A DNA stretch of 64,000 bases. Source: Candidatus Beckwithbacteria bacterium (GTDB lineage: Bacteria; Patescibacteriota; Microgenomatia; UBA1400; CG1-02-47-37). The stretch is from contig JAPLVF010000013.1 in assembly GCA_026397255.1 (NCBI GenBank), positions 150,062 to 214,061 on the forward strand, in the 5' to 3' direction. This document shows positions 1 to 64,000 of the stretch, piece by piece (positions within the stretch are counted from its first letter, which is position 1; every line of letters begins with the position of its first letter). The notes beneath the pieces are model-generated. The model had not been told where the DNA came from. It saw only the letters and a list, made by a program, of their open reading frames with translations, and ran no database searches. The translations under genes were made by a program, and so were the position numbers.

Positions 1-639
1 TTTGTTAATAACAATAATTTTTTTATTTTTAGCAGAAACGTTTGCTTTTTTCAGTGCTGGCGCAACAATCGAAGCTAGAGAAATTTTACTAATAATTAAG
101 TCGTTTCTCCCTTTTTGATATTGAGTTAATTTAATTAAATTGTCCGACAGGACCTGTAAATTGTTGACTTCCTCAAGATTGCTAAGTAAAAGTTTTTTAG
201 CTCCGATTAGATTGAGTTGTTTGTCCCGCAGATTAACTTCGATTTCTGACTTAAGAGCGGTTAAAGGAGTCCGCAGCTCGTGGGAAGAGTCAGTGATAAA
301 ACGACTTTGCTCATCAACCATTACTTTAATTGATTGAAGTGTTTTTCCGGATAGAAAATAGGCAGCAGCAGCAGAACCGGTTAAAATTATCAGATTAATC
401 AAAATTAAAAATAATTTAAGTCTGGTTTCAGTTTCCTTAATTAGATCGGGATCAAGTCTAAATCTTTCCGGCGGCAGCGGGTTAGGCAAACGATCTTCAA
501 GCTGTAAGCGATGCATTCGTTCGACTCGATTGAGTTCAGAGGTAATCACTTGATAAATTCCGACACTAAAAAAAACACTGACAATCATAATGATCAGCAG
601 ATACCAAACGGTTAGTTTAATTCGCGCCTGTTTAAACAT
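1..639 (-). CDS. Sensor histidine kinase, N-terminal part only; gene continues beyond window start
   Basis: Manual minus-strand translation from the ATG at 637-639 gives MFKQARIKLTVWYLLIIMIVSVFF... with two hydrophobic segments and the H-box SHELRTPLTAL. The start ATG directly follows the response-regulator stop (TAAATG). It is not in the ORF track because it runs off the window. Confidence 0.75.
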   Translation of the reverse strand, partial: MFKQARIKLTVWYLLIIMIVSVFFSVGIYQVITSELNRVERMHRLQLEDRLPNPLPPERFRLDPDLIKETETRLKLFLILINLIILTGSAAAAYFLSGKTLQSIKVMVDEQSRFITDSSHELRTPLTALKSEIEVNLRDKQLNLIGAKKLLLSNLEEVNNLQVLSDNLIKLTQYQKGRNDLIISKISLASIVAPALKKANVSAKNKKIIVINK

Positions 640-1320
640 TTAATTGGTTTTACCTAATTTGTAACCGAAACCTCTAATCGTATGAATCAAGTTTGGTTGC
701 TTAGGAAAGGGTTGATCGATTTTGTGGCGCAGATAGCCAATATAAACTTCGACGGTATTAGGTAAAACATCGGCATCATAATCCCAAACATGACTGATAA
801 TTTTATCTTTGGTCAGTATCTGATTGGCATGCCTTAATAAGTATTCTAAAAGGCTGAATTCTTTGCTGGATAATTGAATAGATTTACCGCCCCGAGTAAC
901 TTCATAAGTCAAGGCATTCAGGTTTAAATCTTCTACACTTAAAGTTGTCCCGCTAGAATGATGCGGCCGCCGGATTAATGCCCGGATCCGGGCCAATAAT
1001 TCTTCAAAGGCAAAGGGTTTAGTTAAATAATCATCGGCGCCGCTATCCAACCCTTCAACTTTGTCGCTCACCTGCCCTTTAGCGGTTAAAATTAAAATCG
1101 GGGCATGAATTTTTTGCTGGCGAAGCCGGTGACAAATTTCCAACCCATTAATTTCCGGCAGTAAAAGGTCAAGAATAATCATGTCGTAATCTTCCGTGGA
1201 AGCCAGATCAAAACCGTCAGTGCCGGTGTAAGCCACATCAACGGCATACTTTTCCTGCTCTAAGCCCTGTTTGATAGAGTTGGCAATTTTATGTTCGTCT
1301 TCAACGACTAAAATTCTCAT
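640..1320 (-). CDS. Two-component response regulator, OmpR/PhoB family (receiver plus winged-helix)
   Basis: MRILVVEDE...DMIILDLLLP...LTAKG...LDSGADDYLTKPF receiver motifs, and a C-terminal winged-helix segment (...TKDKIISHVW...VEVYIGYLRHKID). Confidence 0.85.
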   Translation of the reverse strand: MRILVVEDEHKIANSIKQGLEQEKYAVDVAYTGTDGFDLASTEDYDMIILDLLLPEINGLEICHRLRQQKIHAPILILTAKGQVSDKVEGLDSGADDYLTKPFAFEELLARIRALIRRPHHSSGTTLSVEDLNLNALTYEVTRGGKSIQLSSKEFSLLEYLLRHANQILTKDKIISHVWDYDADVLPNTVEVYIGYLRHKIDQPFPKQPNLIHTIRGFGYKLGKTN

Positions 1321-1376
1321 AGATAATATATAATTAAATTAATATTATAACCCTAAGCTGAAAATAAGCTGAGAAA

Positions 1377-1805
1377 ATGAATACAATTCCCTTTACCCAA
1401 GACGGATTAGATAAAATTAGTGCCGAAAGAGATAAGCTGACGGCCGAGCGGCCGGAAGTGGTCGGCAATTTGCAAAAAGCCCGGGAAATGGGCGATCTGT
1501 CCGAAAACGGCTACTACAAAGAATCAAAAGCCAGACTGGGATGGCTGGACGGCCGGTTAAGATATTTAAACCGGTTAATTAAACAGGCGGAAATTGTTAA
1601 AAGCGGCCAAGTGACGCTAACTGACGGGAAAAAGACTTATGAATACAAGATTGTCGGCGGTTACGAATCCAATCCGCAAGAAAAGACAATTTCCTACCAG
1701 TCGCCTCTTGGCAGGGCAATTTTGGGGAAAAAGGCCGGAGAAACAGTTAAGGTACAAACACCGAACGGCTTGGTGGAATATAAAATCTTAAAAATCAGCG
1801 CTTGA
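1377..1805 (+). CDS. greA: Transcription elongation factor GreA
   Basis: 142 aa. Contains LT..G..KL..EL and the GDLSENGYYKESK motif typical of GreA, plus a C-terminal FKBP-like part. Confidence 0.85.
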   Translation: MNTIPFTQDGLDKISAERDKLTAERPEVVGNLQKAREMGDLSENGYYKESKARLGWLDGRLRYLNRLIKQAEIVKSGQVTLTDGKKTYEYKIVGGYESNPQEKTISYQSPLGRAILGKKAGETVKVQTPNGLVEYKILKISA

Positions 1806-3615
1806 AATTTAAGTCTTTTTTACGAAGACGCAAAGATTTGGGGGTCACTTCCAACAGCTCATCCGTGCCGATAAAAGTTAAGTATTGCTCCAAAGACATT
1901 TTTAAAGCCGGAGTAATTTTAATGGTGGCGTCGGCGATAACCGAGCGGACGTTGGTTTTTTGTTTACCTTTGCAAACATTCATGTGCATATCCCCTTGGC
2001 GGGTACTTAAACCAACCACCATCCCGCGATAAACGACATCCCCGGGATTCACAAACGAGAGACCGCGTTCCTGTAAATTAGCAATGCTATAAGATAGGGT
2101 TTGGCCGGATTCGTCGGAAACAATGGCGCCGTTACGGACAAAACTTAAGTCTTCACCCTGGGGTTCATAATCCAAAAACTCCGAGTTAACCACGCACATG
2201 CCGGAGGTTTGGGATAATAAATCGCCGCGAAAACCGATTAAATTCCGGGTGGAAATTTTATACTCAAAGCGGACGCCGGATTTTAAGTTAGCCATGTTTA
2301 ACATGACCGCTTTTCTTTGGCCTAAAGAATTAATGACGGTGCCGGAATATTTTTCCGGAACTTCGACATAAAGTTTTTCAAACGGCTCGCAGGTTTTCCC
2401 GGCAATTTCCTGGAAAATCACTTCCGGCCGGGAAACGGAAAATTCAAAACTTTCGCGGCGCATAGTTTCAATCAGAATGGATAAATGGAGTTCGCCGCGG
2501 CCGGCGACGACAAAACTGTTACCGGAAGAACCAGGAGTAATCTTTAAACTGATATTGGTCTCAATTTCTTTTTTCAGACGGCTGGAAATTTGGCGGGAAG
2601 TAGTGAGTTTGCCATCTTGACCGACGAGGGGCGAAGTGGAAACAGACAGCTCGACTTTAAGAATCGGCGGGGTAATATTTAAACCCGGCAGGCCTGCCAA
2701 AACATTAACATCGGTTAAAGTATCGCCGATCTGGACGTCTTTAAAACCAGCTAGGGCAATAATATCGCCGGTGTCGGCTTGCTTGATAGCTTCTTTAATC
2801 AAACCTTTAAAAGTAAATAAATATTCCACTTGAGACTGGCTGATTTTCTGGCCATTGCGGACCACGGCTAAAAAATCGTGTAATTTGATGACTCCCCGAT
2901 TGACCTTACCAATAGAGTAACGGCCTTTGTGAGCATCATAGTCCAGGTTGGTAATTTGAATCTGGGCCGGACCGGTTGGTTCGCCTGATGGTGCCGGAAT
3001 CGTATCAATAATGGTTTGAAATAAAAGCGCTAAATCTTTGGCGTCGGTAATGGTTAAAGAGTGATTAGGATTAAGTATGGTTTGCGTACCGACTATCCCC
3101 TGGCGGCCGACAGCATATAAAACCGGAAATTCCAGTTGCTCGGCGTTTTCAGCCAAATCCACAAATAAATCGTTAATTTCGTTTAAAACCACTTCGGCCC
3201 GCTGATCTTTGCGGTCGACTTTGTTGATAATGACGATCGGCTGGAGGCCGAGCTTTAAGGCTAAAGACAAAACATAACGGGTTTGGGAAAGAACGCCTTC
3301 GGCGGCATCAACTAACAGGAGACAGCCTTCGGCCATGTTTAACACCCGTTCAACTTCACCGGAAAAATCAGCGTGGCCGGGAGTATCGATAATGTTGATT
3401 TTATAGTCGTGCCAATGGATGGCCGTGTTTTTGGCCAAAATCGTGATGCTGCGCTCGCGTTCCAAAGCATTGGAATCCATAATCGTGTCCTGCTGCATTT
3501 CGGACTGGTAAGCGGCAAAAGTGTGGGATTGCTTCAGCAAATGATCGACCAGGGTGGTTTTACCATGGTCAACATGGGCAATAATGGCGATATTTCTGAT
3601 TTTGCTTTGATCCAT
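1795..3615 (-). CDS. typA: Translational GTPase BipA/TypA
   Basis: 606 aa. Has [20 protein letters not shown]1, DTPGHADF and NKVD motifs, with the domain order and length of BipA. Confidence 0.9.
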   Translation of the reverse strand: MDQSKIRNIAIIAHVDHGKTTLVDHLLKQSHTFAAYQSEMQQDTIMDSNALERERSITILAKNTAIHWHDYKINIIDTPGHADFSGEVERVLNMAEGCLLLVDAAEGVLSQTRYVLSLALKLGLQPIVIINKVDRKDQRAEVVLNEINDLFVDLAENAEQLEFPVLYAVGRQGIVGTQTILNPNHSLTITDAKDLALLFQTIIDTIPAPSGEPTGPAQIQITNLDYDAHKGRYSIGKVNRGVIKLHDFLAVVRNGQKISQSQVEYLFTFKGLIKEAIKQADTGDIIALAGFKDVQIGDTLTDVNVLAGLPGLNITPPILKVELSVSTSPLVGQDGKLTTSRQISSRLKKEIETNISLKITPGSSGNSFVVAGRGELHLSILIETMRRESFEFSVSRPEVIFQEIAGKTCEPFEKLYVEVPEKYSGTVINSLGQRKAVMLNMANLKSGVRFEYKISTRNLIGFRGDLLSQTSGMCVVNSEFLDYEPQGEDLSFVRNGAIVSDESGQTLSYSIANLQERGLSFVNPGDVVYRGMVVGLSTRQGDMHMNVCKGKQKTNVRSVIADATIKITPALKMSLEQYLTFIGTDELLEVTPKSLRLRKKDLNFKR

Positions 3616-3692
3616 AGTATTTTGGGTACAATCTGTTAATTATACGCTTAATTGATATAATTATATTATCCGGATCACTGAATTAAACTATA

Positions 3693-3745
3693 ATTTGATT
3701 GCTTTAATCGTTAAAAAGAGAGGAAATTCCTGACGGCTGCGATTT
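3693..3745. repeat. 53-bp direct repeat, copy A, abutting the radical-SAM gene stop codon
   Basis: atttgattgctttaatcgttaaaaagagaggaaattcctgacggctgcgattt. By-eye alignment to copy B at 5310-5362 matches about 47 of 53 positions. Confidence 0.8.
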
Positions 3746-5258
3746 AAAAATGACTTTGGCTTAGCCAATTTTTATAACCGGCATCGAGATCTCTCTGGAT
3801 CTTATTGTCCATATACCCTCTCGCCTCAAGTTCTATGGTTGATAAATAAGTTTCCACCCCCCAAGGTAATCCTGATTTAATTATTGCAAGCATAAGGTTG
3901 GTCGCTGCCATTTTTGAGTCGAAATTGTTTCTGAATGTATTTGTAATTTCTTTTGGTGTATATAATGTTCTCATTAACCAATAATACCCCTGTTGGAGCT
4001 GGTCAGATGTCATATTTTTTGGTTCAAAAACGGAAATTCGATGGTTGTAATGCAATGTATCTCTATCTTTAATCCTTCCTTGTCTTTCCATCTGAATTCC
4101 CCATGGAGTAGATGGATATGGCGTGGCCAGATGCAAAAATGTGTAAGGAACTTTGAGCGATTTTAATATGTAAGCATGCCTGTAAAATGTATCGGGAAAG
4201 CTATGATTATCCAAACCAACAACTACAGATAGATTTAATGGTATACCCATCTCCTTAAAAACAACTTCTGCTTTTGCGAGTAATGTGACTTCTTTATCCT
4301 TTGAACCCGCAACGCGTGGGGTGACTATGTCGTCCGCTCCATAAAGAAAGGAAAAACATCCTCCCCCACCATATTTTGCTGACATAAGACGCAAAAGACT
4401 TTTATCAGGGCCAAAATTTTCTAAATCTTCAAGAAGAGGAGCAACCGTCCCTTCTGTGTACCAATGAATTCCTGTTTTATTCAAATAAGTAAATAGCTCA
4501 TATAAAACTTCTCTTGGGATGGCTGAAGTATTTAAGTCTGTAGAAAATAAATGGTCGCCTTTTCCTAAGCCCATCTGCTTAATTTCCTTAATAATATCCT
4601 CGGCGCTTCTATACCTTACCTCATCGTCCCCACCTCTTTGCATTCTAGTCGGACTGCAAAATGAGCAATAATTAGTACAGCCTCTTTGCCATTCTTGCGG
4701 ATGTCTACGCAGTTTTTCCAGAACTCCCGGTAATTTTGAAAAAATGGACCTATCCGGATAAACATAATCCTTCATATCAAAAGGTTCCATTTTTCTTGAA
4801 TCATATTCATCTTTAAGCCTTCCTGATAAAAGATCGGTCATAAATTCTTCCGCAACAGGTTCAAATTCGCCCTTTACCCGGACATCAGCTTCAGCAAACG
4901 ATTCAGGGCTAAAAGTAGGACTATAGCCACCAACGATAACCCTTTTACCTTTTAGCTTGGCAATTCTTGTCGCTTCCTTCGCCATTGATGTATCAAAGTG
5001 TCTGGCTGAGATAAAAACGTTTCCAACATTTTCAATTAATCCCTCAAGAGCGGAAGATCCTTTCGGAGACATCTGCGCATAGGTAGTCTTAAAGCCGGCA
5101 GCTTTCAGATAGGAACTGACTATGGCGATTCCAAGAGGATCAAGGTGTTCCAAATATTTCCGTATTTTCCCAACCGCCGGCCTTTTTTCATCATAATGTT
5201 GAGGGCCGGCTAAGAGTAAAGCTCGTCTTTCTACTGACATGCGGTCATTATAGGACAT
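3744..5258 (-). CDS. B12-binding-domain radical SAM protein
   Basis: 504 aa. Contains the CTNYCSFC radical-SAM CxxxCxxC cluster, preceded by a Rossmann-like N-terminal domain (VIVGGYSP...). The gene is bounded exactly by the 53-bp direct repeats. Confidence 0.6.
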   Translation of the reverse strand: MSYNDRMSVERRALLLAGPQHYDEKRPAVGKIRKYLEHLDPLGIAIVSSYLKAAGFKTTYAQMSPKGSSALEGLIENVGNVFISARHFDTSMAKEATRIAKLKGKRVIVGGYSPTFSPESFAEADVRVKGEFEPVAEEFMTDLLSGRLKDEYDSRKMEPFDMKDYVYPDRSIFSKLPGVLEKLRRHPQEWQRGCTNYCSFCSPTRMQRGGDDEVRYRSAEDIIKEIKQMGLGKGDHLFSTDLNTSAIPREVLYELFTYLNKTGIHWYTEGTVAPLLEDLENFGPDKSLLRLMSAKYGGGGCFSFLYGADDIVTPRVAGSKDKEVTLLAKAEVVFKEMGIPLNLSVVVGLDNHSFPDTFYRHAYILKSLKVPYTFLHLATPYPSTPWGIQMERQGRIKDRDTLHYNHRISVFEPKNMTSDQLQQGYYWLMRTLYTPKEITNTFRNNFDSKMAATNLMLAIIKSGLPWGVETYLSTIELEARGYMDNKIQRDLDAGYKNWLSQSHF

Positions 5259-5304
5259 TATTTTCTAAATACAACAATTCTTTGTAGAACCTAAAGGCGA
5301 TGAG

Positions 5305-6048
5305 TTATGATTTGATGGCCTTAATCGTTAAAAAGAGAGGGAATTCTGAACGGCTGCGATTTTCCATTTTGGCAGCGCCACCCTCGCTGGATTTATCCGA
5401 AGTCCATTCTTCAATTAATTGAATGACAAAACCGGCTGAGGCCAGCATTTGGGAATAAACCGACAGCGGCTGATGAAAACTCCAGGTCACGGAAGAATGG
5501 CGCTGGCCGGGGTGCATCTGAATGGGAATTTCTAAAGGAGACAAATAACGGTTAATCCGGCGATACTGCAGTTTGTTAGCTTCATCAATCCCCCAGCTGG
5601 ATTGGCGGGGAATCCGGAAACAAGGATGGTTAAGGACAATGACTAAAGTGCCATTTTTAATTAGGTGCTTCCCGGCATTAGTGATGACGCAGGCCGGAGT
5701 TTTAATGTTTTGTAAAGATAAAATTAAAGTAGCGTGGGTAAAGTCCTGGGCCACAGACAGCGGTTTAGACACGTCAGCCACAAGGTATTGATGGTGGGTA
5801 TTTTTGTCGGAACGCTTGGCAGATTCAATTAAGTTCGGAGATAGATCAATCCCGGTATAACTAATGGCCGGGGCCAAACGGCGGGCTAGAACGCCAGCAC
5901 CGCAAGCTAAGTCTAAAATTTTACTTTTTGAATTTAAATTTAACAGCTTTAGAACACCCCCAAGAACAATGTGTTCGTGATAATAGTGACCGGAACCGGC
6001 AGTTAACTCGCTATACCAGCGACTATCTTTTTGCCAAGAAGTTTGCAT
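5305..6048 (-). CDS. Class I SAM-dependent methyltransferase
   Basis: Motif I ILDLACGAGVL and a Rossmann-fold methyltransferase pattern. The C-terminal tail lies inside repeat B. Confidence 0.6.
   Translation of the reverse strand: MQTSWQKDSRWYSELTAGSGHYYHEHIVLGGVLKLLNLNSKSKILDLACGAGVLARRLAPAISYTGIDLSPNLIESAKRSDKNTHHQYLVADVSKPLSVAQDFTHATLILSLQNIKTPACVITNAGKHLIKNGTLVIVLNHPCFRIPRQSSWGIDEANKLQYRRINRYLSPLEIPIQMHPGQRHSSVTWSFHQPLSVYSQMLASAGFVIQLIEEWTSDKSSEGGAAKMENRSRSEFPLFLTIKAIKS
5310..5362. repeat. 53-bp direct repeat, copy B; also encodes the last ~18 codons of the methyltransferase gene
   Basis: atttgatggccttaatcgttaaaaagagagggaattctgaacggctgcgattt. Its reverse complement reads ...MENRSRSEFPLFLTIKAIKS followed by a stop. 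Confidence 0.8.
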
Positions 6049-6602
6049 AGACGGGAATTAATTAATGATTGGGGGAGATGGCGGGATTGCCATTTATTGA
6101 TTAAAAATTTCATGGTTTCAACTTTTTCGTAAGGAAAAATAATCCAGGCATCGGTTTTATAACCATAAAAATCCGGCTTAAAAATTGAGTGAGGTTTGTA
6201 AAAAAGTGAGGCGGTGGTAATGCTGCGGACGTTATTTTTTAATAAATGGCTTTTTGTAAACTTAAATGATTCGCCGGTATCGGCAACATCATCAAACAGC
6301 AATACCTGTTCGCCTTTCAGGCTAACCGGAAAATCCTGGTAAATCTTTGGCTTAACAAATCTTTGATTAACCCCGGAATAAAATTTGATACCTAAACTGG
6401 CCACCTGTCCTACTTCCAAAAAATCGACTAAAGAGCGGGTCATCGGCCAACCGCCTTTAGCTAAAGTTACAATCCGGTCGAATTTTTTGCCGGCCTGAAT
6501 CATTTTTTGAGAAATTTGAAACGCTAAATCGTTCATGTCATCCCAAGTGGGAGTAATAAATTTAATTTTTTCACCGGGAAAACTAATGTTTGGTAAATTC
6601 AT
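6003..6602 (-). CDS. Phosphoribosyltransferase family protein (purine PRTase-like)
   Basis: PRPP-binding motif VLLFDDVADTGES. Overlaps the downstream methyltransferase by 46 bp. Confidence 0.55.
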   Translation of the reverse strand: MNLPNISFPGEKIKFITPTWDDMNDLAFQISQKMIQAGKKFDRIVTLAKGGWPMTRSLVDFLEVGQVASLGIKFYSGVNQRFVKPKIYQDFPVSLKGEQVLLFDDVADTGESFKFTKSHLLKNNVRSITTASLFYKPHSIFKPDFYGYKTDAWIIFPYEKVETMKFLINKWQSRHLPQSLINSRLCKLLGKKIVAGIAS

Positions 6603-7068
6603 AGAAAGTAAAATTATAATTATTTTCAGTATAGTCTGCTTTCTTTAATAATTTAAAGTGGGAGTAATCGGGGAAAAAGACGTCGGCGTGAAAGTCGCCT
6701 TTAACTTTAGTCACATAAAGCTTATCAACCAAATTTTGGGCTAAAGCCTGACGGTAAATTTCAGCGCCGCCGATAATGAAGACTTCTTTTTTATCGATAG
6801 ACTGAGCTAGATCGATGGCTTCTTTTAAAGAGTGGGTGATCTCTACATTCCGTTTTGGAACGGAATAGGGGTGGCGGGTAACGATAATATTGGTCCGACC
6901 AGGTAAAGATTTGCCTATGGACTCGTAAGTTTTTCTGCCCATAATCACCGGGTGGCCGGTAGTGATGGTTTTAAAATGGCTAAAATCTTTTTTGATATGC
7001 CAAAGCAGCCGGTTTTTAGCGCCGATGCCTAACTTATTATCATGGGCCACAATAATCGAAATTTTCAT
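6583..7068 (-). CDS. folA: Dihydrofolate reductase
   Basis: 161 aa. MKISIIVAHDNKLGIG...LLWH...DF..FK..T.G..VIMGRKTYESIG is the classic DHFR N-terminus, and the gene sits next to thyA. Confidence 0.85.
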   Translation of the reverse strand: MKISIIVAHDNKLGIGAKNRLLWHIKKDFSHFKTITTGHPVIMGRKTYESIGKSLPGRTNIIVTRHPYSVPKRNVEITHSLKEAIDLAQSIDKKEVFIIGGAEIYRQALAQNLVDKLYVTKVKGDFHADVFFPDYSHFKLLKKADYTENNYNFTFYEFTKH

Positions 7069-7075
7069 AAATTTA

Positions 7076-7102
7076 CTCTATCACATTCCGGGAATGTGAT
7101 TA
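7076..7102. repeat. REP-like palindrome, subtype I (copy 1), in the folA-thyA intercistronic gap
   Basis: ctctatcacattccgggaatgtgatta has 10-bp perfectly complementary arms. The same 26 bp recur at 46776-46802. Confidence 0.8.
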
Positions 7103-8050
7103 GAATCCTCCGACAACGGTAATATCGGCTTTAATGCCGGAATGCGGATTGTAGCCAATAACCTCAAAATCTGCGAATTTAAAATCGTCAATGTTGGTAA
7201 CTTTGGGGTTTATTTTCATCACCGGAAACGGACGGGGCTGGCGTTTCAACTGAGTCTTGACCTGTTCAATATGATTGGCATAAATATGGGCGTCGCCGAA
7301 AGTGTGGATAAACTCACCCGGCTGGTAACCGGTAACCTGGGCGAGCATTAAAGTCAGTAAAGCGTAAGAAGCAATATTAAACGGTACGCCTAAAAACATA
7401 TCGGCCGAGCGCTGATATAAAAGCAGAGATAATTTATTAGCGGTAATATTAATGTGAAACAGGGTGTGACAAGGAGCAATGACCATGGAAGCGTCGTGTG
7501 AGCCGGACATTTCGTAAATACAGCCGGCGTTCCAAGCGGAAATAATGTAGTGCTTTTTTTGTGGATATTTTTTAATCTTCTCAATCGCCCAGCCGAGTTG
7601 ATCGATAGTACGGGGCTTGCCCGCCGAAGCCTCGGCGAAGGCGGGCCAGTGGCGCCATTGGACGCCGTAAACTGCGCCTAGTTGGCCGTATTTTTCGACA
7701 AAACCGGATTTATTTTTCAGGTTAACCATAAATTCTTCATAAGGTATCGGTTTGGTAACGCCCCAGCTATATTTTTTGTAGGCCCATTCGTCCCAAATGT
7801 GGACGTCATTGTCGATTAAATATTTAATATTGGAGGAGCCGGATAAAAACCATAAAAGTTCGTGGATGATCCCGCGGACAAAAACTTTTTTAGTGGTTAA
7901 AAGCGGGAACCCTTTGGACAAATCAAAGCGGATTTGCCGGCCGAAAACCGATTTTAATTTGACCCCGGTCGAGTGGCTGATTTTCCATTGGCCGTTGTCC
8001 AGAATGTCCTGAAGCAAATCTAAATATTGATATTCCGGGTGTTTTGACAT
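7100..8050 (-). CDS. thyA: Thymidylate synthase ThyA
   Basis: ThyA motifs: R..DLS.GFPLLTTKKVF, LWFL.G..N and ...PCH.LFH. The start is placed at MSKHPEYQYLDLL; the ORF-track start at 8104 adds an unlikely 18 codons. Confidence 0.9.
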   Translation of the reverse strand: MSKHPEYQYLDLLQDILDNGQWKISHSTGVKLKSVFGRQIRFDLSKGFPLLTTKKVFVRGIIHELLWFLSGSSNIKYLIDNDVHIWDEWAYKKYSWGVTKPIPYEEFMVNLKNKSGFVEKYGQLGAVYGVQWRHWPAFAEASAGKPRTIDQLGWAIEKIKKYPQKKHYIISAWNAGCIYEMSGSHDASMVIAPCHTLFHINITANKLSLLLYQRSADMFLGVPFNIASYALLTLMLAQVTGYQPGEFIHTFGDAHIYANHIEQVKTQLKRQPRPFPVMKINPKVTNIDDFKFADFEVIGYNPHSGIKADITVVGGF

Positions 8051-8077
8051 ATAAATAGTTTCTGTTATCATTAAACA

Positions 8078-8560
8078 ATGAAAACAAAAAAAAGCCAACC
8101 CCAACTAAAAAACCCAAGAATCTTCGTGATTGTTTTAGCAATTTTAGCGTTTTTAGGTTTGTTGTTTTATTTTAAAAATCAAATTGTGGTGGCTTGGGTA
8201 AACGGCCGGCCAATCTGGAAGTTGAGCTATAGCCAAGAATTAAATCGACTGGCCGGACAACAGGCATTAAATTCGGTGATTACTAAAACTTTAATTACCA
8301 GTGAAGCTAAAAAACAAAAAGTCAGTGTGGCTAATAATGAAATTCAGGCCGAGATCAGCCGGATAGAAGACTTAGCAAAACAGCAAGGGACTGATTTAAA
8401 TGAACTGTTAACTTTACAAGGGATGACGAGGCAAGACCTGACGGAAGATATCAAATTAAACAAATTGGTAGAAAAAATGGCCGGAACTGAAAGCGCGCAG
8501 ATTCAGGATTGGCTGACCAATTTACAAACGCAGGCGAAGATAATTAAGTGGGTCAAGTAA
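8078..8560 (+). CDS. Hypothetical membrane-anchored protein (SurA-N/chaperone-like?)
   Basis: 160 aa with an N-terminal TM helix followed by a charged helical domain. No firm family assignment. Confidence 0.4.
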   Translation: MKTKKSQPQLKNPRIFVIVLAILAFLGLLFYFKNQIVVAWVNGRPIWKLSYSQELNRLAGQQALNSVITKTLITSEAKKQKVSVANNEIQAEISRIEDLAKQQGTDLNELLTLQGMTRQDLTEDIKLNKLVEKMAGTESAQIQDWLTNLQTQAKIIKWVK

Positions 8561-10168
8561 AACTTTAAAAAGATTGGGAAGAAGAGGTTTAAAAGTAATT
8601 TCGGTTTCTTTCGGGTTAAGCGGGGAATAAAGCTGACGCGGCAGAAATTCCGGTTTTAATAAAACAAAACGGTAAAGGTTTTCCGGAACTAAATTGTACA
8701 AAAATACCGGCTGGCTTAGGCCATTATTAACCTGAAGGTTTAATTTTGTCTGCAATTCGTTTCTCTCATCGTAAACTAACAGCTGAAAATCATTCCCGCT
8801 GACCTGACGCTTAAACAGCATTTTGATATGAGCCACCAATGACGGCGGCGGGACAACTTTGATGGTTTGGTAAAACTTTTCCCCGAAAGGTTTGCCTTTA
8901 AGGCTTAATTGAAGGCCAAGAGAAAAATCTTGATGATCAGGCGGAGTTTTTAAGTTAATTTTAAAATCGGCTGTTTGAAACGGCTCGGTGGAATTAACCA
9001 GACTAACCTGAACCAGGTCCGGAGGAAAATCGCCGCTAGTTAATAAACTAAAATCAGCCGGTGTCCAAATGGACTGGCCGGTATTGGTTAAACTTAAGGA
9101 AAATTCATAAACAGAATTGTCAATTAAGGAACCGGGGATGTTCTTAGAAACAATGCTACTGGAATTATTTTGCTCCGGCCGGCCGGCAATTTTTGGTAAA
9201 GATTGAACCGCATAATAATGGGGGTAAAAATCGGCAGAGTTTGGCTTCCTCCAAGAAAATTGATTAAAGGGGCTTTCGGAATAATTTAAGATAAACGGGG
9301 TAATGGTCACTAAGTTGCTTTGGGTCCAAATTTGGGTAAAGGCTTGAGTATAGCGATCAGTTAAATTATTGGAATAAAAATTAGTCCAGCCGGTTTCCGT
9401 AATAAAAATCGGCAGGGAGGAATTTAATCCAAGGGTTGCAAGGTAATTAACCTCTGCCTGATAGCTTTGCAATGTTCCCAGGCCTTTAGCGGTGGGCAAA
9501 CCGGAAAAATCAGGATTGGGATAACTATGAGAGTTCCAGCCATCAAAAAGCGTAAAAATATCGTGATCGGCTTGATACATACGCTGCCAATAATTAACAG
9601 CGGAGAGGGTGGAGTTAGAGTTGGGGGCGGCGGTATCCAGTCCAGCCGGCAAAATAAAAAAATCTTCTGAAGCGGCCTTTAACTTGTCATGAAATTGCCG
9701 CACAATCGAGCTATATTCCGACGGATTAATCGAGTTCTCCCATTCCAAGGCATGATTGGGCTCATTAAAAAGAATCACATAGCGGTTGGTAACTACCCAA
9801 TTTAAAGAATTAAGGAAATCAACCCAGGTCTGAACTTCCGAAACTTCAGGTTTAACCCAGTAATTTTTTTCAGGATTAGTCGCCAGTCGAACAAGAGGAA
9901 TCAAGTGCAAACGGCGCAATTGATCAAAGACAGTCTGCCATTTATTTTTATCCCGGTCGTTCTGCCGGATGATTAAAGTCACGTAGCCCCAATCGCCTCC
10001 CTGACTATTAACTAAAGCGGCCGCAGCCGGAATATCCGCGGGCTCAAGAATGTGAATACCAAAACGATTATTAGGAACGGATAAAGGATTAACGATTGCC
10101 TGAGCCGGCCGGCTCGAAACCAGTAAGAAAATAAATAAACTGAGAAAAACCCAAAAAATTCTAGACAT
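8522..10168 (-). CDS. Secreted glycoside hydrolase, clan GH-A (GH5-like)
   Basis: Signal peptide MSRIFWVFLSLFIFLLVSSRPAQA. Candidate acid/base motif VILFNEPN and nucleophile motif IFITETGW lie about 125 aa apart. Confidence 0.45.
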   Translation of the reverse strand: MSRIFWVFLSLFIFLLVSSRPAQAIVNPLSVPNNRFGIHILEPADIPAAAALVNSQGGDWGYVTLIIRQNDRDKNKWQTVFDQLRRLHLIPLVRLATNPEKNYWVKPEVSEVQTWVDFLNSLNWVVTNRYVILFNEPNHALEWENSINPSEYSSIVRQFHDKLKAASEDFFILPAGLDTAAPNSNSTLSAVNYWQRMYQADHDIFTLFDGWNSHSYPNPDFSGLPTAKGLGTLQSYQAEVNYLATLGLNSSLPIFITETGWTNFYSNNLTDRYTQAFTQIWTQSNLVTITPFILNYSESPFNQFSWRKPNSADFYPHYYAVQSLPKIAGRPEQNNSSSIVSKNIPGSLIDNSVYEFSLSLTNTGQSIWTPADFSLLTSGDFPPDLVQVSLVNSTEPFQTADFKINLKTPPDHQDFSLGLQLSLKGKPFGEKFYQTIKVVPPPSLVAHIKMLFKRQVSGNDFQLLVYDERNELQTKLNLQVNNGLSQPVFLYNLVPENLYRFVLLKPEFLPRQLYSPLNPKETEITFKPLLPNLFKVLLDPLNYLRLRL

Positions 10169-10171
10169 GTT

Positions 10172-10972
10172 TTAGATTAGGGCAGGCGGTTTACCGGCAG
10201 AATGGGTCACCGGACCTAAAGGGACCTCATTGTGCGGATCGTCAACAAATAAAACAATGACTTTGCCTTTCGTGTTTTTTGGATAAAGACCAAGGTCGAC
10301 CATGACTTGCGGTGAGCCGCCGAATTGCTTACCGGTCTGTTTAGCCGGACCGGCATCGGCGATAACCGCGACTACGGCCGCACCGGTTTGAGGATTAACC
10401 ACTAAAACCTTACGATATTGAAACCACTGCTTCAATTGGTTGGCTTGCTGCGGCCAATCAGGTAAATATAAGGTTTGCACCGCCACATAATATTTTTCCC
10501 GTTCCCGATCCACCTTCGCCAAGGCTTCGGCAGACGAAGCAAAATAACCCCAAGCACCGGTGCCGGGAGCCAGCCCGACCTGGGGAAAGCTACGACCTTC
10601 CAGGGTGTCGCCCGGATAACGCAAGAGGTGCTGCTCCAAACCGATAAGGCCAATTTGGTTATTTAAGCGCTTCCCTTCGAGTTCGGCTACAGCTTTAATC
10701 CCCAGAGTTTTTTGAATTGCTTGCGTGATTGACAATTCTTCTTTTTCGGTTAAAACACGGTTGAACGACGGCAAAACTTTATTTAAATATTTACTTAAGA
10801 TTTTTTTTATTTCTTCATCATTAACTAATCCCAGGGGGAGACGCAATTCCGGCGGCTTGTCCGGCAAAGCTTTTAATGATTGCGAACCGGAAGTCAACAA
10901 TAAACTGCCGGCTAAAGAGGCAGAAGCCAATAAGTTTTTACCACTGATTTTATTCAAGTGTTTTTTGGGCAT
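10172..10972 (-). CDS. Hypothetical exported protein, possible RlpA-like DPBB C-terminal domain
   Basis: Signal-like N-terminus. C-terminal VLVVNPQTGAAVVAVIADAGP...VMVDLG resembles the N..G..V.V.DRGP...IDLS pattern of DPBB domains. The assignment is weak. Confidence 0.35.
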   Translation of the reverse strand: MPKKHLNKISGKNLLASASLAGSLLLTSGSQSLKALPDKPPELRLPLGLVNDEEIKKILSKYLNKVLPSFNRVLTEKEELSITQAIQKTLGIKAVAELEGKRLNNQIGLIGLEQHLLRYPGDTLEGRSFPQVGLAPGTGAWGYFASSAEALAKVDREREKYYVAVQTLYLPDWPQQANQLKQWFQYRKVLVVNPQTGAAVVAVIADAGPAKQTGKQFGGSPQVMVDLGLYPKNTKGKVIVLFVDDPHNEVPLGPVTHSAGKPPALI

Positions 10973-12335
10973 AATTTAACCTCTTTATTGCTTCATCTTT
11001 CCCTAATATATATATAATATCAAACAAGGGCGGAGTGGCCGGTCGGGCGGTAACCACCAATCTTAAGGTCATAAAGGCCTGGCGGGGTGATAAATTTAAT
11101 TTTTGCTGTAACTGATGCAGGTCTGTTTCTAAATTTTTTACTGTCCAAGATTTGAGTACTTTAATTACTTGAATTACCTCTTGCAAATATTTTTTTGTCT
11201 CGACGGCGGACAGTTTTGATTCCTCCAGCAAAGCCTGTTTGTCCACTTTTGGCGGGTTAACAAAATAATCAATTAAATCATTAATTTCCCCCAACTTAAT
11301 CATTCTTTCCTGGATTAAAGGAATAATTTGAGCTAATTGTTTATCGCTTATCTTTAATTTCAGGTATGGTTTAATTAATTGAAGTAAGGTTTTTGGCGGA
11401 GTTTGCCGAATTAATTTAGCGTTAAAATAATTCAATTTTTTAAGGTCAAAAATTGAATTGGCAATTTGGACTTTAGTTAAGTCAAATAAATTAATTAACT
11501 GCTCCATTGTCAGCAGCTGAGAATTATCCTGATAAGACCAGCCAAGATAGGCCATAAATGTGACCAACGCTTCAGGTAAATAACCTTCAGCTTGATAATC
11601 TAAAATGCTTTTGGCTCCGTGGCGTTTAGACAACTTAGCCTTATCCGGACCTAAGATAACCGGAAAGTGGCCGATCTGAGGAATCGGCCAGCCAAAGGCC
11701 TGATATAGAAGAAGGTGTTTGGGAGTGGAGGAAATCCACTCGACGCCGCGTAAAATATGGCTGATTTTCATCAAATGATCGTCAATGACCACAGCCAAAT
11801 GATAAGTCGGATAACCATCAGATTTTAACAGTACCTGATCATCCAATAATTCATTTTTAAACTCAATTCTTGATTGAATCAAATCATCCCAACCGGTAAC
11901 GCCTTGATCCGGCACCCGGAGACGAATCACGTGAGGAGTTTTCTTAACCAAGAGGTTGGTCACCTCAGCCGGACTTAGTTTTAAACAATGCTGATCGTAA
12001 CCCTGACCACGCAGTTTTACCAACCGCTCTTTGGTACAAAAACAATAGTAAGCCAATTTCTTCTTAACCAGCAACTCGGCATGTTCTTGGTAAATTGGTA
12101 ATCTTTCGGACTGAATATACGGCCCTTCGTCCCAGGTAATGCCGACAGTTTTTAAAATTTGTAAAATTTTTTTCAAACTCCCGGGAACTAATCTCTCCCG
12201 ATCGGTGTCTTCAATTCTCAAAATCAATTTCCCCTTATTGTGCCGGGCAAATAAGTAATTAAATAAAGCAGTGCGGGTATTGCCAATATGGGGAATACCG
12301 GTCGGACTGGGGGCAAAGCGGACACGAATAGACAT
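10950..12335 (-). CDS. gltX: Glutamate--tRNA ligase
   Basis: HIGH motif PSPTGIPHIGNTRTAL and the KLSKR (KMSKS) motif. 461 aa. Confidence 0.9.
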   Translation of the reverse strand: MSIRVRFAPSPTGIPHIGNTRTALFNYLFARHNKGKLILRIEDTDRERLVPGSLKKILQILKTVGITWDEGPYIQSERLPIYQEHAELLVKKKLAYYCFCTKERLVKLRGQGYDQHCLKLSPAEVTNLLVKKTPHVIRLRVPDQGVTGWDDLIQSRIEFKNELLDDQVLLKSDGYPTYHLAVVIDDHLMKISHILRGVEWISSTPKHLLLYQAFGWPIPQIGHFPVILGPDKAKLSKRHGAKSILDYQAEGYLPEALVTFMAYLGWSYQDNSQLLTMEQLINLFDLTKVQIANSIFDLKKLNYFNAKLIRQTPPKTLLQLIKPYLKLKISDKQLAQIIPLIQERMIKLGEINDLIDYFVNPPKVDKQALLEESKLSAVETKKYLQEVIQVIKVLKSWTVKNLETDLHQLQQKLNLSPRQAFMTLRLVVTARPATPPLFDIIYILGKDEAIKRLNYAQKTLE

Positions 12336-12337
12336 AT

Positions 12338-13459
12338 TTGCATTTTAACAGAGAAACTAGCTATACTCAAAGAGAAATGGCAACTTTAACAGAAACCGCC
12401 GTTGGGGCCAAAAAAGTTTTTTTATTCGGCTTAGTGGCAGTAGTGGCATTTTTATTGTTACAAGTAGGTTTATTCTTTTTTAACACCTATCTTAAGGTGG
12501 TTAAGCCGGCTCCAACTCCGCCGCCGACAGTAGCTTTTGGTAAACTAACAAAAATTGCCTGGCCGCAAAAATTAAATCCGGAAATTACTTTAAGGTTGGA
12601 AACCACAACCGGAGGAACCCCAGATTTAGGCGATCGAGCCGAGGTTTATTTAATGCCGACATTCCGATCTAATTTTCTGGCACTTGACCAGGCTAAGCTG
12701 ACGGCAAAAAAAATGAGTTTTACCGATCAGCCGAAAGAAATTACCGACAGACGCTACCGCTGGGAAACTGAAGAATTTTTACCCTCAATCCTGGAAATGG
12801 ATATTATCAACGGCTCGTTTTCTTTAAAAAGAAATTGGCAAACCGACCCGACAATTTTGTCAGAAAAACAGTTGCCCGGAAAAGAACAGACAATAATTGA
12901 AGTGAAGAATTTTTTAAGGCAAGTGGGACTGTTAAGTAGCGAGTTGGAAAACGCCAGAATTGAGATTTCCTACTTAACGTTTTCCAGCGGTCAATATCAG
13001 AAAGCGGTGAGTTTATCGGAGGCGGACTTTGTTCAGGCAGATGTATTCCGGCCGGACATCAATAATCACGCCGTCTTTCCGCCCAACCCCCAAAAAGGGA
13101 TTATCAGTATTATTTTCTCCGGATCAAGAGAAACAGCCAAACAAATTATCCAGGTTGATTATAATTATTTCCCGGTTAACTTTGACCAATCGGCCACCTA
13201 TCCGATTAAATCGGCCAGCCAGGCCTGGAGAGAATTACAAACCAAACAAGGATTTATTGCCAGTGTCGGCAGCAGTAGTGAAGTAGTGGCAATAAGAAGA
13301 ATATATTTGGCCTATTATGACAGCGAGACCCCGAACGGGTTCTTAATGCCGATAATCGTCTTTGAAGGCGATAGTGGTTTTTATGGTTACGTGCCGGCAA
13401 TTACTAATGAATGGCTGACAGATTCTCCCAACGGTGATTCGCAAACGTCCAATCAATAA
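12338..13459 (+). CDS. Hypothetical membrane-anchored protein
   Basis: TM helix near the N-terminus and a proline-rich linker PAPTPPPT. No recognised domain. The start may instead be the MATLTE Met 13 codons downstream. Confidence 0.4.
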   Translation: MHFNRETSYTQREMATLTETAVGAKKVFLFGLVAVVAFLLLQVGLFFFNTYLKVVKPAPTPPPTVAFGKLTKIAWPQKLNPEITLRLETTTGGTPDLGDRAEVYLMPTFRSNFLALDQAKLTAKKMSFTDQPKEITDRRYRWETEEFLPSILEMDIINGSFSLKRNWQTDPTILSEKQLPGKEQTIIEVKNFLRQVGLLSSELENARIEISYLTFSSGQYQKAVSLSEADFVQADVFRPDINNHAVFPPNPQKGIISIIFSGSRETAKQIIQVDYNYFPVNFDQSATYPIKSASQAWRELQTKQGFIASVGSSSEVVAIRRIYLAYYDSETPNGFLMPIIVFEGDSGFYGYVPAITNEWLTDSPNGDSQTSNQ

Positions 13460-14306
13460 GACTACGGCTATCACCGAAGCGGTCGCTACTGTCCAAAATA
13501 ACCGTAATAATCCGGTGACCGTTACGCTGGACGTAACCAACTAAACATTCCCCGGCCAATTGAGTTAAGCCGGTTTTAACCCCGGCTAAACCAGGAATCT
13601 GACCCAAAAGCTGATTAACATTTTTAAGCTCGTGAATCACGGTGTTATCGGTGTCGGTGACGGTAATACTAATGGTCGAGACAATTTTGGAAAATTCGGG
13701 ATTTTGGAGGGCAACGGCAGCCAACAGGCTTAAATCATGAACGGTGGTATAGTGATTATAATTATCCAAGCCAATCGGATTAATAAATTGAGTGGAATCA
13801 AGATGTAGACTGTTTGCTTTTTGATTCATGGCTGTTACAAAACCGGCTTCTCCGCTCGGATAAAATTGCGCCAAAGCCACGGCGGCATCATTGGCAGAAG
13901 CGACTAAAAGGCCATAAAGCAGATTTTCGACAGTAATTTTTTCGCCGGGAATTAAATCCATGTTGGATTTTTCCACCTTAATATTGCCGATAGTGACAAT
14001 GTCACTAAGAACATAGTTATCCAAAGCCACCAAGGCTGTCATAATTTTGGTAGTAGAAGCGGGCAAAAGTTTTAAATCAGGATTTTTTTCGTAAATAATG
14101 GCTTTGGAGTCGACGTCAATTACAATGGCCGAACGGCTAGATAAATAAGGAGTGAGTCGCCCAGTAGAATTTAAGGGGTAATCGGAAAAAGAACTGATTT
14201 GGTAATTAACCGGCCGGGTTACCGGGGTAAGAACATCTAATTTAATGGTCAGAAAACACGAAAAAATCAGCGCCAGAATAAGGTTTAAATTTAAAAACTG
14301 CTTCAT
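13404..14306 (-). CDS. D-alanyl-D-alanine carboxypeptidase (PBP5-type serine peptidase, S11)
   Basis: Signal peptide, then SxxK (ASTTKIMT), SxN (SAND) and KTG (GVKTGLT) motifs. Confidence 0.8.
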   Translation of the reverse strand: MKQFLNLNLILALIFSCFLTIKLDVLTPVTRPVNYQISSFSDYPLNSTGRLTPYLSSRSAIVIDVDSKAIIYEKNPDLKLLPASTTKIMTALVALDNYVLSDIVTIGNIKVEKSNMDLIPGEKITVENLLYGLLVASANDAAVALAQFYPSGEAGFVTAMNQKANSLHLDSTQFINPIGLDNYNHYTTVHDLSLLAAVALQNPEFSKIVSTISITVTDTDNTVIHELKNVNQLLGQIPGLAGVKTGLTQLAGECLVGYVQRNGHRIITVILDSSDRFGDSRSLIDWTFANHRWENLSAIH

Positions 14307-15691
14307 TTAACCACTTTAACATGAAGTTCCTTTAGTTGTTCGTCGGTGGCTGGCGAGGGGGCGTCCATGATCGAGACTTGACCGGAGGCGACGGCCGGAA
14401 AAGCCATCACTTCCCGGACACTGGATTCGCCAAAAACGGCCATTAAAAACCGGTCAATGCCCGGAGCAATACCGCCGTGCGGCGGGACACCGTAAGTAAA
14501 GGCCGTGAGCATGTGTCGGAATTCTTCTTTCTGCTTTGAGGTAAAACCGATCAACTCGAAAACTTTTTCCTGGATTTTGGGGTCGTGAATCCTGATTGAT
14601 CCCCCGCCCACTTCGTAACCATTTAAAACTAAATCATGCTGCAAACCCCGGACTTTTAAAGGGTTTTTGTCTAGTAATTTAATATCGTCTGGGTGCGGGC
14701 TGGTAAACATGTGGTGCGACGGAGCAAACTTGGCTTGGCCGGAACCGTAATAAAAGTCCTCTTTGCTTTGCTTAGTAAATAACGGAAAGTCAATAATCCA
14801 GGCAAAGGCCAATTCATCAGAGTTGGTTTTGTCTTTTCTCAAGTCCGGTTTATCGGAACCGTACTGTTTTTTAGCTTGAGCGTGAGTAATTCTGGGCCAA
14901 GGCGACTGAGAAATGGTTTTATGGGGAAAGAGTTGTTTAATGAGCTTGGTAAACATCGCTTCAGTTAATTGAAGAATGTCGTTTTGCTCGACAAAAGACA
15001 TTTCGATATCCAGCTGGGTAAATTCACCGTAAGCCCGGTCGCGACGCGGGTCTTCATCGCGAAAACAACGGGCTATCTGAAAATAACGTTCAAACCCGGC
15101 TACCATCAGCATTTGTTTATATTGCTGGGGACTTTGCGGCAGGGCATAAAAATTACCGGGCTGTAACCGGGAAGGCACGAGAAAATCCCGGGCGCCTTCA
15201 GGAGTCGTTTTGGTTAAAATCGGGGTTTCGACTTCCACAAAATCCTGATTCAATAAATATTGACGGATAAAATTTACCACCCGGGAACGAGCCTTAATAA
15301 TTTGATTTAGGCGCGGCCGGCGTAAATCCAAGTAGCGGTATTTTAAACGGATGGTTTCGTCGATGTCGTGGCCGTCCGTATCCAGCGGGAAAGGTAATTC
15401 TCTGGATTTGGTAATAATATCAATTTTTTCCGCCTGAATTTCGACAGTGCCGGTCGCCAATTTGGGATTAACTAATTTTTCCGGCCGTTTGACTGCCTGA
15501 CCGGTGACGGCCACAACCGACTCCGGTTTTAAATCAATTTTTGACTGAGTGACTATCTGAATCAGGCCCGACCGGTCACGTAAATCAAAAAAAGTAATTT
15601 TGCCGTGGGAACGGACTGAATTCACCCAGCCTTTTAATAAAACGGTTTTAGCGACGTGTTTAACCGCCTCAACCGCCAAAGTTCTTTCCAT
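14303..15691 (-). CDS. aspS: Aspartate--tRNA ligase (short, GAD-less form)
   Basis: OB-fold GWVNSVRSHGKITFFDLRD, motif 2 FQIARCFRDEDPRRDRAYGEFTQLDIEMSF and GGSIRIHDP. The start is placed at MERTLAVE, which is preceded by a GAGGAGGG RBS; the ORF track begins 12 codons earlier. Confidence 0.8.
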   Translation of the reverse strand: MERTLAVEAVKHVAKTVLLKGWVNSVRSHGKITFFDLRDRSGLIQIVTQSKIDLKPESVVAVTGQAVKRPEKLVNPKLATGTVEIQAEKIDIITKSRELPFPLDTDGHDIDETIRLKYRYLDLRRPRLNQIIKARSRVVNFIRQYLLNQDFVEVETPILTKTTPEGARDFLVPSRLQPGNFYALPQSPQQYKQMLMVAGFERYFQIARCFRDEDPRRDRAYGEFTQLDIEMSFVEQNDILQLTEAMFTKLIKQLFPHKTISQSPWPRITHAQAKKQYGSDKPDLRKDKTNSDELAFAWIIDFPLFTKQSKEDFYYGSGQAKFAPSHHMFTSPHPDDIKLLDKNPLKVRGLQHDLVLNGYEVGGGSIRIHDPKIQEKVFELIGFTSKQKEEFRHMLTAFTYGVPPHGGIAPGIDRFLMAVFGESSVREVMAFPAVASGQVSIMDAPSPATDEQLKELHVKVVK

Positions 15692-15720
15692 AACTTTGAT
15701 TATATTGATAAACCCTCCTC

Positions 15721-15744
15721 TTGACAATCAATAAATGTTATAAT
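15721..15744 (+). promoter_or_regulatory. Candidate sigma-70 promoter with extended -10 (TGtTATAAT) and TTGACA
   Basis: ttgaca at 15721-15726 and tgttataat at 15736-15744. The spacer is only 12 bp, so the -35 may not be used. Followed by GGGAGA and the ATG at 15762. Confidence 0.35.
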
Positions 15745-15761
15745 CGGGAGAAATTTTTAAT

Positions 15762-16103
15762 ATGGCTACTATTTGTGAAAGACCATGTCCACTTCCAAAA
15801 TGGGCGCGAAACAAATGTCCTCAAAGTCCAAATAACCTACATTCTTGCCTAAAAAAAGTAAATGAACACATTGAACCAGGAATGACTTTGGGTGATTTAA
15901 AAAAATTAATTATGCCCGCAGATTCGCCCACCCCTCAAGTTCCTCCTTTGGAGCATTTTGTTTCACTTTCAGAGTTATTAGCTGACGAGACAATCTCTCG
16001 CTATGAAATAGAATCATTAGAAATATTATCTGATCAAAAAAAACAGCCAGCGGCTTGCTTGTTAAAATTTAAAAATGGCCGAGAAATGATTTTCAGGTTG
16101 TAA
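15762..16103 (+). CDS. Hypothetical small cysteine-containing protein
   Basis: 113 aa ORF with a good RBS and promoter. A-rich codon usage, unlike its neighbours. No recognisable domain. Confidence 0.3.
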   Translation: MATICERPCPLPKWARNKCPQSPNNLHSCLKKVNEHIEPGMTLGDLKKLIMPADSPTPQVPPLEHFVSLSELLADETISRYEIESLEILSDQKKQPAACLLKFKNGREMIFRL

Positions 16104-17712
16104 TAATCTCTTTTATCTTTAGCTGCAATTCTTTTTTGTTGTGCCATTCATTTTTCTCAAGCGTATAGGCAATATTGACTAATTGGCCGGGGGTAAGTTT
16201 ATCGGCCAGATAGCCTTGATTAAAAGCTATCCCTGAAAATTTTTCAAGACGAAGCTTTAGGTGTTTATTGTCCTGACCGACTGGGCGAAAGTTGATTAAT
16301 TTAACTTGGCTCGTGCAAAAAACCGGCTCGGAGTTCCCAAAACCAAAAGGCCTTAATTTTTCCAGATCAGCCATTAAGTCCCAAGTGATATCCGAAAGTT
16401 TAATCTCGCAATCGATTTCTATAACCGGCTGCAGCTGATTGCCGGATAATTGTGTTTGGGCCAGGTTTTCCAATTTTTTTTGAACTAATTTAATATTCTT
16501 ATTGTCGATCGTAAAACCGGCGGCTAACTCGTGACCACCATGCTCCAACAAATATCTTTCCAAAGACCGGATGTTTTTAATGGCGTTAAACCCCTTAATA
16601 GAACGAATAGAAGCTTTGGAATAATTTTTGCCCAAGGCAATAACCACGGACGGATGATGAAATTCTTCAGCTAAGCGACCGGCAACCAAGCCAACCACGC
16701 CCTCATGGTAGGATTTGTCAGCCACAAAGATTAAAGCTTTTTTTTGATTGGTGGTTAACCACTTTTTTTTGGCATCAAGAAACATGGTTAAAGTTTTATC
16801 CTGACGCAGTTGATTAATTTCCCCTAAATGTTTGGCTAATTTTTCTCCCCGCTCTTTATCTTTGGTACAAACCAGGCGTAAAGAATTTAAGGCGTGTTCC
16901 ATGCGACCCATGGCATTAAGCCGGGGAGCGAAAATAAAACTGACCTGGTGTTCGGAAATATTGGTTAGATCAAGGCCGGCAACTTTAGCTAGGGCTTTAA
17001 GGCCAAAACGTTGGGTTTGGCGTAATTGTTGTAAACCGAATTTAACCAAGCTACGGTTGGGACCGATTAAGGGTACCATATCGGCAATCGTGCCGAGAGC
17101 GGCTAAGTCAAGAATAGTATTTAGCATATAGCTTTTAGTATTTAGCGATTTAAGAATTTCCCGGCTAAAAAACCAGGCCACGCCGGCACCGGCCAACTCA
17201 GTGGTATGAATAATAGTTAAGGCTGGTGGTAAGTGAACTTTCCCTTGTCGATGTTGAGGTAGGTGGTGATCGGTAATAATAACATCAATCCCCAATTTTT
17301 TAGCAAATTCACAACCTTTAAAAGCAGAAATGCCGTTATCGACAGTAATAATGAGGGAGGGATGATCTTTAAGTGATCCTATTCCTGTCGGAGAGAGACC
17401 GCGAACGGGATCGTTGCGTACCGGAATATAGGGCAAAACTTTGGCCCCTAAAAAATTAAGGGCTTCCCAAAGAATGGCGGTGGCGCTGACACCGTCAGTG
17501 TCGTAGTCGCCGTAAATATAAATTAGTTCCTGATTTTTGATAGCCTGTTTGATCCTGGAAATAGCTTTGGCCACCTGAATTTTACTGATCTTTAGATCCT
17601 TAAGTTTAATTTTTTCCGGATTGGTGGGATTAAGAAATTCAACCTGGTCTTTTTTGGTGATCAAGCCGCGTTTTTTGAGTAAGCTTAAAATAATTTTCCA
17701 ATTTTTATTCAT
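16093..17712 (-). CDS. recJ: Single-stranded-DNA-specific exonuclease RecJ
   Basis: DHH-family motifs IYGDYDTDGVSATAIL and IITDHH, with a C-terminal DHHA1/OB region. Confidence 0.85.
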   Translation of the reverse strand: MNKNWKIILSLLKKRGLITKKDQVEFLNPTNPEKIKLKDLKISKIQVAKAISRIKQAIKNQELIYIYGDYDTDGVSATAILWEALNFLGAKVLPYIPVRNDPVRGLSPTGIGSLKDHPSLIITVDNGISAFKGCEFAKKLGIDVIITDHHLPQHRQGKVHLPPALTIIHTTELAGAGVAWFFSREILKSLNTKSYMLNTILDLAALGTIADMVPLIGPNRSLVKFGLQQLRQTQRFGLKALAKVAGLDLTNISEHQVSFIFAPRLNAMGRMEHALNSLRLVCTKDKERGEKLAKHLGEINQLRQDKTLTMFLDAKKKWLTTNQKKALIFVADKSYHEGVVGLVAGRLAEEFHHPSVVIALGKNYSKASIRSIKGFNAIKNIRSLERYLLEHGGHELAAGFTIDNKNIKLVQKKLENLAQTQLSGNQLQPVIEIDCEIKLSDITWDLMADLEKLRPFGFGNSEPVFCTSQVKLINFRPVGQDNKHLKLRLEKFSGIAFNQGYLADKLTPGQLVNIAYTLEKNEWHNKKELQLKIKEIITT

Positions 17713-17732
17713 AACGGCTATAATCTTATCAT

Positions 17733-19100
17733 ATGAAGATTAAGCTGCCTGAATTGGTGGTTAAAGTTTTGGAAACTTTGGAAAAGGCCGGATTTGAAGC
17801 TTATGTGGTGGGTGGAGCAGTCAGGGATATCTTAACAGAAACGCCGGTTAAAGATTGGGATTTCACTAGCGATGCTAACCCAGAAGAAATTGTGAAACTA
17901 TTTAAAGAGGCTTTCTATGATAATCGATTTGGAACCGTGGGTGTGGCGGCTAAACATCTGGAAGAACAATTCGGATTAAAAAGTAAGACTGACAGAGTCT
18001 ATGAAATAACCACTTTCAGAAGCGAATCGGGATATTCAGACAGACGGCGGCCGGATAAGGTGGCGTGGGGAAAAAGCTTAAAAGAAGATTTAAAAAGAAG
18101 GGATTTTACTATTAATGCCATGAGTTTTAATAAAAATCTAAAATTGATCGATCCGTTTGAGGGAGAAAAAGATTTAACCAATAAACTAATTAGAGCGGTT
18201 GGCGACCCGAATAAAAGATTTCAAGAAGACGCTTTAAGAATGATGCGGGCAATCAGAATTGCCAGCCAATTAGGTTTTAGCATAGAAATAAAAACCCTGG
18301 CAGCGATTAGTAAAAACAGCACTTTAATTAAACAAATCAGCGCCGAAAGAGTAAGGGATGAATTATTAAAAATTCTGGGCTCGAAATATCCAAAAGACGG
18401 AATTTTATTATTATTCAGCACGGGAATTTTAAAATATATTTTGCCGGAATTAATCGAGACGCGGGAAATCGAACAGGCGGGACACCACACTAAAGATGTT
18501 TGGAATCACAGTTTGGATAGTTTAGCCGCCTCTCCCTCCCCCAACCCGATTATCCGCTTAGCCACTTTACTTCATGATATCGGCAAACCGATGGTTAAGG
18601 CAAGCCGGGAAGGTAAAGAAATTACTTTTTACAACCACGAGGTCGCCGGGGCCAGAATGACGAAACTTATCAGCCGCCGTTTGCGCTTATCAAAAAAAGA
18701 CAGCGACTTGCTATGGTTATTGGTCCGCTGGCATATGTTCGCTTATGAACCGAAAATGACTGATAAAGCTATCAGAAGATTTATCCGCCGGATCGGCAAA
18801 GAAAATATTAATAATATGATAATGCTCCGGGTTGGCGACCGCATTGGCGGCGGAAGCAAGGCGACTTCGTGGCGGCTACGCGAATTACAGGAAAGGATTG
18901 AGCAGGTATTGTATACGCCGATGCAAATTACTGACTTAAAAGTTAACGGTAAAGATGTAATGGACACTTTAAATATTCCAAGCGGACCGAAAGTCGGCCA
19001 AATTTTGAAAAAAATATTTGATGAAGTAATGGAAGACGCCACCAAAAACGACCGGGAGTATTTGTTAAAGAGAATTAAAGAAATACAAACTCATACTTGA
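17733..19100 (+). CDS. cca: CCA-adding tRNA nucleotidyltransferase with HD domain
   Basis: GGAVRDIL...DWDF polymerase-beta head and the HD motif LLHDIGKP. 455 aa. Confidence 0.85.
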   Translation: MKIKLPELVVKVLETLEKAGFEAYVVGGAVRDILTETPVKDWDFTSDANPEEIVKLFKEAFYDNRFGTVGVAAKHLEEQFGLKSKTDRVYEITTFRSESGYSDRRRPDKVAWGKSLKEDLKRRDFTINAMSFNKNLKLIDPFEGEKDLTNKLIRAVGDPNKRFQEDALRMMRAIRIASQLGFSIEIKTLAAISKNSTLIKQISAERVRDELLKILGSKYPKDGILLLFSTGILKYILPELIETREIEQAGHHTKDVWNHSLDSLAASPSPNPIIRLATLLHDIGKPMVKASREGKEITFYNHEVAGARMTKLISRRLRLSKKDSDLLWLLVRWHMFAYEPKMTDKAIRRFIRRIGKENINNMIMLRVGDRIGGGSKATSWRLRELQERIEQVLYTPMQITDLKVNGKDVMDTLNIPSGPKVGQILKKIFDEVMEDATKNDREYLLKRIKEIQTHT

Positions 19101-19139
19101 CATAATGTAACTTTTAAGTTACTATCAATCTAAATTGGC

Positions 19140-19448
19140 ATGAAAAAGATTTATTATGACAAAAATGCTGATAAAGAACTGGCTGAATTTTCCATTTCAG
19201 TTCAAAAAGTTTTCTTATCTTTAATCAATATTTTGAAAACAACCGGAAAACTGGAGTTTCCGGTAACTAAAAAACTTGAGAAAAATCTTTATGAAATCAG
19301 AGTTAAGTTACAAGGAGAATTCCGAGGTTTTTATGCATATATGGGAAAAGAATTTATTGTCATTCTTCACTTTTTCCATAAAAAGACCCAGAAAACACCG
19401 TTAAAAAACCTAAAAACCGCTAAAAGGAGGTTAAAACAATATGAATGA
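19140..19448 (+). CDS. higB: Type II toxin, HigB / Gp49-like (RelE/ParE superfamily)
   Basis: 102 aa. Contains LYEIRV...GFYAY...FIVILHFFHKKTQKTP, characteristic of the Gp49/HigB family. Overlaps the downstream HTH gene by 8 bp. Confidence 0.6.
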   Translation: MKKIYYDKNADKELAEFSISVQKVFLSLINILKTTGKLEFPVTKKLEKNLYEIRVKLQGEFRGFYAYMGKEFIVILHFFHKKTQKTPLKNLKTAKRRLKQYE

Positions 19449-19746
19449 TAAAATTAAAACCGCAATTAAAAGAGGAGATTTAATTTCTTATGATGAAGTT
19501 TTTTCGCGGTATTCTAAAAAACACCAAAGAGAAATTTTAAAACAAGCCCGCTATTTAAAAGCGGCCATGGCCTTAAGAAAATTAAGAAAACAACTGAAAT
19601 TAACCCAAGAAAAATTGGCCAGTAAAATGAAAGTAAAACGGGAATTTATCAGCCGGGCAGAAAGCGGAGAGCAAAACTTAACCCTGGAAACTCTCTATCA
19701 AATCGCCGAAGCGACGGGTAAAAGTTTTCGGTTTCAGTTTAAATAA
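19441..19746 (+). CDS. higA: Type II antitoxin, HigA-like XRE-family HTH protein
   Basis: LTQEKLASKMKVKREFISRAESGEQNLTLETLYQIAEATGK is a canonical HTH_XRE. The toxin-first gene order is that of HigBA. Confidence 0.65.
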   Translation: MNDKIKTAIKRGDLISYDEVFSRYSKKHQREILKQARYLKAAMALRKLRKQLKLTQEKLASKMKVKREFISRAESGEQNLTLETLYQIAEATGKSFRFQFK

Positions 19747-19800
19747 ATCTACGACGCTTCCAAAAACGAGAGGGAATATTTGTTGAAGAAAATTAAAGAT

Positions 19801-19826
19801 TCTCACATACCGGGTGTGTGATAGAG
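19801..19826. repeat. REP-like palindrome (subtype II variant) 5 bp downstream of the RAYT gene stop
   Basis: tctcacataccgggtgtgtgatagag. The arms tcacatacc and ggtgtgtga pair with one G-T wobble. Confidence 0.75.
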
Positions 19827-19830
19827 AAAA

Positions 19831-20517
19831 TTAGTCAGTTTCAGGATTTTCAAGCAAGATGTGTTTAATTATTGATAGTTCTCTTTGATAATCAGCCTGG
19901 CCAAAAATAAAATCTTCATAACCATTAAGTTTTTTAAAATAGTTAACAATAATGTCTTTCTGACAAATTTCATTTTTTAATCTTAAGTATTCCGGAAGTG
20001 AAGAATATTGATAGTCTTTTAAGCTGGAGATTGTCTTGATGATTCCGGAACTATAAGGATTAAGATGGATATAGCGGGTAACGTGTAAAAGTTGTTGTTC
20101 CGTTTCGACTCTTATAGATTTAAATCTTCCTTGGAAAATTGGCCCTATTCTTTTATTCTTAACATTAAAATAATGAGTATAGCTTTCAGATAGTTTGCGC
20201 ATAAATTCAGAAATTCCTTTATCGTTAACTTGTTTTAAGAGAAAATGAAAATGATTAGGCATTAAACAATAACAGATGATCTCTACGAAATATTTTTTTG
20301 ATTCATTTAGTTTTAATAAATACTCTGCTCTTACTGATTGCGGTAATCGGGAAAAGTATGAATACCGCATTGATTGTTGGTAATGCTGATAGTAAAGAGC
20401 AGTTTCTAAGAATCGACGATAATAGCGATTATCATTGAAAATTGGCATTGAAGCTACGCCGCGATTAATAACGTGATAAATTTCCCCTGTAACTAAAGGA
20501 TCTTCTCTACTGGGCAT
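19831..20517 (-). CDS. Y1 HuH tyrosine transposase, REP-associated (RAYT / IS200-like TnpA)
   Basis: HuH motif CLMPNHFHFLL and the catalytic-Tyr motif VTRYIHLNP. The gene is bracketed by inverted REP palindromes (19801-19826 and 20538-20561). Confidence 0.7.
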   Translation of the reverse strand: MPSREDPLVTGEIYHVINRGVASMPIFNDNRYYRRFLETALYYQHYQQSMRYSYFSRLPQSVRAEYLLKLNESKKYFVEIICYCLMPNHFHFLLKQVNDKGISEFMRKLSESYTHYFNVKNKRIGPIFQGRFKSIRVETEQQLLHVTRYIHLNPYSSGIIKTISSLKDYQYSSLPEYLRLKNEICQKDIIVNYFKKLNGYEDFIFGQADYQRELSIIKHILLENPETD

Positions 20518-20537
20518 TGATTTTTATACTACTATTA

Positions 20538-20575
20538 CTATCACACACCGGGTGTGTGATGTCGAGAATGTGATG
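20538..20575. repeat. REP-like palindrome subtype II (copy 3) plus an adjacent half-site
   Basis: ctatcacacaccgggtgtgtgatg has perfect 10-bp arms and is followed by gagaatgtgatg, a subtype-I half-site. The palindrome supplies the last codons (HHTPGV) and stop of secF. Confidence 0.8.
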
Positions 20576-21437
20576 TTTTAATTTCTTCCCAGAGAACTAA
20601 TAAAGGCGCGGCGGTAAAGGTGGAAGAATAGGTGCCGGAGACGGTGCCGATTAATAAGGCAAAAACAAACCATTTAGTGGTGGAACCGCCGAATAAATAC
20701 AAGGCTAAAAGCATAAAAATAATCGTTAAGGAATTATTAAGCGAGCGGCCGAGGGTTTCGGTAACGGCTTTGTTGACTAACTGGGTAAAAGATAATTTAG
20801 GAAAGAGTTTTTGCGATTCACGGATACGGTCATAAACAACAATGGTGTCATGAACAGAAAAAGACAAAATCGTCAACAAGGCGGTGACAAACAAAGAATC
20901 GATTTCCACCCCAAAATAAACTCCTAAGAAAGCAAAGACACCGATCATAATAAAAGTGTCATGCAGCATAGCTAAGATGGCACAAACACCGAATTTGGCA
21001 TTGCGAAAACGATAAGCGACATAGCCAAGAATAAAGCCGGCAGAAAGCAGAATGCCAACAATGGTCTTCAGGATTAATTCTTTTCCCAGCGTCGGTCCAA
21101 TTGTTTCAAAGCGTTTTTCACTGACGGGTCCGAATTTTTGAGAAATGGCTGTCTGCAATTTTTGACTGGCTGATTGGTCGATGACTTGAGAACGGATAAT
21201 AAAGGTGTTAACCCCGGCAGTCTGCAGATTGCTTAAAGCAATTTCTGACTCCACCACCGGACGCAGTTCATTTAAAGCAATATTTTTATCAGATTGAAGG
21301 CTAATTTCCAATAAGCTGCCGCCGGTAAAATCGACGCTGGGCTTTAAACCGTGGCGAATAAGAAAATACAAACCAGGCAGAATAAACAATAAAGAAAAAG
21401 CAAAGTATAAATATTTGTATTTCATGAAGTTGATCAT
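20541..21437 (-). CDS. secF: Protein translocase subunit SecF
   Basis: SecF N-terminus ...SVDFTGGSLLEI and 6 TM segments. The C-terminal SHSRHHTPGV plus stop is encoded by REP copy 3. Confidence 0.9.
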   Translation of the reverse strand: MINFMKYKYLYFAFSLLFILPGLYFLIRHGLKPSVDFTGGSLLEISLQSDKNIALNELRPVVESEIALSNLQTAGVNTFIIRSQVIDQSASQKLQTAISQKFGPVSEKRFETIGPTLGKELILKTIVGILLSAGFILGYVAYRFRNAKFGVCAILAMLHDTFIMIGVFAFLGVYFGVEIDSLFVTALLTILSFSVHDTIVVYDRIRESQKLFPKLSFTQLVNKAVTETLGRSLNNSLTIIFMLLALYLFGGSTTKWFVFALLIGTVSGTYSSTFTAAPLLVLWEEIKTSHSRHHTPGV

Positions 21438-22693
21438 AAGTTGACCCGCCTCCCTAAAAATAATCTCATAAAAGTCCGAGTAACAATAATGCCGGTAAAT
21501 AAACTGATTAAAACCCCGATTAATAAGGTCAAGGCAAAACCACGGACCATGCCGGAAACATTAAGGAAAGTAAAATTAAACGGATTGATTAAAACTAGGC
21601 TGGTGATAATGGTAGCGGTGTTGGCATCTTTAATTGAGTCCCAAGCCCGGCCAAAAGCCAGCTCTAAAGCTACCGAATAAGGCCGGCCATCTCTTAATTC
21701 TTCCTTCAGGCGCTCGAAAATTAAGATATTGGAGTCAACGGCCATGCCAATCGTTAAAATAAAACCGGCAATTCCGGGAAGAGTCAGGGTGACGGGAACC
21801 AGCTTATAGATAGCTAGGGTGATTAGGCCATAGATCGCTAGGGCCACGTCAGCTAAAAAGCCATTAAAACCATACAGAAGGATCATAAAAAACATCACCA
21901 ATCCCAAGCCGACAGCACCGGCAACCAGACTTTTGGCGACCGAATCAGCCCCCAGGGTGGCGGAAATATTTTCCTGCTCAACAATTTTAATCGGCACCGG
22001 CAAAGCGCCGGCGTTTAACTGGATGGCTAAATCGGCCGCAGTTTTAGGAGTAAAGCTACTTGAAGAAATAATGGCCTGGCCGTTCAGAATCGGCTCATTA
22101 ACGGTCGGGGCAGTAATCAACTGATCGTCCAAAAAAATGGCCAGTGGTTTTTGGACATTCCTAGTAGTAATGTCCGCAAACTTTTTGCCTCCGACTTCGG
22201 TAAACTCTAAGCTGACCACCGGCTGACCAGAAGTTCCGCCTGACTGACCAAAAGTGACGCTGGCTTTTTTCAAATCTTTGCCGGTTAAACCGGCCGGCTG
22301 AAAGATAAGACTGGTAGCGCCGGGAGTCGAGGTTTGATCTTCCCGAAAATCGAGCTGAGCGGTTTGGCCAATCAGACCAATAGCCTGATTAATGTCTTTA
22401 ATACCGGGAAGTTCCACAATTAAACGGTAAGATTCTTCCTGAGTTGAAGTCTGAAGGACCGGTTCGGAAACGCCATAGAGATCCACCCGGCGGGCAATCA
22501 CCTGTTTAACTGATTCCAGGGCGTCGCTTCTGTCTTTCTTGTCCAGACCGGACATATCCGTTTGAAGAATTAAATGAGTCCCACCCTGCAAATCCAAGCC
22601 AGTTTTTAAGGGAATCTGAGAACGAAGGTCAATAAAGAGACAAACCGCAGTCAAGCCAATAATAAATAAAAATCGCCAAAAAAGCCGGTTCAT
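21434..22693 (-). CDS. secD: Protein translocase subunit SecD
   Basis: 419 aa with a periplasmic domain and a C-terminal 6-TM block. Overlaps secF by 4 bp. Confidence 0.9.
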   Translation of the reverse strand: MNRLFWRFLFIIGLTAVCLFIDLRSQIPLKTGLDLQGGTHLILQTDMSGLDKKDRSDALESVKQVIARRVDLYGVSEPVLQTSTQEESYRLIVELPGIKDINQAIGLIGQTAQLDFREDQTSTPGATSLIFQPAGLTGKDLKKASVTFGQSGGTSGQPVVSLEFTEVGGKKFADITTRNVQKPLAIFLDDQLITAPTVNEPILNGQAIISSSSFTPKTAADLAIQLNAGALPVPIKIVEQENISATLGADSVAKSLVAGAVGLGLVMFFMILLYGFNGFLADVALAIYGLITLAIYKLVPVTLTLPGIAGFILTIGMAVDSNILIFERLKEELRDGRPYSVALELAFGRAWDSIKDANTATIITSLVLINPFNFTFLNVSGMVRGFALTLLIGVLISLFTGIIVTRTFMRLFLGRRVNL

Positions 22694-22696
22694 AAA

Positions 22697-22885
22697 CTAT
22701 GGCGCCGGCGGCAAAGAATTTAAAGATAGCTGTTTGGCGCCTTGAAAAGAATAAATTACCTGGCCGGTTTCCAGAACGGTTTTTACCTTAACCTTGTCTT
22801 TGGCCTTGATACCGACGGCCTTAACAAAAGAAGAAGGCACGGTGACACCAAGGCTGTTACCGACGGTCATAACTTTTTGTTCCAT
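22697..22885 (-). CDS. AbrB/MazE/SpoVT-family swapped-hairpin DNA-binding protein
   Basis: 62 aa. MTVGNSLGVTVPSSFVKAVGIKAKDKVKV matches the MazE/AbrB ..GNS.gV.iP... pattern. No cognate toxin is adjacent. Confidence 0.5.
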   Translation of the reverse strand: MEQKVMTVGNSLGVTVPSSFVKAVGIKAKDKVKVKTVLETGQVIYSFQGAKQLSLNSLPPAP

Positions 22886-22918
22886 AAATTATATTACCTT
22901 TCGACTTCGCTCAAGGTC

Positions 22919-23503
22919 TTAGCCGACCATCTCCTCTTCGTCGCCGATCAGCATGACCCGCCCGGCCATCAAAATTTTTTGTAAAAAAGGGTCGCGGCGC
23001 TGTTTTCTAAACGCAAATTCTTCTACAGACATGGGCGCGTAATTAATCTCTTTTTCGCGTTCACTTTCGGCTTTACGGATTAACTGATTAAGCTCAGCGG
23101 CCTTAATCGTTCCGACTAATAAAAGGTCAATGTTTTCGTCTGATTTGCGGGGCATCCGCCGGGCAAAGCGGCCGGAAAGAAGGGCAAATTTAATATTACC
23201 CAAAGCAGCTTTGTGCTTAATAATGTCCGCCCCCAAACCGACAGTTTTAGCTGTTAAATTAATTAAATCCTGGTAGAAAGCATAGTTTTTATTGAAAAAG
23301 TAATATAACCGGTTGGCCCGAGCCTCTTTTTTCACCAGGCCCCGCTTTTCCAAACGACCAAGCTCGCGGCGGACGGCATTGATTTCTTCTCCGGCCAAAC
23401 GCACCAGCTGCCGCACATAAAATATTTCCTGAGGCTGATTTAGAAAAAGCTGAATCAGCTTGACGCGGACTTTTGAAACAAACAGATCTTGTAGTTCCGC
23501 CAT
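22919..23503 (-). CDS. Winged-helix domain protein with a possible nucleotidyltransferase-like C-terminal region
   Basis: N-terminal wHTH-like segment (YVRQLVRLAGEEINAVRRELGRLEKRGLV). The C-terminal IDLLLVG is reminiscent of minimal nucleotidyltransferases. The assignment is weak. Confidence 0.35.
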   Translation of the reverse strand: MAELQDLFVSKVRVKLIQLFLNQPQEIFYVRQLVRLAGEEINAVRRELGRLEKRGLVKKEARANRLYYFFNKNYAFYQDLINLTAKTVGLGADIIKHKAALGNIKFALLSGRFARRMPRKSDENIDLLLVGTIKAAELNQLIRKAESEREKEINYAPMSVEEFAFRKQRRDPFLQKILMAGRVMLIGDEEEMVG

Positions 23504-23521
23504 AATGGTCTTTCTGGCAGG

Positions 23522-24709
23522 TTAATAAGCTACCTTGGTGCCGACTGGCAAAACAGAAATCCAGATTTTACCTGGGTTAAAAACGATTTCTTTAGCTTTA
23601 TCGTCGTAAAAAACCGTCCGGCTGGTACGTTTGGCTTTGGCCCAAGTACCGGCAATGGCTTGGCCGTCTTTAAAAATTAAAGCTTTGCCTTGACCAATGG
23701 TGGTATATAAAAGATGAACGTTGCCGGGATAACCATCATTGGCATTTTTTTCTACGCTAAACTGAACCAGCAGATTTTTGGTGGTTAACTGTTCGTTAAT
23801 ATTCAGATCTTTATGCTCCTGACCGCCATTAAACCGCTTATAAAGGTTGCTGGTTTTATCGTATTGCCAACTAACAGCATAGTTTTCATCTTCCCAAAAC
23901 GGATAACTAACGGTTTGAGAATCCGACCGTTTGTCTTGGGCGCTGTCGTCTTTAGCAAATTTCCAGGGAGTAAACCCCTTTGACCATTCAACTTTATCCG
24001 GGTCAAGATTGGTAAAGCCGCGCTTGACGCCAATCTCCCACAATTTGGTGGTGGTTGAATACATCGTGTGTTCCGTGGCGACAGTATGTCCTAATCTTTC
24101 ATAATCGCGCCAGAAAGTCGGATAACCAATAGAAAATTGGTTTAAATCATTGGCGCCGGCCCAACCATAGCTTTCCAATTGGCCGAGGGCGTCCGCCGGT
24201 CCCGAAGTATTGGCGCCGCCGACATGGGCATACAAAGGCAGGTTGTATTCGGAGGCCCAATCGACAAAATAGGTCCGGGCGCTACGCACCGGCCCAATAA
24301 TTGATTCATAGGCAGCTGCCTGACAGTAAAAAATAGCTTCAAAACGAGTAATCCCGCCTTCAGCGATGCCTTCGTAAACAATATCGGCATCAGACAAACC
24401 GGATTGCGGCCTGGCCTCTAAATGATTCTCAATCATCACGGCTAAAGGCCGACGGCTTTCCCAAAGTTTTTGTTCGGCGGCAGAGTATTTGGCCCCATTG
24501 AGCGGACAAACGGCAGTTTTGGCGCCAGTAACATCGGTAAGCGCCTTCCGGTTGTTGTTTTCCGCCTGATTTGTATTTGAGCTAGATAGGGGCGAAGTTA
24601 AACTACTGCCACCCTTAAAAGCGAAAGTAAAGGCGGCAAAAGAAATACCGGTCACTAATAAATAAACTCCAACGCTTCCAATGATGAATAAAAATTTTTT
24701 ATTTGGCAT
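23522..24709 (-). CDS. DUF3048-family exported protein (YerB-like)
   Basis: TM/signal anchor, then RPLAVMIENH...ARPQSGLSDADIVYEGIAEGGITRFEAIF, which matches the DUF3048 signature as recalled. Confidence 0.5.
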   Translation of the reverse strand: MPNKKFLFIIGSVGVYLLVTGISFAAFTFAFKGGSSLTSPLSSSNTNQAENNNRKALTDVTGAKTAVCPLNGAKYSAAEQKLWESRRPLAVMIENHLEARPQSGLSDADIVYEGIAEGGITRFEAIFYCQAAAYESIIGPVRSARTYFVDWASEYNLPLYAHVGGANTSGPADALGQLESYGWAGANDLNQFSIGYPTFWRDYERLGHTVATEHTMYSTTTKLWEIGVKRGFTNLDPDKVEWSKGFTPWKFAKDDSAQDKRSDSQTVSYPFWEDENYAVSWQYDKTSNLYKRFNGGQEHKDLNINEQLTTKNLLVQFSVEKNANDGYPGNVHLLYTTIGQGKALIFKDGQAIAGTWAKAKRTSRTVFYDDKAKEIVFNPGKIWISVLPVGTKVAY

Positions 24710-25160
24710 TTTGGATCGCTTTTAGCTCCTCCTTGGATAATTCATAATTTTCTGCCTGTTTATTTTTAATGGTTTTAGCATAAAGCCGGGTGGCCTCACG
24801 GGAATGAAGCGAGCTTAAAACCAAGCCATTATCATTTTCGTCAAGCAAGGCCAGACAAAAACTTTGGTCGCCCCCGGTTTGGGAAAAAGGGTTAAAGCGG
24901 ACAAAACCAATTTTTTGGAAAGTTGATTTAAGATTAACTTTAACCTTAATTAATTCCTGATTAAGTATAGCAATTTCTTTTTCGTTTAGCTCGACTTTGT
25001 CTAAAAGTTGGGATAAAACCGTTTTTAAATCTTTTTTGGTAATTTTTTTTGTCAGGCGGTTATAGTGAAGCAAGGAGCGGACTAATAACACTGTCAAAAC
25101 AATTACCCAAAGAAACAAAAATAAAACCAAATATTGCAGGATAACTGAATTGAGTATCAT
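24699..25160 (-). CDS. DUF4446-family membrane protein
   Basis: N-terminal TM, then VRFNPFSQTGGDQSFCLALLDENDNGLVLSSLHSREATRLYAK, recalled as the DUF4446 core. Confidence 0.45.
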   Translation of the reverse strand: MILNSVILQYLVLFLFLWVIVLTVLLVRSLLHYNRLTKKITKKDLKTVLSQLLDKVELNEKEIAILNQELIKVKVNLKSTFQKIGFVRFNPFSQTGGDQSFCLALLDENDNGLVLSSLHSREATRLYAKTIKNKQAENYELSKEELKAIQNAK

Positions 25161-25192
25161 CTGTGTTCTAATTTTATACTATAATATTACTT

Positions 25193-25396
25193 ATGTCCAA
25201 AAGAAGAACCAGGGAACAAAAAATCAGGGCTAAACAAAGGGTTGAGACAAGAGAAATAATTCCCACAGCCATGCCAGAAAAAAACCAAGAAATGGAAAAG
25301 AGACGGTTAATAATTAAAGATTTAAAGAAAACTTTACTGATTACTGCCGGGTTTTTAATAATCCTGGCCATTTTATCAATTTGGCTAAAGCTTTAG
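25193..25396 (+). CDS. Possible small membrane protein
   Basis: 67 aa with a basic N-terminus and one TM helix. Upstream is a tatactataat -10-like element. It overlaps the convergent rdgB 3' end by 56 bp, so it may be spurious. Confidence 0.25.
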   Translation: MSKRRTREQKIRAKQRVETREIIPTAMPEKNQEMEKRRLIIKDLKKTLLITAGFLIILAILSIWLKL

Positions 25397-25919
25397 CCCG
25401 GTGACTATAAAGATTTTTTTGGCTTAAACTCATTTGGGCAAAAGTTTTTTTCAGGGGCGGATAATAAAAAATCGGGTCAAAACCAAAACCCTTTTTCCCT
25501 TTAGGCTCAAGATTAATTAGCCCTTTAGCTTCACCGGTGAAAGTGATAATTTTTCTGCCTGGCTGATAAAAAGCTAAACAACAAACAAATTTTGCTTGGC
25601 GGTTAGACTTGCCTGCCAAGCGACGAATAATCTCGGCCATTGCCCGAGAATAATTCCCCCGGGCAAAACGGTTAGTTTTGATTCCGGGAAAACCGTTTAA
25701 ACTAGATATAACCAAGCCAGAGTCGTCAGCTAAAACAGATGTGTTGAAGTAGCGGCCGTAAGTGGCGACTTTAATTATGGCATTTTCCCGAAAACTCTGG
25801 CCAGCTTCTTTAATGGTAAGTGGCTTTGGTGACTTAAGTAACTTAAGAGAGGAATTTTTTAATAAAAATCTATACTCTTTGACTTTGTTTTGGTTTTGAG
25901 TAGCCAGAAAAACTTTCAT
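25341..25919 (-). CDS. rdgB: Non-canonical purine NTP pyrophosphatase (RdgB/HAM1)
   Basis: Contains MKVFLATQNQNKVKE, DDSGL, GFGFDPIF and SHRAKA motifs. Confidence 0.8.
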   Translation of the reverse strand: MKVFLATQNQNKVKEYRFLLKNSSLKLLKSPKPLTIKEAGQSFRENAIIKVATYGRYFNTSVLADDSGLVISSLNGFPGIKTNRFARGNYSRAMAEIIRRLAGKSNRQAKFVCCLAFYQPGRKIITFTGEAKGLINLEPKGKKGFGFDPIFYYPPLKKTFAQMSLSQKNLYSHRAKALAKLIKWPGLLKTRQ

Positions 25920-25939
25920 TAGCTATAATATAAAGAGAA

Positions 25940-26512
25940 ATGGAAGAAAATGCTCGTTGGAAACTAATCGCTGTCTTTAAACTTGTGATCGTAGTGCTAT
26001 TGTTTGTGGTCACCGGATTATTTTTGTTTAACTGGCAGAAAAAAAGTAAACTAACAACAGCTAAAATTGGTTTTGCCGGCCTCATCGGCCAAACAAACGG
26101 AGCGATTTTAACAATTCCCTACCAACAAACTTTGTACAAATATTTCGGCGCGACAATCGATCCCAAGGTTACGTTACCGGTAAAAACGATTTACGGATAT
26201 AAAGATTTTGAATTTTTAATTGACAGTGGGGCAGTAGTCTCGGCTTTACCGCAAACTTTAGCCTCCGACTTAGGGGTAAGCCTGGAAGAGTTGCCAAGAA
26301 TTACAATTGAGGGTTTTGCCGGACAGAAAACGTTTGCCTATCGGGGTGAATTTGTCATTAAAATCGGTAAAGAAGAAGTAGTAATCCCGGTGGTGTTTTC
26401 GGAAAACCCGAACAGCAGTAATATTTTGGGGAGAATCGGATTTTTTGAACAATTCAATGTTAATTTTGACGCCAATAACCAAACAATAATAATTACTAAA
26501 AAAGGCAGCTAA
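25940..26512 (+). CDS. Membrane-anchored retropepsin-like aspartic protease (clan AA)
   Basis: N-terminal TM helix and the catalytic motif FLIDSGAVVSALP (D-S-G-A), which implies a dimeric pepsin-like fold. Confidence 0.55.
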   Translation: MEENARWKLIAVFKLVIVVLLFVVTGLFLFNWQKKSKLTTAKIGFAGLIGQTNGAILTIPYQQTLYKYFGATIDPKVTLPVKTIYGYKDFEFLIDSGAVVSALPQTLASDLGVSLEELPRITIEGFAGQKTFAYRGEFVIKIGKEEVVIPVVFSENPNSSNILGRIGFFEQFNVNFDANNQTIIITKKGS

Positions 26513-26517
26513 TTTCT

Positions 26518-27324
26518 ATGAGTCTTTTAAGGTGGTTTTATCAGCTTTCCTGGAAAAAAATTATGGGGTTTGGAATTTTCCTGCTGCTGGTGGCGGTAAT
26601 TCCGATCAGTATTCAAGTGGCGACTAACCAAACCCGAACCAGGTCGGAGGCGGCGTTAATCCATCCCAGTGTTCAACCGGTAACGGATAGGTTTGAAACA
26701 CCGGCTGGTCCGCCAAAAATTTATTTAGTCGATCACTTCTTCGGTAAAGTCGGCGATTCTGTCTTGATTCACGGCGAAAATCTGGGCGGAATTCACCCGC
26801 AAAGCGCGGTTTATCTGGCCGGCACGAAAATTCCCCACGAAAATTTGGTTTCCTGGACCGGCAGTTACATTGAATTTAAAGTTCCTGAGGGGGCTAAATC
26901 CGGAATAGTGGAAGTGAATATTTTAGGCCAGAAAACCAGTTGGCCGGGAATGTTTTTTGTGACGGACGAGTACACGGAAGCCGAATTGGCTTTAACCAAA
27001 AATCAAAACATTCCTAATGTTGCCAACTTAACGGCGACAAATATTCAATCGGCAGAAGAAATATTGGTGTGGCTGTTAATTTTCAGCGGCGACGGCGGCT
27101 TGACCATCAGTCCACTTAACGCCACAATTACTGAGCAAAATATAATTAACCTGCCGATTGGCAAAGTCTATGAACTGAAGCTAACCAACTTAAATGAAAA
27201 GGGGGAACTGTTAAAAATAGTTAAAGGTGAAAAACAGATGGTGGGGATTGCCCGGGCGGAAATTTCCCGTGCTGACAACACATTGATCCCGGTCAAATCC
27301 AACCCGCTATACGTGAGTTTTTAA
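26518..27324 (+). CDS. Membrane-anchored protein with an IPT/TIG-like domain
   Basis: N-terminal TM. IYLVDHFFGKVGDSVLIHGENLGG...VYLAGTKIP...GSYIEFKVPEGAKSGIVEV fits the IPT/TIG beta-sandwich pattern. Confidence 0.4.
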   Translation: MSLLRWFYQLSWKKIMGFGIFLLLVAVIPISIQVATNQTRTRSEAALIHPSVQPVTDRFETPAGPPKIYLVDHFFGKVGDSVLIHGENLGGIHPQSAVYLAGTKIPHENLVSWTGSYIEFKVPEGAKSGIVEVNILGQKTSWPGMFFVTDEYTEAELALTKNQNIPNVANLTATNIQSAEEILVWLLIFSGDGGLTISPLNATITEQNIINLPIGKVYELKLTNLNEKGELLKIVKGEKQMVGIARAEISRADNTLIPVKSNPLYVSF

Positions 27325-27325
27325 C

Positions 27326-27350
27326 CTATCACACACCGGGTGTGTGATTA
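27326..27350. repeat. REP-like palindrome subtype II (copy 4)
   Basis: ctatcacacaccgggtgtgtgatta, identical in its core to copy 3. It provides the terminal NHTPGV plus stop of ORF 27329..27904. Confidence 0.8.
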
Positions 27351-27904
27351 CTCAATAGCTGATGGGGAAAACACTCTTTTATTACCGCTTCTACGATTGC
27401 TTTTCGAACTGATCCATCAGGGATATTAAACCACCTAATGTTAAGACTTCTATTACGTTCCCATAGTATTTCCGATGCTCTGGCTATGGCAAATAATTCC
27501 GGACTAACATCTGTATATAATGAACGGCACTCAGATTTCGCTGCCAACTCATCAAGTTCAAAGGCTATCTCAAGCCTATGGCAAATTTGTTCAATTTCTT
27601 CATTTTTTAAATGATTAAATAATTTATTTCTAGAGGGGTTGTTGATAATAGCTTCGGAAATCTTACCAGGAGCGTCTCCTTCAATATCAGCATTTGCTTG
27701 TTGAGCCGCACTAAATCCTAATAAGCCTATTAAATGGGGATCATCAGTCACAATTCCAGGCAAACTTGGTTTAAAAGTTTCATCGTGGATCGCCTGCCGG
27801 TTAAATTTTCCCCAAAAGAAGGCTGTAGCTAATAGTATTACTTCTTTGTCATGAGGAGAGATATTTTTGAGGAACTCAGAAGGCCGAATCAATTCTTTTC
27901 CCAT
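27329..27904 (-). CDS. Hypothetical protein
   Basis: 191 aa with no recognisable domain and AT-rich codon usage. The C-terminal HTPGV and stop are read from the REP palindrome. Confidence 0.4.
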   Translation of the reverse strand: MGKELIRPSEFLKNISPHDKEVILLATAFFWGKFNRQAIHDETFKPSLPGIVTDDPHLIGLLGFSAAQQANADIEGDAPGKISEAIINNPSRNKLFNHLKNEEIEQICHRLEIAFELDELAAKSECRSLYTDVSPELFAIARASEILWERNRSLNIRWFNIPDGSVRKAIVEAVIKECFPHQLLSNHTPGV

Positions 27905-27960
27905 GAGTACATTATATCAAAAAAACTATAGGTTAGGCGGAGGGTGAGCATTCGCTAGAC

Positions 27961-28731
27961 CTACTGGAGCAAAATAAAAAACACCAAAGCCAAGAGAATC
28001 CGATAAATACCGAAACCGATAAAAGAGTGCCGGGAAACAAAATTAATCAGCCATTTAACGGTGAAAAGCGCGGAAATAAAAGCGCCGATAAAACCAATCA
28101 AAATTAATAAATATTCGTGAGAAGTAAAAGCCAACCGGGTTTTAATAAGATCAAGTCCGGCGGCGGCGGCCATTGTAGGAATTGCCAAAAGGAAAGAAAA
28201 TTCCGTGGCCGCTTGCCTGGTCAAGCCCAAACCCATACCGCCGAAAATTGTCGCGGCCGCCCGAGAAACGCCGGGAATAACGGAAATTGACTGAACCAAA
28301 CCAATTGTCCCGCTTTTAACCAGGCTTAACTGATCCATGGTTTTAAGTTGGCGGGGCTTGGCAGCAAATATTTTTTCCAAGACAATTATTAAAACGCCGC
28401 CGATAAAAAGAGACAGAATATCGATCAGCAGATTGCCTAACAGAAAGCTTTTGATAAATTTATATAAAACCAGGCCGATTAGCGCCGTCGGGATAAAAGC
28501 GGCGATAATTTTCGACCAAAGTTTAAAGTTGCGGATAAGCCGGGGAAAATATAAAACTAAAACCGCTAAAATCGCCCCCAACTGAATGACAATGGTAAAG
28601 GTTTTGACAAACTCGGTTGGGGGAATCTGCAACAGCCGACTGGCCAAGATAAGATGGCCGGTTGAGGAAATCGGCAGAAATTCAGAAGTCCCCTCCACCA
28701 GAGAAAGGATAATTACAGCTAAAATTGTCAT
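27961..28731 (-). CDS. uppP: Undecaprenyl-diphosphatase
   Basis: SEFLPISSTGHL motif and 8 TM segments. 256 aa. Confidence 0.85.
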   Translation of the reverse strand: MTILAVIILSLVEGTSEFLPISSTGHLILASRLLQIPPTEFVKTFTIVIQLGAILAVLVLYFPRLIRNFKLWSKIIAAFIPTALIGLVLYKFIKSFLLGNLLIDILSLFIGGVLIIVLEKIFAAKPRQLKTMDQLSLVKSGTIGLVQSISVIPGVSRAAATIFGGMGLGLTRQAATEFSFLLAIPTMAAAAGLDLIKTRLAFTSHEYLLILIGFIGAFISALFTVKWLINFVSRHSFIGFGIYRILLALVFFILLQ

Positions 28732-29415
28732 TTACTTTTTCTTCTTTTTGCCCTGACTGTACCACTCATTAAGCATCTGTGACACCAAATCTTTGGCGCC
28801 CAAACCAATCGCCAAACCTATACCTAAAGAAAGAGTGGTGATCACCCCAATGAATAAAATGTTAATTAAAGACTGGGCAATCCCCAACTCATTAATGCTG
28901 GCGAGAGCGGCTACAATCACTACTAAATAACTGGCTATTTTAGAAAGCATTCGGCTGGTTTTAATATCCACCTGATTAACCGCGCCTTTAATTAAGCTTT
29001 CAACGAGGCCGGCTAAAAAGACACCGACCGTTAAAATTAAAACGGCAGAAATGATTCGAGGCAAATAAGCCAATAAACCATTTAAAACCGTAGAAACGGT
29101 GGTAAGACCAAGAACATTAATTGAGGCAATAAAGAAAACTAGTAAAACGAGCCAGCGGACAATTTCGCCAAAAAAGACTTCGGCTTTAACCCGAACGTCA
29201 GCCTTATTTAAATAAGAACCAATCCCGCTTTTTTGGACCAGTAAATCAAGCTTAATGGCAGAAAGAATTTTGACAACTAAAGCTTTCGCCCATTTGGCCA
29301 AAACTAAGCCGACAAAGAAAATGACTAAAGCCCCAAAAAGACTCGGCAGAAAAGAAAAGAAACCAGTTAAAACATTTGATGCTGCTAAAAGAAGTGCATC
29401 TTGCCATGTATTCAT
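28732..29415 (-). CDS. Membrane protein with conserved TM-helix repeats (MscS-associated TM_helix-like)
   Basis: Repeated LPSLFGALVIFFVGLVLAKWAK-type segments and a C-terminal poly-Lys tail. The start is placed at MNTWQ, which is preceded by a GGGGGTGA RBS; the ORF track begins 14 codons earlier. Confidence 0.45.
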   Translation of the reverse strand: MNTWQDALLLAASNVLTGFFSFLPSLFGALVIFFVGLVLAKWAKALVVKILSAIKLDLLVQKSGIGSYLNKADVRVKAEVFFGEIVRWLVLLVFFIASINVLGLTTVSTVLNGLLAYLPRIISAVLILTVGVFLAGLVESLIKGAVNQVDIKTSRMLSKIASYLVVIVAALASINELGIAQSLINILFIGVITTLSLGIGLAIGLGAKDLVSQMLNEWYSQGKKKKK

Positions 29416-29462
29416 AATAATAATCACCCCCTTTTCCGCCAAAGGCGGAGAGTACAATTTAG

Positions 29463-29484
29463 TTTACCTGGTTTTTGATATAAT
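29463..29484 (+). promoter_or_regulatory. Candidate rnpB promoter (extended -10, TGaTATAAT)
   Basis: tgatataat lies at 29476-29484, 7 nt before the predicted 5' end of the RNase P RNA. Confidence 0.35.
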
Positions 29485-29490
29485 AATCAA

Positions 29491-29854
29491 GCTAGGAAGC
29501 GGGATGACGCCCCACGTCGCTCTCACGAGCTATGCTGGGGAGGAAAGTCCGGACTGCTGGAAGCAGGGTGCTGGGCGAAAGCCTTGGGTCCGCTGGGCAT
29601 GGCCAGCGGACACAGTGAAGCCACAGAGACGAGTAGACCGCCGTCGCGTAAAGCTATGGCGGTCGAAGTGAAACGACCCTGACGCCTACGTTGTCAGGGG
29701 CTTGGGTAATTCTCCCCGCAGCAACTTCCGAACTGGCCGCTTGAGGACGCTTCCCCGAGGCCAAAAGCTTGAAGGCATAGAGAGATGTCATCTATACCCG
29801 TCGTCGCGTAAAGCTATGGCGGGTGAAACAGAATCCGGCTTACAGCTTCCTAGC
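29491..29854 (+). ncRNA. rnpB: RNase P RNA (bacterial type)
   Basis: P1 helix gctaggaagc (29491-29500) pairs with gcttcctagc (29845-29854). Conserved GGAGGAAAGTCCGGACTGC (P4 5' strand) and ACAGAATCCGGCTTA (P4 3' strand) are present, with GTGAAAC in between. A T-tract follows. Confidence 0.8.
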
Positions 29855-29862
29855 GTTTTTTA
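29845..29862 (+). terminator. P1 helix plus T-tract acting as the rnpB terminator
   Basis: gcttcctagcg followed by ttttttaaaaaa. The A/T palindrome could also terminate the convergent ATPase gene. Confidence 0.45.
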
Positions 29863-29869
29863 AAAAATA

Positions 29870-32365
29870 TCAGGAGTTTTCGTAACGGTTAAAAAACCAG
29901 CGCTTCAAAAATTCGGTGGTCATAAAATATAAAAATAAAACCGCGGCAAGCCAGGTCCAAATGGATAAAGAGAGCGAGTGAAACTCAAAAAATTTATGAC
30001 CAAAGATTAAAAGCGGTAAAGCAATCACTAAAAGACAGGAAAGAAGCGTTGAACCGATTAACCAAAAACTGGGCAGGCTTTTATAAAAAGGCAATCTGGT
30101 TCTGATGGCAAAAGTGACAATCATTTCCGATAAAGATGATTCGACAAACCAGGCAGTGCGAAAAATTCCCGGAGGAACTTTCCAGAGGAGAAGCAAGGGT
30201 AAAATTAAGGCTAAATCAAAAAAGGAGCTGATTAAGCCAAAATAAGTCATAAACCGACCAATCATCTTAATATTCCAATGTTTGGGTTTTTTAATAAATT
30301 CCCGATCGACATTATCAGTGGCCACGGTTAAAAGCGGAACATCGCTAATAAAATTATTAAGTAAAATTTGCGAGGGTAAAAGAGGAATAAAATTTAAAAA
30401 CAGCGAGGAAACCGAAACGGTAAACATGTTGCCGAAATTGGCGCTGATGGTATTTAAAATATACTTCATAATATTGGCAAAAGTTTTCCGGCCGGCCTGG
30501 ATTCCCTCAGCTAAAATTTGTAAATCTTTTTTCAATAAAATTATGTCAGCAGCGTCTTTACTAATATCGGTGCCGGTATCGACCGCGATACCCACATCGG
30601 CCGCTTCTAAGGCCGGAGCATCATTAATGCCATCGCCTAAAAAGCCGATAACGCAACCTTTCTGATTTAAACTTTTAACGATTTTATATTTTAATTCCGG
30701 AGTAATCCGGGCAAAAACAGAAAACCTATTAACGGTTGTGGCTAGATCGGCAGCAGACATTTTGGCTAAAAGGTCCCCGGTAATAATGTCGGTTTTATCG
30801 ATAGTTAAACCGACTTGTTTAGCGACAGCATAAGTAATCAGGGGACTGTCACCGCTGATGATTTTGACATCAATTCCTAATTTATTTAATAAAACCAGGG
30901 ATTCTTTAACATGCAGTTTAACCGGATCGGTGAACAACAAGAGGCCGATTAAGGTCATTTTCGTTTCGTCTCTCTGGGAAGAAGTATTGTGATTAAGCTG
31001 TTTTTCCGCGACCGCGATGACCCGAAAGCCGGAATTTTCATAGCCGGCAATTTGGCGATTAGCCTGCTGGCGTTTAGTTGAGGAAAGTTGACTAATACTT
31101 AAAATTGAATCCGGGGCACCTTTAACAATTAATAAGTTGGGCTGGTGATTAATTTTAACTAAGACACTCATCCGCCGGCGGTCAAAATCAAATTCATTTT
31201 CGTCAATCACTTTAAATTCTTTTAATTTTGAAGCAACCAGTTGGGCGGGTTCTGATTCCCGCAAGGCTTGGTCGGTGGAATTAAAACCACTGGTGCAAAC
31301 CAAGGCTTTAGCGACTAAATTTAAGTCTTTCTGACCATCGAGGGTAATAAAGTCTGATAAAGAAAATTTACCTTCGGTTAAAGTGCCGGTTTTGTCCGTG
31401 CAGAGCGTGTCGATATTACCCAAATCCTCAACCGACATTAAACGTTTAACAATCACCTTTTTTTTGGCCATTTGCAAAGCCCCCTGAGATAAAGTGATCG
31501 TCATAATTGCCGGTAACATTTCCGGGGTAATCCCGACTGCCAAGGCTAAAGCAAATAAGAATGAGTTAAAAACGCCTTTGTTTTGCCAAGCATTAACCAC
31601 AAAAACAAAAACTGTCATAACTAAAATCACCCGGAAAAGAAATTGACTAAATTTACGGGTTTGGACTTGGAATTCGGTTTCGGAAGTGTTTTGGCCTAAA
31701 TAAGCGGCAGTTTTACCAAAGAAAGTGTTTTTGCCGGTAGCGACCACCACACCAGTGGCCCGCCCGCCCGCCACGGCCGTTCCCATAAAAACCAGATTGA
31801 TTAAATCCTGAGGTAAAAAATATTTGGCGCTGACCGGGGAAACTTTTTTCACCACGGGAATTGATTCGCCGGTTAAAACCGCTTCGTTAGTTAACAAACT
31901 ATCAAGTTTAATAAGGCGCATATCCGCCGGAACAATATCGCCGATTCTCAACTGAACGATATCCCCGATTACCAGGTTTTGACTGTCTATTTGTTGCCAC
32001 AGGCCGTCACGTAAAACTTTGGCCTTATGAGAAATATATTTTCTTAATTTTTTTAAGGCCTTTTCGGCCCGATATTCCTGAATAAATCCGGAAAAGACGC
32101 TTAAAAAAACTACGCTAATAATCACTAAAGATTCCAAGCGCTCACCTAAAAAGTAAGAAATGAGGGCGGCTAATAAAAGCGCAGTAATCAACCAATTTTG
32201 AAACTGCAAAAGAAGAATCTTTAGTGCCGGCCGAGCCGATTCTTTTTCGACAAGATTAAACCCATTTGTTTTTAAACGACCAGTAATCTGAGAATGAGTT
32301 AACCCTTGCACAGAGCTGTCAACTTGCTTTAAGACAGCTGAAGAACTTAAAGCCCAAAAATTCAT
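29870..32365 (-). CDS. Cation-transporting P-type ATPase (Ca2+/Mg2+-type)
   Basis: Phosphorylation motif CTDKTGTLT, the TGES-like region and GDGINDAPAL. 831 aa with 10 TM segments. Confidence 0.85.
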   Translation of the reverse strand: MNFWALSSSAVLKQVDSSVQGLTHSQITGRLKTNGFNLVEKESARPALKILLLQFQNWLITALLLAALISYFLGERLESLVIISVVFLSVFSGFIQEYRAEKALKKLRKYISHKAKVLRDGLWQQIDSQNLVIGDIVQLRIGDIVPADMRLIKLDSLLTNEAVLTGESIPVVKKVSPVSAKYFLPQDLINLVFMGTAVAGGRATGVVVATGKNTFFGKTAAYLGQNTSETEFQVQTRKFSQFLFRVILVMTVFVFVVNAWQNKGVFNSFLFALALAVGITPEMLPAIMTITLSQGALQMAKKKVIVKRLMSVEDLGNIDTLCTDKTGTLTEGKFSLSDFITLDGQKDLNLVAKALVCTSGFNSTDQALRESEPAQLVASKLKEFKVIDENEFDFDRRRMSVLVKINHQPNLLIVKGAPDSILSISQLSSTKRQQANRQIAGYENSGFRVIAVAEKQLNHNTSSQRDETKMTLIGLLLFTDPVKLHVKESLVLLNKLGIDVKIISGDSPLITYAVAKQVGLTIDKTDIITGDLLAKMSAADLATTVNRFSVFARITPELKYKIVKSLNQKGCVIGFLGDGINDAPALEAADVGIAVDTGTDISKDAADIILLKKDLQILAEGIQAGRKTFANIMKYILNTISANFGNMFTVSVSSLFLNFIPLLPSQILLNNFISDVPLLTVATDNVDREFIKKPKHWNIKMIGRFMTYFGLISSFFDLALILPLLLLWKVPPGIFRTAWFVESSLSEMIVTFAIRTRLPFYKSLPSFWLIGSTLLSCLLVIALPLLIFGHKFFEFHSLSLSIWTWLAAVLFLYFMTTEFLKRWFFNRYENS

Positions 32366-32370
32366 AGGGC

Positions 32371-33351
32371 TTATTTTTTATAATGTTTAAGATAAAGATC
32401 TTTAAAAACAATTTCCATCAGTAAAACGGCGGGAACGGACAAAACTACCCCGGCAAGACCGGCAATTTTAAAGCCAGCCATTAAGGCAAGAATTACCGCT
32501 AAAGGGCTTAAACCAACCGCTTTGGACATTACCCGGGGAACAATTAATTGATTTTCCACCTGCTGAACGACAAAATACAAAGCTAGCGTTGCCAAAGCTA
32601 ATAGCGGTGAAGTGCCAGAGGCAACCAGAATTGCCGGAATGGCCGATAAAGTCGGACCAACAGTAGGAATAACTTCCAATAAACCGGCTAAAAAGGCTAA
32701 GGGAATGGCAAAATTTACCCCTAAAAGAGTTAGGCCAAGATAAGACATTAACCCGACGATCAACATTAAAGTTAATTGGCCGCGAACCCAACCACCCAGT
32801 TTTTTTTCGAGCTTTACAATAAATTCTTCAGCGTGTTCTTCTTTGGCATTGTGGCCAAAAAGAAATAATAAATATTTTTTCATATTTTTGCGTTCCATAA
32901 TCAGGTAATAAACAATGACCAAGAAAGTAAATAAACCGATGATATTATCAAAAACCCCGAGGGCAATTTTAAGAATTTGTTGCGGCAGAGTATTTAGTTG
33001 GGGTTGGAACATGGATAAATCAACTCTTCCCTTAGTGAGTTGATTAAGGTTTTGGGGGAAAAGGGTTAAGAATTTAGAGGTTTGCTCAACTAAAGGCGGG
33101 ATTAAAGAAGCAACGCCAAAAAATATCAAGGCCAAAAATAAAATGTAAAAAAACAGAGTGGCAACAGAACGAGGAATTTTACGTTTTTCTAACTTATCAA
33201 CCAAGGGACTAAGGGCAGACATGAAAATTACAGCGACAAAAAGCAAAAGCAAAAGATAACGAATTCGATATAAAAACCAGGTAAAAATCAGGAAAAAGAC
33301 CGTAAAAATAATCGTCTTATAAGAAATCTCCACTTTATGAGAAGTGTCCAT
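32371..33351 (-). CDS. AI-2E family transporter (PerM/UPF0118)
   Basis: 326 aa with 8 TM segments and the conserved PerM-like topology. Confidence 0.65.
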   Translation of the reverse strand: MDTSHKVEISYKTIIFTVFFLIFTWFLYRIRYLLLLLFVAVIFMSALSPLVDKLEKRKIPRSVATLFFYILFLALIFFGVASLIPPLVEQTSKFLTLFPQNLNQLTKGRVDLSMFQPQLNTLPQQILKIALGVFDNIIGLFTFLVIVYYLIMERKNMKKYLLFLFGHNAKEEHAEEFIVKLEKKLGGWVRGQLTLMLIVGLMSYLGLTLLGVNFAIPLAFLAGLLEVIPTVGPTLSAIPAILVASGTSPLLALATLALYFVVQQVENQLIVPRVMSKAVGLSPLAVILALMAGFKIAGLAGVVLSVPAVLLMEIVFKDLYLKHYKK

Positions 33352-33352
33352 A

Positions 33353-34210
33353 CTATTTTTTAGTATACCAAGCTTTTACCTGTCTAGCTACCAATTTAAA
33401 TAAATCTTTAGCGTCAATGTCAAACCAGCGAATCGCTTTATTTTTCTTAAACCACGTTAGCTGGCGGCGGGCATATTGCTGTTCGGCCACAATCCATTTA
33501 TTAACATCCGGCAGTTGATGATAGCCGATGGCAGACATCGAGGGTAAATTCGACCCATATTGTTTCTTTAGTTTTTGCCATTCCTGAATTGCTCCAGATT
33601 TAATTCTTTGCTCAACCCGCTTTTTAATTCTTTGATCTAATATTTTTTTCTCAGCGGTTAACCCGATCCATAGTAGATTATTCTCTTTAAGGTCCAACCC
33701 TTTGGACAAAAAGGTTGGACCTTTTTGAATAGCAACTTCAATGGCGCGGATCAGACGGCGGGGGTTTAACTGGTCTGAGTGATTCATCTGCATCAACCGT
33801 TTAGGATTAAGTTGCTTTAGTAACTTAAGTAGTTTAGGAATAGAAAAAAAAGATAATTTTTCGCGTAATTTCCAGTTGGGTTTCGCGAAAATTGTTGACG
33901 GGGGCTTGATTAAACTGTCTAAATATAAGCCTGTCCCGCCGACGATAATCGGAAAGCTAATTTGATTAATTAAAGTGCGGGTTAGTTTCACAAAATGGGC
34001 GACGGAAAATTCTTCGTCCGGCTTAACCAAGTCCAGGCCGTGAATTTTCACCCCTTTGGGTTTGTCTTTACCGGTAACAATATCCATCCCCTGGTAAACC
34101 TGACGGGAATCAGCGGAAATCAGTTCACCGGAGAATTGCTTGGCCAACTGGACGGCTAGTTTGGTTTTTCCGGTCGCCGTCGGGCCGCAAATAATTAAAA
34201 TTTTGGTCAT
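33353..34210 (-). CDS. miaA: tRNA dimethylallyltransferase
   Basis: ILIICGPTATGKTKLAVQLA P-loop and ...SADSRQVYQGMDIVTGK. Confidence 0.85.
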   Translation of the reverse strand: MTKILIICGPTATGKTKLAVQLAKQFSGELISADSRQVYQGMDIVTGKDKPKGVKIHGLDLVKPDEEFSVAHFVKLTRTLINQISFPIIVGGTGLYLDSLIKPPSTIFAKPNWKLREKLSFFSIPKLLKLLKQLNPKRLMQMNHSDQLNPRRLIRAIEVAIQKGPTFLSKGLDLKENNLLWIGLTAEKKILDQRIKKRVEQRIKSGAIQEWQKLKKQYGSNLPSMSAIGYHQLPDVNKWIVAEQQYARRQLTWFKKNKAIRWFDIDAKDLFKLVARQVKAWYTKK

Positions 34211-35298
34211 TTAATCACCTTGGGTCTATTTTTAAAATGTTTTAAGTTAATCAGTTTTTCTAAAATCTGCCAACGGCGTTTTTTTTCGGCAGCGGAAACA
34301 TCATCGGGAATTTTTGCGGCAGCTGTTCCCGGCCGGGGCGAATACTGATTAACAAAGGCAATTTGCCAATTAACTTGGTTAGCTAAATTAACCGTGGCTT
34401 GGAAGTCGGCTTCGGTTTCGCCGGGAAAGCCGACAATAATATCCGTTCCCAAAGTCAAACCTTTGACCTTAGTTTTTAATTTTTTAACTAATTTCAAGTA
34501 ATCCTGCCAGGTGTAACCGCGGTTCATGAGTTTTAAAATCCGGTTTGAGCCGGATTGAACCGGCAGATGGACATAACGGTCAATTTTTTTATTTTTGGCA
34601 ATACAGTCAATCAGAGCATCGGAAAAATCCCAAGGATTGGAAGTCATAAACCTGATTAACTTTAATTGATTAAAGCGGCAAACTTTTTCCAAAAGTTGAA
34701 CAAATGGTGGAACATCTTGCCTGGGCTGAGATTTCCTCAAACCAATGCCGACTTTATCCAAACCATAAGAATTAACGTTTTGACCCAAAAGGGTAATTTC
34801 GGTGTAACCTTTTTCCACCAACTGGCGGATTTCGACAAGAATGTCTAATTCAGGACGGGAGGTTTCCCGGCCGCGGGAGTAAGGGACAATACAGTAGGAA
34901 CAAAAGGAGTTGCAACCGTTGCTAATCGGCACCCAGGCGTGATGCTGGTCCCGCCTGATGCTGGCTTGGTTAAAACCGACTTCGTTGATGGGTAAAATTT
35001 CATCAACAGCAGGCAGCATGTCCAATAATTTTTCCTGGCCGTAATGAATCATGCAGCCGGTAAGAATTATTTTTTTCTTGCCTTTATTTTTGGCCAAATT
35101 TAGAAGTAAGCCAATTACCCGATCTTCGGCGGATTTACGGACAGAACAAGTGTTAATGATAATTTCATCAGCTGTTTGAATGTTCTTCGCCGGTTTAAAT
35201 CCCCGCTTTTGGTAATCGCCGGCAATCCGTTCCGAATCGGCCTTATTCATCTGGCAACCGAAAGTATAGATAAAGTAAGTTCTAGTCTTTTTCATCAC
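34207..35298 (-). CDS. miaB: tRNA methylthiotransferase MiaB-like (radical SAM MTTase)
   Basis: MTTase N-domain YIYTFGCQMNKADSE and radical-SAM CNSFCSYCIVP. Directly downstream of miaA. Shorter than canonical MiaB, so the TRAM domain is possibly absent. Confidence 0.7.
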   Translation of the reverse strand: MMKKTRTYFIYTFGCQMNKADSERIAGDYQKRGFKPAKNIQTADEIIINTCSVRKSAEDRVIGLLLNLAKNKGKKKIILTGCMIHYGQEKLLDMLPAVDEILPINEVGFNQASIRRDQHHAWVPISNGCNSFCSYCIVPYSRGRETSRPELDILVEIRQLVEKGYTEITLLGQNVNSYGLDKVGIGLRKSQPRQDVPPFVQLLEKVCRFNQLKLIRFMTSNPWDFSDALIDCIAKNKKIDRYVHLPVQSGSNRILKLMNRGYTWQDYLKLVKKLKTKVKGLTLGTDIIVGFPGETEADFQATVNLANQVNWQIAFVNQYSPRPGTAAAKIPDDVSAAEKKRRWQILEKLINLKHFKNRPKVIK

Positions 35299-36932
35299 GA
35301 GAAGTATTTTAACAGACGAGAGAAGAAAAATAGAGTTAAAGTAAATAATCCAAGACTGACAAGAGAAAGTTTATCGCCTAGCTGGCGGGCGGGAGTGTGT
35401 TCGGTAAAAGTGGAGATAACGGTGTGGGTGCCGGCGGTCAGATTATAGCCAATTAAACCAGGATAGTCCTGACGGTCATAAATAATTTGGGCCGGCTGGC
35501 CATCGACGGTCACTTCCCAACCAGGAAAGTAAGCAGTTTTTTCAAAAACCGGTTGGTCTTTAGGAACAGTAACCGTGTAAAGATGTTTTTGGGTTTGCCA
35601 GACTTGAACGACGCTTTTATCGGCATTAAAAACCCGGTCGGTATTTTGAGCCAATTTAAGAGCTTTGTCAGTCTCAAACCATTGAGGCCGGTACTCATTT
35701 TCAGTGGTAGAGGTAAACGGATATTGGAAATAGCTCATGTCCGGAGCATGAATAAAGCCCTGAGAATGAACATTAAGACCGGCATAAACGATAGCTACCA
35801 AAGCAACTAAAATACTCAAGCGCGGCCAAGCCTTGGCGACAAAGGCAGCTAAAAAAATCACGCTAAGGCTCATAAATAAAAGCAGGCGCCAGGGAAATTG
35901 GGCTTCGTAAATGAAAGGTAAGCGCAACCAAAACCATTGGGAAATGGGCAGGCTTAAAAACATAAAACCGGCAAAGGAAATTAAGAAAAACCAAGCTAAG
36001 TTTTTATTAATTTTCAGGTGACGTTTAAAAATCAGGGCAATAATTAATAAAACAATAATTAACCAATGGCCGGGGCCGAAATTAAAACTTAAACCATCGC
36101 CGGTGCCGGGAAAAGAAAAACCAAAACCCCACTTAGAAAAAAATAACTGTCCTAAAGTAGGAAAATGGTCTAAAAACCGCAATATCGGATGAACGGCTTT
36201 AATAATCGTAAATTGCTGTTCCATGACAAGGGGCAGCCAAAAAAACAAGCTTAAGCCAACGCTGATTAAAAAACTTAAACCAGCGATTAACCACTTCTTC
36301 TTTGACTGGCCCCATAAACTAACAAGGCTAAAGCCTAATAAAAGCGGCAAACCAAAAATAACACTGATGTTGTGACAAAGCAGAAAAGCAACCAGTGAAC
36401 TGGTGGCGAGAAAAAAACTTATACGGCCCGGTTTTTGAATTAACCGCCTTAAAAAAAGCAAGCACAGCGGCACAATCGACCAAACCAATATTTCTCCGGT
36501 CGAGCCGCGGACGAGAAAATTTACCCAAGGGTAAACGGCAGTTAAAGCAAAAACCGAGGCAATAAAAGCCGAGAAACTGCCGAATAATGGCAGTAAGAAA
36601 AAATACCAGGCAATCGGGGCCACCACGGTACTAATCATTAAAATCAGCTTTAAACTCCACTCAATTGATAAGCCTAAAGAGAATAAAGGCCAAGCTAAAA
36701 ATTCGGTTAAATAATAGCTAAAATTGAAAACCGGGTAGCCGTATTGGTAATTTAAACTGCCGGCCCAGCGCGGCGGCAGGTGGTGGTCACGCACGGCCAA
36801 ATAAAGATTGGCCAAACGGGCCAAATGCATTTCACCGTCGTGAGATTGGGGAAAACCGACATTAAACAGGCTGCGCATTAAAAAAACTGACAGGGCAATC
36901 AACACGAAACAAACCAAGAAGTTCTTTTTCAT
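35295..36932 (-). CDS. Large polytopic membrane protein, putative GT-C-type glycosyltransferase (YfhO/PMT-like)
   Basis: 545 aa with many TM helices, an early HDGEMH loop motif and a C-terminal soluble domain. Confidence 0.35.
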   Translation of the reverse strand: MKKNFLVCFVLIALSVFLMRSLFNVGFPQSHDGEMHLARLANLYLAVRDHHLPPRWAGSLNYQYGYPVFNFSYYLTEFLAWPLFSLGLSIEWSLKLILMISTVVAPIAWYFFLLPLFGSFSAFIASVFALTAVYPWVNFLVRGSTGEILVWSIVPLCLLFLRRLIQKPGRISFFLATSSLVAFLLCHNISVIFGLPLLLGFSLVSLWGQSKKKWLIAGLSFLISVGLSLFFWLPLVMEQQFTIIKAVHPILRFLDHFPTLGQLFFSKWGFGFSFPGTGDGLSFNFGPGHWLIIVLLIIALIFKRHLKINKNLAWFFLISFAGFMFLSLPISQWFWLRLPFIYEAQFPWRLLLFMSLSVIFLAAFVAKAWPRLSILVALVAIVYAGLNVHSQGFIHAPDMSYFQYPFTSTTENEYRPQWFETDKALKLAQNTDRVFNADKSVVQVWQTQKHLYTVTVPKDQPVFEKTAYFPGWEVTVDGQPAQIIYDRQDYPGLIGYNLTAGTHTVISTFTEHTPARQLGDKLSLVSLGLFTLTLFFFSRLLKYFS

Positions 36933-36960
36933 GAACCAATTCTAGCACGAAAGAAAGGGT

Positions 36961-37236
36961 TTATTTTTTCACCAAACGCTTGAGGGTTTTGCCGACTAAG
37001 AAGCGAACGACGCGGTGGCTTTTGATGATTAAATCCTGGCCGGTGGCCGGATTGCGGCCTTTTTTATCTTTGACTTTACTGATTTTAAACGTGCCAAAGC
37101 CGGAAAGGACGACTTTTTCGCCCCGATCTATCTGGCGGACAAGTTCGTCTAAAAAAGCATCAATGGCTTCCATGGCCGCTTTTTTAGTTAAATGAGCTTT
37201 TTTAGCAATGATTTCAATAATGTCGGTTTTGGTCAT
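36961..37236 (-). CDS. hup: DNA-binding protein HU
   Basis: 91 aa. MTKTDIIEIIA...GFGTFKISKVKDKKGRNPATGQDLII is the HU/IHF signature. Confidence 0.9.
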   Translation of the reverse strand: MTKTDIIEIIAKKAHLTKKAAMEAIDAFLDELVRQIDRGEKVVLSGFGTFKISKVKDKKGRNPATGQDLIIKSHRVVRFLVGKTLKRLVKK

Positions 37237-37296
37237 ATCGACAATAAATATAACCGCTGTATCAAGCTAAATCAAGAGGCAGTTTAATTGATTAAA

Positions 37297-38802
37297 CTAG
37301 TTGGCAATTGCCTCTGCTCTGCTTTCCCGAATCACGTTGACTTTAATTTGACCGGGGAAATTCTTGACTTCGTCTTTAATTTTATCTCTTATGTCGCTCG
37401 CTAACTTAACACTTTGATCGTCGGTAAGCACTTCCGGTTTAACAATGACCCGGACTTCCCGACCGGCTTGAATCGCATAGGCGGATTCAACCCCTTCGAA
37501 CGATTTAGCAATATCTTCCAACTGCGTCATCCGTTTTAAGTAACCCTCATGGTCAGCATAACGGGCGCCGGGACGAGAACCGGAAATGGCGTCGGAAATA
37601 TATACCAGCATTGATTCAACCGAGGAAAACGGCTTATCTTCATGGTGTTCGGCGACACAGTCGAGCACCGCTTGGGGAATATGATGGGTTTTTAAAAATT
37701 TAACTGCCAGCTCAACGTGAGTGCCTTCCTCTTCGTCGATGACTTTGCCGATATCGTGCAGTAAACAACCTAGACGAACAATATTGGGATCAGCTCCGGT
37801 TTCGTAGGCCAATTTCAGGCCAATCTGGGTTTCCTCTAAAGTGTGAGTAATCATGTTTTGACCGTAAGAAAAGCGGTACTTAAACCGACCGAGCATATCA
37901 ATAATTTCGATGGGTAAGTTAAAAACCTTAACCGCGTGGCAAAGTTTTTCACCCTCAGTCCGCATAATCCGCTCAATATCTTTTTGGGTGTGAGCGACAA
38001 TTTCTTCAATGCGCGCCGGCTGAACCCGACCATCGGCAATCAATTTTTCCAAAGCGACCCGGGCAATTTCCCGCCTAACCGGATCAAAACAGGATAAACG
38101 GATCACACCAACCTCATCTAAATCAACTTCGACGCCGCTGACTTTTTCAAAAGTGCGGATGTTGCGACCTTCGCGGCCAATCACCCTGCCTTTAATGTCT
38201 TCATCGGTAACTTTGACTAAAGAAACGGTGTATTCGGCCACATAATCGGTGGCCGCATGACGCATAGACTCAATCAGAATTTCCCGGGCTTTGTCTTCGG
38301 CTTCAGCTTTGGCCTGACTCTCAGACTCACGAATAATATCGGCGATTTCCCGGGTCATCCGGCGCTGATATAACTTCAAAATTAAATCGTGGGCTTCGGT
38401 TTGATTTAATTTAGCCACTCTTTCTAATTTTTCCAGCTGCTGTTTTTTGACTTCCTCGATTTTTTTCAACTGTTCCTGAAGATGTCTTTCATGGCCGGTA
38501 ACACTTTTTTCCCGTTGTTCGACAGCGCCAAGACGATGATCAACTTCCGCCAACTGGTGGACGGATTTTTCTCTTGAAGCCTGGGCTTCATTAATAATTT
38601 TTTGGGCAGAGGCATCGGCTTGTTTTTTAATTTCAAAAGCTTGATCTTTAGCTTCAATAATGAGCTCTCTGGCTTTAGCCTCTGCAGCCGATAGGTCGAC
38701 CGGAGGAACAATTTTTTTTCGTCCAAAGGACGACCGGCCTGTGGCCGGGGTTAGGATGGCTTTACCTTTAATAATTTGAGAAAAACGTTTAAAAAACGAC
38801 AT
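37297..38802 (-). CDS. rny: Ribonuclease Y
   Basis: Coiled-coil N-terminal region, KH domain (VIGREGRNIRTFEKVSGVEV) and HD domain (LLHDIGKV). Confidence 0.9.
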   Translation of the reverse strand: MSFFKRFSQIIKGKAILTPATGRSSFGRKKIVPPVDLSAAEAKARELIIEAKDQAFEIKKQADASAQKIINEAQASREKSVHQLAEVDHRLGAVEQREKSVTGHERHLQEQLKKIEEVKKQQLEKLERVAKLNQTEAHDLILKLYQRRMTREIADIIRESESQAKAEAEDKAREILIESMRHAATDYVAEYTVSLVKVTDEDIKGRVIGREGRNIRTFEKVSGVEVDLDEVGVIRLSCFDPVRREIARVALEKLIADGRVQPARIEEIVAHTQKDIERIMRTEGEKLCHAVKVFNLPIEIIDMLGRFKYRFSYGQNMITHTLEETQIGLKLAYETGADPNIVRLGCLLHDIGKVIDEEEGTHVELAVKFLKTHHIPQAVLDCVAEHHEDKPFSSVESMLVYISDAISGSRPGARYADHEGYLKRMTQLEDIAKSFEGVESAYAIQAGREVRVIVKPEVLTDDQSVKLASDIRDKIKDEVKNFPGQIKVNVIRESRAEAIAN

Positions 38803-38929
38803 AAACCTCTTTTTCTGAAGACAAATGGAAGATTACTCCGCTGCCGGAGCGGAAGAAGATTGACTGATTTGTTTTATTTTTAGTAACATTTATATCTTCT
38901 AATTACCATTTATCAACTATCTAGGTATT

Positions 38930-39379
38930 TTACTCGTCGGCGGCCAAGGCGTCAATAACTCGGTAAGAAAAACCACGACTCAACCGTTTATTTGAAGGGA
39001 GTGATTTGGCCAACTGCAACTCGTCTTCATAAGATAATAAAACATCATCGATAATATCCTGACTAACGCCCTTTTGGGATAATTCTTGTTTTAAAGCAAT
39101 GTTGCCGCGAGGCCGAAACTTAATTCTTTGATCCACCCACCACTTAGCAAACTGGAAATCATCTAACCGTCCCTCATTAATAAAATGGTCAACTACTTGA
39201 TTGATGGTAATCTGATCGGCGCCGCTTCTTTTAAGTTTAGTGGTAAATTCGGCGATACTTTGAGGACGGTAAGATAAGAGATTTAAGCCCCGATTAATCA
39301 GTTTTTGGCGGACGGCCGCGGCGGTGTTTTTCATTAGAATCAACTCCTTCTTTAACGCGTTTCCAAATTTCCGTCTCAA
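38930..39379 (-). CDS. recX: Regulatory protein RecX
   Basis: Three-helix repeat protein immediately downstream of recA. The start may be Met16 (MKNTAAAV), which reduces the overlap with recA. Confidence 0.65.
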
Positions 39380-40334
39380 TAATTTTGGTTAATTTGGTAT
39401 TTTCGGTTAGGAACAAACGGACAGATTCCTTGCCCTGACCTAGAACTTCGTTGCCATATTTATAAAAACTGCCGGATTTAACAATGATGCCGTAGTCGAC
39501 GGCTAAATCGATCAGGCCGCCTATTTTAGAAATCCCACCGACATTTAAGATATCCAGTTCTGCCTGGCGAAACGGCGGGGCAACTTTATTTTTAACGACT
39601 TTAATCCGGTGGCGGGAACCAATAATCGTTTCGCCGTCCTGAATATTGGCAATCTTGCGGCAATCCAAACGGATGGAAGAATAAAATTTTAAGGCTTTAC
39701 CGCCGGACGTCGTTTCCGGATTGCCGAACATGACGCCGATTTTCATCCGGATCTGGTTGGTAAAAATAATCACGGCTTTGGATTTGGCAATGGCGCTGGT
39801 CAACTTACGCATAGCCTGACTCATCAACCGCGCCTGCATCCCCATAGTGGAATCACCCATCTCCCATTCAATTTCGGCTTTAGGCACAAGGGCAGCAACT
39901 GAATCAATACAGATAACATCAATGGCGCCGGAGCGAATTAAGGTCTCGGCAATTTCCAGGGCTTGCTCGCCCGTATCCGGCTGGGAAATCAATAAGTCGT
40001 CCAATTTGACACCAATAGACTGGGCGCGTTGAGGATCAAGAGCATGTTCGGCATCAATAAAGGCAGCCGTGCCGCCGGCTTTCTGGGCTTCGGCAATAAC
40101 ATGAAGACAAATGGTGGTTTTACCGGAAGCCTCCGGACCGAAAATTTCACTGATCCGACCGCGGGGCAAACCGCCAACACCCAAAGCAATATCTAAGGCG
40201 ATGGAACCGGTAGAAATGGAGGCGACCTCCTGATGTTTTTTATCGCCCAATTTCATAATCGCGCCGGCGCCGTACTGCTTTTCAATCTGCTCCATTGCCA
40301 CTTTAATTGCCTGAAGTTTGGGATCGGTAGTCAT
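39294..40334 (-). CDS. recA: Recombinase RecA
   Basis: GPEASGKTT Walker A plus the L1/L2 regions. The start is placed at [22 protein letters not shown]; the ORF track begins 5 codons earlier. Confidence 0.95.
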
Positions 40335-40362
40335 AAAACCATTAAACAAAGATTTACCGAAA

Positions 40363-40391
40363 CTGTCAAGCCGAATTTTATGTGATAAAAT
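40363..40391 (+). promoter_or_regulatory. Candidate promoter for tRNA-Pro (-35 ctgtca, 17-bp spacer, extended -10 tgaTAAAAT)
   Basis: The spacing places the transcription start at about 40398-40401, which is the tRNA 5' end. Confidence 0.4.
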
Positions 40392-40400
40392 TCAGGAGAA

Positions 40401-40474
40401 CGGGGATTAGTTTAACGGTAGAATGCGCGCATGGGGTGCGCGTGGCGACAGTTCAATTCTGTCATCCCCGACCA
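40401..40474 (+). tRNA. tRNA-Pro (anticodon GGG), 3' CCA encoded
   Basis: Manual fold: acceptor CGGGGAU/AUCCCCG; D-arm GUUU-AACGGUA-GAAU; anticodon arm CGCGC-AUGGGGU-GCGCG (U33, GGG, G37); variable UGGC; T-arm GACAG-UUCAAUU-CUGUC; discriminator A; then CCA. Confidence 0.7.
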
Positions 40475-42124
40475 ATGAAAAAAATATTAATCAGTTTATT
40501 GATTTGGTTATTATTTCCGGTAAGTTCAGTTTTAGCCGCAGATTATACAGTTGATAACTTTAAAAGCCTGATTGAAATTAACCAGGACACTTCCTTAACC
40601 GTCACGGAAACAATTGAGGCGAATTTTAATGTGGCTAAACACGGAATTTTTCGGATTATTCCGGTGATTTATTCCGCTAACGGCCGGACGATTAACGGTG
40701 AATTTAAGTTGCTGTCGATAAATGCTCCCTACTCAAGCAGCCGATTCAACCAAAGTATCAAACTGCAAATCGGTGATCCTAATAAAACGATTATCGGCAA
40801 ACAAACCTACGTGATTAAATACCAGCTTAATAATATTCTCCAAAGATACCCTGAGCATGACGAACTCTATTGGAACGTGACCGGGCATGAATGGGATACA
40901 ACTATTGCCACGGCCTCAGCCGAAGTAATTTCGCCGTTTGCACCGATTATTAAAAGACAGGATTATAACGAAGGCGAACTGACGATTGCCGTGGCTTTGG
41001 ATAAAAACAGCCAATTGATTTGGCCGACGAAAACTCAAATGGCAGCAAAAACTACAATCAATAACTGGGGCTATCCGGTCGCCCTGCTGCCGGTCTTAGT
41101 GATGTTTGGGTTTTGGCTGAAAAAAGGCCGGGATAAACGCTACACAACCGATAATTTGTATGTAAAGGGTCAAAAAACTAAGACTGTGGCAATATTTGAA
41201 CACAAATTTTTACCCAGTGTTTACTCGCCGATTGACAACCTGACGCCGAGTGAAGCCGGGACAATTTTAGATCAGAAAGTGGATACCAAAGATGTGGTGG
41301 CAGAAATAATTGAACTGGGGCGGTTGGGATTTTTGACGATTAAAAGAACGGAAGTGAAAAAATTCCTGTATAAAAACACTGATTATGTTTTGACCAAACA
41401 AAATAAAGACACGAAAAATTTAAGAAATTACCAAAAATATTTATTGGAAAAGATTTTTGGTAACAAGCAAACAGTCAAATTATCAGAAATGAAAAATAGT
41501 TTTTACCAGTATTTGGAAGAATTCAGGAAAAAAGTGAACCAGTATTTGGCCGACGAAAAAATCTTTGACGGCAACCCCAAACAGGTAAAAACTAAGTGGA
41601 CCGGTATTGGTTTTCTGATGATGGCCGGCGGGCTGGTAGGGGTAATAAATTTTGCCAGTTTAACGGCTAATTCCGGACCAATTGGCATACTGGCTTTAAC
41701 TCTTATCCCTTTAATCATGCTCGTGAAAAATATGCCGGCCAGAACCGCCTGGGGATACTCACTGTTACGACAAATTGAAGGCTTAAAGTGGTATTTAGGT
41801 AAAGGGAAATGGCGGGAAGAAATTGCCGAGAAAAACTTGTTTTTAGGCGATATGCTGCCTTTAGCAATTGCTTTGGGAGTAGTCAATCAGCTGGCTAAGG
41901 ATATGGCCGGCTTGGGAATTCCGCCGCCTAGTTATTTGCAGGGTTTTAGCGTGGTGAATTTTAATTCCCAGTTAAATCATTTAACTAATAACAGCACTGC
42001 GGCAATTATCAGCTCGCCGAGCGGCTCAAAATGGAGCGGTTCGTCTTCCTGGTCAGGCGGTTCCGGTTTTTCCGGCGGTTCATCAGGCGGTGGTTTCGGC
42101 GGCGGCGGCGGGGGTAGTTGGTAA
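40475..42124 (+). CDS. DUF2207-family membrane protein with a C-terminal Gly/Ser-rich tail
   Basis: Signal peptide MKKILISLLIWLLFPVSSVLA, a DUF2207-like N-domain (YTVDNFKSLIEINQDTSLTVTETIEANF...HGIFRIIP), TM helices and a GGSSGGGFGGGGGGSW tail. The ATG follows the tRNA CCA directly. Confidence 0.6.
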   Translation: MKKILISLLIWLLFPVSSVLAADYTVDNFKSLIEINQDTSLTVTETIEANFNVAKHGIFRIIPVIYSANGRTINGEFKLLSINAPYSSSRFNQSIKLQIGDPNKTIIGKQTYVIKYQLNNILQRYPEHDELYWNVTGHEWDTTIATASAEVISPFAPIIKRQDYNEGELTIAVALDKNSQLIWPTKTQMAAKTTINNWGYPVALLPVLVMFGFWLKKGRDKRYTTDNLYVKGQKTKTVAIFEHKFLPSVYSPIDNLTPSEAGTILDQKVDTKDVVAEIIELGRLGFLTIKRTEVKKFLYKNTDYVLTKQNKDTKNLRNYQKYLLEKIFGNKQTVKLSEMKNSFYQYLEEFRKKVNQYLADEKIFDGNPKQVKTKWTGIGFLMMAGGLVGVINFASLTANSGPIGILALTLIPLIMLVKNMPARTAWGYSLLRQIEGLKWYLGKGKWREEIAEKNLFLGDMLPLAIALGVVNQLAKDMAGLGIPPPSYLQGFSVVNFNSQLNHLTNNSTAAIISSPSGSKWSGSSSWSGGSGFSGGSSGGGFGGGGGGSW

Positions 42125-42137
42125 GGCGTAATCTTGT

Positions 42138-42836
42138 TTAGGCTTTAATTGTCCAGTCGCCACCGGTTTCGGGTTTCTCAAAAACTCTAAGGGTGGCTGT
42201 CTGCCATTGGTCGTTGTCCTGAACAACCATGGCTAAAGTCAAAGTATTGATTTTTCTCCTTTGATCGTAGCCGTAGACCACATCAAGATATTGATTTAGG
42301 GTTGACTTTAATTTGCCGTCTCTTAACTGAGAAAAATTGTATTCAATTACGCTGGTTTTACCAAACAAGACAACGTCTCCAGGTTGACAAACATTGGGAT
42401 TATATTCTGAAAGTTCAGGTAAATCATTAAACTGTTTTTCTTCAAAAAGATTGGCCAGAGTCATTATCGCATTCTTGCCAAGACCGCTTTCTCCGCGAAA
42501 GAGGACGGCATCAGTTTTATCTGCCTTAATCCAGTTAAGAGCATAAGCGTTTGTACTTATAGTTGTTTCAGCGTTGTCCACCGCGGCAAATATCCCCGGA
42601 GAAGTGCCTATTTTAGTCTGACAAATACATTTTGCATCAGCGCCGTTGACAACAATCAGGTTGTCCGGATCATCCGGGGTTTCGGGTGTTGGTGTGGGTT
42701 TTAGCGGCGGGGCTTCCGTAGATGGCGGTTTTAGACCACAGGCTGTTAAAAGTCGGCTTACGACTACTGCCCCGACTATTGCCCCACCTGCTTTTAAGGC
42801 ATCTCGGCGAGATAGTGGTTTTGGTTCTTGAACCAT
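42138..42836 (-). CDS. Hypothetical Tat-signal lipoprotein
   Basis: Twin-arginine motif SRRDALKAGGAIVGAVV, lipobox LTAC and a Pro/Thr-rich linker. No recognised catalytic domain. Confidence 0.4.
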   Translation of the reverse strand: MVQEPKPLSRRDALKAGGAIVGAVVVSRLLTACGLKPPSTEAPPLKPTPTPETPDDPDNLIVVNGADAKCICQTKIGTSPGIFAAVDNAETTISTNAYALNWIKADKTDAVLFRGESGLGKNAIMTLANLFEEKQFNDLPELSEYNPNVCQPGDVVLFGKTSVIEYNFSQLRDGKLKSTLNQYLDVVYGYDQRRKINTLTLAMVVQDNDQWQTATLRVFEKPETGGDWTIKA

Positions 42837-42884
42837 AACTAGATTAATATGACTTATAACTTAGATTGATGTCAAGAACAAACA

Positions 42885-43553
42885 TCAATGACAAGTGGCG
42901 GCTTTAACAAAGCCGGCGACCTGGGCGTCTTTCTCGGTGCAGAACCAGTCTTCACCGATATCTTTTTCCACAATCGTAAAAGCGTACTGGGCACAGTTGG
43001 GCAGGTAATATTTTCTGGCAGTGGAGTTTTTGTCAATATTCCCCTTAATATTACATTTTGGGTTATCCGGATTTTCTTTTTGGTAGCATTTGGGGCTGTA
43101 AATTCCGAGACGATCGGTTTTGGCTTGATTGGCGACGGCTTGAATTGGTTCGGTTTGAGAAGTCTGATCGCTGTGGTATCTGGCCCAGCCGGATTCCAGC
43201 ATTTTTAAATTGACTAAAGTATCGCCAATATAAACCAGGGCCATCGGCCGGCCATACTGGTCCATGATTTTTTCTTCCACCCGGATCTTTTTTTGGTCAA
43301 CCAATTTCGTCAGCAGGTCTTTGGCTTCCTCGCCGCCACAAAATTCCAGTTCCGGCGCGTCAATATGCCTTAAGCGCAAGCGGACTTTGCCGTCCATAAC
43401 CAAGGTGTCGCCATCAATGACACCGATAACTTTAATGTCACCGCCCGGAGATTTATTTAATAAAAAGTAATTTAATAAGAGTGAGGGAAGAATCAAAATC
43501 AGACTAAGTAACTTTAGTAACCTAGGCAGCTTACGAGAAATGAGGGTACTCAT
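42885..43553 (-). CDS. Membrane-anchored thermonuclease (staphylococcal-nuclease-like)
   Basis: N-terminal TM helix and an SNase core IKVIGVIDGDTLVMDGKVRLRLRHIDAPE. The C-terminal Cys-rich extension is of unknown type. Confidence 0.7.
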   Translation of the reverse strand: MSTLISRKLPRLLKLLSLILILPSLLLNYFLLNKSPGGDIKVIGVIDGDTLVMDGKVRLRLRHIDAPELEFCGGEEAKDLLTKLVDQKKIRVEEKIMDQYGRPMALVYIGDTLVNLKMLESGWARYHSDQTSQTEPIQAVANQAKTDRLGIYSPKCYQKENPDNPKCNIKGNIDKNSTARKYYLPNCAQYAFTIVEKDIGEDWFCTEKDAQVAGFVKAATCH

Positions 43554-44230
43554 TTTAGCTCAAAGGTGACGGTGACGGTTTTGGAAACGGTTTCCGTGCC
43601 GGGTTCGATTGGAGCAGGGACACCACCGACCTCGGCTTTGGCAGACATAAAAACCGGCCGAGGGGCAGAGGTGCCACCTTCACTGACAGTTAAAATTTTA
43701 CCCAGTCGACGACGAGAAGCTTTGGCGACAACCGTGGCTTTTTCCCGGGCATTATCAATGGCAGTTTGCAATAAAGCGGCTTGAAATTGGGTAGTGTCGT
43801 CCAAAGAAAAACTGGGGCCGGAAACATTGGTAGCGCCAAGGCCTTGCAACAAATCGGTTAAGGCAGAGGCCTGATTAATATCCCTTAGAGTAAGGTTAAC
43901 AGAATTGGAGGCCTGCCAGACTAAAATTTTTTCTTTGGTAGTTTGATAAACCGAAACCCGCTGAGTTTGGATGTCTTTGGGGTCAATGCCAAAATCTTTA
44001 ATACTTTGGATAATTTTAGTCATGCTTTGATTAACTAAATCAACGGCCGTTTGTTTAGTTTGATTAGTAAAAACAACACTGGCGCTAAACTTGGCAATTT
44101 GAGGGGCTTCGTTTTGTTTGGCCTCGCCGGTGACGGTAATCGAAGCCGGTTGTTCAATAGAAAACGGAATAAATTTAATGACTAAGCCTAAACCCAGGAA
44201 AAAAGACAGAATCAGTAAAAATTTTTTCAT
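43550..44230 (-). CDS. SIMPL (DUF541) domain exported protein
   Basis: The start is placed at MKKFLLILSFFLGLGLV. ITVTGEAK...IAKFSASV and the C-terminal VTVTFEL match the SIMPL/BP26 pattern. Confidence 0.55.
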   Translation of the reverse strand: MKKFLLILSFFLGLGLVIKFIPFSIEQPASITVTGEAKQNEAPQIAKFSASVVFTNQTKQTAVDLVNQSMTKIIQSIKDFGIDPKDIQTQRVSVYQTTKEKILVWQASNSVNLTLRDINQASALTDLLQGLGATNVSGPSFSLDDTTQFQAALLQTAIDNAREKATVVAKASRRRLGKILTVSEGGTSAPRPVFMSAKAEVGGVPAPIEPGTETVSKTVTVTFELK

Positions 44231-44234
44231 ATAA

Positions 44235-44975
44235 TTAATTATAACAAAAAAAACTACCGATGTAAGAATATTCAGGGAGTTGCACTTCAGGAGTAATAAA
44301 GGCTGAGGCAGAACCACCGTCTAAATTAAGAGCTACGCCTAAGTTCTGGTTAATGGCCTGACCTAAGGCGACCACCAGCTTGGGCGTGTCCGCTAATAAC
44401 GGTCCGCTAAAAAGGGAGTCGACCCCGGTTATAACCAGAAAAATCAGCTGATTTTGATCATTTAAAGCGGCAATGACCCGACGGCGGGGATGATCTTGGC
44501 TAATTTTTAAAAGCAAAGGCTGGGAATCAAAAATCAGCAACGGGCCGGATTGTAAGCCAAGATCGACTGAACCCTGCGGAACTGATGGGCTAATTTCCAC
44601 CTTAGAGGTAGAAAGTGATAAAAAGCCGTTGAATAAACTGCTGGCAATCGGCTGGGATAAAGTTTTACCCTGGCTGACCAGCCAGCCTAAGGGTTTATCC
44701 TGTTTGTCATAAAAATTGCCATTAACCAGAACTTGGCAGTGATTAGTTTTAGCTAAATCTTCTGAGGAGGCCTGGGCAGCATGGTTGGGTAAGAGTCTTA
44801 AGTTGGTTAAGTTGTCCAACTTAACCCAGGCATAACGATAGGCACCAAACTGAGCTAAGGCCGGGGTAGGTGAAGGCAAGGGCCCCACTTCGCTCCGACT
44901 TGGTGTCGGAGCTACGCTAGAGGTACAAGCGCTTAAAAAGATAAGCAAAAATAAAACTAAAATAATTTTTTTCAT
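44235..44975 (-). CDS. Phosphodiester glycosidase-family lipoprotein (DUF2233)
   Basis: Lipobox LSAC, and NGNFYD...GVALNLDGGSASAF as the DUF2233 core. Confidence 0.55.
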   Translation of the reverse strand: MKKIILVLFLLIFLSACTSSVAPTPSRSEVGPLPSPTPALAQFGAYRYAWVKLDNLTNLRLLPNHAAQASSEDLAKTNHCQVLVNGNFYDKQDKPLGWLVSQGKTLSQPIASSLFNGFLSLSTSKVEISPSVPQGSVDLGLQSGPLLIFDSQPLLLKISQDHPRRRVIAALNDQNQLIFLVITGVDSLFSGPLLADTPKLVVALGQAINQNLGVALNLDGGSASAFITPEVQLPEYSYIGSFFCYN

Positions 44976-45919
44976 AAAGAATCCATTAATTGGGTTCGCA
45001 TTTTTAAGGCGCCTTTAAAGCCTTTGAGGTAAATCTTCAGAAAACGTTTCAGGGGATGAATCGGTTTAATTTCACCCCAGGTTTGCCGGTAAATTTCTAA
45101 ATGGCGTTGCCAGGCGGCGATTTTGTCTGTCTTAGTTTTGGGAGTTTGCACAGCATTAAAAATCCAGGGGTTTTTAAAAACTCCCCGGCCGATCATAATG
45201 CCGTCCACTCCGGTTTCCCTGATTCTTTGATAAGCAGTTTCCCGGGAAAAAATATCGCCGTTGCCGATAATTAAAGTTTTGGGGTTAAATTGGTTTTTTA
45301 AAGCCACAATTTTTTTAATTTCTTTCCAGTGAGCCGGGCCTGTTGACATTTTTTTGGTGGTACGGCAGTGGACGGAAACCGCCGCTAAGTCAAAATTGAG
45401 TAAAAATTTAAACCAAGGCTGGATATTGATGGTTTTATAGCCCAGGCGGGTTTTAACTGAAACCGGCAAACGACCCTTGGCGCCTTTAATCGTACTTTGA
45501 ATAATTTTTCCGGCTAAATCCGGATTGTCAATCAGGGCACCGCCGACGCCTTTTTTAACCACACTTGGTTCCGGACAGCCAAAGTTAATATCTATTCCGG
45601 CAAAACCAGCGCGAACGATAAAATCAGCGGCGGCGGCAAACAATTCCGGATCTAATCCCCATATTTGAGCAATCAATGGTTGTTCTTGAGAAGTGTAAGA
45701 TAAAAGTTGAGTGACGGTTTTGATGTCCGGCGAAAAAATGGCCTGGACATTGATAAATTCGGTGAACATTAAGTCCGGCCGGCCCAGTTCACAAAGCAAC
45801 TGGCGAAAAGCGGAGTCAGTCGCGCCAAACATCGGCGCCAGACAGAAAATTGGTTTAGGTAAAGTTTCCCAAATATTAACCATTGGCTGATGATATAATT
45901 TTTTTATGGATAAAGACAA
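44972..45919 (-). CDS. dus: tRNA-dihydrouridine synthase
   Basis: FCLAPMFGATDSAFRQL and a TIM-barrel flavin-binding pattern, with the catalytic Cys in the FGCP loop. Confidence 0.85.
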   Translation of the reverse strand: MSLSIKKLYHQPMVNIWETLPKPIFCLAPMFGATDSAFRQLLCELGRPDLMFTEFINVQAIFSPDIKTVTQLLSYTSQEQPLIAQIWGLDPELFAAAADFIVRAGFAGIDINFGCPEPSVVKKGVGGALIDNPDLAGKIIQSTIKGAKGRLPVSVKTRLGYKTINIQPWFKFLLNFDLAAVSVHCRTTKKMSTGPAHWKEIKKIVALKNQFNPKTLIIGNGDIFSRETAYQRIRETGVDGIMIGRGVFKNPWIFNAVQTPKTKTDKIAAWQRHLEIYRQTWGEIKPIHPLKRFLKIYLKGFKGALKMRTQLMDSL

Positions 45920-46769
45920 ATTCAGTGCGGTCTGGGTATCGCATTCGTCAATTTCCGATTGGCTGGCTTGCCCGCGGGCATATTATTTAAAAAATGTTTA
46001 CAAAGATCCGAAAACCGGGAGAAAAACGACCTTAATTAATCCGGCAATGGCCTTAGGACAGGCGGTCCACGAAGTGGTTGAAGGTTTGTCGGTATTATCA
46101 GTCGAGCGGAGATTTAGCCAATCTTTACTGGAAAAGCTGGAGGTCGTCTGGAAAAAAATCAGCGGGAAACGGGGCGGATTTTTAAACGAGAAAATTGAGG
46201 GTGAGTATAAACAACGGGGCCGAGAAATGCTCAAACGCGTAGAAACCAATCCCGGGGTGCTAAAAAATCTGGCAGTAAAAATTAAAATGGAACTACCCTA
46301 CTACTGGCTGTCGGAAAAAGACAATATTATTTTGTGCGGCAAAATCGACTGGCTGGAATACCTGAAAGAAACCGACAGTGTTCACATTATTGATTTTAAA
46401 ACCGGTAAAGATAATGAAAAAGCGGATTCACTGCAACTGCCAATTTATTATCTGCTGGCAACCAACACGCAAAAACGGCCGGTAACAAAAATGAGTTATT
46501 GGTACATTGATAGGGAAAACGAACCGGTAGAAAGAAAACTGCCGGACATTGATAAGGCCCGAGAGAAAATCCTGAAAATTGCCAAAGAGATGAAATTGGC
46601 CAGGCAACTGAACCGGTTTAAGTGCCCGACCAATGGTTGCCGGGAATGCAAGCCGATGGAGGCAATTATTAACGGTGAAGGTGAATTTGTGGGGAAAGAC
46701 GAAATCGGCCGAAGTGTGTATATTTTAACCAAATGTGAGAATCAAATCGGCAAAAGCGAGATTTTGTAA
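45906..46769 (+). CDS. PD-(D/E)XK nuclease with 4-Cys cluster (Cas4/RecB-like)
   Basis: SHSSISDWLACPRAYYL (N-terminal Cys), IDFKTGK (D...K) and C-terminal CPTNGCRECKP. This four-cysteine arrangement is typical of Cas4-like Fe-S nucleases. Confidence 0.6.
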   Translation: MDKDKFSAVWVSHSSISDWLACPRAYYLKNVYKDPKTGRKTTLINPAMALGQAVHEVVEGLSVLSVERRFSQSLLEKLEVVWKKISGKRGGFLNEKIEGEYKQRGREMLKRVETNPGVLKNLAVKIKMELPYYWLSEKDNIILCGKIDWLEYLKETDSVHIIDFKTGKDNEKADSLQLPIYYLLATNTQKRPVTKMSYWYIDRENEPVERKLPDIDKAREKILKIAKEMKLARQLNRFKCPTNGCRECKPMEAIINGEGEFVGKDEIGRSVYILTKCENQIGKSEIL

Positions 46770-46775
46770 AAATAC

Positions 46776-46802
46776 CTCTATCACATTCCGGGAATGTGAT
46801 TG
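46776..46802. repeat. REP-like palindrome subtype I (copy 5)
   Basis: ctctatcacattccgggaatgtgattg. It shares 26 identical bp with the copy at 7076-7102. Confidence 0.8.
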
Positions 46803-46806
46803 TATG

Positions 46807-47214
46807 TTACCTTTTTGGACTTTGCTTTTTGCGACGGGATTTGCCGCCCATGCCGATCATGCGGCGTTGACGCTCGCGGGGATCACGGGTAATAAAGCCT
46901 TTCTGGCGAAGCGGGGGTCTAAAATCCGGATTGGCCTTAACTAAGGCCCGGGCCAGACCGTGAATAACCGCGGTTAATTGGCTCATTTTGCCGGAACCGA
47001 GGACTTTGACAGTGACGTAATATTTATCCAAAACATCACAGGTCACCAATGGTTCCTGATAAAGCTTTTTTAAAACTGCGCCGGGAAAATATTTATCGAT
47101 GGGAAGATTATTGACTAACGTCTCCCCTTTTCCTTTAAACAGCCTGATGCGGCTGACCGCAGATTTTCTCCGACCGATAGCAAAAATATATTTAGGTGAT
47201 TTAACAGTTGTCAT
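46807..47214 (-). CDS. rpsI: 30S ribosomal protein S9
   Basis: GRRKSAVSRIRL... and a C-terminal ...RRKKQSPKR. Confidence 0.9.
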   Translation of the reverse strand: MTTVKSPKYIFAIGRRKSAVSRIRLFKGKGETLVNNLPIDKYFPGAVLKKLYQEPLVTCDVLDKYYVTVKVLGSGKMSQLTAVIHGLARALVKANPDFRPPLRQKGFITRDPRERQRRMIGMGGKSRRKKQSPKR

Positions 47215-47217
47215 AAA

Positions 47218-47637
47218 TTAAACCTTTTTAAGTTTATCTTGATAAATATGCTGATCAGTTTTAAAAACTTTCAAACGGCAAAGGCGAGCATCGCGCAATT
47301 TGTTTTTCGGCAACATTTTGGAAACAGTCCAAAGTAACGCCTGACGGGAATCTTTTTTAAGCTGCTCACCAAAAGTGATAGATTGAAAACCGCCGGGATA
47401 ATTAGAATGGCGCCAATAAGTTTTTTGCAATAATTTTTTGCCGGTGACGCTAATTTTATCGCTGTTAATAACAACGACATAATCGCCGCAATCCAGCTGA
47501 GGGGTAAAATAAGGTTTGTTTTTGCCTAAAAGTTTTTGAGCAATAGCGGAAGCCAAGCGACCTAGAACTTGGTTGTCAGCATCAACTAAATGCCATTCAC
47601 GCTTAATATCAGTTTGTTTGGTGGCGTAGGTTTTCAT
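47218..47637 (-). CDS. rplM: 50S ribosomal protein L13
   Basis: W.LVDA....LGRLAS.IA..L.GK.KP. Confidence 0.9.
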
Positions 47638-48029
47638 TTTTTCACCTCAGGTTTTTTCACTTCTTTTTTAATTTCTTTATCAATAAACTCAATCTGGGCG
47701 AGCATGGCGTTATCGCCGCGGCGAGTTCCGACTCTGACCAACTTGGTAAAACCACTGGTTCTGGTTTTTGTCCGGGGGGCAAGAATATCAACCAACTTGT
47801 GAACCGCCGGCTTGTAAGATAAAAAGGCCAATAGTTGGCGCCGGGCGGCTAAAGTGTCTTTTTTCGCCTGGGTCATCAACTTGTCCATTAGGCCGGCTAA
47901 AACTTTGGCTTTGGCAATCGTGGTGGTAATCTTTTCATGAATAATTAACGAATTAACCAATTGCCTAAACAAGGCTTGGCGTTGATTAGTGTTGCGGCCG
48001 AGCTTAGTCAATTTGTGACGATGTCTCAT
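47634..48029 (-). CDS. rplQ: 50S ribosomal protein L17
   Basis: [24 protein letters not shown]. Confidence 0.9.
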
Positions 48030-48937
48030 TTCACTTCAACCCCTTTAGTTTTTAATTTTTTAAGAACAATGTCGACGGATTTGCCGCCCAGATTTTTCAC
48101 TTTGGCAATCGCTTCCTTGGTAGTGGAAGCTAAATCTTTGACGGTGACAAACCCGCCCTTTTTCAAGGCGTTGGCAATCCGGGTGGGTAAATCCAGCTCT
48201 TCAACTGATAATTTTAAGACTTCGTCGTCGCTGCTAACCACAGTAGCCACCGGTTCTTCGGCTTCAAAAACAGGTTTGATAATTTGGTTAAAGTGGCTAA
48301 TTAAAATTTTAGCAGCCGCTTCTAAGGCCTTTGAAGGCTTAATGGTAGCGTCTGTAAAAATCTCCATCACCAATTTATCAAGATCGGTGCGGCGACCCAC
48401 CCGGGCGGTTTCGATATTGTAGTTAACCCGAACAACCGGAGAAAAAGAAGCATCTAAAATAATTTCCGAGAGCTTCTTCGGCGCCCGGTCTTTTGCCGGC
48501 AGATAACCATAACCAGGACTAACTTCCAAGACAACGCTTAATTTGGTTTTTTTATCAGCCAAGGTGGCTAAAACCAAATCTTTATTGATAACTTTAACTC
48601 CGGCGGGAACGACAATGTCTCCGGCCTTAACTTTGGTCGGACCGCTAACAGTTAAATGGGCCTCAACCGGTTTATCGCCGGAGAATTCAAAACGGACCTG
48701 TTTTAAGTTTAACAAAAGCTCGACCACGTCTTCTTTCATACCGGACAAAGTGGTGAATTGATGGGTGATACCGTCAATAGTCACAGCCGTAATGGCGGCA
48801 CCGGGAAGGTTGGTTAGAAGAACCCGACGCAGGGCATTACCGACAGTTAAACCAAAACCTTTTTCCAGAGGAAAGAGTTCAAATTTGCCAAAATCTTTAG
48901 TTTCGGCTTGGGCAATGGTTTTAAAATTAACTTTCAT
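48026..48937 (-). CDS. rpoA: DNA-directed RNA polymerase subunit alpha
   Basis: GFGLTVGNALRRVLL N-domain and a C-terminal alpha-CTD. Confidence 0.9.
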   Translation of the reverse strand: MKVNFKTIAQAETKDFGKFELFPLEKGFGLTVGNALRRVLLTNLPGAAITAVTIDGITHQFTTLSGMKEDVVELLLNLKQVRFEFSGDKPVEAHLTVSGPTKVKAGDIVVPAGVKVINKDLVLATLADKKTKLSVVLEVSPGYGYLPAKDRAPKKLSEIILDASFSPVVRVNYNIETARVGRRTDLDKLVMEIFTDATIKPSKALEAAAKILISHFNQIIKPVFEAEEPVATVVSSDDEVLKLSVEELDLPTRIANALKKGGFVTVKDLASTTKEAIAKVKNLGGKSVDIVLKKLKTKGVEVK

Positions 48938-48970
48938 AAATGTCCTCCCCCCGACGTAACGTCGGGATAA

Positions 48971-49582
48971 TTATCTTGAGTAAAACTCAACTATTAATTG
49001 TTCTTGAATATTAACATCAATTTCTTCACGTTTGGGTAAACGGGAAAATTTAACCAGCACGGCCTTTTTTTCCAGCCAATGAGGCACATTAAGTTCTTTG
49101 TTTTCCAATAATTTGGCAATCTGGGGAATGCTGGCGGTTTTCGGGCTTAAGCTGACAACCTGACCAACTTTTATTAAGCAGGAGGGAATCGTAACCCGCT
49201 GGCCTTCAACCAAAGCGTGACCGTGGTTAACCAGCTGACGGGCCATTGCCCTCGTAGTGGCAAAGCCGGCGCGATAGACAATATTATCCAGACGGGACTC
49301 CAAAATCTGCAACAGTTTTTCGCCGGTAGCGGCTTGAGTTTTTCTAGCGACTTCGTAGTAACGGCGAAATTGGCGTTCGGAAACGTCATAAATCGCTCTT
49401 AATTTCTGTTTCTCTTTTAACTGGCCGGCATAATCGGAAGAGCGACGTCTCATCATTTTCCGACCGTGCATGCCGGGTTTATTAGGTTTTTTGGCTAAAA
49501 TTTTGTCAAATTTTTTGGAGCCGAAAATATTTTCGGAAAATTTTCTAACAATTTTGGCACGAGGCTGAATAGTTCTGGACAT
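48971..49582 (-). CDS. rpsD: 30S ribosomal protein S4
   Basis: The S4 N-terminus and an S4 RNA-binding domain. Confidence 0.9.
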   Translation of the reverse strand: MSRTIQPRAKIVRKFSENIFGSKKFDKILAKKPNKPGMHGRKMMRRRSSDYAGQLKEKQKLRAIYDVSERQFRRYYEVARKTQAATGEKLLQILESRLDNIVYRAGFATTRAMARQLVNHGHALVEGQRVTIPSCLIKVGQVVSLSPKTASIPQIAKLLENKELNVPHWLEKKAVLVKFSRLPKREEIDVNIQEQLIVEFYSR

Positions 49583-49587
49583 AAACT

Positions 49588-49956
49588 TTAACCGTGACGG
49601 CGCTTTTTAGGCCGGCAGCCGTTATGAGGCATGGGAGTAATGTCGGCAATCAGACCGACTTTAATTCCGCTGGCCTTAATCACTCCCAGAGCCGCGTCGC
49701 GGCCGGCACCCGGGCCTTTGATAAAAACCTGCATCGAGGTGACCCCGACTTCTTTAGCCGCTTTAACCACTTTGTCAATGGCGGTAGTGGCAGCAAAAGG
49801 GGTGGCTTTCCGGGCGCCTTTAAAACCGGAAGCGCCGGTGGAACCCCAGGAAATAACATTGCCGTTTAAGTCAGTTAAAGAAACTAAAGTATTATTAAAA
49901 GAAGCGGTAATGTAAAGCTTGGCAGATTTGATTTGGGGAAGTTCTTTTTTAGCCAT
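49588..49956 (-). CDS. rpsK: 30S ribosomal protein S11
   Basis: S11 signature ...GFKGARKATPFAA... Confidence 0.9.
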   Translation of the reverse strand: MAKKELPQIKSAKLYITASFNNTLVSLTDLNGNVISWGSTGASGFKGARKATPFAATTAIDKVVKAAKEVGVTSMQVFIKGPGAGRDAALGVIKASGIKVGLIADITPMPHNGCRPKKRRHG

Positions 49957-49958
49957 AT

Positions 49959-50369
49959 TTATTTACTATCCTCTTTCTTGGCAGCCTCAACTTTAGCGGC
50001 CTCTTCTTTCTTAAGGGCGCCAACGGTCATCCGTTTACCGCGTTTAGTCCGGGCGTTGTGGCGGGTGCGCTGGCCGCGGGCCGGCAGGCGCATGCTGTGA
50101 CGCAAGCCGCGATAAGTACCAATCTGTTTTAAACGTTTGATATTCTCAGTAATTTGGCCGCGCAAAGAGCCTTCCACGGAAATCGTGTCAACGGCTTTTT
50201 GCAGGCGGGCAATTTCGTCGGAGTTTAAATCTTTGGCGCGCTTATTGGCATCAACATTGGCTAATTTAAGCAGTTTAGTGACATTGTGCCGGCCGACGCC
50301 AAAAAGATAACTCAAGGCAATTTCGATCCTTTTATTAGCGGGCAGGTCAATTCCGGAAATTCTGGGCAT
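49959..50369 (-). CDS. rpsM: 30S ribosomal protein S13
   Basis: MPRISGIDLP.NKRIEIALSYLFGVG. Confidence 0.9.
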   Translation of the reverse strand: MPRISGIDLPANKRIEIALSYLFGVGRHNVTKLLKLANVDANKRAKDLNSDEIARLQKAVDTISVEGSLRGQITENIKRLKQIGTYRGLRHSMRLPARGQRTRHNARTKRGKRMTVGALKKEEAAKVEAAKKEDSK

Positions 50370-50375
50370 ATATTT

Positions 50376-50489
50376 TTATCCCTGCCTTTGTTTGTGCCTT
50401 GGATTTGTACACAGCACATAAACCCGGCCTTTGCGCCGGACTATCTTACACTTTAAGCAACGTTTTTTAACTGAGGCTTGAACTTTCAT
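50376..50489 (-). CDS. rpmJ: 50S ribosomal protein L36
   Basis: Found manually: the minus strand reads [37 protein letters not shown]. Its ATG overlaps the infA stop (ATGA). Too short for the ORF track. Confidence 0.85.
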
Positions 50490-50707
50490 TTTTCTCGGTA
50501 GACAATCCGACCTTTAGTGGTGTCGTAAGGCGACTGCTCAAGACGGACTTTGTCACCAGGCAGAACGCGGATGTGATATAAACGCATCTTGCCGGCCAAA
50601 TGACAAAGAACAACTTTATCAGTCCCAGTCAATTTCACCCGAAAGGTGGCGTTGGGAAGAGATTCTAACACCTCTCCCTCAACTTCGATAATGTCTTTTG
50701 ACTCCAT
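50486..50707 (-). CDS. infA: Translation initiation factor IF-1
   Basis: 73 aa S1-like OB fold ...[18 protein letters not shown]. Confidence 0.9.
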
Positions 50708-50730
50708 TAATTAATTATAATAATAACAAA

Positions 50731-50756
50731 ACTACCTCCACATCTTGCGAGGTAGT
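50731..50756 (-). terminator. Hairpin plus U-rich tract between the kinase-like gene and infA
   Basis: actacctc-cacatcttgc-gaggtagt has an 8-bp stem. On the minus-strand RNA it is followed by UUUGUUAUUAUUAU, and no SD precedes the infA ATG. Confidence 0.35.
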
Positions 50757-50804
50757 CTTTAATTTGTCAAGGAAACAGAGTGAATAATAACATGGGGTTG
50801 AGAA

Positions 50805-51374
50805 TTAGTCCAGTAGGAAAAAATTTAAGGCCTTTTCTAGTTCCTGGTGGAAAGCGGAGACAGAAGTTTCATTAACAATTAAATAATCGGCTAAAGCGAT
50901 CGGTTCGGCTTTATTGAGGTGTTTTAGCTCATCACAATCACGCTGTTTGGCTTGGATTTCCGTTAACGGCCGAACCGGACGGTTTTCCAGGCGCTGATAA
51001 CGGATTTCCGGACGGGCGTAAATCCCTAACAATTTTAATTGGGGAAACTTGGCTTTTAAATAAGTGTATTCTTCCCAGGAATAAAGGCCGTCGAGAACAA
51101 TACATTCCACTCCGGAGTGGAATGTTTCTTTAATGCGGGGCTCGAGCTTAATGGCATAGGCGGCCATGCCGAGTTCTTTTCTTAAGTTCTCGCGGTATTG
51201 ACGTTCGTTAGTTTCGGTTAAAGGGAGATTTTTGGCACGTAAGCCCCGATCGGTTTCGTCACCAAAACGTAAAACCGGATAGCCTTTGGTTTTAAAAAAA
51301 TCACAAGCCAAAGATTTTCCCGAACCGGCCATACCGACAACGGCAATAATTATTTGGTCTCGATCTCGCGGCAT
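50805..51374 (-). CDS. P-loop nucleotide kinase-like protein (archaeal-type cytidylate/adenylate kinase or dephospho-CoA kinase-like)
   Basis: Walker A VVGMAGSGKS and a short NMP-kinase-like architecture. It occupies the position where map usually sits after adk. Confidence 0.45.
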   Translation of the reverse strand: MPRDRDQIIIAVVGMAGSGKSLACDFFKTKGYPVLRFGDETDRGLRAKNLPLTETNERQYRENLRKELGMAAYAIKLEPRIKETFHSGVECIVLDGLYSWEEYTYLKAKFPQLKLLGIYARPEIRYQRLENRPVRPLTEIQAKQRDCDELKHLNKAEPIALADYLIVNETSVSAFHQELEKALNFFLLD

Positions 51375-51925
51375 ATATCCTCAAAAATTTTCTCGATCGT
51401 CTGCTCACCGTTAATTTTTCTTAATAAACCCTGCTCTTGGTAAAATTTTAAAACATCGGCTTCCTGGTCAGCATACATTTTTAAGCGGGTTTGAATCTTT
51501 TCCGGGCTGTCGTGTAAAGAACCGTCCGGATTGGTGCGTTTGCGGGCCAGAAGCCGTTTAATTGATTCGGCTTCGCTGACCTGAAGATAAAAGACAAAAT
51601 TGACGGTTTTGCCGTATTTTTCCAGTTTTTCGTTTAAAAAGACCGCCTGGCTGGAATTTCTGGGAAAGCCGTCAATAATAAAACCATTGGCCGCATCCGG
51701 CTCTTTCAGGCGGACTTTCCACAAAACAAACATTTCCGAATCGGCCACATAGTGGCCTTTTGATAACGATTCCCGGCAGATTTCACCCATGATTCCTTTG
51801 TCTTCGGCCGAATATTTTCTGACTAAATCGCCGGAACCAAGATAGGGCAACTTTAGCTTCTCAGCCAGCATTTTAGCCTGAGTACTTTTACCTGAACCTT
51901 CGGGACCGTAAAAGATAATAAACAT
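51350..51925 (-). CDS. adk: Adenylate kinase
   Basis: FIIFYGPEGSGKSTQAKMLAEKL. The start is placed at MFIIFYG; the ORF track begins 6 codons earlier. Confidence 0.85.
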   Translation of the reverse strand: MFIIFYGPEGSGKSTQAKMLAEKLKLPYLGSGDLVRKYSAEDKGIMGEICRESLSKGHYVADSEMFVLWKVRLKEPDAANGFIIDGFPRNSSQAVFLNEKLEKYGKTVNFVFYLQVSEAESIKRLLARKRTNPDGSLHDSPEKIQTRLKMYADQEADVLKFYQEQGLLRKINGEQTIEKIFEDICREIETK

Positions 51926-51926
51926 A

Positions 51927-53213
51927 TTATAAGAACCCTTCATAATTTCTCATTAATAATTGAGATTCCAAGCTTTTAGAAACTTCCAAGATAACTGAGA
52001 CAACAATCAAGATGCCGGTGCCGCCGATGGTTAAAGTAGTAATCCCGGTTAGACCGCTGGCAATCGAAGGCAAGATGGCCACCAAACCCAAAAAGATAGC
52101 CCCGGCCAAAGTAATCCGGTTTAAGACCTGAGACAGATAGTCAGCGGTCGGCCGACCGGGACGAAGCCCGGGAATAAAGCCGCCGTATTTTTTAATATCG
52201 TCGGAAATTTTGTCCGGATTAAAGGTGACGGCAGTATAGAAATAGGTAAAACCGATGACTAAAAAGAAATAAATCAGGTGGTAAGGTAAACGGTTGGGGT
52301 CAAAAAAATTGACGAAGGCCCCGGCAAAACGGCTAAAAGGAAATTGAGGCAACTGCTGTAAATAACGACCGACAACGGAAGGCATCACTACTAAAGAAAC
52401 AGCAAAGATGATCGGGATAACGCCGGCCTGATTAACCCGTAAAGGCAGATAGGTGGTTTGACCGGATGCGGCAGTGGCCGAGGCATGGATCCGCCGGGCG
52501 TATTTTACCGGAATCTGGCGGACAGCTTCATTAACAAAAACAATGGCGGCAATAACAATTAAGCTCATGACCGTAAAAGTCACCACACTTAATAAATTAA
52601 GGGTTTGACTGATGGCCGATGTCTGCAACAAAGACACCGGCAGACGGCCGACAATGCCGGCGAAAATCAAGACCGAAATACCGTTGCCAATCCCATATTC
52701 GGTTAACAACTCCCCTAACCACATTAAGAAAATTGTGCCGCAAATCATGCTAAAAACCAGGTTAACTAAAGATAAGGGGCTGGAAATGGTTAAAATATGC
52801 TGATTTTTTAACAAAACGACCATACCCACAGACTGAATCGCCGATAAGGGAATGGTTAAAAGCCGGGTATATTGGTTAATTTTTTCGCGGCCATACTCGC
52901 CTTCTTTGGATAAAGCTTCTAATTTAGGGAAAAGAATGGTGGCTAGCTGTAAAACTATGGAAGCATTAATATATGGCCCTAAACCTAAAGCCATAATGGA
53001 AAAGTTGGCCAGGGTGCCGCCGGAAAAAATATCCAAAAGCCCTAACAGTTGGTTGGAGCCGAAAAGTTGTTTGAGAGCGCCGGGATTAACTCCGGGAACG
53101 GGAATGTGGGCCACAAAACGGAAAATAACAAAAATCAGCAAAGTAATTAAAAATTTACGGCGCAATTCGTGAAAACGCCACAATTTTTTAAGAGGGGCAA
53201 GAAAATTAGGCAT
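51927..53213 (-). CDS. secY: Protein translocase subunit SecY
   Basis: 428 aa with 10 TM segments and the conserved SecY plug/hinge regions. Confidence 0.9.
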
Positions 53214-53640
53214 TTAATTTCGCCACTTTTTTCGCAGCGGCCTTAGACATTGGCAAATCAATCTTCAAACGATGCTTAAGTTCACCTTCACCCAAGATTT
53301 TTACCGGTAAGCCAACCGCGTTTTTTGGTAATAAATTATATTTAATTAAAGTTTCGATGGTAACGACGGTGTTTTTAGGCAAAACATTTAAATCTTTAAG
53401 ATTAAAAATCAAGGATTTCTTAGAGAAAGACTTAAATCTTAACTTGCCCCGAAGCATCGGCGAGCGCCGAATCAAGCCTTTGCGCATTTTGGTGCCTTCA
53501 AAATACAAAGGGACTTTGCCGCGAACGTTGTCACCTTTGGCGCCGCGGCCGGTGGTATGCCCACCAGAACCGGAACCATAACCACGGCCAACCCGTTTTT
53601 TGGACTTGTCAACAATTTTAGGCAACTTAGATAATTCCAT
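53206..53640 (-). CDS. rplO: 50S ribosomal protein L15
   Basis: [19 protein letters not shown]. Confidence 0.9.
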
Positions 53641-53641
53641 A

Positions 53642-54085
53642 TTATTGCAATAGCTTTAATGCTTTAATTGTACAATAAACATTGGTCGCCTGGTTTTTTG
53701 TACCCAAAACCTTGCTGGAAACATTAGTGATGCCGGCGGCTTCCATCACCGCCCGAACAGCACCACCGGCAATGACCCCACTCCCGGGTGGGGCGGGTTT
53801 TAAGAGAATTTCGGCGGCCCCAAATTTAACCCGGATATCGTAAGGAATAGTGGTGCCTTTCATATTAACTTTAAAAAGGTTTTTCTTGGCGCGGCGGACG
53901 GCTTTTTTAATACCGGATAAAACATCCGGAGCCTTGCCTAAACCGACACCGACGCGGCCTTTTTTATCCCCAACAACCATTAAAATAGAAAAACCAATCT
54001 GATTGCCGCCTTTAGTTTTTTTGGAAACGCGGTTAATTTGAATGATTTTCTCTTCAAATTCTTTTTTTTCTTCGTATCTAGGCAT
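53642..54085 (-). CDS. rpsE: 30S ribosomal protein S5
   Basis: S5 dsRBD-like and C-domain motifs. It directly abuts rplO, with no L30 gene between. Confidence 0.9.
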   Translation of the reverse strand: MPRYEEKKEFEEKIIQINRVSKKTKGGNQIGFSILMVVGDKKGRVGVGLGKAPDVLSGIKKAVRRAKKNLFKVNMKGTTIPYDIRVKFGAAEILLKPAPPGSGVIAGGAVRAVMEAAGITNVSSKVLGTKNQATNVYCTIKALKLLQ

Positions 54086-54086
54086 A

Positions 54087-54404
54087 TTAAAAATTTAAAC
54101 CTGCCTTTCTGGCTGCTTCGGCCAGGGCTTTAATCCGGCCGTGATATTGGTAGGGCCCGCGGTCAAAAACAACGGCTTTAATTTTTTTGGCCAGAGCGGT
54201 TTTGGCCAAGGTGGCACCAATAGAATCAGGGTCCGAACCGGAAGCGGCCGCCAAAGTGACGCCTTTATCATCATCAATAATTTGGGCGTAAAGATGTTTT
54301 AAGGAACGAAAAACCGTTAATCTTGGCCTTAAAGCAGTCCCTTTGGTCTTGGAACGAACCCGAACTATCCGGCCCATTTTCTGGTTGGAATAACGTTTAA
54401 TCAT
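54087..54404 (-). CDS. rplR: 50S ribosomal protein L18
   Basis: [18 protein letters not shown]. Confidence 0.9.
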
Positions 54405-54411
54405 AATGTTT

Positions 54412-54963
54412 TTAGGTTGTGACCGCAGCTTTGGCGGCTTTGCCAGGTTTTAATTTAATAACTTCTCCTTGGTAACGAATGCCTTTCCCCTTATAAACAT
54501 CGGGGTGGCGGAATTTTTTGATGTTGGCGGCAACTTGACCAACTAAATACTTGTCCGGGCCAGAAACAACGATAAATTTATTTTCTTTAATTTCCAGTTT
54601 AATCCCGGCCGGCTGATGATAAATGATCGGATGGGAAAATCCTAAAGACAGTTCAATCCCCTCCGCTAACGGTTTAACCCGATAACCGGTACCCTGAATT
54701 TCCAAAGTTTTAGTAAAACCGACAGTGACGCCTAAAACCATGTTGGCAATAATGCTTCTGATTAAACCATGTAAGGCACTAACGTCAGTGGTTTTAGAAA
54801 TAGGACTACAAATAACCTGATTGTCTTTAATTTCGACTTTAATGCCGGCGGGAATCGCTTGAGACAGTTCGGCGGTAGCGGATTTAACGACGATCCGACC
54901 GGCCGCAATAGTGGCGGTAACTCCTTGAGGGATAGTAACTGGTTGGTTGCCGATTCTACTCAT
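54412..54963 (-). CDS. rplF: 50S ribosomal protein L6
   Basis: Two-domain L6 pattern [15 protein letters not shown]. Confidence 0.9.
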
Positions 54964-54966
54964 AAT

Positions 54967-55356
54967 TTAAGAAATTTTACAAATAATTTCGCCACCGACT
55001 GATAATTTTCTGGCCTCAGCCACGGTCATAATCCCTTTGGAAGTGGACAAAAGAGTCACTCCCCGGCCTTTAATTAAACGGTCAAGTTTAGCCACATCGG
55101 CGTAGTGCCGAACTCCGGGCCGGGAAATCCGGCGGACATTGGTCAGGGCCGGCTGGCGATTAATATATTTGAGATCGATGTTCAGATTTAAAAACGGTCT
55201 TTTGCCTTCAATTTTTAACCCCTTAAGATAATGATTGTTAATTAAAATTTTAACCAGCGCCTCTTTTAGCCGGGAATGAGGCACAATTAAGCTTTGGTGT
55301 TTGGCCAAATAAGCGTTTTTAATTCTGGTTAGTAAATCGGCAATCGGATCAGTCAT
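54967..55356 (-). CDS. rpsH: 30S ribosomal protein S8
   Basis: MTDPIADLLTRIKNA. Confidence 0.9.
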   Translation of the reverse strand: MTDPIADLLTRIKNAYLAKHQSLIVPHSRLKEALVKILINNHYLKGLKIEGKRPFLNLNIDLKYINRQPALTNVRRISRPGVRHYADVAKLDRLIKGRGVTLLSTSKGIMTVAEARKLSVGGEIICKIS

Positions 55357-55368
55357 AAATAAATATTT

Positions 55369-55563
55369 TTACCAGCTGGCTTTGGTAACTCCGGGTAATT
55401 CAGCTTTATGAGCCAGTTTACGAAAACATAAACGACACAAGCCAAAATGCCTAAGATAAGCCCGCGGCCGGCCGCACAATTTGCAGCGGTTGCGAAACCG
55501 GGTGGAAAACTTCGGTGGTTTAGCTTGTTTGGCAAAAAATTTAACTTTGGCCATACTTGTCAA
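55369..55563 (-). CDS. rpsN: 30S ribosomal protein S14 type Z (zinc-binding)
   Basis: 64 aa with [22 protein letters not shown]. Confidence 0.9.
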
Positions 55564-56117
55564 CCCTTGGCTGATTTTTCCTTGGTAAATGGCAGGCCGA
55601 GTAATTCTAGTAACTTTAAGGCTTTTTGATTATCAGCGGCAGTGGTAACAATGGTTATCTGTAAGCCGCGAGTCTGGTCGATTGTATCATAATTGACTTC
55701 GCGAAAAATAATCTGTTCTTTAAAGCCCAGTGAATAATTACCATGACCATCAAAAGCAGTGCGGGAAATCCCCTGAAAGCCCTGTATCTGCGGCAAAACG
55801 ACGCTAATTAGTTTATCTAAGAAAGCGTACATTCTTTCCCCTCTTAAGGTGGCCATGACGCCAATCGGATCACCTTGTCTGATCTTAAAGGCGGCTTCGG
55901 CGGCCCGGGCCTTAGTAATCAGCGCTTTTTGGCCGGCAATTAAACTAAAATAGTCCTGAACTTTTTTCGCCACACTTTTGTCGCCGGCGCCTTCTTTAAT
56001 ACCAACATTTAAAACTATCTTGAGTAGGCGGGGAGCAGCCAGGTCATGCTTAAGCTTTAGTTCTTGCTTTAAGGCAGGTAAAACGGTTTTAAAATATTTT
56101 TCCTGTAAACGGTTCAT
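55560..56117 (-). CDS. rplE: 50S ribosomal protein L5
   Basis: L5 signature [20 protein letters not shown]. Confidence 0.9.
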
Positions 56118-56119
56118 AT

Positions 56120-56428
56120 TTAGTCAATGGGTTTCCCACATTTTTTACAAATTCTTAACTTTTTCTTCGCCGCTCCCTCAAAACCAATTCGGGTGACGCT
56201 ATGGCATTTAGGACAGATCAGGCTAATTTTAGCCAGATTTAAAGGCCGGGCTAAATCAACCATTGAACCAGCCTTACCTTCACCCCGGGCCTTAAGGTGT
56301 TTTTTATATAGATTAAGGCCAGTGACGGTAACGGCATTACTTTTAAGTAAAACTTTTTCAATTTTACCAGTTTTCCCCCGGTCTTTGCCGAGGGTAATTT
56401 TAACAGTATCGCCGACTTTAAATTTCAT
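56120..56428 (-). CDS. rplX: 50S ribosomal protein L24 with a C-terminal 4-Cys zinc-ribbon extension
   Basis: KOW motif [23 protein letters not shown], then CPKC...CKKC in the last 35 aa. Confidence 0.85.
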
Positions 56429-56799
56429 AATACCTCCGGAGCCAAAGAGGCAATTTTACTGTAGCCTAAATTTTTAACTTCACGGGCAATGGGGCCAAAA
56501 ATACGGCTGGCCTTAGGCTCTTTGGTCTTAACATTGTCTAAAATAACCGCGGCATTGTCGTCAAAACGAATATAAGAACCGTCCTGACGGCGCTGTTCTT
56601 TGGCCACCCGGACGACCACGGCTTTAACCACTTCGCCTTTTTTAACCGCCGAAGTAGGGCTGGCTTCAATGACCGAAGCTGTGACCAAATCACCTAAGTA
56701 GCCGGTTTTACGCTTAAAACCGCCGTGAACCAGAAAGACCCGGAGCGATTTGGCCCCGGAATTATCAGCCACTTTAAGAACGGTTCTTAATTGAATCAT
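56425..56799 (-). CDS. rplN: 50S ribosomal protein L14
   Basis: [17 protein letters not shown]. Confidence 0.9.
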
Positions 56800-57020
56800 A
56801 TTTTTTTAATTACTTTCCATTTTTTTCTTTTACTTAAAGGTCGGCATTCATGAATTATGACTTTGTCGCCCAATTTTAGGGGAAGTTCATTGTGAGCTAA
56901 ATATTTTTTCCGCCGGGTAATCGTTTTAGCATATAGGGGATGCGTCCAACGGCGCACTACTTCTATGACGACAGTTTTAAGCATTTTCGTACTGACAACT
57001 GAACCGGTAATTTGTTTCAT
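56796..57020 (-). CDS. rpsQ: 30S ribosomal protein S17
   Basis: [16 protein letters not shown]... Confidence 0.9.
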
Positions 57021-57175
57021 AGATTTGTTTTTAATCTAGCAATTTGCTTTTTAATTTTTTTTATTTGACTGGTGTCTTTTAATTTATTGGCTTTTAAGTC
57101 CAGCCTAAGCTTGGCCAGGTCTATTTGCAGCTGACTTAAATTTTTTGATGGTTCGGTTTGATCTTTTTTGGTCAT
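57017..57175 (-). CDS. rpmC: 50S ribosomal protein L29
   Basis: Found manually: [52 protein letters not shown]. It has ATGA start/stop overlaps with both rplP and rpsQ. Confidence 0.85.
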
Positions 57176-57579
57176 AGTTTAGCAACAAATTTAGTTTTTA
57201 AGGGCAATTTTTGAGTAGCCAAACGGAAAGATTCCCGGGCAGTTGGTTCATCGACACCGGCTAATTCAAAGAGAATCCGGCCGGGACGAATAACACAAAC
57301 ATAGCCTTCAATTTCACCTTTACCACCGCCCATGCGGACGCCCGGACCCTTGTGAGTGTAACTTTTATCAGGAAAAATGCGAATCCATAAACGGCCGCCG
57401 CGCTTAGTTTCATGGGTAATGGCCTTCCGGGCGGCTTCAATTTGCCGGGAAGTCAGCCAACCACAGGTCATCGCCTTAAGGCCAAATTCACCAAATTCTA
57501 TCTTGGCCCCGGCTTGGCTTAAGCCGCGCATTCGGCCGCGAAATTGTTTACGGTATTTTTGGCGTTTAGGCTGAAGCAT
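57172..57579 (-). CDS. rplP: 50S ribosomal protein L16
   Basis: [19 protein letters not shown]. Confidence 0.9.
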
Positions 57580-57583
57580 ATGG

Positions 57584-58261
57584 TTAATTTATTTCCCCCT
57601 CTCCTTTATAAATCCAGACTTTAATGCCGACATAACCATATTTAGTAAAAGCCGGCTGTTCGAAATAATCAATGTCGCTTCTTAAAGTACTCAAGGGAAT
57701 ACTCCCCTGGCTGAATTTTTCCCGACGGGAAATTTCGGCGCCATTGATACGGCCAGATAAGAGAATTTTAATCCCCTTGGCGCCACTGCTCATGGTTTTT
57801 TCAATTGCCTGAGCCACGGCTCGACGATGAGGATAACGTTTATTAAGCTGTTCGGCAATTCGCAAACCGGTTAATCGGGCAGATAAGTCCGGATTTTTAA
57901 CTTCAACCACGTTAAGCTCAAATTTCGGAGCCTGCCTGCCGGCAGGCAGGCTTTTTCCGGATTTAAGATCCAGCTTTAACTTCCCAATAATGGCTTTCTT
58001 TAGTTCTTCCAGGCCAGCGCCGCCGCGGCCAATCACGACTCCCGGCCGGGCAACAGAAAGAGTAATTTTGATCGTGTTAATTGACCGGTCAATTTTAACG
58101 TCGGTAATCCCGGCCAGTCTAAGTTTTTCAAATAAAAACCGTCGCAGTTTAATGTCCTCTAAAAGAAACTGGTGGTAGGTTTCGCCTTCGGCAAACCAGT
58201 TGGAAACCCAACCATAAAGTTTACCGAGACGAAAACCTAATGGATTAACTTTTTGACCCAT
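57584..58261 (-). CDS. rpsC: 30S ribosomal protein S3
   Basis: [13 protein letters not shown] plus a KH domain. Confidence 0.9.
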
Positions 58262-58607
58262 GTTTATCAGCCTGTGGCTGACTCTCCAGAATAATTTTAA
58301 TGTGACTGGTGCGTTTTTTTATCGGGTGGGCGCGGCCCCGGGAAATCGGCTGTGACCGTTTATAAACCGGTCCGGCGTTCACTTCAATTAATTGAATTGT
58401 CAAACTATCTTTGGCTAAATGATGATTATTAACGGCATTGGCCACCGCCTGCTGTAAAACCTTAAGCACCGGGGTGGCGGCTTTCTGCGGCAAATGTTTT
58501 AATGTCAGCAAGGCTTCGGCAATCGGCATCGGCCGAATTAAGTCGGCAACCAAACGAGCTTTTCTGGGATTAATACGGATAAATTTGCTGGAGGCTTTAA
58601 TTTGCAT
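58245..58607 (-). CDS. rplV: 50S ribosomal protein L22
   Basis: L22 fold motifs. Confidence 0.9.
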   Translation of the reverse strand: MQIKASSKFIRINPRKARLVADLIRPMPIAEALLTLKHLPQKAATPVLKVLQQAVANAVNNHHLAKDSLTIQLIEVNAGPVYKRSQPISRGRAHPIKKRTSHIKIILESQPQADKHGSKS

Positions 58608-58611
58608 ATTT

Positions 58612-58893
58612 TTAGGTTTTGGTTAATAAGCGTTTAACCATCTTGCCGTGACCCCTAAAGGTCCGGGTAGGAGAAAATTCCCCTAAGCGATGGCCGACCA
58701 TAGATTCATTGACAAAAACATCAATAAATTTGCGGCCGTTATGGACCTGAAAAGTCACCCCGACAAACTCCGGCGGAATCTGACTTTTTCTGGACCAGGT
58801 TTTGATGGGTGTTTTTTTACCCACCTCTTTCTGCTTGTTTATTTTCTGCAAAAGCCGCTCATCAACAAATGGTCCTTTTTTTGAGCTGCGCAT
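58612..58893 (-). CDS. rpsS: 30S ribosomal protein S19
   Basis: [15 protein letters not shown]...HNGRKF. Confidence 0.9.
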
Positions 58894-58894
58894 A

Positions 58895-59722
58895 TTATTT
58901 TATCCGCCTGTCTTTAATAATAAATTTTTTAGAATAGCGCCGGCGGCTGCGAGTTTTTTTACCCAAGGTCTTTTTACCCCAAGGAGAAACCGGGGAAGGC
59001 CGGCCAATGCCGGATCGACCTTCGCCGCCGCCATGAGGATGGGAATTAGGATGCTGGGCAATCCCCCGGACAGTCGGTTTAATCCCTAAATGACGCTTCC
59101 GGCCGGCTTTGCCCAGCTTAATGTTTTTTAACTCCGGGTTAGAAACTTCGCCTATTGTAGCATAACAGCTCAGGGAAATTTGCCGGACTTCACCGGAAGG
59201 CAGTTTAATAATCGCTTGTTTGTCTTTACTCTGCAAAACCGCGGCATTGCCGGCAGAGCGAACTAACTGGCCGCCTTTATGGGGGGTAAGCTCCAAATTA
59301 TGAACCAAGCTGCCAACCGGAATGTTGGTTAAGGGCAGGGCATTACCGGGTCTGACCGGAGCGGCCGGACCGGCAATCACTTCGTGGCCAATTTTTAGTC
59401 CCTGGGGGGCTAAAATATATCTTTTCTCGCCATCGGCATAAACTAAAAGGGCAATGTGGGCGGAGCGGTTGGGGTCAAATTCCAAAGTGACCACCTGGGC
59501 AGGAATATCCCGCTTATCGCGCTTAAAATCGATGACCCGATAAAGATGACGGTTTTGACCGCCTTGATGGCGGACGGTTAATTTTCCGGTATTATTCCGG
59601 CCGGCATGATAGGTTAAGGTCCTGATCAGGGTTTTTGGCGGCCGGACTTTGGATAAATAAGATAAATCCAAATCGGTCCGGTGGCGGCGGCTGGAAGTGA
59701 TTGCCTTATGGTGTTTGATCAT
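58895..59722 (-). CDS. rplB: 50S ribosomal protein L2
   Basis: L2 C-terminal ...[10 protein letters not shown]. Confidence 0.9.
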
Positions 59723-60036
59723 TGCTTCTTCTCTTTCTTAACTTTCTTTGCCTTTTTCTCTTCAGGCACAGCAAAGTATTCAATCATTTGGCCCGGTTTT
59801 AAAGTAACAACCGTCTTATGCTTGGCGGCCAGGGTAACAGAAAAACCTCTTTTACCGGTCCGGTGGCTTTTAGCAGCATTAGTTAACATCCTGACTTTAA
59901 GGACATTAACATTAAAAGCCTTCTCTACTAATTCCCTAACCTGGGTTTTGGTCGTCTCTTTTGAGACTCCAAAAGTAAATTGGCCAGATTGGGCCAAACG
60001 CATAGATTTTTCGGAAATTACCGGTTTAAGCAACAT
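59719..60036 (-). CDS. rplW: 50S ribosomal protein L23
   Basis: PVISEKSMRLAQSGQFTF. Confidence 0.9.
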   Translation of the reverse strand: MLLKPVISEKSMRLAQSGQFTFGVSKETTKTQVRELVEKAFNVNVLKVRMLTNAAKSHRTGKRGFSVTLAAKHKTVVTLKPGQMIEYFAVPEEKKAKKVKKEKKQ

Positions 60037-60658
60037 AGTGCTTTTCCAAAGCCTTAAGGGCTTCTTTGGTAAAAATTAAATGGCGGCTATTAAGCGCTTG
60101 ATAGGTGTTGAGAGAGGTGGCTAAAGACAAGGTTAAATATTCCAGGTTAGCGGAGCCTCTTTTAATCGTCTGGTTAGTTTTATCTAACAGCAATAATAAT
60201 TTCTTGGGGGATTTAATAAGGGCGTGAAAAATTTTATCAAACGCCTTGGTTTTGGCTTTAACTTTATCTAAACCGTCAACAACTAAAATTTCTTTATTTT
60301 TGAATTTGGTTGTCAGGGCGCTGAATAAGCTTAACTGTTTCATTTTTTGAGGAAATTTAAGGGTGTAATTTTGAGTGCCGGTCGGACCATGGGCCTTGCC
60401 GCCGCCGACAAAAATCGGGGCATTGCGGCTGCCGTGACGGGCACGGCCGGTGCCTTTTTGGCGCCACACTTTAGCCTTGGTAACGTCAACGTCACCGCGG
60501 CGTTTGGTCTGAGCATTAGCCAATCTTTGATTGGCAAGGTAAACCCGAACAGCTTGGGCCATTAAGTTTTGGTTAATTTTGGCCCCGAAAATTTTCTCGC
60601 TCACTGTTAAAGGTGTTAATTTTGTGCCACTGGTAGAATAAACGTCAATTTTTAACAT
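60026..60658 (-). CDS. rplD: 50S ribosomal protein L4
   Basis: L4 family pattern. Confidence 0.9.
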   Translation of the reverse strand: MLKIDVYSTSGTKLTPLTVSEKIFGAKINQNLMAQAVRVYLANQRLANAQTKRRGDVDVTKAKVWRQKGTGRARHGSRNAPIFVGGGKAHGPTGTQNYTLKFPQKMKQLSLFSALTTKFKNKEILVVDGLDKVKAKTKAFDKIFHALIKSPKKLLLLLDKTNQTIKRGSANLEYLTLSLATSLNTYQALNSRHLIFTKEALKALEKHYVA

Positions 60659-61232
60659 GGGCTTTACTTAATTTAATTAATGAGTGACGGGCGCCGGGAA
60701 CAGTGCCGCTGACGACTAAAAGATTGGTGGTGGTATCAAAACTAATCACGGTTAAGTTTCTGACACTAACGGTTTCGTCGCCCATGTGACCGGCCATACG
60801 ATGACCTTTCCAAACCCGACCGGGTGTAGTTCTCATGCCGATTGAGCCGGGAGCCCGTTGACGGTCAGATTGGCCATGGGTTTGGCCGCCAACGCCTTTA
60901 AAATGATGGCGCTTAACCACACCGGCAAAACCCTTACCTTTAGAAATCCCGCTGACTTTAATTAGTTCGCCGGGCTTTAAGACATCAGCCAGTTTGATTT
61001 GATCGTTAATTTTAAGCTGGGGTTCTTCAGTCAGACGGATTTCGCGGCGCCAGAATTTATGGGCGGTTTTTGGCAGTTGACAGAGAATCGCCCAGTAACC
61101 GTCTTTGGCGACGGTTTTTACCTGGACGACAGTTAAAGGCAGGGCCTGAAGTTTAGTCACCACGCTTAAATTACCTTTTTCGTCAAAGACTTGAGAGGTT
61201 TCCAGTTTGGTAACAAAAAAGTCACTAATCAT
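60645..61232 (-). CDS. rplC: 50S ribosomal protein L3
   Basis: L3 family pattern ...FKGVGGQTHGQSDRQRAPGSIG. Confidence 0.9.
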   Translation of the reverse strand: MISDFFVTKLETSQVFDEKGNLSVVTKLQALPLTVVQVKTVAKDGYWAILCQLPKTAHKFWRREIRLTEEPQLKINDQIKLADVLKPGELIKVSGISKGKGFAGVVKRHHFKGVGGQTHGQSDRQRAPGSIGMRTTPGRVWKGHRMAGHMGDETVSVRNLTVISFDTTTNLLVVSGTVPGARHSLIKLSKAHVKN

Positions 61233-61237
61233 ATGAT

Positions 61238-61546
61238 TTACATCCTCACTTCAATTCCCACTCCGGCAGGCAATTCCAGATGCATTAAGCTGTCAATGGT
61301 TTTGTCGGTAGAATCGATAATGTCAATGAGGCGTTTATGGGTTAAAAGTTGAAAGTGCTCCCGGGCGTTTTTATCGGTAAAAGGGCTGGAGTTGACACAA
61401 ATGAGTTTCCTTCTGGTGGGTAGAGGCACCGGTCCAATAACTTTAGCTCCGGTGGAAAGAGCCGTATCCAGAATTTTTTGGCAGCATTCATCGATGATCC
61501 GATGATCATATGATTTTAATCTGATACGTATGCGTCCTTTTGGCAT
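61238..61546 (-). CDS. rpsJ: 30S ribosomal protein S10
   Basis: RIRIRLKSYDHRIID... Confidence 0.9.
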   Translation of the reverse strand: MPKGRIRIRLKSYDHRIIDECCQKILDTALSTGAKVIGPVPLPTRRKLICVNSSPFTDKNAREHFQLLTHKRLIDIIDSTDKTIDSLMHLELPAGVGIEVRM

Positions 61547-61560
61547 AATATTTAAATAGC

Positions 61561-61598
61561 AAGATGAGCCCGAAGGCTCATCTTACCAGATTTTTTTT
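61561..61598. terminator. Stable hairpin with flanking A/T tracts in the tuf-rpsJ spacer (terminator/attenuator-like, could function on either strand)
   Basis: aagatgagcc-cgaa-ggctcatctt has a 10-bp stem and is followed by TTTTTTTT on the plus strand. The minus-strand RNA reads AAAAAAAAUCUGGU-hairpin (UUCG loop)-GCUAUUUAAAUAUU, then the S10 ATG. Confidence 0.4.
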
Positions 61599-61616
61599 AA
61601 GAGTAAATACTGGTTT

Positions 61617-62795
61617 TTAAGCCAGAATTTTAGTAATAACTCCGGCACCGACAGTTAAACCACCCTCGCGGATAGCAAACCTTAAACCTTCTTCTAAGGC
61701 TACCGGCTGAATTAACTTGACGTTCATCTTGGCATCGTCGCCAGGCATGACCATCTCGACGCCTTTTTGCAAAGTCACGTCACCGGTAACATCGGTCGTA
61801 CGGATATAAAACTGGGGTTTATAACCGGAAAAGAAAGGCGTATGGCGACCACCTTCTTCTTTACTCAAGATATAAACCTGAGCCTCAAATTCGGTGTGGG
61901 CCTTAGCTGAACCGGGCTTGGCTAAAACCTGTCCCCGTTCAACCTGGTCTTTTTCAATGCCGCGCAGCAAAATTCCGACATTGTCTCCGGCTAAACCCTC
62001 ATCAAGCTGTTTTCTAAACATCTCGACACCGGTAACAACGGATTTTTTAGTTTCTTTAAGGCCGACGATTTCAATTTCCTCGCCAACTTTAATTTTACCC
62101 CGGTCAATCCGACCGGTAGCGACCGTGCCGCGGCCTTTAATCGAGAAAACATCCTCAACTGCCATTAAGAAAGGCTGGTCGGTCGCCCGTTTCGGCTCGG
62201 GAATGTATTCATCCAAAGCTTTCAATAAAGCTTCGATAGGCTTCTCAGCCTCCGGGTCACCCTGCAAAGCTTTTAAAGCTGAGCCGCGGATAACTGGGAT
62301 TTCTTTACCGGGAAATTCGTACTTGGTTAAGAGTTCACGAATTTCCTCTTCCACCAAATCAATCATTTCTTTATCATCAACCGCATCACATTTGTTTAAG
62401 AAAACCACGATGGCCGGCACGTTAACCTGCCGGGCCAAAAGAATGTGCTCGCGGGTCTGAGGCATTGGACCATCAGTAGCGGCCACCACTAAAATCGCGC
62501 CATCCATCTGGGCGGCACCGGTGATCATGTTCTTGATGTAGTCTTTGTGACCCGGACAGTCAATGTGAGCATAGTGGCGTTTTTCAGTTTCGTACTCCAA
62601 ATGAGTAATGGAAATCGTAATGCCGCGCTCACGTTCCTCCGGGGATTTATCGATGTCCTCGAATTTCATGGCCTGAGCCAGGTTTTTCTTGGCTAAATAT
62701 TGAGTAATGGCCGCTGAAAGCGTGGTTTTACCATGATCGACATGACCAATAGTGCCCACGTTTAAGTGCGGTTTCGTGCGTTTGTAAACTGCCAT
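61617..62795 (-). CDS. tuf: Elongation factor Tu
   Basis: [15 protein letters not shown] and NKCD motifs. 392 aa. Confidence 0.95.
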
Positions 62796-62845
62796 AAAGC
62801 CTCCTAAATTAGATAATTAGATAAATAGATAGCTAGTTTCATATT

Positions 62846-64000
62846 TTAACGTCTTTTGGAAGATTTTTCATCTCCTGTTTCGGCCGAGCCGGGTTTGGCT
62901 TTGGCAATAATTTTTTGAGCAATATTATTCGGGACTTCTTCATAGTGGCTGGGCTCCATGTAAAAACTGGCCCGGCCTTGAGTCATGGAGCGTAAAATTG
63001 TCGCGTATTGGGGCATTTCCGCCAAGGGAACTTCGGCGTTAATAATTAAGACCCGACCGCGTTTGGCAGTCCCCAAAATCCGAGCGCGTTTTTTAGATAA
63101 ATCGCCAATGACCTCGCCCATGAATTCTTCCGGTGAAGAGACTTCGAGCTTCATAATCGGCTCTAAAAGAACCGGATCAGCTTGTTTGACGGCTGACTGA
63201 AAAGCCATGGAGCCGGCAATTTTGAAGGCAATTTCCGAGGAGTCAACGTCGTGATAAGAACCGTCATAAACGGCCACTTTAACGTCGACTAAAGGAAAGC
63301 CGGCAATCACGCCATTTTCGGCCGCTTCTTTAGCACCTTTACCAATCGGGGGGATAAACTCGCGGGGAATGGAACCGCCGGTAATTTCGGAAACAAACTC
63401 AAAACCTTCCCCACGGGCTTTGGGCTCAACCCGTAGCAAACAGTGACCGTACTGGCCGTGGCCGCCGGTTTGCTTAATATATTTACCTTCAGCCTGGGCG
63501 GCTTTTTTGATGGTCTCTTTGTAGGCAACTTGCGGCTGGCCGGTATTGGCTTCGACATGAAATTCCCGCTTCATCCGGTCCACTAAAATGTCCAGATGCA
63601 GTTCGCCCATGCCGGAAATAATCGTCTGGCCGGTTTCGGGGTCGGATTTAATGGTAAAAGTCGGATCTTCTTCGCCAAGGCGGTTTAAGGCAAAGCCCAT
63701 TTTTTCCTGATCGGCTTTGGTTTTAGGTTCGATCGCCAGGGAAATAACCGGATCGGTAAAGGTAATGCCTTCAAGAACAATCGGGTGAGCATCATCAGTT
63801 AAAGTATTGCCGGTGGTGGTATCTTTTAAACCAACCAGGGCGACAATTTCGCCGGAAAAGGCTTCGGGGATTTCCTCCCGGTCATTGGCATGCATTAATA
63901 ACAGACGGCCGATGCGCTCTTTTTTATCTTTGGTAGAGTTATAGACATAACTACCTGATTTTAAAGTGCCTGAATAAATCCGGACATAAGTTAAACGGCC
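62846..64000 (-). CDS. fusA: Elongation factor G, C-terminal ~385 aa; the N-terminal part lies beyond window end
   Basis: Domains III-V (…[18 protein letters not shown]…). The ORF-track Met at 63895 is internal, and the reading frame remains open to position 64000. Confidence 0.9.

Follow-up and report, generated by a model that had tools for sequence, protein, structure and literature searches.

Most of what is known of Campbell-type single crossovers and homology-facilitated illegitimate recombination comes from laboratory constructs and transformation experiments. CIMEs (cis-mobilizable elements) are elements in which attL and attR persist after loss of the integration genes (PMC5704250). 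IS1549 and IS1634 are bordered by direct repeats of 8-514 bp, whose mechanism is unexplained (PMC2266710), and the minimal mobile elements of Neisseria consist of variable gene cassettes located between conserved flanking genes (PMC3787668).

A locus from a Candidatus Beckwithbacteria bacterium shows likenesses to all of these systems. In the window, by which we mean the whole stretch of 64,000 nucleotides that was analyzed, a gene for a radical SAM (rSAM) enzyme lies between a methyltransferase (MTase) gene and typA, with all three on the minus strand, and is bordered by two direct copies of the MTase 3′ end. As in CIMEs and integrase-less islands, the direct repeat duplicates the 3′ end of the target, the target remains intact and no recombinase is encoded (PMC5704250); unlike CIMEs, this cassette has only one gene, no decayed integration or transfer genes, and no att core common to its various loci. 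The cassette family resembles IS1549 and IS1634 in having long, target-derived flanking duplications whose length varies between events (PMC2266710), whereas the DDE transposase and terminal inverted repeats of those elements are both absent from the cassette. As with the minimal mobile elements of Neisseria, mobility genes are lacking and the whole genes found between MTase and typA differ from one related genome to the other (two compared); the Neisseria elements, however, move through double crossovers in their flanking genes, and no direct repeat results (PMC3787668). Resemblance to Campbell-type and homology-facilitated illegitimate recombination lies in a duplication that equals the homology in length, in allele-like differences between the copies and in microhomology at the joint. 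In contrast to such cases, only a very short homology is involved (57 bp, 86-88% identical), and neither a circle nor a donor was observed. We know of no cognate integrase for the cassette.

Table 1. Features of the MTase-rSAM-typA region, in positions of the window.
Feature	Position	Strand	Remarks
typA/bipA GTPase, downstream neighbor	1795..3615	minus	domain matches and sequence
Repeat copy A	3689-3745	minus	duplicate of MTase 3′ end, non-functional; sequence comparison
rSAM enzyme, 498 aa	3744..5240	minus	PF02310 and PF04055 matches
Inserted cassette, 1560 nt: promoter region, putative leaderless rSAM ORF and terminator-like end	3746..5305	minus	interval between copies
Weak terminator-like hairpin TTGGCTAAGCCAA, then AGTCATTTTT	3756..3768	minus	consensus scan only
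TATAAT -10 box, 6 nt upstream of ATG at 5240	5247..5252	minus	read from sequence
Class I SAM-dependent MTase, 247 aa	5305..6048	minus	target gene, intact
Repeat copy B	5306-5362	minus	functional MTase 3′ end; sequence comparison

The original prediction described 53-bp direct repeats at 3693-3745 and 5310-5362. The repeat is confirmed, and it is slightly longer than first described, extending 4 nt further at the stop-codon end. Each copy is thus 57 nt long, 50 of the 57 positions are identical, and the copies are spaced 1617 nt from start to start. The 20-nt exact core of the repeat occurs twice in the window, where 0.01 occurrences are expected, and appears in none of the other fetched loci except L001, which derives from the same organism. 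When the two flanks of the rSAM gene are compared with each other they score 36, against a shuffle maximum of 10, and only one other of the 68 window ORFs, an IS200-like transposase gene (17), exceeds a score of 12.

Several ordinary identities for the repeat were considered and set aside. Neither copy folds into a hairpin (z = 0.3 and 1.1), and no known RNA was found in the region. With only two copies in 64 kb and no structure, the repeat is not a REP or terminator-like motif, a widespread form of which had been named in advance as grounds for abandoning the insertion reading. An attC site of an integron gene cassette was likewise rejected, since the copies do not fold and the cassette has its own -10 box. 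The genome does carry a real hairpin repeat family, whose sequence differs from that of the 57-nt repeat. The flanks also share 'GCCAAA.T' immediately ahead of the repeat, which by our own estimate chance could explain (P about 0.09).

Copy B was predicted to form the C terminus of the MTase, and indeed it comprises the last 18 MTase codons (NRSRSEFPLFLTIKAIKS) and two bases of the stop codon. Among the 60 closest MTase homologues the corresponding motif, ENRxRxEFPLFLxIxAxK, is conserved; this sequence is a family-wide MTase C terminus, which indicates that the repeat is derived from the target. Copy A, read in a frame other than that of the rSAM gene, yields NRSRQEFPLFLTIKAIKL and then a stop; this pseudo-stop TAG occupies 3688-3690, with its last base just beyond the repeat. 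Also as predicted, copy A meets the rSAM stop codon (3744-3746), beginning 2 nt inside it, and it is located 73 nt upstream of typA. The end of copy B is 47 nt before the first in-frame rSAM ATG (5258) and 65 nt before the start at 5240, where NCBI and all homologues place it. Copy B keeps the MTase intact, and copy A is a dead relic.

The two copies differ by 12-14%, with 8 differing positions if the stop codon is counted to its third base. Six codons are changed, four of them synonymously, while the frame is kept and the stop remains a stop; this synonymous lean has a probability of 0.027 if changes are random. Similarity between the copies ends exactly at the MTase stop codon. A TTAACG-16-TATAGT promoter match is present inside copy A, but retention of copy A as the typA promoter was rejected because the promoter scan does not rise above shuffles and because the typA -10 element conserved with the related locus L002 (AGCGTATAATTAACAGATT) lies outside the copy.

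The DNA between the copies is compact, in that promoter and rSAM ORF fill all 1560 nt and no recombinase, integrase or remnant of either was found there. With TATAAT only 6 nt before the ATG and no Shine-Dalgarno sequence, the rSAM transcript is probably leaderless. The same box lies 5-8 nt before the ATG in homologue loci L006, L008, L009, L068, L069 and L070. The terminator-like hairpin overlaps the last rSAM codons, and the same letters encode the conserved WLSQSH. Composition is atypical, with a GC3 of 0.325 (z = -2.2) and a GC3 skew of +0.11 versus a window mean of -0.14. The 3′ end of the cassette, TTTTAAAT, is common to the window and L009, and an AAAT microhomology is present at the joint between the rSAM end and copy A.

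Terminal inverted repeats were not found in either of these two cassettes; the best end-to-end scores are 6 in the window, equal to the shuffle mean, and 8 in L009, within the shuffle range. A scan of 30 window ORFs, extending to about 40 kb, found no integrase domain and a single transposase-like gene, of the Y1/IS200 type (19831-20517). The window also contains recA and recJ. A phage origin of the cassette was rejected because no viral relatives of either the rSAM protein or the repeat were found.

In the only syntenic relative (L002-L005), whose MTase and TypA are 75% and 82% identical to those of the window, the rSAM gene is absent from the MTase-typA interval, a comparison that involves two genomes only. 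The anticipated empty junction was therefore borne out as to the missing gene but not as to a clean empty site, since that interval holds two other genes, for a glyoxalase and an M48 peptidase. The glyoxalase gene of L002 is surrounded by a perfect 27-nt repeat, which was rejected as an example of the same phenomenon; this repeat is a hairpin just 3′ of two minus-strand genes and is terminator- or REP-like. Searches for a true empty site by way of the closest MTase relatives, P0003 and P0027, encountered no conserved synteny, and a search by way of the DsbA-like neighbor in L009 (a query padded with 10 consensus residues to 40 aa) returned only the divergent L074, which has no upstream homology. 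No related genome was found with the same gene order and both repeats, which had been listed beforehand as an outcome pointing to an ancient structured element.

Homologues of the rSAM gene occupy nine loci, each with different neighbors, and one of them (L010) is situated inside a tRNA cluster. Homology to L008 and L009, the 81-82% relatives, is confined to 3746..5305 and so coincides with the inner repeat edges; it sets in about 45-65 nt ahead of the ATG and does not extend past the last conserved codons. The tight boundaries seen in the window are also those of L008, L009 and L068, where the flanks are different. A genome scan for further cassette relatives recovered only three family members, and a metagenome scan that used a generic CxxxCxxC pattern recovered distant rSAM genes only.

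Taken together, the atypical GC3 and skew, the absence from the syntenic relative, the nine differing contexts and the homology limits at the repeat edges establish that a self-contained 1.56-kb rSAM cassette was inserted exactly at the MTase stop codon in this Beckwithbacteria lineage, and that the 57-nt repeats are the duplicated MTase 3′ end that this insertion left behind. The original reading of the locus as a single-gene insertion, whether site-specific or target-duplicating, is upheld by the same evidence.

Duplicated DNA also borders the rSAM gene in two more members of the family. The L009 cassette, whose protein is 81% identical in amino acid sequence, has a flanking repeat with 25 of 28 positions identical that is at least 28 nt long and runs into the contig end. 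At L012, a full Nudix gene precedes the rSAM gene and an internally deleted Nudix remnant, which retains promoter and start, follows it; this duplicate has a DNA score of 39 versus a null maximum of 29. No sequence relationship links the repeats of the window, L009 and L012, each of which comes from local host DNA. A repeat that travels with the cassette, such that the L009 repeat would be homologous to that of the window, was rejected on the basis of gapped alignments beyond the shared cassette end (P = 0.09-0.6). The downstream copy starts 0-18 nt past the rSAM stop codon at each of the three loci with flanking repeats.

The explanation that we favor overall, to which we give slightly less than an even chance, combines insertion at the MTase stop codon with homology-dependent integration of a cassette that brought a donor MTase end. 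The cassette would have arrived together with the MTase 3′ end of a related donor, in which it already sat behind the MTase gene. Recombination across the ~57 bp of homology would then have integrated it, either through a circular intermediate that underwent a single crossover (Campbell-type or att-like) or through homology-anchored illegitimate recombination, leaving one repeat copy on each side of the cassette. The enzyme may have been RecA or a recombinase acting in trans, as the cassette encodes none. This route is favored because the synonymous lean of the differences fits two copies that diverged as coding alleles, because similarity stops at the stop codon, where homology between donor and recipient would cease, and because of the AAAT microhomology, the presence of recA and recJ, and the lack of terminal inverted repeats and of a hairpin in the repeat.

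Other observations argue against homology-dependent integration. Neither a donor MTase-rSAM arrangement nor a circular junction nor a true empty site was found in our searches, and the model moves the first insertion beside an MTase gene to an earlier, unobserved event. The bias toward synonymous changes is weak, with P about 0.15 (a hand estimate from a synonymous fraction of 0.228) under a target duplication with selection on copy B only. Moreover, 57 bp at 86-88% identity is a poor substrate for RecA, and the narrow range in which the downstream copy starts at the three loci suggests an element with a defined end, a feature that would not be predicted from random circle formation.

That narrow range is better accommodated by a long target-site duplication of variable length, an alternative that we consider somewhat unlikely. 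Here a non-autonomous element would be inserted by an enzyme encoded elsewhere that nicks the target at positions tens to hundreds of bases apart, and fill-in would produce the repeats. The duplication would span 57 bp in the window, 28 bp or more in L009 and, in L012, an entire Nudix gene, and the unrelated, locally derived repeats of these loci are as expected. Also in its favor are the constant-looking ends of the cassette, both downstream of the stop codon and at the onset of homology 45-65 nt before the ATG, and the precedent of the 8-514 bp repeats of IS1549 and IS1634 (PMC2266710). However, terminal inverted repeats were not found in the window or L009 cassettes, and no transposase gene is in or beside the cassette, the only candidate in the 30 ORFs scanned being the Y1/IS200-type gene. 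Transposases of this type are not known to make target duplications. The 12-14% divergence of the copies with its synonymous lean also weighs against such a duplication, and microhomology at the junction would be unexpected for transposition.

A direct repeat that restores the conserved 3′ end of a target gene is the classic footprint of a tyrosine-recombinase island, and the location of the L010 homologue in a tRNA cluster is in keeping with this type of integration. The repeats could accordingly be attL and attR of a once larger element that has lost its integrase and everything else save the rSAM gene, as in CIMEs, which are defined by just such retained sites and lost integration genes (PMC5704250). 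This origin is nevertheless improbable, given that the interval is promoter and ORF throughout with no integrase remnant, that independent decay would not yield the same tight boundaries in L008, L009 and L068 with other flanks, and that the unrelated repeats at other loci do not share an att core.

It is similarly doubtful, though conceivable, that the rSAM unit represents an undescribed kind of minimal mobile cassette in Patescibacteria. Such a cassette would consist of a promoter and a leaderless ORF with defined ends, would have no recombinase, inverted repeats or hairpins, and would enter varied sites and in doing so duplicate long stretches of the target, of differing length (tens to hundreds of bases), by way of a trans-acting or host repair mechanism.

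Slighter still is the probability that the repeats are no mobility footprint, and that the rSAM gene merely lies between two copies of a tandemly duplicated MTase gene, one of which has eroded. The Nudix gene and its deleted remnant at L012 do demonstrate that whole-gene duplicates can flank an rSAM gene and erode. In the window, however, erosion would need a deletion ending exactly at the rSAM stop, and this would have to be repeated in L009; insertion of the rSAM gene between the duplicates would still be required, and tandem duplications are rarely kept in streamlined genomes. An assembly artefact or chance similarity is highly improbable: the copy-A junction is supported by the present MAG contig alone, but the copy-B junction is identical over 4927-6110 in a separate assembly (L001, Logan SRR20698646), the score far exceeds the shuffle and per-gene controls, and long-k-mer assemblers would not be led astray by a repeat of 57 nt that is imperfect and has an exact core of 20 nt.

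The cargo was originally described as a B12-binding class B radical SAM enzyme of no assignable substrate. Its Pfam matches (PF02310, 33.9 bits; PF04055, 33.7 bits) are both just above cut-offs, and its layout of an N-terminal Rossmann (B12-binding-like) domain followed by an rSAM core with CX3CX2C is also that of class B enzymes and AprD4. The cysteines C188, C192 and C195 are invariant. An AF2 model of the protein (pLDDT 89.6) has AprD4 (PDB 6fd2) as its top fold match, with a TM-score of 0.64-0.70, followed by TsrM, CysS, TokK and MgmA. Sequence identity to the class B enzymes and AprD4 is only 13-17%, and all NCBIfam matches are far below cut-offs. The fold is predicted to be class-B-like and closest to AprD4, and the class B architecture and the lack of an assignable substrate both stand.

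The 'B12-binding' label is less certain. In the list of PDB matches AprD4 is named a radical SAM 1,2-diol dehydratase and not a methylase. AprD4 is not known to contain cobalamin; cobalamin use by the cargo is thus putative. The family is rare and found mostly in Patescibacteria. At 90% identity about 45 clusters were found; at 50% identity there are about 11 with E values below 1e-90 among 1.84 billion representatives.

Patescibacteria (CPR) have tiny, streamlined genomes with few recognisable mobile elements, and for this reason gene gain in these organisms is poorly understood. The locus described here is a clean gain of a single gene with an intact scar, in which the exact borders of the acquired DNA are visible. 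It shows a gene that brought its own promoter, probably a leaderless one, and a target that was saved by duplication of its last 57 bases. The cargo belongs to one of the rarest radical SAM families in public data, and its predicted AprD4- and class-B-like fold makes it a defined target for enzymology. Analogous duplications in two further family members hint at a recurrent route of gene gain that may be searched for systematically.

One long direct repeat encloses the gene for a B12-binding-domain/radical-SAM protein, its two 57-nt copies agreeing at 50 positions and spaced 1617 nt apart in a repeat search and alignment. The repeat is far beyond chance expectation: a 20-nt exact core occurs twice in the window (0.01 expected), and the flank-to-flank score of the radical-SAM gene is 36 compared with a shuffle maximum of 10. 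Among the 68 ORFs of the window, the only other one scoring above 12 is an IS200-like transposase gene (17), which carries hairpin repeats on its flanks. The repeat in the original prediction is therefore real and was correctly located, although its coordinates were 4 nt short at one end. As was also proposed, one copy forms the C-terminus of the upstream class I SAM methyltransferase (MTase): copy B encodes NRSRSEFPLFLTIKAIKS and the MTase stop. Copy A begins inside the radical-SAM stop codon, and in another frame it gives NRSRQEFPLFLTIKAIKL followed by a stop. A separate assembly from the same organism (L001) is identical to the window across 4927-6110.

Positions of genes, repeats and other features in the window and in comparison loci
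Sequence	Feature	Position	Strand	Remark
Window	typA	1795-3615	minus	
Window	repeat copy A	3689-3745		
Window	B12-binding-domain/radical-SAM protein	3744-5258	minus	real start 5240
Window	interval between copies	3746-5305		1560 nt
Window	TATAAT	5247-5252		perfect match
Window	MTase	5305-6048	minus	
Window	repeat copy B	5306-5362		
Window	phosphoribosyltransferase	6003-6602	minus	
Window	DHFR	6583-7068	minus	
Window	thyA	7100-8104	minus	
Window	hairpin-family copies	7054-7101, 27302-27357, 46754-46801		intergenic
Window	IS200-like Y1 transposase	19831-20517	minus	228 aa; PF01797, E 7e-9
Window	hairpins bracketing transposase	19803-20569		TCACAyACCGGGTGTGTGAT
Window	large ORFs (266-548 aa)	8522-10168, 10172-10972, 12377-13459, 35295-36932		no Pfam match at E 1e-5
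Window	short-range direct repeat	29638-29827		30 nt, 90% identity, spacing 160 nt; probably internal to coding sequence
Window	short-range direct repeat	54572-54852		41 nt, 80% identity, spacing 240 nt; probably internal to coding sequence
L002	27-nt hairpin repeat	2235-2261, 2796-2822, 2847-2873		one of the three diverged
L006	cytochrome-b5-domain gene	7037-7390		
L072	cytochrome-b5-domain gene	2444-2707		
L010	tRNA cluster	380-1058, 2630-2770		
L012	Nudix gene	in 1908-2457		174 aa
L012	downstream Nudix segment	4015-4160		

The interval between the copies is a single compact transcription unit. Its TATAAT lies 6 nt ahead of the ATG at 5240, the start adopted by NCBI and all homologues, and no Shine-Dalgarno sequence was found ahead of this ATG (5238-5252 region). 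Because TATAAT also recurs 5-8 nt ahead of the ATG, likewise with no Shine-Dalgarno sequence, in six other family members (L006, L008, L009, L068, L069 and L070), we infer that the radical-SAM mRNA is leaderless. A like pattern, TGCTATAAT-N6-ATG, precedes the Nudix gene of L012. The ORF ends with a weak hairpin and a T-run. DNA homology with the loci of the closest relatives (L008 and L009, with 82% and 81% amino acid identity) begins some 45-65 nt ahead of the ATG and runs to ...AAGTCAT (SQSH); beyond this, the final one or two codons and the stop vary by locus. The conserved unit thus coincides with the between-repeat interval. No terminal inverted repeats were found at its ends.

The cargo had been described as a class-B radical SAM enzyme, and its predicted architecture agrees. 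The protein matches Pfam B12-binding (33.9 bits, cut-off 32.1) and Radical_SAM (33.7 bits, cut-off 29.5), and the CX3CX2C cysteines are invariant in the family; all NCBIfam matches fall far under their cut-offs, and a PDB sequence search matched only the cluster motif. The AF2 model (pLDDT 89.6) best matches the fold of AprD4, listed as a radical SAM 1,2-diol dehydratase (TM 0.64-0.70), followed by the cobalamin-dependent methylases TsrM, CysS, TokK and MgmA, which argues for a class-B-like architecture. The Rossmann domain of AprD4 is not known to carry cobalamin. The adjacent genes, Nudix at two loci (L012 and L069) and Cyt-b5 at one, are too little for a functional call. In L006/L007 the small cytochrome-b5-domain gene directly precedes the radical-SAM homologue, and such a gene is also found near the MTase homologue of L072; the association may reflect a redox partnership or be coincidental.

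The repeated sequence itself is native MTase coding sequence and no element-specific site, because the C-terminal motif ENRxRxEFPLFLxIxAxK is kept in all 60 closest homologues. Rfam gave no match to the repeat. This excludes neither-coding explanations of the REP or terminator type: both copies are unstructured on DNA folding (z-scores 0.3 and 1.1), and a look for the repeat elsewhere, as the original prediction advised, found only the two core copies in the window and none in the other 70-odd fetched loci apart from L001.

The genome does hold a hairpin repeat family (TCACAyACCGGGTGTGTGA) around the Y1 transposase, unrelated in sequence to the 57-nt repeat. No ORF of the window is lower in GC than the transposase ORF (0.31), which together with its hairpins resembles a REP/RAYT system, here in a member of the Patescibacteria. 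In L002, a locus of the closest relative, a perfect hairpin repeat of 27 nt, AAGCCTACAAGGACAGTCCCTGTAGGT, has one copy in the 3′ end of the MTase, itself extended to 263 aa, and another after an M48 peptidase gene, so that the pair brackets a glyoxalase gene; a third copy, which has diverged, shows compensatory stem changes. A Y1_Tnp gene lies nearby in L004.

Composition, synteny and genomic context all speak for an insertion of the radical-SAM gene. Its GC3 is 0.325, whereas the window averages 0.438 (z = -2.2), and its coding-strand GC3 skew is +0.11 compared with -0.14 (z = +1.8). The only syntenic relative (L002-L005; MTase 75% and typA 82% identical) has the order thyA-...-PRTase-MTase-[glyoxalase, M48 peptidase]-typA-...-greA, the bracketed genes both on the opposite strand. 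The proposed comparison of MTase-typA junctions thus found the radical-SAM gene missing there, but this sole relative offers no clean empty site. The interval is variable, and the radical-SAM gene is specific to the window lineage.

The family is tiny, with about 45 clusters at 90% identity; at 50% identity, 1.84 billion representatives yielded about 11 clusters with E under 1e-90, followed by a clear score gap. Its nine other loci represent nine different neighbourhoods, none with the MTase: Cyt-b5 upstream (L006), a tRNA cluster (L010), an ORF ending just upstream that is putatively acetyltransferase (GNAT)-like by eye (L068), a Nudix gene downstream (L069) or upstream (L012), and differing neighbours again in L008, L009, L011 and L070. 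The order in L010 is tRNA-Arg, His, Arg, radical-SAM gene, Lys, and tRNA-like fragments surround tRNA-Lys (5′ half GGGAGCGTAGCTCAATGG before, T-arm GGTCGGAGGTTCGAATCCTCCC after), which look like a tRNA gene split by tRNA-Lys, or a remnant. The contig of L011 (CAZCGQ010000001.1, 278 kb), whose family member has 47% identity, is labelled ‘uncultured Gammaproteobacteria’, while all other taxon-labelled matches are Patescibacteria; this could reflect mis-binning or mislabelling of the MAG, or else a genuine transfer.

When the 350-nt flanks of each locus were tested in the same way, direct repeats reached significance in the window and L009. The L009 repeat, TAAAGCAGGCCGGTCTAGGGCCATTTTA (25/28 identity, spacing 1607 nt), is non-coding, unrelated to that of the window and reaches the contig end, its downstream copy beginning 1-4 nt past the stop codon. 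In L012, where the Nudix gene precedes the radical-SAM gene, the promoter and initial codons of the Nudix gene recur 6-18 nt after the radical-SAM stop, the ATG now being ACG (DNA score 39, null maximum 29). Because a C-terminus-like stretch then follows, this internally deleted segment is an eroded second Nudix copy. Flanking repeats at the remaining family loci are at background level, the flanks of L008 being short. Duplicated local sequence, differing in sequence and length, thus lies directly around the unit at three of ten loci.

Two models would each yield the repeat-cassette-repeat architecture, and neither is proved. We tentatively favour homology-dependent integration, wherein the cassette would arrive on a circle or fragment along with the end of the neighbouring gene from a donor, and this DNA would recombine with the resident homologue. 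The copies differ at eight positions (stop third base counted) in six codons, four of them synonymous, including TAA to TAG, and frame is kept at the TCA/CAG codon between them. If changes were random, P = 0.027 for at least 4/6 synonymous and P = 0.003 for at most two changed residues. This synonymous leaning with frame kept, the end of repeat similarity exactly at the stop codon, the AAAT microhomology where the radical-SAM end meets copy A, and the presence of recA and recJ in the window all favour this model. The cassette end TTTTAAAT is common to the window and L009.

A less likely but serious contender is a trans-acting enzyme that makes long, variable target duplications. Consistent with this are the locus-specific repeats, the apparently constant element ends, and the precedent of IS1549 and IS1634, whose repeats span 8-514 bp by a mechanism that is not known (PMC2266710). 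If selection acted on copy B alone, a synonymous excess of this size would have a P of about 0.15 under this model (a hand estimate from a synonymous fraction of 0.228), and the excess is not decisive between the two models. The architecture is improbable as the relic of a decayed site-specific island, a cis-mobilizable element that keeps attL/attR without integration genes (PMC5704250), because gene remnants would not fit into the interval and the same tight unit recurs at other loci. A relic of local duplication is slightly more doubtful still, and an artefact is very improbable. An integron cassette is excluded, as there is no attC hairpin and the unit has its own promoter.

Acquired DNA lying between direct repeats that restore the 3′ end of a gene is a known kind of footprint. 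The present variant is unusual in that the enclosed DNA is one gene with its own predicted leaderless promoter, there is no recombinase, inverted repeat or common att core, like duplications of other local sequences occur at two more loci, and the host belongs to the Patescibacteria, about whose ways of acquiring genes little is known. The evidence base is thin, comprising one good, one truncated and one eroded locus, with the empty site or an intermediate not seen.

Follow-up and report, generated by a model that had tools for sequence, protein, structure and literature searches.

The window analysed here, a 64,000-nt stretch of a Candidatus Beckwithbacteria contig, contains two sites at which accessory genes lie directly behind a conserved gene and are bracketed by direct repeats. 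In each pair, one copy coincides with the end of the coding sequence of the gene upstream, as the original prediction had claimed. The first site is built around an intact class I SAM-dependent methyltransferase gene (5305–6048, minus strand; 247 aa), the protein product of which ends in ENRSRSEFPLFLTIKAIKS. The last 19 codons of this gene form the first repeat copy (5306–5362, minus strand). A B12-binding/radical-SAM gene (3744–5258, minus strand) follows 46 nt past the methyltransferase stop codon, and the intervening stretch has no promoter-like site. Its family is rare (45 hits) and patchily distributed. The second repeat copy (3688–3745, minus strand), a leftover methyltransferase 3′ end, begins at the stop codon of the radical-SAM gene; it is in frame and reads NRSRQEFPLFLTIKAIKL up to a stop codon of its own. 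At this junction the tetranucleotide AAAT is common to the end of the cargo and the methyltransferase tail (judged against L170). The leftover copy contains a promoter-like site (TTAACG-16-TATAGT, 3687–3714, minus strand), which lies about 70 nt upstream of typA/bipA (1795–3615, minus strand), the conserved downstream neighbour; from this consensus match, the leftover copy may also bear the typA promoter.

The second site follows cca, encoding the CCA-adding tRNA nucleotidyltransferase (17733–19100, plus strand). The gene is intact and has an atypical tail, KRIKEIQTHT. The first repeat copy (19028–19081, plus strand) comprises the cca codons for DATKNDREYLLKRIKE and ends 19 nt before the cca stop codon, which itself sits within the −35 hexamer of a promoter-like site (TTGACA-17-TACTAT, 19097–19125, plus strand) containing the palindrome GTAACTTTTAAGTTAC at 19107–19122. 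The cargo (19140–19746, plus strand) consists of a HigB-like toxin gene (19140–19448; Gp49, E = 6e-22) and an HTH_3 antitoxin gene (19441–19746; E = 4e-15 in the same Pfam search), which overlap by 8 nt; the match to the NCBIfam HigA model falls below the cut-off of that model. With the toxin gene first, the overlapping reading frames and the palindromic promoter-like site, the unit has the features of a HigBA-type type II toxin-antitoxin pair, to which class it is assigned here from its sequence. The cargo at both sites looks foreign, as was originally proposed: GC3 is 0.33 in the radical-SAM gene, 0.27 in the toxin gene and 0.31 in the antitoxin gene, against 0.43 ± 0.05 for the host.

The second repeat copy at the cca site, together with the native tail, occupies positions 19746–19821 (plus strand; the repeat proper is 19746–19799). 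This in-frame cca leftover reads IYDASKNEREYLLKKIKDSHIPGV and runs into a REP palindrome, ending in HIPGV. The intact cca genes of relatives likewise end in the REP palindrome (YHTPGV), and because of this agreement the leftover is taken to be in the native arrangement; the copy attached to cca finishes in the cassette's own promoter-like site. Beyond the leftover lies a RAYT-like gene (19831–20517) with its flanking palindromes (19803–20559, minus strand; palindrome TCACAYACCGGGTGTGTGA at 19803–19821 and 20541–20559). The match to the NCBIfam RAYT model is under the cut-off (56 vs 80 bits). The convergent, conserved neighbour secF (20541–21437, minus strand) ends in HHTPGV inside the right-hand palindrome. 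The RAYT-like gene and its palindromes are found at the cca-secF junction in at least nine related loci that have no duplication; the gene is an old resident of the junction and lies outside the cargo. REP copies occur in the window only at 19803, 20541 and 27329, with none at the left border of higBA and none anywhere at the methyltransferase site. The suggestion that the insertions were RAYT-mediated is therefore not upheld, and a REP/RAYT-mobilised unit was rejected since the HigBA cassette has no bounding REPs and the methyltransferase site has no REP at all.

The methyltransferase pair (3689–3745 and 5306–5362) extends over 57 nt at 88% identity with a spacing of 1617 nt, and the cca pair (19028–19081 and 19746–19799) over 54 nt at 81% identity with a spacing of 718 nt; the blastn cores are 57 and 47 nt and the longest identical runs 20 and 10 nt, respectively. 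When the window was shuffled 40 times with dinucleotides preserved, no direct repeat within 8 kb reached 45 nt and 80% identity, and the best bit score was 35 in the shuffles vs 70 in the real sequence. The repeat sequences of the two sites are unrelated to each other. At either site the right-hand junction coincides precisely with the stop codon of the cargo and has the sequence TAAATC (GATTTA ... TAAATC when both are given on the plus strand). Separate Logan contigs, assembled from two sequencing runs, are identical to the window across all four junctions (L175 matches window positions 3559–5504, L082 4927–6110 and L081 7733–29100). No third instance is present in the window at the DNA or the protein level. 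The recurrence that the original prediction anticipated was not seen: no further instance was detected in the other 48 kb of the window or in the fetched loci (about 2.1 Mb in total, approximately half of it from cca loci of related Microgenomates).

The differences between the copies are informative. The reading frame is preserved in the downstream copies, and most of their differences from the gene copies are synonymous or conservative. At the methyltransferase site, eight nucleotide changes lead to two amino-acid changes and the stop codon is kept (P = 0.0015 for a protein score this high under random substitution); at the cca site, eight nucleotide changes lead to four amino-acid changes, all of them conservative (P = 0.004), and each residue of the leftover copy is also found in functional relatives. 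Such coding-like divergence suggests that the downstream copies are diverged orthologous gene ends rather than decayed target-site duplications. Both inserts lie between two versions of a segment with homology to the recipient, and these versions look like different alleles, as in a scar of recombination.

Both sites accept varied cargo in related genomes. Many relatives have cca directly next to secF or overlapping it; in others, a RAYT gene, toxin-antitoxin pairs, AbiE-like genes, a phosphatase or other genes lie between the two. About 20 different cargos were seen at this junction, with neither a duplication nor a common insertion point, and one locus (L119) has a toxin-antitoxin pair joined to the stop codon of cca as in the window. 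In the relative with a 75% identical methyltransferase, a glyoxalase gene and an M48 peptidase gene take the slot of the radical-SAM gene. Differing cargos thus sit between the same conserved flanks at both cca-secF and methyltransferase-typA, and with both sites being cargo hot spots, donors carrying cargo beside the same gene end are plausible. A second copy of the gene tail was found in none of about 80 cca loci (from a metagenome scan with cca) and none of 4 methyltransferase loci. The closest cca relatives (87% identity; L163 and L164) carry different cargo without a duplication, as do the methyltransferase relatives (75% and 66% identity). Homologues of the radical-SAM gene (82%, 81% and 69% identity) lie in other contexts, unrelated to the methyltransferase gene; for the closest of them, homology is limited to the ORF and its ribosome-binding site, and the flanking site is not conserved. 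A scan of genome representatives with GluRS as query, in which the closest genome was 60% identical, served for distant synteny only. Scans of viral contigs with HigB and the radical-SAM protein gave no matches.

Apart from the RAYT-like gene, no integrase or transposase was identified among the scanned window proteins, in agreement with the original prediction, and no reverse transcriptase was found among them. The Pfam scans took in the cargo genes, their neighbours and another 20 proteins of the window, supplemented by the precomputed Pfam annotation of contig L081; short ORFs and the ribosomal-protein-like stretch at 46–61 kb were outside the protein scan. The host recombinase RecA is encoded at 39294–40349 (minus strand). 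Several classes of element were considered and rejected. The cargo ends have neither terminal inverted repeats nor subterminal hairpins, which excludes IS200/IS605-type ends; an insertion sequence or transposon with target-site duplication is likewise discounted by the missing inverted repeats and by a copy divergence that is coding-like and not neutral. An integron gene cassette does not fit, as the cargo ORFs are followed by a gene-end copy and not by an attC-type palindrome, and no IntI was found. The mismatches between copies involve all four bases and are not adenine-specific, which argues against a diversity-generating retroelement. Xer/dif-type sites were dismissed because no motif common to the two repeat sequences was visible by eye. 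Targeting of a tRNA gene was also set aside: no tRNA or Rfam element lies near either site, and the only match in the window is a tRNA at 40401.

The reading we favour, with a confidence little better than even, is that the repeat pairs are ordinary scars of recombination with DNA of a related species and not the work of a new insertion machine. The lineage would have acquired DNA from a related species, about 81–88% identical over the repeats, in which the orthologous housekeeping gene was already followed immediately by the cargo. The acquired fragment would comprise the donor version of the last ~55 nt of the gene plus the cargo; RecA may have recombined it through this short homeologous stretch, with the other end joined without homology where the last cargo gene stops. 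Two routes are conceivable: a single Campbell-type crossover after recircularisation of the fragment, and homology-facilitated illegitimate recombination. The product would be an intact host gene, the cargo, a displaced in-frame copy of the 3′ end and then native downstream sequence. The low GC3 of the cargo was counted in favour of foreign DNA, and the presence of RecA, with no integrase found, in favour of a recombination scar. Integration of this kind was first described in Acinetobacter baylyi, Streptococcus pneumoniae and Pseudomonas stutzeri. In a direct precedent, DNA with one-sided homology integrated mostly by single crossover of a recircularised molecule (56/60 clones), which duplicated the homologous segment on either side of the insert, and microhomology of 3–10 bp is reported for illegitimate junctions, in accordance with the AAAT at the methyltransferase junction (PMC3240628).

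Four points stand against the interpretation as recombination scars. A homology of 54–57 nt at 81–88% identity is a poor substrate for RecA. The TAAATC junctions at the stop codons and the similar lengths of the duplications are not predicted by a random illegitimate join. Two scars within 16 kb, with none in about 2.1 Mb, are poorly explained by independent rare events. Finally, the donor arrangement (methyltransferase followed by the radical-SAM gene, or cca ending in EIQTHT followed by higBA) was not found among the fetched loci.

Site-specific integration is unlikely. A tyrosine or serine recombinase, its gene located in another part of the genome, would here use the gene 3′ ends as attachment sites, and the cassettes would be integrase-less, mobilisable or decayed elements (CIME-like) that brought a replacement 3′ end. 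The architecture agrees with this (intact gene end, cargo and displaced end in direct orientation), as do the 20-nt identical core of the methyltransferase pair, the cargo boundaries that hug the ORFs and the common TAAATC. However, in addition to the lack of an integrase among the scanned window proteins, the repeats of the two sites are unrelated in sequence and the cca pair has at most 10 identical nucleotides in a row; the other ~20 cargos at cca junctions show no duplication or common insertion point, the radical-SAM homologues have no conserved flanking site, and no relatives of either HigB or the radical-SAM protein turned up on viral contigs.

Two further explanations address the proximity of the sites, and both are rather improbable. 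The first is a single import of about 16 kb (3746–19745) that carried the radical-SAM gene and higBA at its two ends and replaced the resident methyltransferase-to-cca segment, with an illegitimate join at either end a short way into the resident gene; the two leftover copies would in that case be the outer borders of one block. They do lie on the outer sides of one co-linear block with TAAATC at both junctions, and two independent events within 16 kb are unexpected when no such scars occur in ~2.1 Mb of loci. On the other hand, the leftovers are bound to lie on the outside, given that the methyltransferase gene and cca are divergently oriented, two illegitimate joins would be needed at once, and the composition shows no break at the borders of the block; relatives rank alike for genes inside (recJ, cca, aspS) and outside (secF, secD) the block, a comparison of little resolving power. 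The second, comparably improbable, is a dedicated trans-acting process, present in the lineage now or until recently, in which ~55 nt of a gene 3′ end would serve as a homeologous guide for ORF-trimmed cassettes joined at the stop codon, and which would account for two events in 16 kb vs none in ~2.1 Mb. The original prediction of an uncharacterised mechanism targeting 3′ ends stands as to the shared pattern, which is real, but no dedicated mechanism is needed: cargos at the cca junction of relatives come without duplications, radical-SAM homologues reside elsewhere, and the copies differ as alleles do. Of the routes that it named, the recombination-based alternative fits best.

A long target-site duplication, for which an unknown insertion process (possibly one involving the RAYT) would have cut the two strands of the gene end at positions staggered by about 55 nt, with later divergence of the copies, is very improbable. 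The similar length of the two duplications and the RAYT-like gene beside one site speak for it, but a non-coding copy should decay randomly and the observed copies are in frame and allele-like; moreover, the RAYT is a long-standing resident common to relatives without a duplication, the methyltransferase site has no REP, and the cargo ends have no terminal repeats. Equally remote are unrelated local events or an artefact (tandem duplications overwritten by cargo, or an assembly chimera of co-occurring strains): the sequence derives from a metagenome-assembled genome, and the breaks of Logan contigs at 3559–3588 and 5504 hint at strain branch points, but the four junctions recur in separate contigs, a chimera requires shared k-mers at junctions that have none, and the tandem-duplication route requires two precise overwrites, each leaving only ~19–26 codons.

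If the repeat pairs are recombination scars, they retain both the resident and the incoming version of the gene end and so provide direct sequence evidence of gene gain from a diverged relative, without element-encoded machinery. They may also indicate that an insertion can persist in a densely packed locus provided that the gene end it overlaps is duplicated. To our knowledge, accessory-gene gain is poorly documented in the ultra-small, streamlined genomes of the candidate phyla radiation (CPR), and we know of few mobile-element genes next to cargo in them. Many more scars with a common junction motif would, in turn, indicate an unrecognised insertion system.

The two sites resemble several known systems in part. 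As in REP/RAYT systems (REPtrons), a REP-flanked RAYT-like gene adjoins the cca leftover copy; unlike in these systems, the cargo is not REP-bounded and the RAYT is syntenic in relatives that have neither the cargo nor the duplication. Integrative elements that target gene 3′ ends or tRNAs, and CIMEs, similarly bring a sequence that restores the gene end and leave the displaced end as a direct repeat on the far side, but here no integrase was found among the scanned proteins, the cargos measure a mere 0.7 and 1.6 kb, the two sites have no common core and the boundaries do not recur in relatives. Minimal mobile elements share the varied whole-gene cargos without mobility genes in the same conserved slots, here cca-secF and methyltransferase-typA. 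Classical elements of this type are exchanged without a scar, through a homologous crossover in each of the flanking genes, in contrast with the partial gene duplication left on one side here. The closest parallel is integration by one-sided homology. The experimental duplications were longer (109–950 bp) and identical, compared with 54–57 nt at 81–88% identity here, and the present case is read from the product alone, in an uncultured CPR bacterium; common to both are an insert with the homologous segment directly repeated on its two sides, a homologous join at one end and a non-homologous one at the other (here with AAAT as candidate microhomology at the methyltransferase site), and independence from any element-encoded enzyme, the host here having RecA (PMC3240628).

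The original prediction placed a pair of direct repeats around each of two cargo insertions, with one copy of each pair overlapping the end of a housekeeping gene, and both pairs are indeed present in the window, which belongs to a Candidatus Beckwithbacteria genome (Microgenomates, candidate phyla radiation). At the methyltransferase site the copies lie at 3689-3745 and 5306-5362 (57 nt, 88% identity), and at the cca site at 19028-19081 and 19746-19799 (54 nt, 81% identity). Direct repeats of at least 45 nt with at least 80% identity within 8 kb did not occur in any of 40 dinucleotide shuffles of the window. The gene layouts were taken from gene calls and Pfam. The methyltransferase gene (5305-6048, minus strand) is followed by a 46-nt spacer, the B12-binding/radical-SAM gene (3744-5258, minus) and the second repeat copy, with typA (1795-3615, minus) 73 nt beyond it. 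The cca gene (17733-19100, plus) is followed by a 39-nt spacer and the higBA cassette, in which the gene for the HigB-like, Gp49-type toxin (19140-19448, plus) overlaps that for the HTH antitoxin (19441-19746, plus). The second copy then continues directly into a palindrome, TCACACACCGGGTGTGTGA, beyond which are a RAYT-like gene (19831-20517, minus), the same palindrome again, and secF (20541-21437), convergent with cca. A protein-level scan of the window revealed no third case.

Both downstream copies, referred to here as leftover copies, are intact in the reading frame of the upstream gene. The methyltransferase ends in NRSRSEFPLFLTIKAIKS before its stop codon, and its leftover copy reads NRSRQEFPLFLTIKAIKL and a stop in the same frame; for cca the corresponding segments are DATKNDREYLLKRIKE and DASKNEREYLLKKIKD, the latter continuing as SHIPGV and a stop. 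When an equal number of substitutions was placed at random, an equally good protein match arose in only 0.15% (methyltransferase) and 0.44% (cca) of the trials, and all the variant residues of the cca leftover copy are also found in functional cca proteins of relatives. Judged from their sequences, the leftover copies look like orthologous gene ends that diverged under selection and came to lie side by side only recently; that is, they look like the gene ends of another lineage rather than decayed duplications. A diversity-generating retroelement was ruled out, since the repeat mismatches are not adenine-specific.

Both sites are hot spots for cargo, and among the fetched loci the duplication is unique to the genome of the window. 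In a set of about 80 metagenomic cca loci, secF is the convergent neighbour of cca; many have either a gap of at most 20 nt or overlapping genes, some have RAYT alone in the gap, and the remaining ones hold about 20 different cargos. The nearest cca relative (87% identity) carries a TPR protein and a histidine phosphatase in this gap. The nearest methyltransferase relative (75% identity) retains the order thyA, DHFR, PRT, methyltransferase, cargo, typA, greA, the cargo being a glyoxalase and an M48 peptidase instead of the radical-SAM gene. In none of the examined cca loci, nor in those of the methyltransferase relatives, is the gene tail present twice. When the fetched loci, 2.1 Mb in all, were scanned blind, the duplication pattern turned up solely in the window and in its own strain; the other matches of this type were all REP repeats flanking RAYT genes.

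At the cca site the leftover copy is probably the native one, for it has the surroundings seen in relatives: cca tail, palindrome, RAYT and secF follow each other without any duplication in at least nine related loci. YHTPGV at the stop codon is the C-terminus of many Beckwithbacteria cca proteins, and this tail is the translated palindrome TCACACACCGGGTGTGTGA at the cca-secF junction; secF of the window ends likewise, in HHTPGV. The copy attached to cca has a different ending, EIQTHT. A search of the window located three copies of the palindrome (19803-19821, 20541-20559 and 27329-27347), none of them at the left border of higBA or at the methyltransferase site. It is placed at junctions of convergent genes, also in the related loci L087, L091, L098 and L108, and provides the final codons and stop (HTPGV) of three reading frames: secF, the cca leftover copy, and an ORF at 27329-27904. 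This REP element thus serves genes on either strand as a shared coding tail; it is probably also a two-way terminator. Another family of short hairpin-like repeats, CCGCCGTCGCGTAAAGCTATGGCGG, is found at 29638-29667, 29798-29827 and 32001-32030, its first copy overlapping the 3' end of an ORF at 29255-29671.

At least nine related loci (L085-L087, L090-L093, L103, L108 and L121) have the RAYT-like gene in the interval from cca to secF, with 56-72% amino-acid identity, and this kept position is that of a long-term resident. Two of them, L092 and L121, show it between perfect 40-nt repeats reaching into the end of cca on one side and of secF on the other.

The cargo genes have a GC3 of 0.27-0.33, compared with 0.43 +/- 0.05 for the genes of the window. 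The radical-SAM family is rare, with 45 proteins at an E-value of 1e-30 or better among 5.8 billion, and its closest members (82%, 81% and 69% identity) are found in contexts of other kinds, unrelated to this one. They share nucleotide homology with the window only over a stretch starting about 22 nt upstream of the start codon and reaching 2 nt beyond the stop. The C-terminus of the radical-SAM protein is complete, and comparison of the flanks of the closest homologues revealed no conserved recombination site travelling with the gene. In L170, the contig from another metagenome with the 81%-identical gene, AGCAGGCCGGTCTAGG(G/A)CCAT is found on both sides (about 131-160 and 1741-1769); this repeat, within whose second copy the contig ends, may mark the border of a cassette or belong to a dispersed family in that genome. 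Logan contigs of the sequencing run SRR20698647 stop on either side of the radical-SAM locus, at 3559-3588 and about 5504, and the breaks may reflect branching between strains, such as a co-occurring variant that has no insert.

At the other cargo, a promoter-like site (TTGACA-17-TACTAT) upstream of the toxin gene includes the cca stop codon in its -35 hexamer; the site is a good match and bears an operator-like palindrome. A different toxin-antitoxin pair is fused to cca in like manner in a more distant relative, L119, in which no leftover cca copy is present. There, a 96-aa antitoxin-sized ORF and an 81-aa toxin-sized ORF (7420-7980, roles by size only) directly follow cca, whose stop codon is again within the TTGACA -35 hexamer of the cassette. 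Elsewhere in the window a small MazE/AbrB-type antitoxin-like ORF (22697-22885, minus) lies by itself immediately downstream of secD; the annotation of the Logan contig L081 calls no toxin gene next to it.

The most likely mechanism, in which we place slightly more than even confidence, is one-sided recombination of a donor gene end with attached cargo. The incoming fragment, from a related species, would have carried the last ~55 nt of the donor's housekeeping gene followed by the cargo, an arrangement made plausible by the build-up of cargo at precisely these junctions. The short homeologous stretch would have mediated its recombination with the resident gene end, the opposite end of the fragment being joined without homology. 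Recircularisation followed by a single crossover would duplicate the homologous stretch on either side of the insert; alternatively, homology-facilitated illegitimate recombination could have placed the illegitimate join just inside the gene end. With DNA of one-sided homology introduced into E. coli, the recircularisation/single-crossover outcome was dominant (56 of 60 clones), and microhomologies of 3-10 bp have been summarised for illegitimate joins (PMC3240628). Since TTTTAAAT is part of the cargo end, as comparison with L170 indicates, four bases (AAAT) at the junction are common to the methyltransferase tail and the end of the cargo. The survivors were probably shaped by selection, as the host gene must retain its C-terminus. 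The methyltransferase leftover copy contains a promoter-like site, TTAACG-16-TATAGT, correctly placed for typA, which is a consensus match only; in the copy attached to the methyltransferase the -10 match is lost.

No donor was found, the homology at both sites is short and diverged, the junctions share motifs, and the two scars are 16 kb apart; three rivals therefore stay alive. A recombinase acting in trans on attachment sites at gene ends is rather unlikely. Both illegitimate junctions lie exactly at the cargo stop codon and read TAAATC in host-gene orientation (3741-3746 and 19744-19749), and AACTCAT is near both junctions of gene copy and cargo (19088-19094 and the complement of 5300-5306), which may be a hint of site preference or coincidence in AT-rich sequence, TAA being the cargo stop codon. 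The scanned window proteins include RecA and no integrase or transposase besides the RAYT-like gene; there are no inverted repeats at the cargo ends, and the sole tRNA/Rfam match in the window, a tRNA-Pro gene (40401-40474), is distant from both sites. (The mechanical start of a DUF2207 membrane protein ORF, 40382-42124, overlaps this tRNA, so its true start must be further downstream.) A dedicated insertion process, to which we give a small chance, overlaps with the recombinase acting in trans and takes no additional share. We judge it similarly improbable that a single 16-kb import left both scars as its bounds: no such scars were observed elsewhere in the fetched loci, but relatives come in the same order whether ranked on genes within the block or on genes beyond it, in a test of little power. 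A true long target-site duplication is very unlikely, because a non-coding copy would drift at random, yet the leftover copies look selected. An assembly artefact is just as hard to credit, since separate Logan contigs, derived from two sequencing runs, match the window exactly at each of the four junctions, which speaks against binning or scaffolding errors.

One-sided recombination thus retains the recombination-based origin in the original prediction of a mechanism targeting gene 3' ends; mediation by RAYT, its other suggestion, is not upheld, and a new mechanism is not needed. The window would add one more example, from an unusual organism, to scars of a kind already known. Their nearest counterparts are the scars of single-crossover or homology-facilitated illegitimate recombination (PMC3240628), and the setting is likewise of a known kind, that of hot spots of the minimal-mobile-element type (PMC3787668).

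Follow-up and report, generated by a model that had tools for sequence, protein, structure and literature searches.

The genomes of Patescibacteria (the candidate phyla radiation) are tiny and thought to be poor in mobile elements and toxin-antitoxin systems, and it is an open question by what routes these bacteria acquire genes. The 64-kb stretch of Candidatus Beckwithbacteria DNA analysed here, which as a whole is called the window, poses that question at a single locus: how did a toxin-antitoxin pair come to lie between two copies of the end of cca? The locus offers a concrete and testable example of gene gain, in which a selfish two-gene module occupies one exact site in distant lineages. 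It apparently spreads by taking along part of its target gene, with no recombinase of its own.

The cassette and the two cca ends

The cca gene is an essential tRNA-repair gene, and its product in the window scores above the NCBIfam PRK13299 cut-off (Table 1). The gene order recJ, cca, secF, with both neighbours on the strand opposite to cca, is kept in relatives, and on sequence comparison the ancestral state is a convergent, often overlapping, arrangement of cca and secF. In the window a cassette of about 0.67 kb (19085-19752) stands at the point where, in relatives without it, cca borders a REP palindrome. It comprises, in order, a promoter with a putative operator, higB and higA, and its borders were set to within a few nucleotides by aligning cassettes from unrelated loci. 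The last roughly five codons of cca (QTHT) and its stop TGA (19098-19100) come from the cassette promoter region, and the stop falls inside the -35 box of the predicted promoter (TTGACA at 19097-19102, with -10 TACTAT at 19120-19125; promoter scan, 10/12 matches). In the promoter, a 7-bp inverted repeat (GTAACTT-TT-AAGTTAC, 19107-19122) is invariant in all homologues aligned, and GTAACTTTTAAGTTAC would be the candidate HigA-binding sequence. No terminator separates cca from higBA, so the pair may also be co-transcribed from cca.

Table 1. Coordinates of the features at the cca locus, numbered from the first letter of the window
Feature	Position	Strand	Basis and remarks
cca, CCA-adding tRNA nucleotidyltransferase, 455 aa, functional gene	17733..19100	+	Pfam PolyA_pol, PolyA_pol_RNAbd, HD, tRNA_NucTran2_2
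Repeat copy 1, working cca end	19035..19084	+	reads DATKNDREYLLKRIKEI; alignment with cca of relatives
Cassette left end	19085..19139	+	cassettes at other loci aligned; promoter scan
higB, toxin, 102 aa	19140..19448	+	Pfam Gp49 PF05973, E 5.8e-22
higA, antitoxin, 101 aa, XRE helix-turn-helix	19441..19746	+	Pfam HTH_3, E 3.9e-15
Cassette right end, ATCTAC	19747..19752	+	common to L192 and L194 (alignment)
Repeat copy 2, relic, displaced cca end	19753..19821	+	reads DASKNEREYLLKKIKDSHIPGV*; in frame with higA
REP palindrome, left copy	19800..19824	.	hairpin TCACATACC-GGG-TGTGTGA; palindrome core 19803-19821
RAYT, REP-associated Y1 tyrosine transposase, 228 aa	19831..20517	-	Pfam Y1_Tnp 36.3 bits, cut-off 23
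REP palindrome, right copy	20538..20562	.	encodes last codons of secF, HTPGV*; palindrome core 20541-20559
secF, convergent neighbour, ancestral partner of cca	20541..21437	-	Pfam SecD_SecF_C and synteny

A sequence-only reading of the window had recognised in the cassette a Gp49/HigB-type toxin and an XRE antitoxin overlapping by 8 bp, and Pfam, Foldseek and the coordinates all agree with it. HigB covers the full PF05973 profile at 78 bits (cut-off 23.9) and has a phmmer match to 6af3 (E 1.5e-5). Its AF2 model (pLDDT 85.3) finds by Foldseek the HigB of S. pneumoniae (6af4, E 2e-5) and HigB1 of M. tuberculosis (7awk, TM 0.80; 7nbu) at the top, with RelE, YoeB, YafQ and ParE as the next matches. 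The protein is thus predicted to be a Gp49-family toxin with a RelE-type microbial RNase fold. HigA matches NCBIfam antitoxin families below their cut-offs. By profile, modelled fold and gene order, with the toxin gene first and overlapping the antitoxin gene at 19441-19448, higBA is a predicted HigBA type II toxin-antitoxin pair. The open reading frames and Pfam matches of 19085-19752 include no integrase, transposase or other recombinase. A search for inverted repeats joining the cassette ends, or for hairpins at both of them, found neither.

The same reading had placed the pair between imperfect direct repeats of about 47 bp, and an ungapped pairwise alignment of 19035-19081 with 19753-19799 returns the 40 of 47 identical bases that it had counted by eye. 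The repeat can be extended to 54 nt (19028-19081 and 19746-19799) at 81% identity, and the longest identical run between the copies is 10 nt. Identity above chance had been set beforehand as the test. Across the whole window, on both strands, the second-best 47-mer match to copy 1 reaches 28/47, and 200 first-order Markov sequences of 64 kb each yield nothing better than 30/47, which rules out a chance repeat. Likewise, a degenerate 38-nt pattern has two sites only, namely the two copies, with 0 expected. An assembly artefact is ruled out as well, since assemblies made independently from SRR20698647 and SRR20698646 agree on the arrangement at every base. A transposon or insertion sequence was also rejected, there being no transposase, no inverted repeats at the ends, and a repeat of 47-54 nt at 81-85% identity.

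What the two copies are is indicated by the cca genes of relatives. Homology of copy 1 to these genes, for example that of L126, ends at 19084 (AAAGAAAT), and the matching position in L126 is the cca/REP border. Copy 2 represents the last 22 codons of cca with the stop inside the REP palindrome, and a REP-borne stop also ends the functional cca of the cassette-free loci L002, L004, L126 and L142. The copies are separated by four synonymous and four conservative changes (P about 0.0002-0.004 under random change), and the residues and codons of the relic are all found in functional cca orthologues (P 0.0002-0.007). In their differences the copies look like two functional cca alleles, and copy 2 is shown by these alignments to be a displaced cca end from an allele other than that of the working end, and no fresh duplicate.

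Beyond copy 2 the sequence passes directly into a REP and the RAYT gene, as had been noted from the letters. The two REP arms (19803-19824 and 20538-20559) show 91% complementarity and fold as hairpins, and only three REP copies occur in the 64-kb window. The RAYT product matches NCBIfam REP_Tyr_transpos (E 2.9e-15) at 56.4 bits, under the equivalog cut-off of 80, and on this score is a distant member of that family. RAYT stands between cca and secF in L001-L004, L006, L038, L126 and others; from this distribution it is resident at the locus in the closest relatives and lies outside the cassette.

Distribution and divergence of the cassette

In origin the arrangement had been read as cargo insertion with duplication of the target gene end. 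The first part of that proposal stands: none of the 160 cca loci of relatives found by a cca-protein search carries higBA (0/160), so higBA is no ancestral part of the cca locus and its presence there is, on synteny, an insertion. The second part needs refining, the displaced end being of functional type and no fresh duplicate. Searches with the cca tail and HigA turned up carriers in three other Candidatus Beckwithbacteria lineages (L192, L193 and L194), all on short single contigs, that of L194 without its left side. In L192 the cassette sits at the identical cca position with the left junction as in the window; higB is deleted there and the relic is absent. That left junction recurs in L193, where there is also a relic and an 18-nt deletion at a junction. 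L194 has the right junction at the position seen in the window and a relic, its cca end lying off the contig. A private insertion in this genome is ruled out by the presence of cassette, junctions and relic in such distant lineages. Across 194 loci, a second cca end was found only at those that bear higBA. Flanking repeats are not general to this toxin-antitoxin family, as none occur at the tRNA-Trp/tRNA-Met, def/ftsK and L181 homologues. Nor is duplication of the cca end general to cargo at this junction, as none lies beside the histidine phosphatase, Phd/RelE, nuclease, methyltransferase, ABC transporter or EamA genes. With regard to a phage origin, no relative was found among viral contigs, and among genome and metagenome contigs no empty-site relative exceeded 78% CCA identity.

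The cassette and its surroundings differ in how recently they diverged. For cca, dS is 2.3 between the window and L192 and 1.6 between the window and L193, and for secF and secD it is 1.64 and 1.67 between the window and L194. By contrast, dS for higA is 0.29-0.37 across all four lineages, and 1.4-4.2 or above the estimable range between the window and cassettes at other loci, all of these estimates resting on 101-152 codons. Judged by dS, the divergence of the cassette is far more recent than that of the flanks, whose synonymous distance is saturated. The edges of the shared block are sharp in comparisons of the window with both L192 and L193. Identity to L192 rises from 78% over 18990-19072 to 96% over 19073-19122, and identity to L193 is 88-98% in higA and 89% in the relic bin before falling to 48% at the REP. 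An initial model, in which copy 2 was native and copy 1 imported, was dropped because L192-L194 show cassette and relic as a shared block; copy 1, moreover, diverges like native cca. Because dS in the flanks is 1.6-2.3 and in higA about 0.3, horizontal exchange of the cassette is indicated, and these comparisons show the cassette with a cca-end fragment of about 50 nt to be a mobile, horizontally exchanged unit in at least four distant Candidatus Beckwithbacteria lineages.

The same divergence bears on the simplest account of the repeats, namely insertion in situ in an ancestor with a staggered target duplication of about 50 nt, neutral drift of copy 2 and vertical inheritance ever since. The geometry would fit, copy 1 ending at the cassette start and copy 2 starting at the cassette end, and with a cassette dS of about 0.3 a neutral copy could have diverged by about 17%. 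However, synonymous sites are saturated in the flanks and unsaturated in cassette and relic, which excludes vertical inheritance of one ancient event, and the pattern of differences between the copies is non-random. Moreover, the cassette has neither a transposase nor terminal inverted repeats, and a 50-nt duplication lies far beyond any known transposase target duplication. Such an origin is very improbable.

Routes of arrival at cca

The cca fragment appears to travel with the cassette, as judged from the shared junction position and one 40-nt identity bin. On that reading, the apparent duplication is better explained by recombination through a copy of the target that the cassette brought with it. 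As the most likely mechanism we infer, tentatively, integrase-free recombination via this fragment. The cassette and its cca-end fragment would arrive as a circle or a linear piece by natural transformation, and the fragment would recombine with the resident cca end, by a single-crossover (Campbell) or "ends-in" event carried out by host recombination. The product would be a complete cca with its tail and stop taken from the cassette promoter region, followed by the cassette, the relic and the host REP. A circular or tandem intermediate would read from the end of higA across one cca fragment into the promoter (...AAATAAATCTAC-GACGC...AAAGAAAT-ACAAACTCATACTTGACA). Once inserted, HigB and HigA would form an addiction or stress module under repression by HigA at its palindromic operator. 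Spread without a recombinase of its own appears to be the case since the cassette recurs at one spot of cca in distant lineages. Patescibacteria are reported to retain homologous-recombination genes and natural competence (PMC12455944). Such host functions could serve in recombination of the cassette. Against this mechanism, the repeat is short, about 83% identical and without an identical run longer than 10 nt. About 50 nt of such sequence is a very poor RecA-type substrate. No circular or empty-site form of the cassette was observed, and at least one lineage would need an extra event, as L192 has no relic. Nor, in a clustering over 36 nt, are the relics measurably closer to one another than to functional cca ends.

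A stronger form of integrase-free recombination, possible but doubtful, makes the cassette a minimal recombinase-free element whose captured cca end of about 50 nt is its sole mobility module, homing the toxin-antitoxin pair to the cca end of any related genome, always restoring the gene and being re-templated on the cca of each host. Re-templating of the arm would account for non-coding relics that keep the appearance of a functional coding sequence. In a variant of the homology-arm reading, the REP/RAYT system at the cca border would catalyse the event.

The allele-like difference between the repeat copies also accords with a single homology-facilitated illegitimate recombination. A donor cca 3' part with higBA would have been anchored at its left side by cca homology, while its right side was joined illegitimately at a point 69 nt short of the resident stop, displacing the resident end; the finished structure would later have spread to other lineages by double crossover in the flanks. 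A relic downstream of a new end and its cargo is the footprint proposed for T6SS effector-immunity and rhs loci (PMC5361080), and L192 has the cca-cassette junction without a relic. Likewise, cca shows a mosaic signal, with an L001-like 5' part and an L126-like 3' part (maximum chi-square permutation p<0.002), although the recombinant lineage is unassignable and the relatives are too distant for mapping of breakpoints. The cca end beside the cassette, however, has 9 mismatches in 38 nt between the window and L192, a divergence like that in the remainder of cca, which argues that no donor cca was brought along with the cassette, and spread by double crossover would require recombination in flanks that are only 70-80% identical. 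This course of events is unlikely.

The constancy of the junctions across distant hosts, together with an insertion point at the cca/REP border, raises instead the prospect of site-specific recombination in trans, by a host Xer-type enzyme or by RAYT/HUH at the REP border, with the cca end as attachment site and the cassette as a non-autonomous passenger resembling a CIME or dif module. Other cargo at the cca locus is REP-bracketed in L142 and, with type C palindromes, in L194. Integrase-free, Xer-dependent dif modules are known from Acinetobacter plasmids, as the available portions of two reports describe (PMC6449649, PMC13141974). Yet no dyad symmetry or inverted repeat was found within 19028-19084 or 19746-19800, nor any dif-like inverted arms, no identical core is common to all copies, and RAYT is absent beside the cassette in L192, L193 and L194. 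Y1 enzymes of the IS200/IS605 type insert without duplicating the flank and need subterminal hairpins at both ends; no hairpin lies at the right end of the cassette. Recombination in trans is distinctly unlikely.

Should integrase-free recombination via the carried fragment hold, a very short stretch of captured homology could serve for attachment in streamlined bacteria with natural competence, and the ends of essential genes would be safe harbours for such modules. More broadly, relic gene ends could then be used as footprints to find similar events elsewhere.

Comparison with known systems

As in known HigBA systems (S. pneumoniae 6af3/6af4; M. tuberculosis HigB1 7awk, 7nbu), the toxin comes first and has a predicted RelE fold, the antitoxin is of the XRE type, the genes overlap, and a palindromic operator, here putative, lies in the promoter. 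Sequence identity of HigB to the solved HigB toxins is only 18-28%, and, unlike known HigBA, the present family is confined to Patescibacteria-like metagenome contigs. Similarly, the neighbouring REP/RAYT arrangement resembles known REP/RAYT systems in having a single RAYT gene between inverted REP hairpins at one locus across related genomes. It differs in forming the context of a cassette and in REPs that include the final codons and the stop codons of convergent genes.

Small integrase-free modules between short recombination sites are also what the available portions of the dif-module papers describe, in which toxin-antitoxin systems feature heavily (PMC6449649, PMC13141974). Unlike there, the bounding repeat is a piece of coding sequence with no recognisable dif-like site. 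No 28-bp dif site with inverted XerC/XerD arms was found at the borders, a weak test as patescibacterial dif sites are undefined, and ATTTGTTAAAG bears on inspection a weak resemblance to a XerD arm. C-terminal displacement by homology-facilitated illegitimate recombination, described for rhs, CDI and T6SS effector-immunity loci (PMC5361080), likewise inserts a new 3' end with cargo and orphans the old end downstream, with no recombinase. The present case differs in that cca is a housekeeping enzyme gene and no polymorphic toxin, only 22 codons have been displaced, and the junctions are constant between hosts, the right one at the identical position in the window and L194. The donor-derived cca stretch expected beside the cargo under such displacement was not found between the window and L192.

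Islands and ICEs at 3' gene ends, and CIMEs, share with the cassette an insert flanked by gene-end direct repeats, an intact gene, a displaced native-type end on the far side and one site across hosts. As in integrative elements, target-end direct repeats stand at both borders and the junctions are constant between hosts. Unlike islands, ICEs and CIMEs, however, the insert, at only about 0.67 kb, is limited to the toxin-antitoxin operon, with no leftover element DNA; unlike islands and ICEs, it has no integrase of its own or adjacent to it, and its repeats have no long identical core (10 nt at the longest). The toxin-antitoxin family itself is known and ordinary; the unusual variant lies in the minimal, gene-end-homing architecture.

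The two cca ends

An ungapped comparison of the two repeat copies gives 40 identical positions out of 47, as the sequence-only reading had estimated by eye, and the match reaches 54 nt at 81% identity. The concern that AT-rich DNA might produce such a repeat by chance is dispelled by the runner-up 47-mer match in the window (28/47) and by the best score across 200 random 64-kb sequences of the window's dinucleotide composition (30/47); a degenerate pattern search of the window returned two matches, the two copies themselves. An assembly artefact is rejected, given that two sequencing runs, assembled independently, yield the region with the same sequence base for base.

Translation of copy 2 and its following bases in the cca frame gives DASKNEREYLLKKIKDSHIPGV and then a stop, TGA at 19819-19821, within the REP hairpin. 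The functional cca genes of cassette-free relatives end in ...KQIKTYHTPGV (L002), ...KRIKQLYHTPGV (L004), ...KRIKEIYHTPGV (L126) and ...KQIKENHTPGV (L142), each followed by a stop. Given that copy 2 shares the REP-encoded stop of these functional genes, it is, judged by this comparison of sequences, a displaced cca end with its REP still attached. The working cca terminates ...KRIKEIQTHT; its homology to the cca of relatives runs to 19084 (AAAGAAAT), the exact cca/REP border in L126, and from about 19085 onward the DNA shares homology with the promoter region that this cassette has at unrelated loci. Consequently, the final cca codons and stop are cassette DNA. Over 16 aligned codons, the eight base differences between the copies comprise four synonymous and four conservative changes (T/S, D/E, R/K, E/D), a mix that eight random substitutions would produce with P of about 0.0002-0.004, and all residues and codons of copy 2 occur in functional orthologues (random mutation of a copy would achieve this with P 0.0002-0.007). 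Copy 1 matches the L126 cca end at 43/48 positions, against 40/48 when it is compared with copy 2. The copies thus resemble a pair of functional alleles that have been combined at one locus. The earlier idea of a duplicated target gene end holds insofar as both copies are cca 3' ends, but a fresh duplicate is rejected because the differences are non-random and copy 1 is nearer to L126 than to copy 2.

Separately, cca 17733-19084 is an apparent mosaic, its 5' part most like relative L001 and its 3' part most like L126 (maximum chi-square break near 18430-18520, permutation p<0.002, recombinant lineage not assignable). Relic and higA share one reading frame, with only a TAA stop between them, in all three lineages with a relic, and the L193 junction deletion keeps it, which may be coincidental, the odds being about 1 in 9. 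G+C is 0.28-0.32 over the cassette and RAYT gene (19000-20500) and 0.40-0.48 in flanking housekeeping genes.

Positions of the cassette, its surroundings and compared loci
Feature	Contig	Position	Strand	Remark
cca	window	17733-19100	+	gene call
Copy 1	window	19035-19081		end of working cca
Cassette	window	19085-19752		promoter/operator, higB, higA
-35 hexamer	window	19097-19102		TTGACA; contains cca stop TGA (19098-19100)
Putative operator	window	19107-19122		7-bp inverted repeat GTAACTT-TT-AAGTTAC
-10 box	window	19120-19125		TACTAT
higB	window	19140-19448	+	Pfam Gp49; allele compared
higB	L193	382-693		allele compared
higB	L194	1-258		allele compared
higA	window	19441-19746	+	HTH_3; 8-bp overlap with higB
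Copy 2	window	19753-19799		relic after higA
In-frame relic	window	19744-19821
In-frame relic	L193	986-1045
In-frame relic	L194	548-630
REP palindromes	window	19803-19821, 20541-20559		inverted pair flanking RAYT
Y1-transposase gene (RAYT)	window	19831-20517	-	between two inverted REPs
MazE/AbrB-like ORF	window	22697-22885	-	62 aa, directly downstream of secD
higB deletion	L192	445-520		promoter/operator fused to higA ribosome-binding site
Phd/YefM-RelE pair	L014	7472-7974		junction cargo
EamA gene	L142	1083-2013		junction cargo, between two REPs
tRNA-Trp/tRNA-Met higBA locus	L084	4670-5995
Conserved stretch, ~250 nt	L084	4750-4960		upstream of promoter

A HigBA-type operon inserted at the cca/secF junction

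The proposed layout of a putative Gp49-type toxin gene overlapping an XRE antitoxin gene, with a REP and RAYT behind copy 2, is all present, and the HigB/HigA-like identity is likewise borne out. The Gp49 match spans the whole Pfam profile, and the HigB AlphaFold model (pLDDT 85) is nearest to S. pneumoniae HigB and to M. tuberculosis HigB1, a toxin whose structure on the ribosome, together with its mRNA target, is known, and then to RelE, YoeB and YafQ. HigA is an XRE helix-turn-helix protein, and the toxin-first order, gene overlap and putative operator fit HigBA. The operator repeat is unchanged in every homologue aligned, and cassette homology on the right stops directly past the higA stop. 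A scan for terminator-like sites between cca and higB gave none, so transcription may read through from cca.

The order recJ(-), cca(+), secF(-), secD(-) is kept in relatives' loci (80 genome and 80 metagenome, CCA identity up to 78%), and higB/higA is absent from all 160; by this synteny the cassette is evidently an insertion at the cca end. The two genes cca and secF adjoin or overlap in many lineages, and in the closest clade, a resident RAYT gene and two REPs separate them.

Across Microgenomates, this convergent junction is a hot spot for cargo (L006, L012, L014, L017, L021, L028, L037, L039, L142, L194), holding RAYT, histidine phosphatase, nuclease, methyltransferase, ABC transporter or MBL hydrolase genes in addition to the tabulated pairs and genes. 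No second cca end lies beside the histidine phosphatase, Phd/RelE, nuclease, methyltransferase, ABC transporter or EamA cargo. The REP TCACACACCGGGTGTGTGA (19803-19821, 20541-20559, 27329-27347) overlaps 3' ends of convergent genes, encoding the final codons and stop HTPGV in secF and in ORF 27329-27904(-) and giving HIPGV and a stop to the relic; REP-supplied cca ends also occur in L002, L004, L126, L116 and L142. Most relatives keep the MazE/AbrB-like ORF (weak 'doc_partner' match) in this position, and no toxin partner was seen for it. Elsewhere in Patescibacteria, members of this higBA family sit between tRNA-Trp and tRNA-Met genes (L084, L091, L094, L100, L182, L183, L186), in several cases with a small RNHCP-domain gene.

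Movement between lineages

Searching with CCA's C-terminal half yielded protein P0088, ending ...KKIKEIQIHT, and a HigA search yielded close relatives at 92-93% identity. The cassette was thus recovered from three other Candidatus Beckwithbacteria lineages, L192-L194, each a short, single contig. L192 has the window's left junction and keeps higA, and a deletion of ~300 nt has removed higB, leaving an orphan antitoxin at the cca junction, consistent with the way such modules usually decay. There higA is followed by TAATTCTAC, an unrelated gene, a REP and secF, with no relic cca end after higA; minus its insert, L192 would read ...AAAGAAAT joined to CTTTCACACCCCGAGGGTGTGA, again an L126-like cca/REP junction. 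L193 has a homologous left junction, a very different higB allele (65% amino-acid identity), higA at 92%, and a relic, NDREYLLKRIKEFIITP and stop, joined to a different REP type with an 18-nt deletion at the junction. L194, whose contig lacks the left junction, carries the L193 higB allele and higA at 93%, then AAATAAATTTAC, positioned as in the window, the relic AAKNEREYLLKRIKEIYHTNHL and stop, a paaX-like gene bracketed by two other palindromes, and finally secF and secD.

The hosts are distant, and synonymous divergence is saturated in each flanking gene compared: dS of cca is 2.3 (window versus L192) and 1.6 (versus L193), and against L194 secF gives 1.64 and secD 1.67. For higA, in contrast, dS among the four lineages is 0.29-0.37 (cca and higA values are based on about 100-150 codons). 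Given that higA dS between the window and cassettes at other loci is 1.4-4.2, or too high to estimate, its synonymous sites are free to change, and the low values of cca-linked cassettes therefore reflect recent common ancestry. Block edges are sharp: identity with L192 rises from 78% (up to 19072) to 96% over 19073-19122, and with L193 it is 57-78% in higB, 88-98% in higA, 89% in the relic bin and down to 48% in the REP. The functional cca end beside the cassette has diverged like native cca. These contrasts and edges indicate that cassette, right junction and relic form one unit that moved between lineages long after their split. In situ target duplication followed by vertical descent is accordingly very improbable, being excluded by the difference in dS between cassette and flanks. 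The cassette is itself a mosaic, because two higB alleles, 65% identical in amino acids and saturated at synonymous sites, switch at the higB/higA overlap on near-identical higA and relic blocks. The repeat, at 36-48 nt, holds little phylogenetic signal.

Proposed routes of insertion and known systems

In distant hosts the insertion occupies exactly the same site in cca, the cassette has a cca-end fragment with constant borders attached to it, no recombinase gene lies within the insert, and the host's own REP stands directly 3' of the relic. We infer that the carried fragment serves as an attachment site. A circular form could recombine with the resident cca end by a single crossover within this fragment or, alternatively, DNA entering by transformation as a linear piece could undergo an ends-in event at the same homology; the product would be a complete cca, the cassette, a second cca end and the host REP, which is the structure seen, and the process could recur in every new host. 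Patescibacteria are reported to retain natural competence and genes for recombination (PMC12455944). With variable crossover points, the fragment would be re-templated from functional cca ends, which would explain the canonical N[DE]REYLLK[KR]IK[DE] of the relics and their mostly synonymous differences. This route is weakest in its substrate, a repeat of about 50 nt that is about 83% identical and has no identical run longer than 10 nt, and neither an empty site nor a circular form was seen among the loci examined. One homology-facilitated illegitimate recombination, with later spread of the finished structure, has a precedent (PMC5361080) but is unlikely, as copy 1 diverges like native cca and the junction is constant. 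Somewhat more doubtful still is a recombinase acting in trans, either Xer-like or the RAYT working at the REP border, since the repeat is without dyad symmetry and the cassette in L192-L194 has no neighbouring RAYT.

Taken singly, gene-end-targeting elements, the toxin-antitoxin family and REP/RAYT systems are already known. The unusual combination here is a toxin-antitoxin operon that carries a piece of an essential housekeeping gene's end and occupies the same site in distant hosts, perhaps by the mechanism proposed above. Gene-end targeting is of a known kind, but this cassette differs from such elements in having no recombinase and in spanning 0.67 kb.

Follow-up and report, generated by a model that had tools for sequence, protein, structure and literature searches.

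A Y1 transposase-family gene and its low-copy palindromes in Candidatus Beckwithbacteria: a probable domesticated relative of REP/RAYT systems

Results

A Y1/HUH gene between two palindromes

The DNA analyzed here, called the window, is a 64-kb stretch of a Candidatus Beckwithbacteria contig (JAPLVF010000013.1, positions 150,062 to 214,061 of the forward strand). It contains a gene for a Y1/HUH protein with a palindrome on either side, and solo copies of the same palindrome elsewhere.

19831..20517, minus strand: gene of the Y1/HUH protein, 228 aa, with NHFHFLL and RYIHLNP
20538..20562: palindrome CTATCACACACCGGGTGTGTGATGT on the upstream side of the Y1 gene, separated from its start codon by 20 nt; it also encodes the last codons and stop of secF (HTPGV-stop)
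19800..19824: palindrome TTCTCACATACCGGGTGTGTGATAG on the downstream side, 6 nt past the Y1 stop codon; its stem includes one T.G pair
20566..20575: extra half-site AATGTGATGT, a right-arm repeat beside the upstream palindrome
19746..19799, plus strand: diverged duplicate (81% to 19028-19081) of the CCA-adding enzyme gene's 3' end, in frame with the palindrome
7078..7102: solo palindrome with the arm pair TT/AA, between thyA and folA; the folA start codon is 9 nt off
27326..27350: solo palindrome with the arm pair CA/TG, where two genes of unknown function converge; it gives NHTPGV-stop to ORF 27329-27904 (minus strand)
46778..46802: solo palindrome with the arm pair TT/AA, separating a PD-(D/E)XK nuclease gene from rpsI, both of which have their 3' ends towards it

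According to the original prediction, which was made from the window alone, a 228-aa protein with NHFHFLL and RYIHLNP is bracketed by palindromes belonging to a family with five members in the window. The protein is encoded by the open reading frame at 19831-20517, and a palindrome is present on both sides of it, separated from the stop codon by 6 nt and from the start codon by 20 nt instead of the claimed 5 and 21. All five consensus matches were found (7078-7102, 19800-19824, 20538-20562, 27326-27350 and 46778-46802), each with 0-2 mismatches to the predicted consensus, and the 26-bp identity claimed for the sites at 7076 and 46776 is correct, since 7076-7101 equals 46776-46801 in 26/26 nt. 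One hundred dinucleotide-preserving shuffles of the window gave 0 consensus matches vs the 5 observed. No additional degenerate copies were found in the window when it was searched with the 19-nt core at up to 5 mismatches.

Each of the window copies is predicted to fold as single-stranded DNA into a hairpin with an 8-12-bp stem and a 3-nt loop (-3.5 to -8 kcal/mol). On either strand the palindrome ends in TGA, often as TGATAG, and read as TCA...TGA (often CTA...TAG) it forms an in-frame double stop on both strands. Every window copy is located at gene ends, as had been predicted, but the contact is closer than the short gaps that had been described, with the stops of secF, thyA and ORF 27329-27904 lying within the palindrome itself. 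The HTPGV tail and the stop of secF (20541-21437, minus strand) are encoded by the palindrome, of which the terminal TGA is used, and ORF 27329-27904 likewise reads into its palindrome and ends with an HTPGV tail at the terminal TGA. The stop codon of thyA (7100-7102) is the final triplet of the 25-nt palindrome. On the other side of the Y1 gene, the 3' remnant of the CCA gene runs into the downstream palindrome, where it reads KKIKDSHIPGV followed by a double stop. This duplicate at 19746..19799 is a trace of the ancestral arrangement, where the end of the CCA gene lay within the palindrome.

Judged by the loop centre, the two flanks form direct repeats, with CCGGG on the plus strand in both, and by foot they are inverted, with CTAT/ATAG facing the Y1 gene on either side. 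Direct and inverted flanks both occur in other lineages. A promoter and terminator scan of positions 19000-21000 detected no T-tract terminators at the palindromes, and its promoter-like matches were at chance level. A weak -35/-10-like pair, with a score of 9 of 12, encloses the upstream palindrome in the window. An Rfam scan of the whole window returned only a tRNA and placed the palindrome in no known RNA family. Some other identities were considered for the palindrome and rejected: the similarity of TATCACA to the DnaA box, TTATNCACA minus one base, was treated as coincidence, a DNA-uptake sequence was dropped in view of the copy number, which is far too low, and a restriction site with a CCSGG centre was dropped as nothing was found in support.

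The Y1 protein

The profile search that had been proposed for the protein gave a match to Pfam Y1_Tnp at 36 bits, against a cut-off of 23. Its HuH motif is N88-H89-F-H91, and the catalytic tyrosine, assigned by motif, is Y149 within RYIHLNP; a further motif is IFQGRF. The closest solved structure by sequence was that of E. coli TnpA_REP (4er8, E 1e-4), and the same structure was the top Foldseek match (E 6.8e-7) of an AlphaFold model made on 30 homologues (pLDDT 90.8). N88, H89, H91, Y149, N153 and P154 are invariant in the alignment of these 30 homologues. The C-terminal tail (residues 156-228) is helical and conserved across homologues. It had no Pfam match, a profile of the tail found nothing significant in the PDB, and neither of the two profile searches returned a helix-turn-helix or DnaA-like match.

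The prediction had also placed the protein in the REP-associated class. This was not borne out: the protein scored 56.4 bits with NCBIfam NF047646 (REP_Tyr_transpos), under the equivalog cut-off of 80, and its motifs are those of TnpA_Y1 subclass 2.1, not of the REP-associated subclasses (PMC6006769).

An identical protein is recorded as 'transposase' in a Candidatus Beckwithbacteria MAG, on a 358,919-bp contig, and approximately 1,800 homologues were found, with Beckwithbacteria, Gottesmanbacteria and Patescibacteria group as source labels for the few that had one. There is one Y1 gene within the 64-kb window, and the fetched stretches of CP011210 contained only one Y1 match. A tnpB partner is absent. 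Relatives in the plasmid collection were all below 41% identity, and a single weak one, at 25% identity, came from the viral contigs. A Pseudomonas plasmid protein with the motifs NHVH, WE and YIELNP was 30% identical over the core (E 1e-18).

Occurrence of the palindrome in other genomes

The core pattern TCACAYWCCGGGWRTGTGAT was scanned in a collection with one genome per species (185,579 species). This resulted in 78 stretches, mostly from MAGs titled Patescibacteria or Microgenomates, against approximately 17 chance matches estimated for the whole collection from the degeneracy of the pattern and the collection size. The core is common to MAGs titled Beckwith-, Ames- and Gottesmanbacteria. 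Some bins labelled 'Pseudomonadales' carry Beckwithbacteria-like genes, for example one for a Y1 protein that is 69.5% identical to that of the window. Homologues of the Y1 protein (38-76% identity) directly abut the core in L002, L010, L013, L014, L045, L051, L059, L073 and L074. The copy number is low. The complete genome CP011210 (1.05 Mb) has 5 exact core matches, including the pair on either side of its Y1 gene, and the draft with the most, MEXE01 (Amesbacteria), has 12.

Among the copies, the perfect arm pairs were CA/TG (56), TA/TA (7), CT/AG (7) and TT/AA (4), altogether 74 vs 48 expected under independent arms, in a count that ignores relatedness. The full 25-nt form has the foot CTAT...ATAG, and elsewhere the foot is variable. 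Arm repeats like the half-site at 20566-20575 adjoin copies in L010, L047, L048 and L079, and partial arm duplications lie beside full copies in L020, L049 and L073. In JAHJSD01 a longer palindrome, of about 65 nt and with additional arms, has the core at its tip. Repeated TGTGATG half-sites were also seen adjoining some copies.

The TGA of the palindrome is the stop of 19 long ORFs, vs approximately 6 that run across the palindrome in another frame and end no more than 30 nt beyond; as spurious ORFs make the denominator uncertain, these counts are not read as a target-site preference. The orientation of the loop-centre base relative to the locally dominant coding strand was 42 vs 30, which is not significant. 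A replication-strand signature was not detected. GC skew across the 64-kb window defined no replichore switch.

Synteny and age of the sites

The order CCA gene, palindrome, Y1 gene (on the opposite strand), palindrome, secF, secD is kept in four relatives. It was seen in full in the contig of L013 and L040, and in L002, L045 and L059 up to the limit of each fetched stretch. In L002 the intact CCA gene ends in KRIKQLYHTPGV and a double stop within the palindrome, and secF ends likewise. Because this synteny is kept in four relatives although their Y1 proteins share no more than 70-76% identity with that of the window, the locus appears to be old and vertically inherited. Together, the comparison points to a domesticated gene and not to an active insertion sequence. 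Domesticated RAYTs have been described as vertically inherited (PMC5581495).

Similarly, L039 has a palindrome at the orthologous position of the thyA-end site, and L044 has one (CA/TG) directly past the rpsI stop. Palindromes after rpsI-like 3' ends (QSPKR-stop) were read by eye in L012 (TT/AA) and L007 (CA/TG). The solo copies at the thyA and rpsI ends are thus old as well. The signs of recent mobility that had been claimed for the system were therefore overstated, since the Y1 locus and the thyA-end and rpsI-end sites are orthologous in diverged relatives.

Over longer time, gains and concerted change of copies can be seen. In L040 a palindrome lies between secD and secF that is absent from the window and from L002. 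At the orthologous thyA and rpsI sites the window has TT/AA vs CA/TG in L039, L044 and L007, so that both arms have changed together. The status of the palindrome as a 'mobile element' rests on few such gain events and on the concerted change of copies, at a very low copy number.

The palindrome changes with the protein

A metagenome scan with a protein alignment yielded 80 loci with homologues that were 32-58% identical. The same palindrome was present up- and downstream of the gene in at least 29 of the 65 distant-homologue loci for which both flanks were available. The test was a simple one, allowing at most 2 mismatches between the flanks, and approximately 45% of the distant homologues passed it. 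The upstream copy usually lies 10-45 nt before the Y1 start codon. The palindrome varies by lineage but stays self-complementary, for example TTCCACCTCTAAGGTGGAA, TACACCTCCGAGGTGTA, TTCAACACCGGGTGTTGAA, AAGAGGTCGGACCTCTT and CCTGCAGGGCCAGGCCCTGCAGG, and in a neighbour-joining protein tree related proteins have related palindromes. In L136 the palindrome occurs in frame inside the Y1 gene, where it encodes SLQGQALQA and PAGPGPAGL, and intragenic palindrome matches were also found in L137, L146 and several other loci. The co-variation and the in-frame insertions are what a cognate partnership between an enzyme and its hairpin predicts, whereas a general terminator or operator predicts neither.

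Discussion

Comparison with known systems

The canonical REP/RAYT system, or REPtron, has been defined by a set of criteria (Nunvar 2010, Ton-Hoang 2012). In agreement with these, the window encodes a Y1/HUH protein with a HuH motif, a single catalytic Tyr and the class-2 signature Y-x3-NP, and its gene is single-copy in the window and vertically inherited. The GT[AG]G guide tetranucleotide is absent, the foot being CTAT or variable and the stem perfect or with one T.G pair. Instead of tens to hundreds of repeat copies there are about 5-12 exact copies per genome of approximately 1 Mb. The check for doublets (REPINs) that had been proposed found none in the window, where no two copies lie within 700 nt, and in relatives only partial arm duplications were seen. 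The Y1 gene has a copy of the palindrome on either side, as in a REPtron, and so do its homologues in relatives; the flanks of a canonical REPtron are inverted, whereas those in the window are direct by loop centre and inverted by foot.

The same differences hold against E. coli TnpA_REP, which belongs to subclass 2.2 or Group 2 (4er8). This enzyme reads a GTAG guide that is absent here, and the position WQ/WE that binds the guide is FQ in the window protein, which is also 60 aa longer and below the NCBIfam equivalog cut-off. The E. coli REP is an imperfect, bulged hairpin with hundreds of copies, arranged in BIMEs or REPIN doublets, whereas the hairpin here is perfect, occurs about 5-12 times and forms no doublets. 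The REP/RAYT (REPIN) architecture of the prediction thus stands in so far as a RAYT-superfamily protein occurs with a cognate palindrome, but not with regard to the GT[AG]G guide, the doublets, the high copy number and the imperfect hairpin. In general, the observation itself was confirmed and its interpretation was partly supported.

TnpA_Y1 proteins have been split into 12 subclasses (Quentin et al. 2018, PMC6006769). Subclass 2.1 has the motifs NH[YF]H or NHVH, FQ or W[EQ], and Y[IV]HLNP or YIELNP (Table 1, PMC6006769). It corresponds to Group 1 (Bertels et al. 2017, PMC5581495) and approximately to TIRYT/TIRtron (Di Nocera et al. 2013, PMC3733652). The window protein, with NHFH, FQ and YIHLNP, matches the second listed motif set of this subclass, its 228 aa compare with a median of 238 aa, and a C-terminal tail is present in both. 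Based on these sequence motifs, the protein fits subclass 2.1 (Group 1 RAYT, 'TIRYT'). The 16-mers that flank Group 1 genes number about 12 per replicon (Bertels et al. 2017, PMC5581495), and the copy number here agrees with this. As in Group 1, the gene is in low copy, and the inverted or self-complementary repeats on either side of it belong to a small family. TIRYT genes are flanked by inverted repeats, some of them self-complementary, from moderately abundant families (Di Nocera et al. 2013, PMC3733652). However, the terminal inverted repeats of TIRtrons are long and many contain GGGGWSAS, whereas the window has short self-complementary hairpins that lack this motif. The tail of subclass 2.1 resembles helix-turn-helix domains (Bac_DnaA_C, HTH_23, HTH_28), a likeness that the Pfam and PDB searches did not detect here. 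No REP-like sequences were found for subclass 2.1 (Quentin et al. 2018, PMC6006769), and the surveys of this subclass, made on complete genomes, do not mention CPR hosts, whereas the host here is a CPR bacterium.

Some features are shared with subclass 2.4 (Group 4). Its double-foot REPs have the same tetranucleotide at both feet, like CTAT...ATAG, and REP insertions inside tnpA, described as unique to it, resemble the in-frame Y1 insertion in L136 and the matches in L137 and L146. The motifs WQ and YIxNNP and the foot GT[AG]G of subclass 2.4 were, in contrast, all absent here.

Interpretation of the locus

We conclude, by analogy with the characterized enzymes, that the gene probably encodes a RAYT-superfamily Y1/HUH endonuclease for single-stranded DNA, domesticated and inherited vertically, with a cognate hairpin element. 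The system is related to the REP/RAYT systems of Proteobacteria but has a low copy number, and it extends these rather than being a new kind of system.

It could alternatively be argued that the palindromes are unmobilized host cis-elements, either RNA 3'-end hairpins acting as terminators or stabilizers, or double-stranded DNA operators bound by the C-terminal tail, with the Y1 protein being a regulator or unrelated to the dispersed copies. This we consider unlikely. All copies are at gene ends, often between convergent genes, several sites are kept at orthologous positions, and in many lineages the upstream copy is 12-45 nt from the Y1 start codon, in the window inside a weak -35/-10-like pair; TGTGATG half-site repeats beside some copies would also suit an operator. 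However, no T-tract follows any copy, the promoter and terminator scans stayed at chance level and there was no Rfam match. The tail, which would have to bind the operators, is without a detectable helix-turn-helix or DnaA-like match. Moreover, the palindrome changes with the Y1 lineage and yet stays self-complementary, which is expected of a hairpin-reading enzyme and not of a general terminator, and copies have appeared at a new site (between secD and secF in L040) and in frame within coding sequence. An exapted RNA role or a regulatory function could possibly have been added onto the partnership with the Y1 protein.

Much less probable is that the palindrome-Y1-palindrome unit is an autonomous insertion sequence of the IS200/IS605 type, of which the solo palindromes would be miniature derivatives or excision scars. 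The TnpA proteins of this family (IS608, ISDra2) share the HUH/Y1 fold, the Pfam family being Y1_Tnp also here, and by analogy the recognition of a hairpin on single-stranded DNA. IS608 and ISDra2 have hairpins at both ends, as does the unit in the window, and the flanks are direct repeats by loop centre, like IS200/IS605 left and right ends. Nevertheless, synteny in four relatives at 70-76% Y1 identity indicates long vertical descent, and IS200/IS605 elements occur in multiple near-identical copies, whereas the window contains a single Y1 gene at a syntenic locus and the fetched stretches of CP011210 a sole Y1 match. The IS200/IS605 transposase has Y-x3-Q (PMC6006769) and about 150 aa, and the protein here has the class-2 Y-x3-NP and 228 aa. 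The same palindrome is found at both ends in place of distinct left and right ends, the tnpB that often accompanies such elements is absent, and there was one weak relative in viral contigs (25%) and none at or above 41% identity on plasmids. Finally, that the inverted repeats arose locally by chance and form no family, for which the shortness of the motif and nothing else could be cited, has a negligible probability given 0 matches in the shuffles vs 5 observed, 78 stretches across 185,579 species vs about 17 estimated, their concentration in one bacterial group and the recurrence of copies beside a homologous gene.

Possible mechanism

For the domesticated RAYT-type enzyme, E. coli TnpA_REP and IS608 TnpA suggest the following course of events by analogy. 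Wherever the DNA becomes single-stranded, as it does at a replication fork, the 19-25-nt palindrome would fold into a hairpin with a stem of 9-12 bp and a 3-nt loop. The Y1 protein would bind this hairpin, and the strand would be cut and rejoined at the foot via Tyr149 and the HuH metal site. Such cutting and rejoining may occasionally copy, move or homogenize palindromes. The Y1 gene has a copy on either side, in the manner of a REPtron or TIRtron, and a handful more persist in the very short intergenic gaps. With its in-frame double stop on either strand, a palindrome could insert at the end of a gene, or take the place of its final codons, harmlessly, and this would explain how palindromes survive in a genome with almost no intergenic space. 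Once fixed, a palindrome may also serve as an RNA 3'-end hairpin. Fold, catalytic motifs and flanking arrangement, the recurrence of this arrangement and its joint variation with the protein, the synteny, the gains in single lineages and the in-frame insertions are observations, whereas we infer binding, cleavage and mobilization of DNA by the Y1 protein, as well as any role at the RNA level.

A broader proposal, quite conceivable in our opinion but on balance doubtful, concerns subclass 2.1 (Group 1), the largest RAYT class, as a whole. It could have cognate hairpins across the whole of a large CPR-centred family, in an association that would be ancient, vertical and of very low copy number. 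The palindromes would then be portable gene-end modules, combining a double stop on both strands with a hairpin. In streamlined genomes they would set where essential genes such as secF, thyA, rpsI and that of the CCA-adding enzyme end, and they would be maintained and homogenized by the Y1 enzyme.

Implications

In the literature searched we found no description of RAYT or REP systems in CPR bacteria. The nearest match was the mere mention of a K07491 annotation in an archaeon. The RAYT/REP-type partnership would thus be extended to the Candidate Phyla Radiation and, in addition, to a protein subclass that was reported without REP-like sequences. A caution for annotation follows from the HTPGV tails, as some C-termini in these genomes are encoded by a repeat. 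As lineage markers, the palindrome and the syntenic Y1 locus may be used to recognize Beckwithbacteria and related Microgenomates. That so few copies occur in genomes of about 1 Mb provides a contrast case for models of how repeat populations persist, and the joint change of palindrome and protein across lineages offers natural enzyme-hairpin pairs with which recognition specificity may be studied.

A toxin-antitoxin insertion beside the CCA gene

In the window, a toxin-antitoxin pair is inserted between the gene for the CCA-adding enzyme and the palindrome that flanks the Y1 gene (the HUH/Y1 RAYT-superfamily gene). The insert spans 19082-19799 and carries two genes:

19140-19448, plus strand, Gp49/HigB-like toxin
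19441-19746, plus strand, HTH_3 (HigA-like) antitoxin

On either side of it stands a copy of the CCA gene 3' end, the two forming a 54-nt direct repeat (19028-19081 and 19746-19799, 81% identical). In its present form the CCA gene terminates in KEIQTHT and a stop, and its former end, KKIKDSHIPGV followed by two stops, persists as a remnant. At two loci of relatives (L002 and L013) the CCA gene abuts the palindrome, leaving no space for the cassette, and HigB and HigA queries against the fetched loci gave no matches. A piece of a palindrome arm may survive at the new CCA end (CTCATAC|TTGACA), which could place the insertion junction inside a copy of the palindrome. The new stop codon falls in a strong promoter-like site, TTGACA-17-TACTAT at 19097-19125, with which it overlaps.

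Palindromes within and at the ends of reading frames

Over all fetched loci, 19 long ORFs stop at the TGA of the palindrome. Two of the ORFs with repeat-encoded tails are found in L077 (5129-5293 and 6349-6747), with the tails YHTPGV and YHIPGV before the stop, and in L072 an ORF (3566-3826) has the tail YHTPGVG, crossing a degenerate palindrome copy that was not matched. The tail-bearing ORFs of L077 and L072 are unrelated to the others with such a tail.

In ten loci with distant Y1 homologues (L136, L137, L146, L115, L123, L126, L134, L148, L149, L152) the flanking palindrome of the respective lineage also matches once or twice within the Y1 gene. The reading frame was examined in L136 (2968-3642), where both intragenic copies keep the frame of the gene and are translated as SLQGQALQA and PAGPGPAGL. 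According to the published work, palindrome insertion inside the Y1 gene is found in no RAYT subclass other than 2.4, which distant homologues such as L136 resemble in this feature.

In the Patescibacteria genome JAHJSD01 (L025, L042, L049, L058, L060, L068) a larger palindrome of about 65 nt, aattcccgaggtgtcaaccta / taggttgacacctcaggaatt, has the same 19-nt core at its tip. In several copies just one of the outer arms is left.

Annotation of the window and of related bins

One mechanically listed ORF of 580 aa with a GTG start (40382-42124) contains a tRNA gene within its 5' end, and the true start probably lies downstream of it:

40401-40474, tRNA-Pro (GGG)

Beckwithbacteria-like genes are present in several third-party metagenome bins whose titles read 'uncultured Pseudomonadales' or 'Gammaproteobacteria' (e.g. 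CAZYUF01, CAYICL01, CAYGFS01), with SecF 87%, ThyA 84% and Y1 69.5% identical to the window; these titles are probably wrong.

Solo palindromes

The two identical subtype-I palindromes have left-hand flanks (7054-7077 and 46754-46777, AANCGANATTTT...) that agree at 16 of 24 positions, which may reflect carried-along sequence or chance; one flank includes the start of the folA coding sequence (its first codons), and the other the final codons of the nuclease gene. In a Microgenomates genome (L051, 5920-7251) the Y1 gene and its two palindromes adjoin the rpsI orthologue, and the same site in the window holds only a solo palindrome (46778). Solo palindromes might therefore mark former or alternative positions of the Y1 gene.
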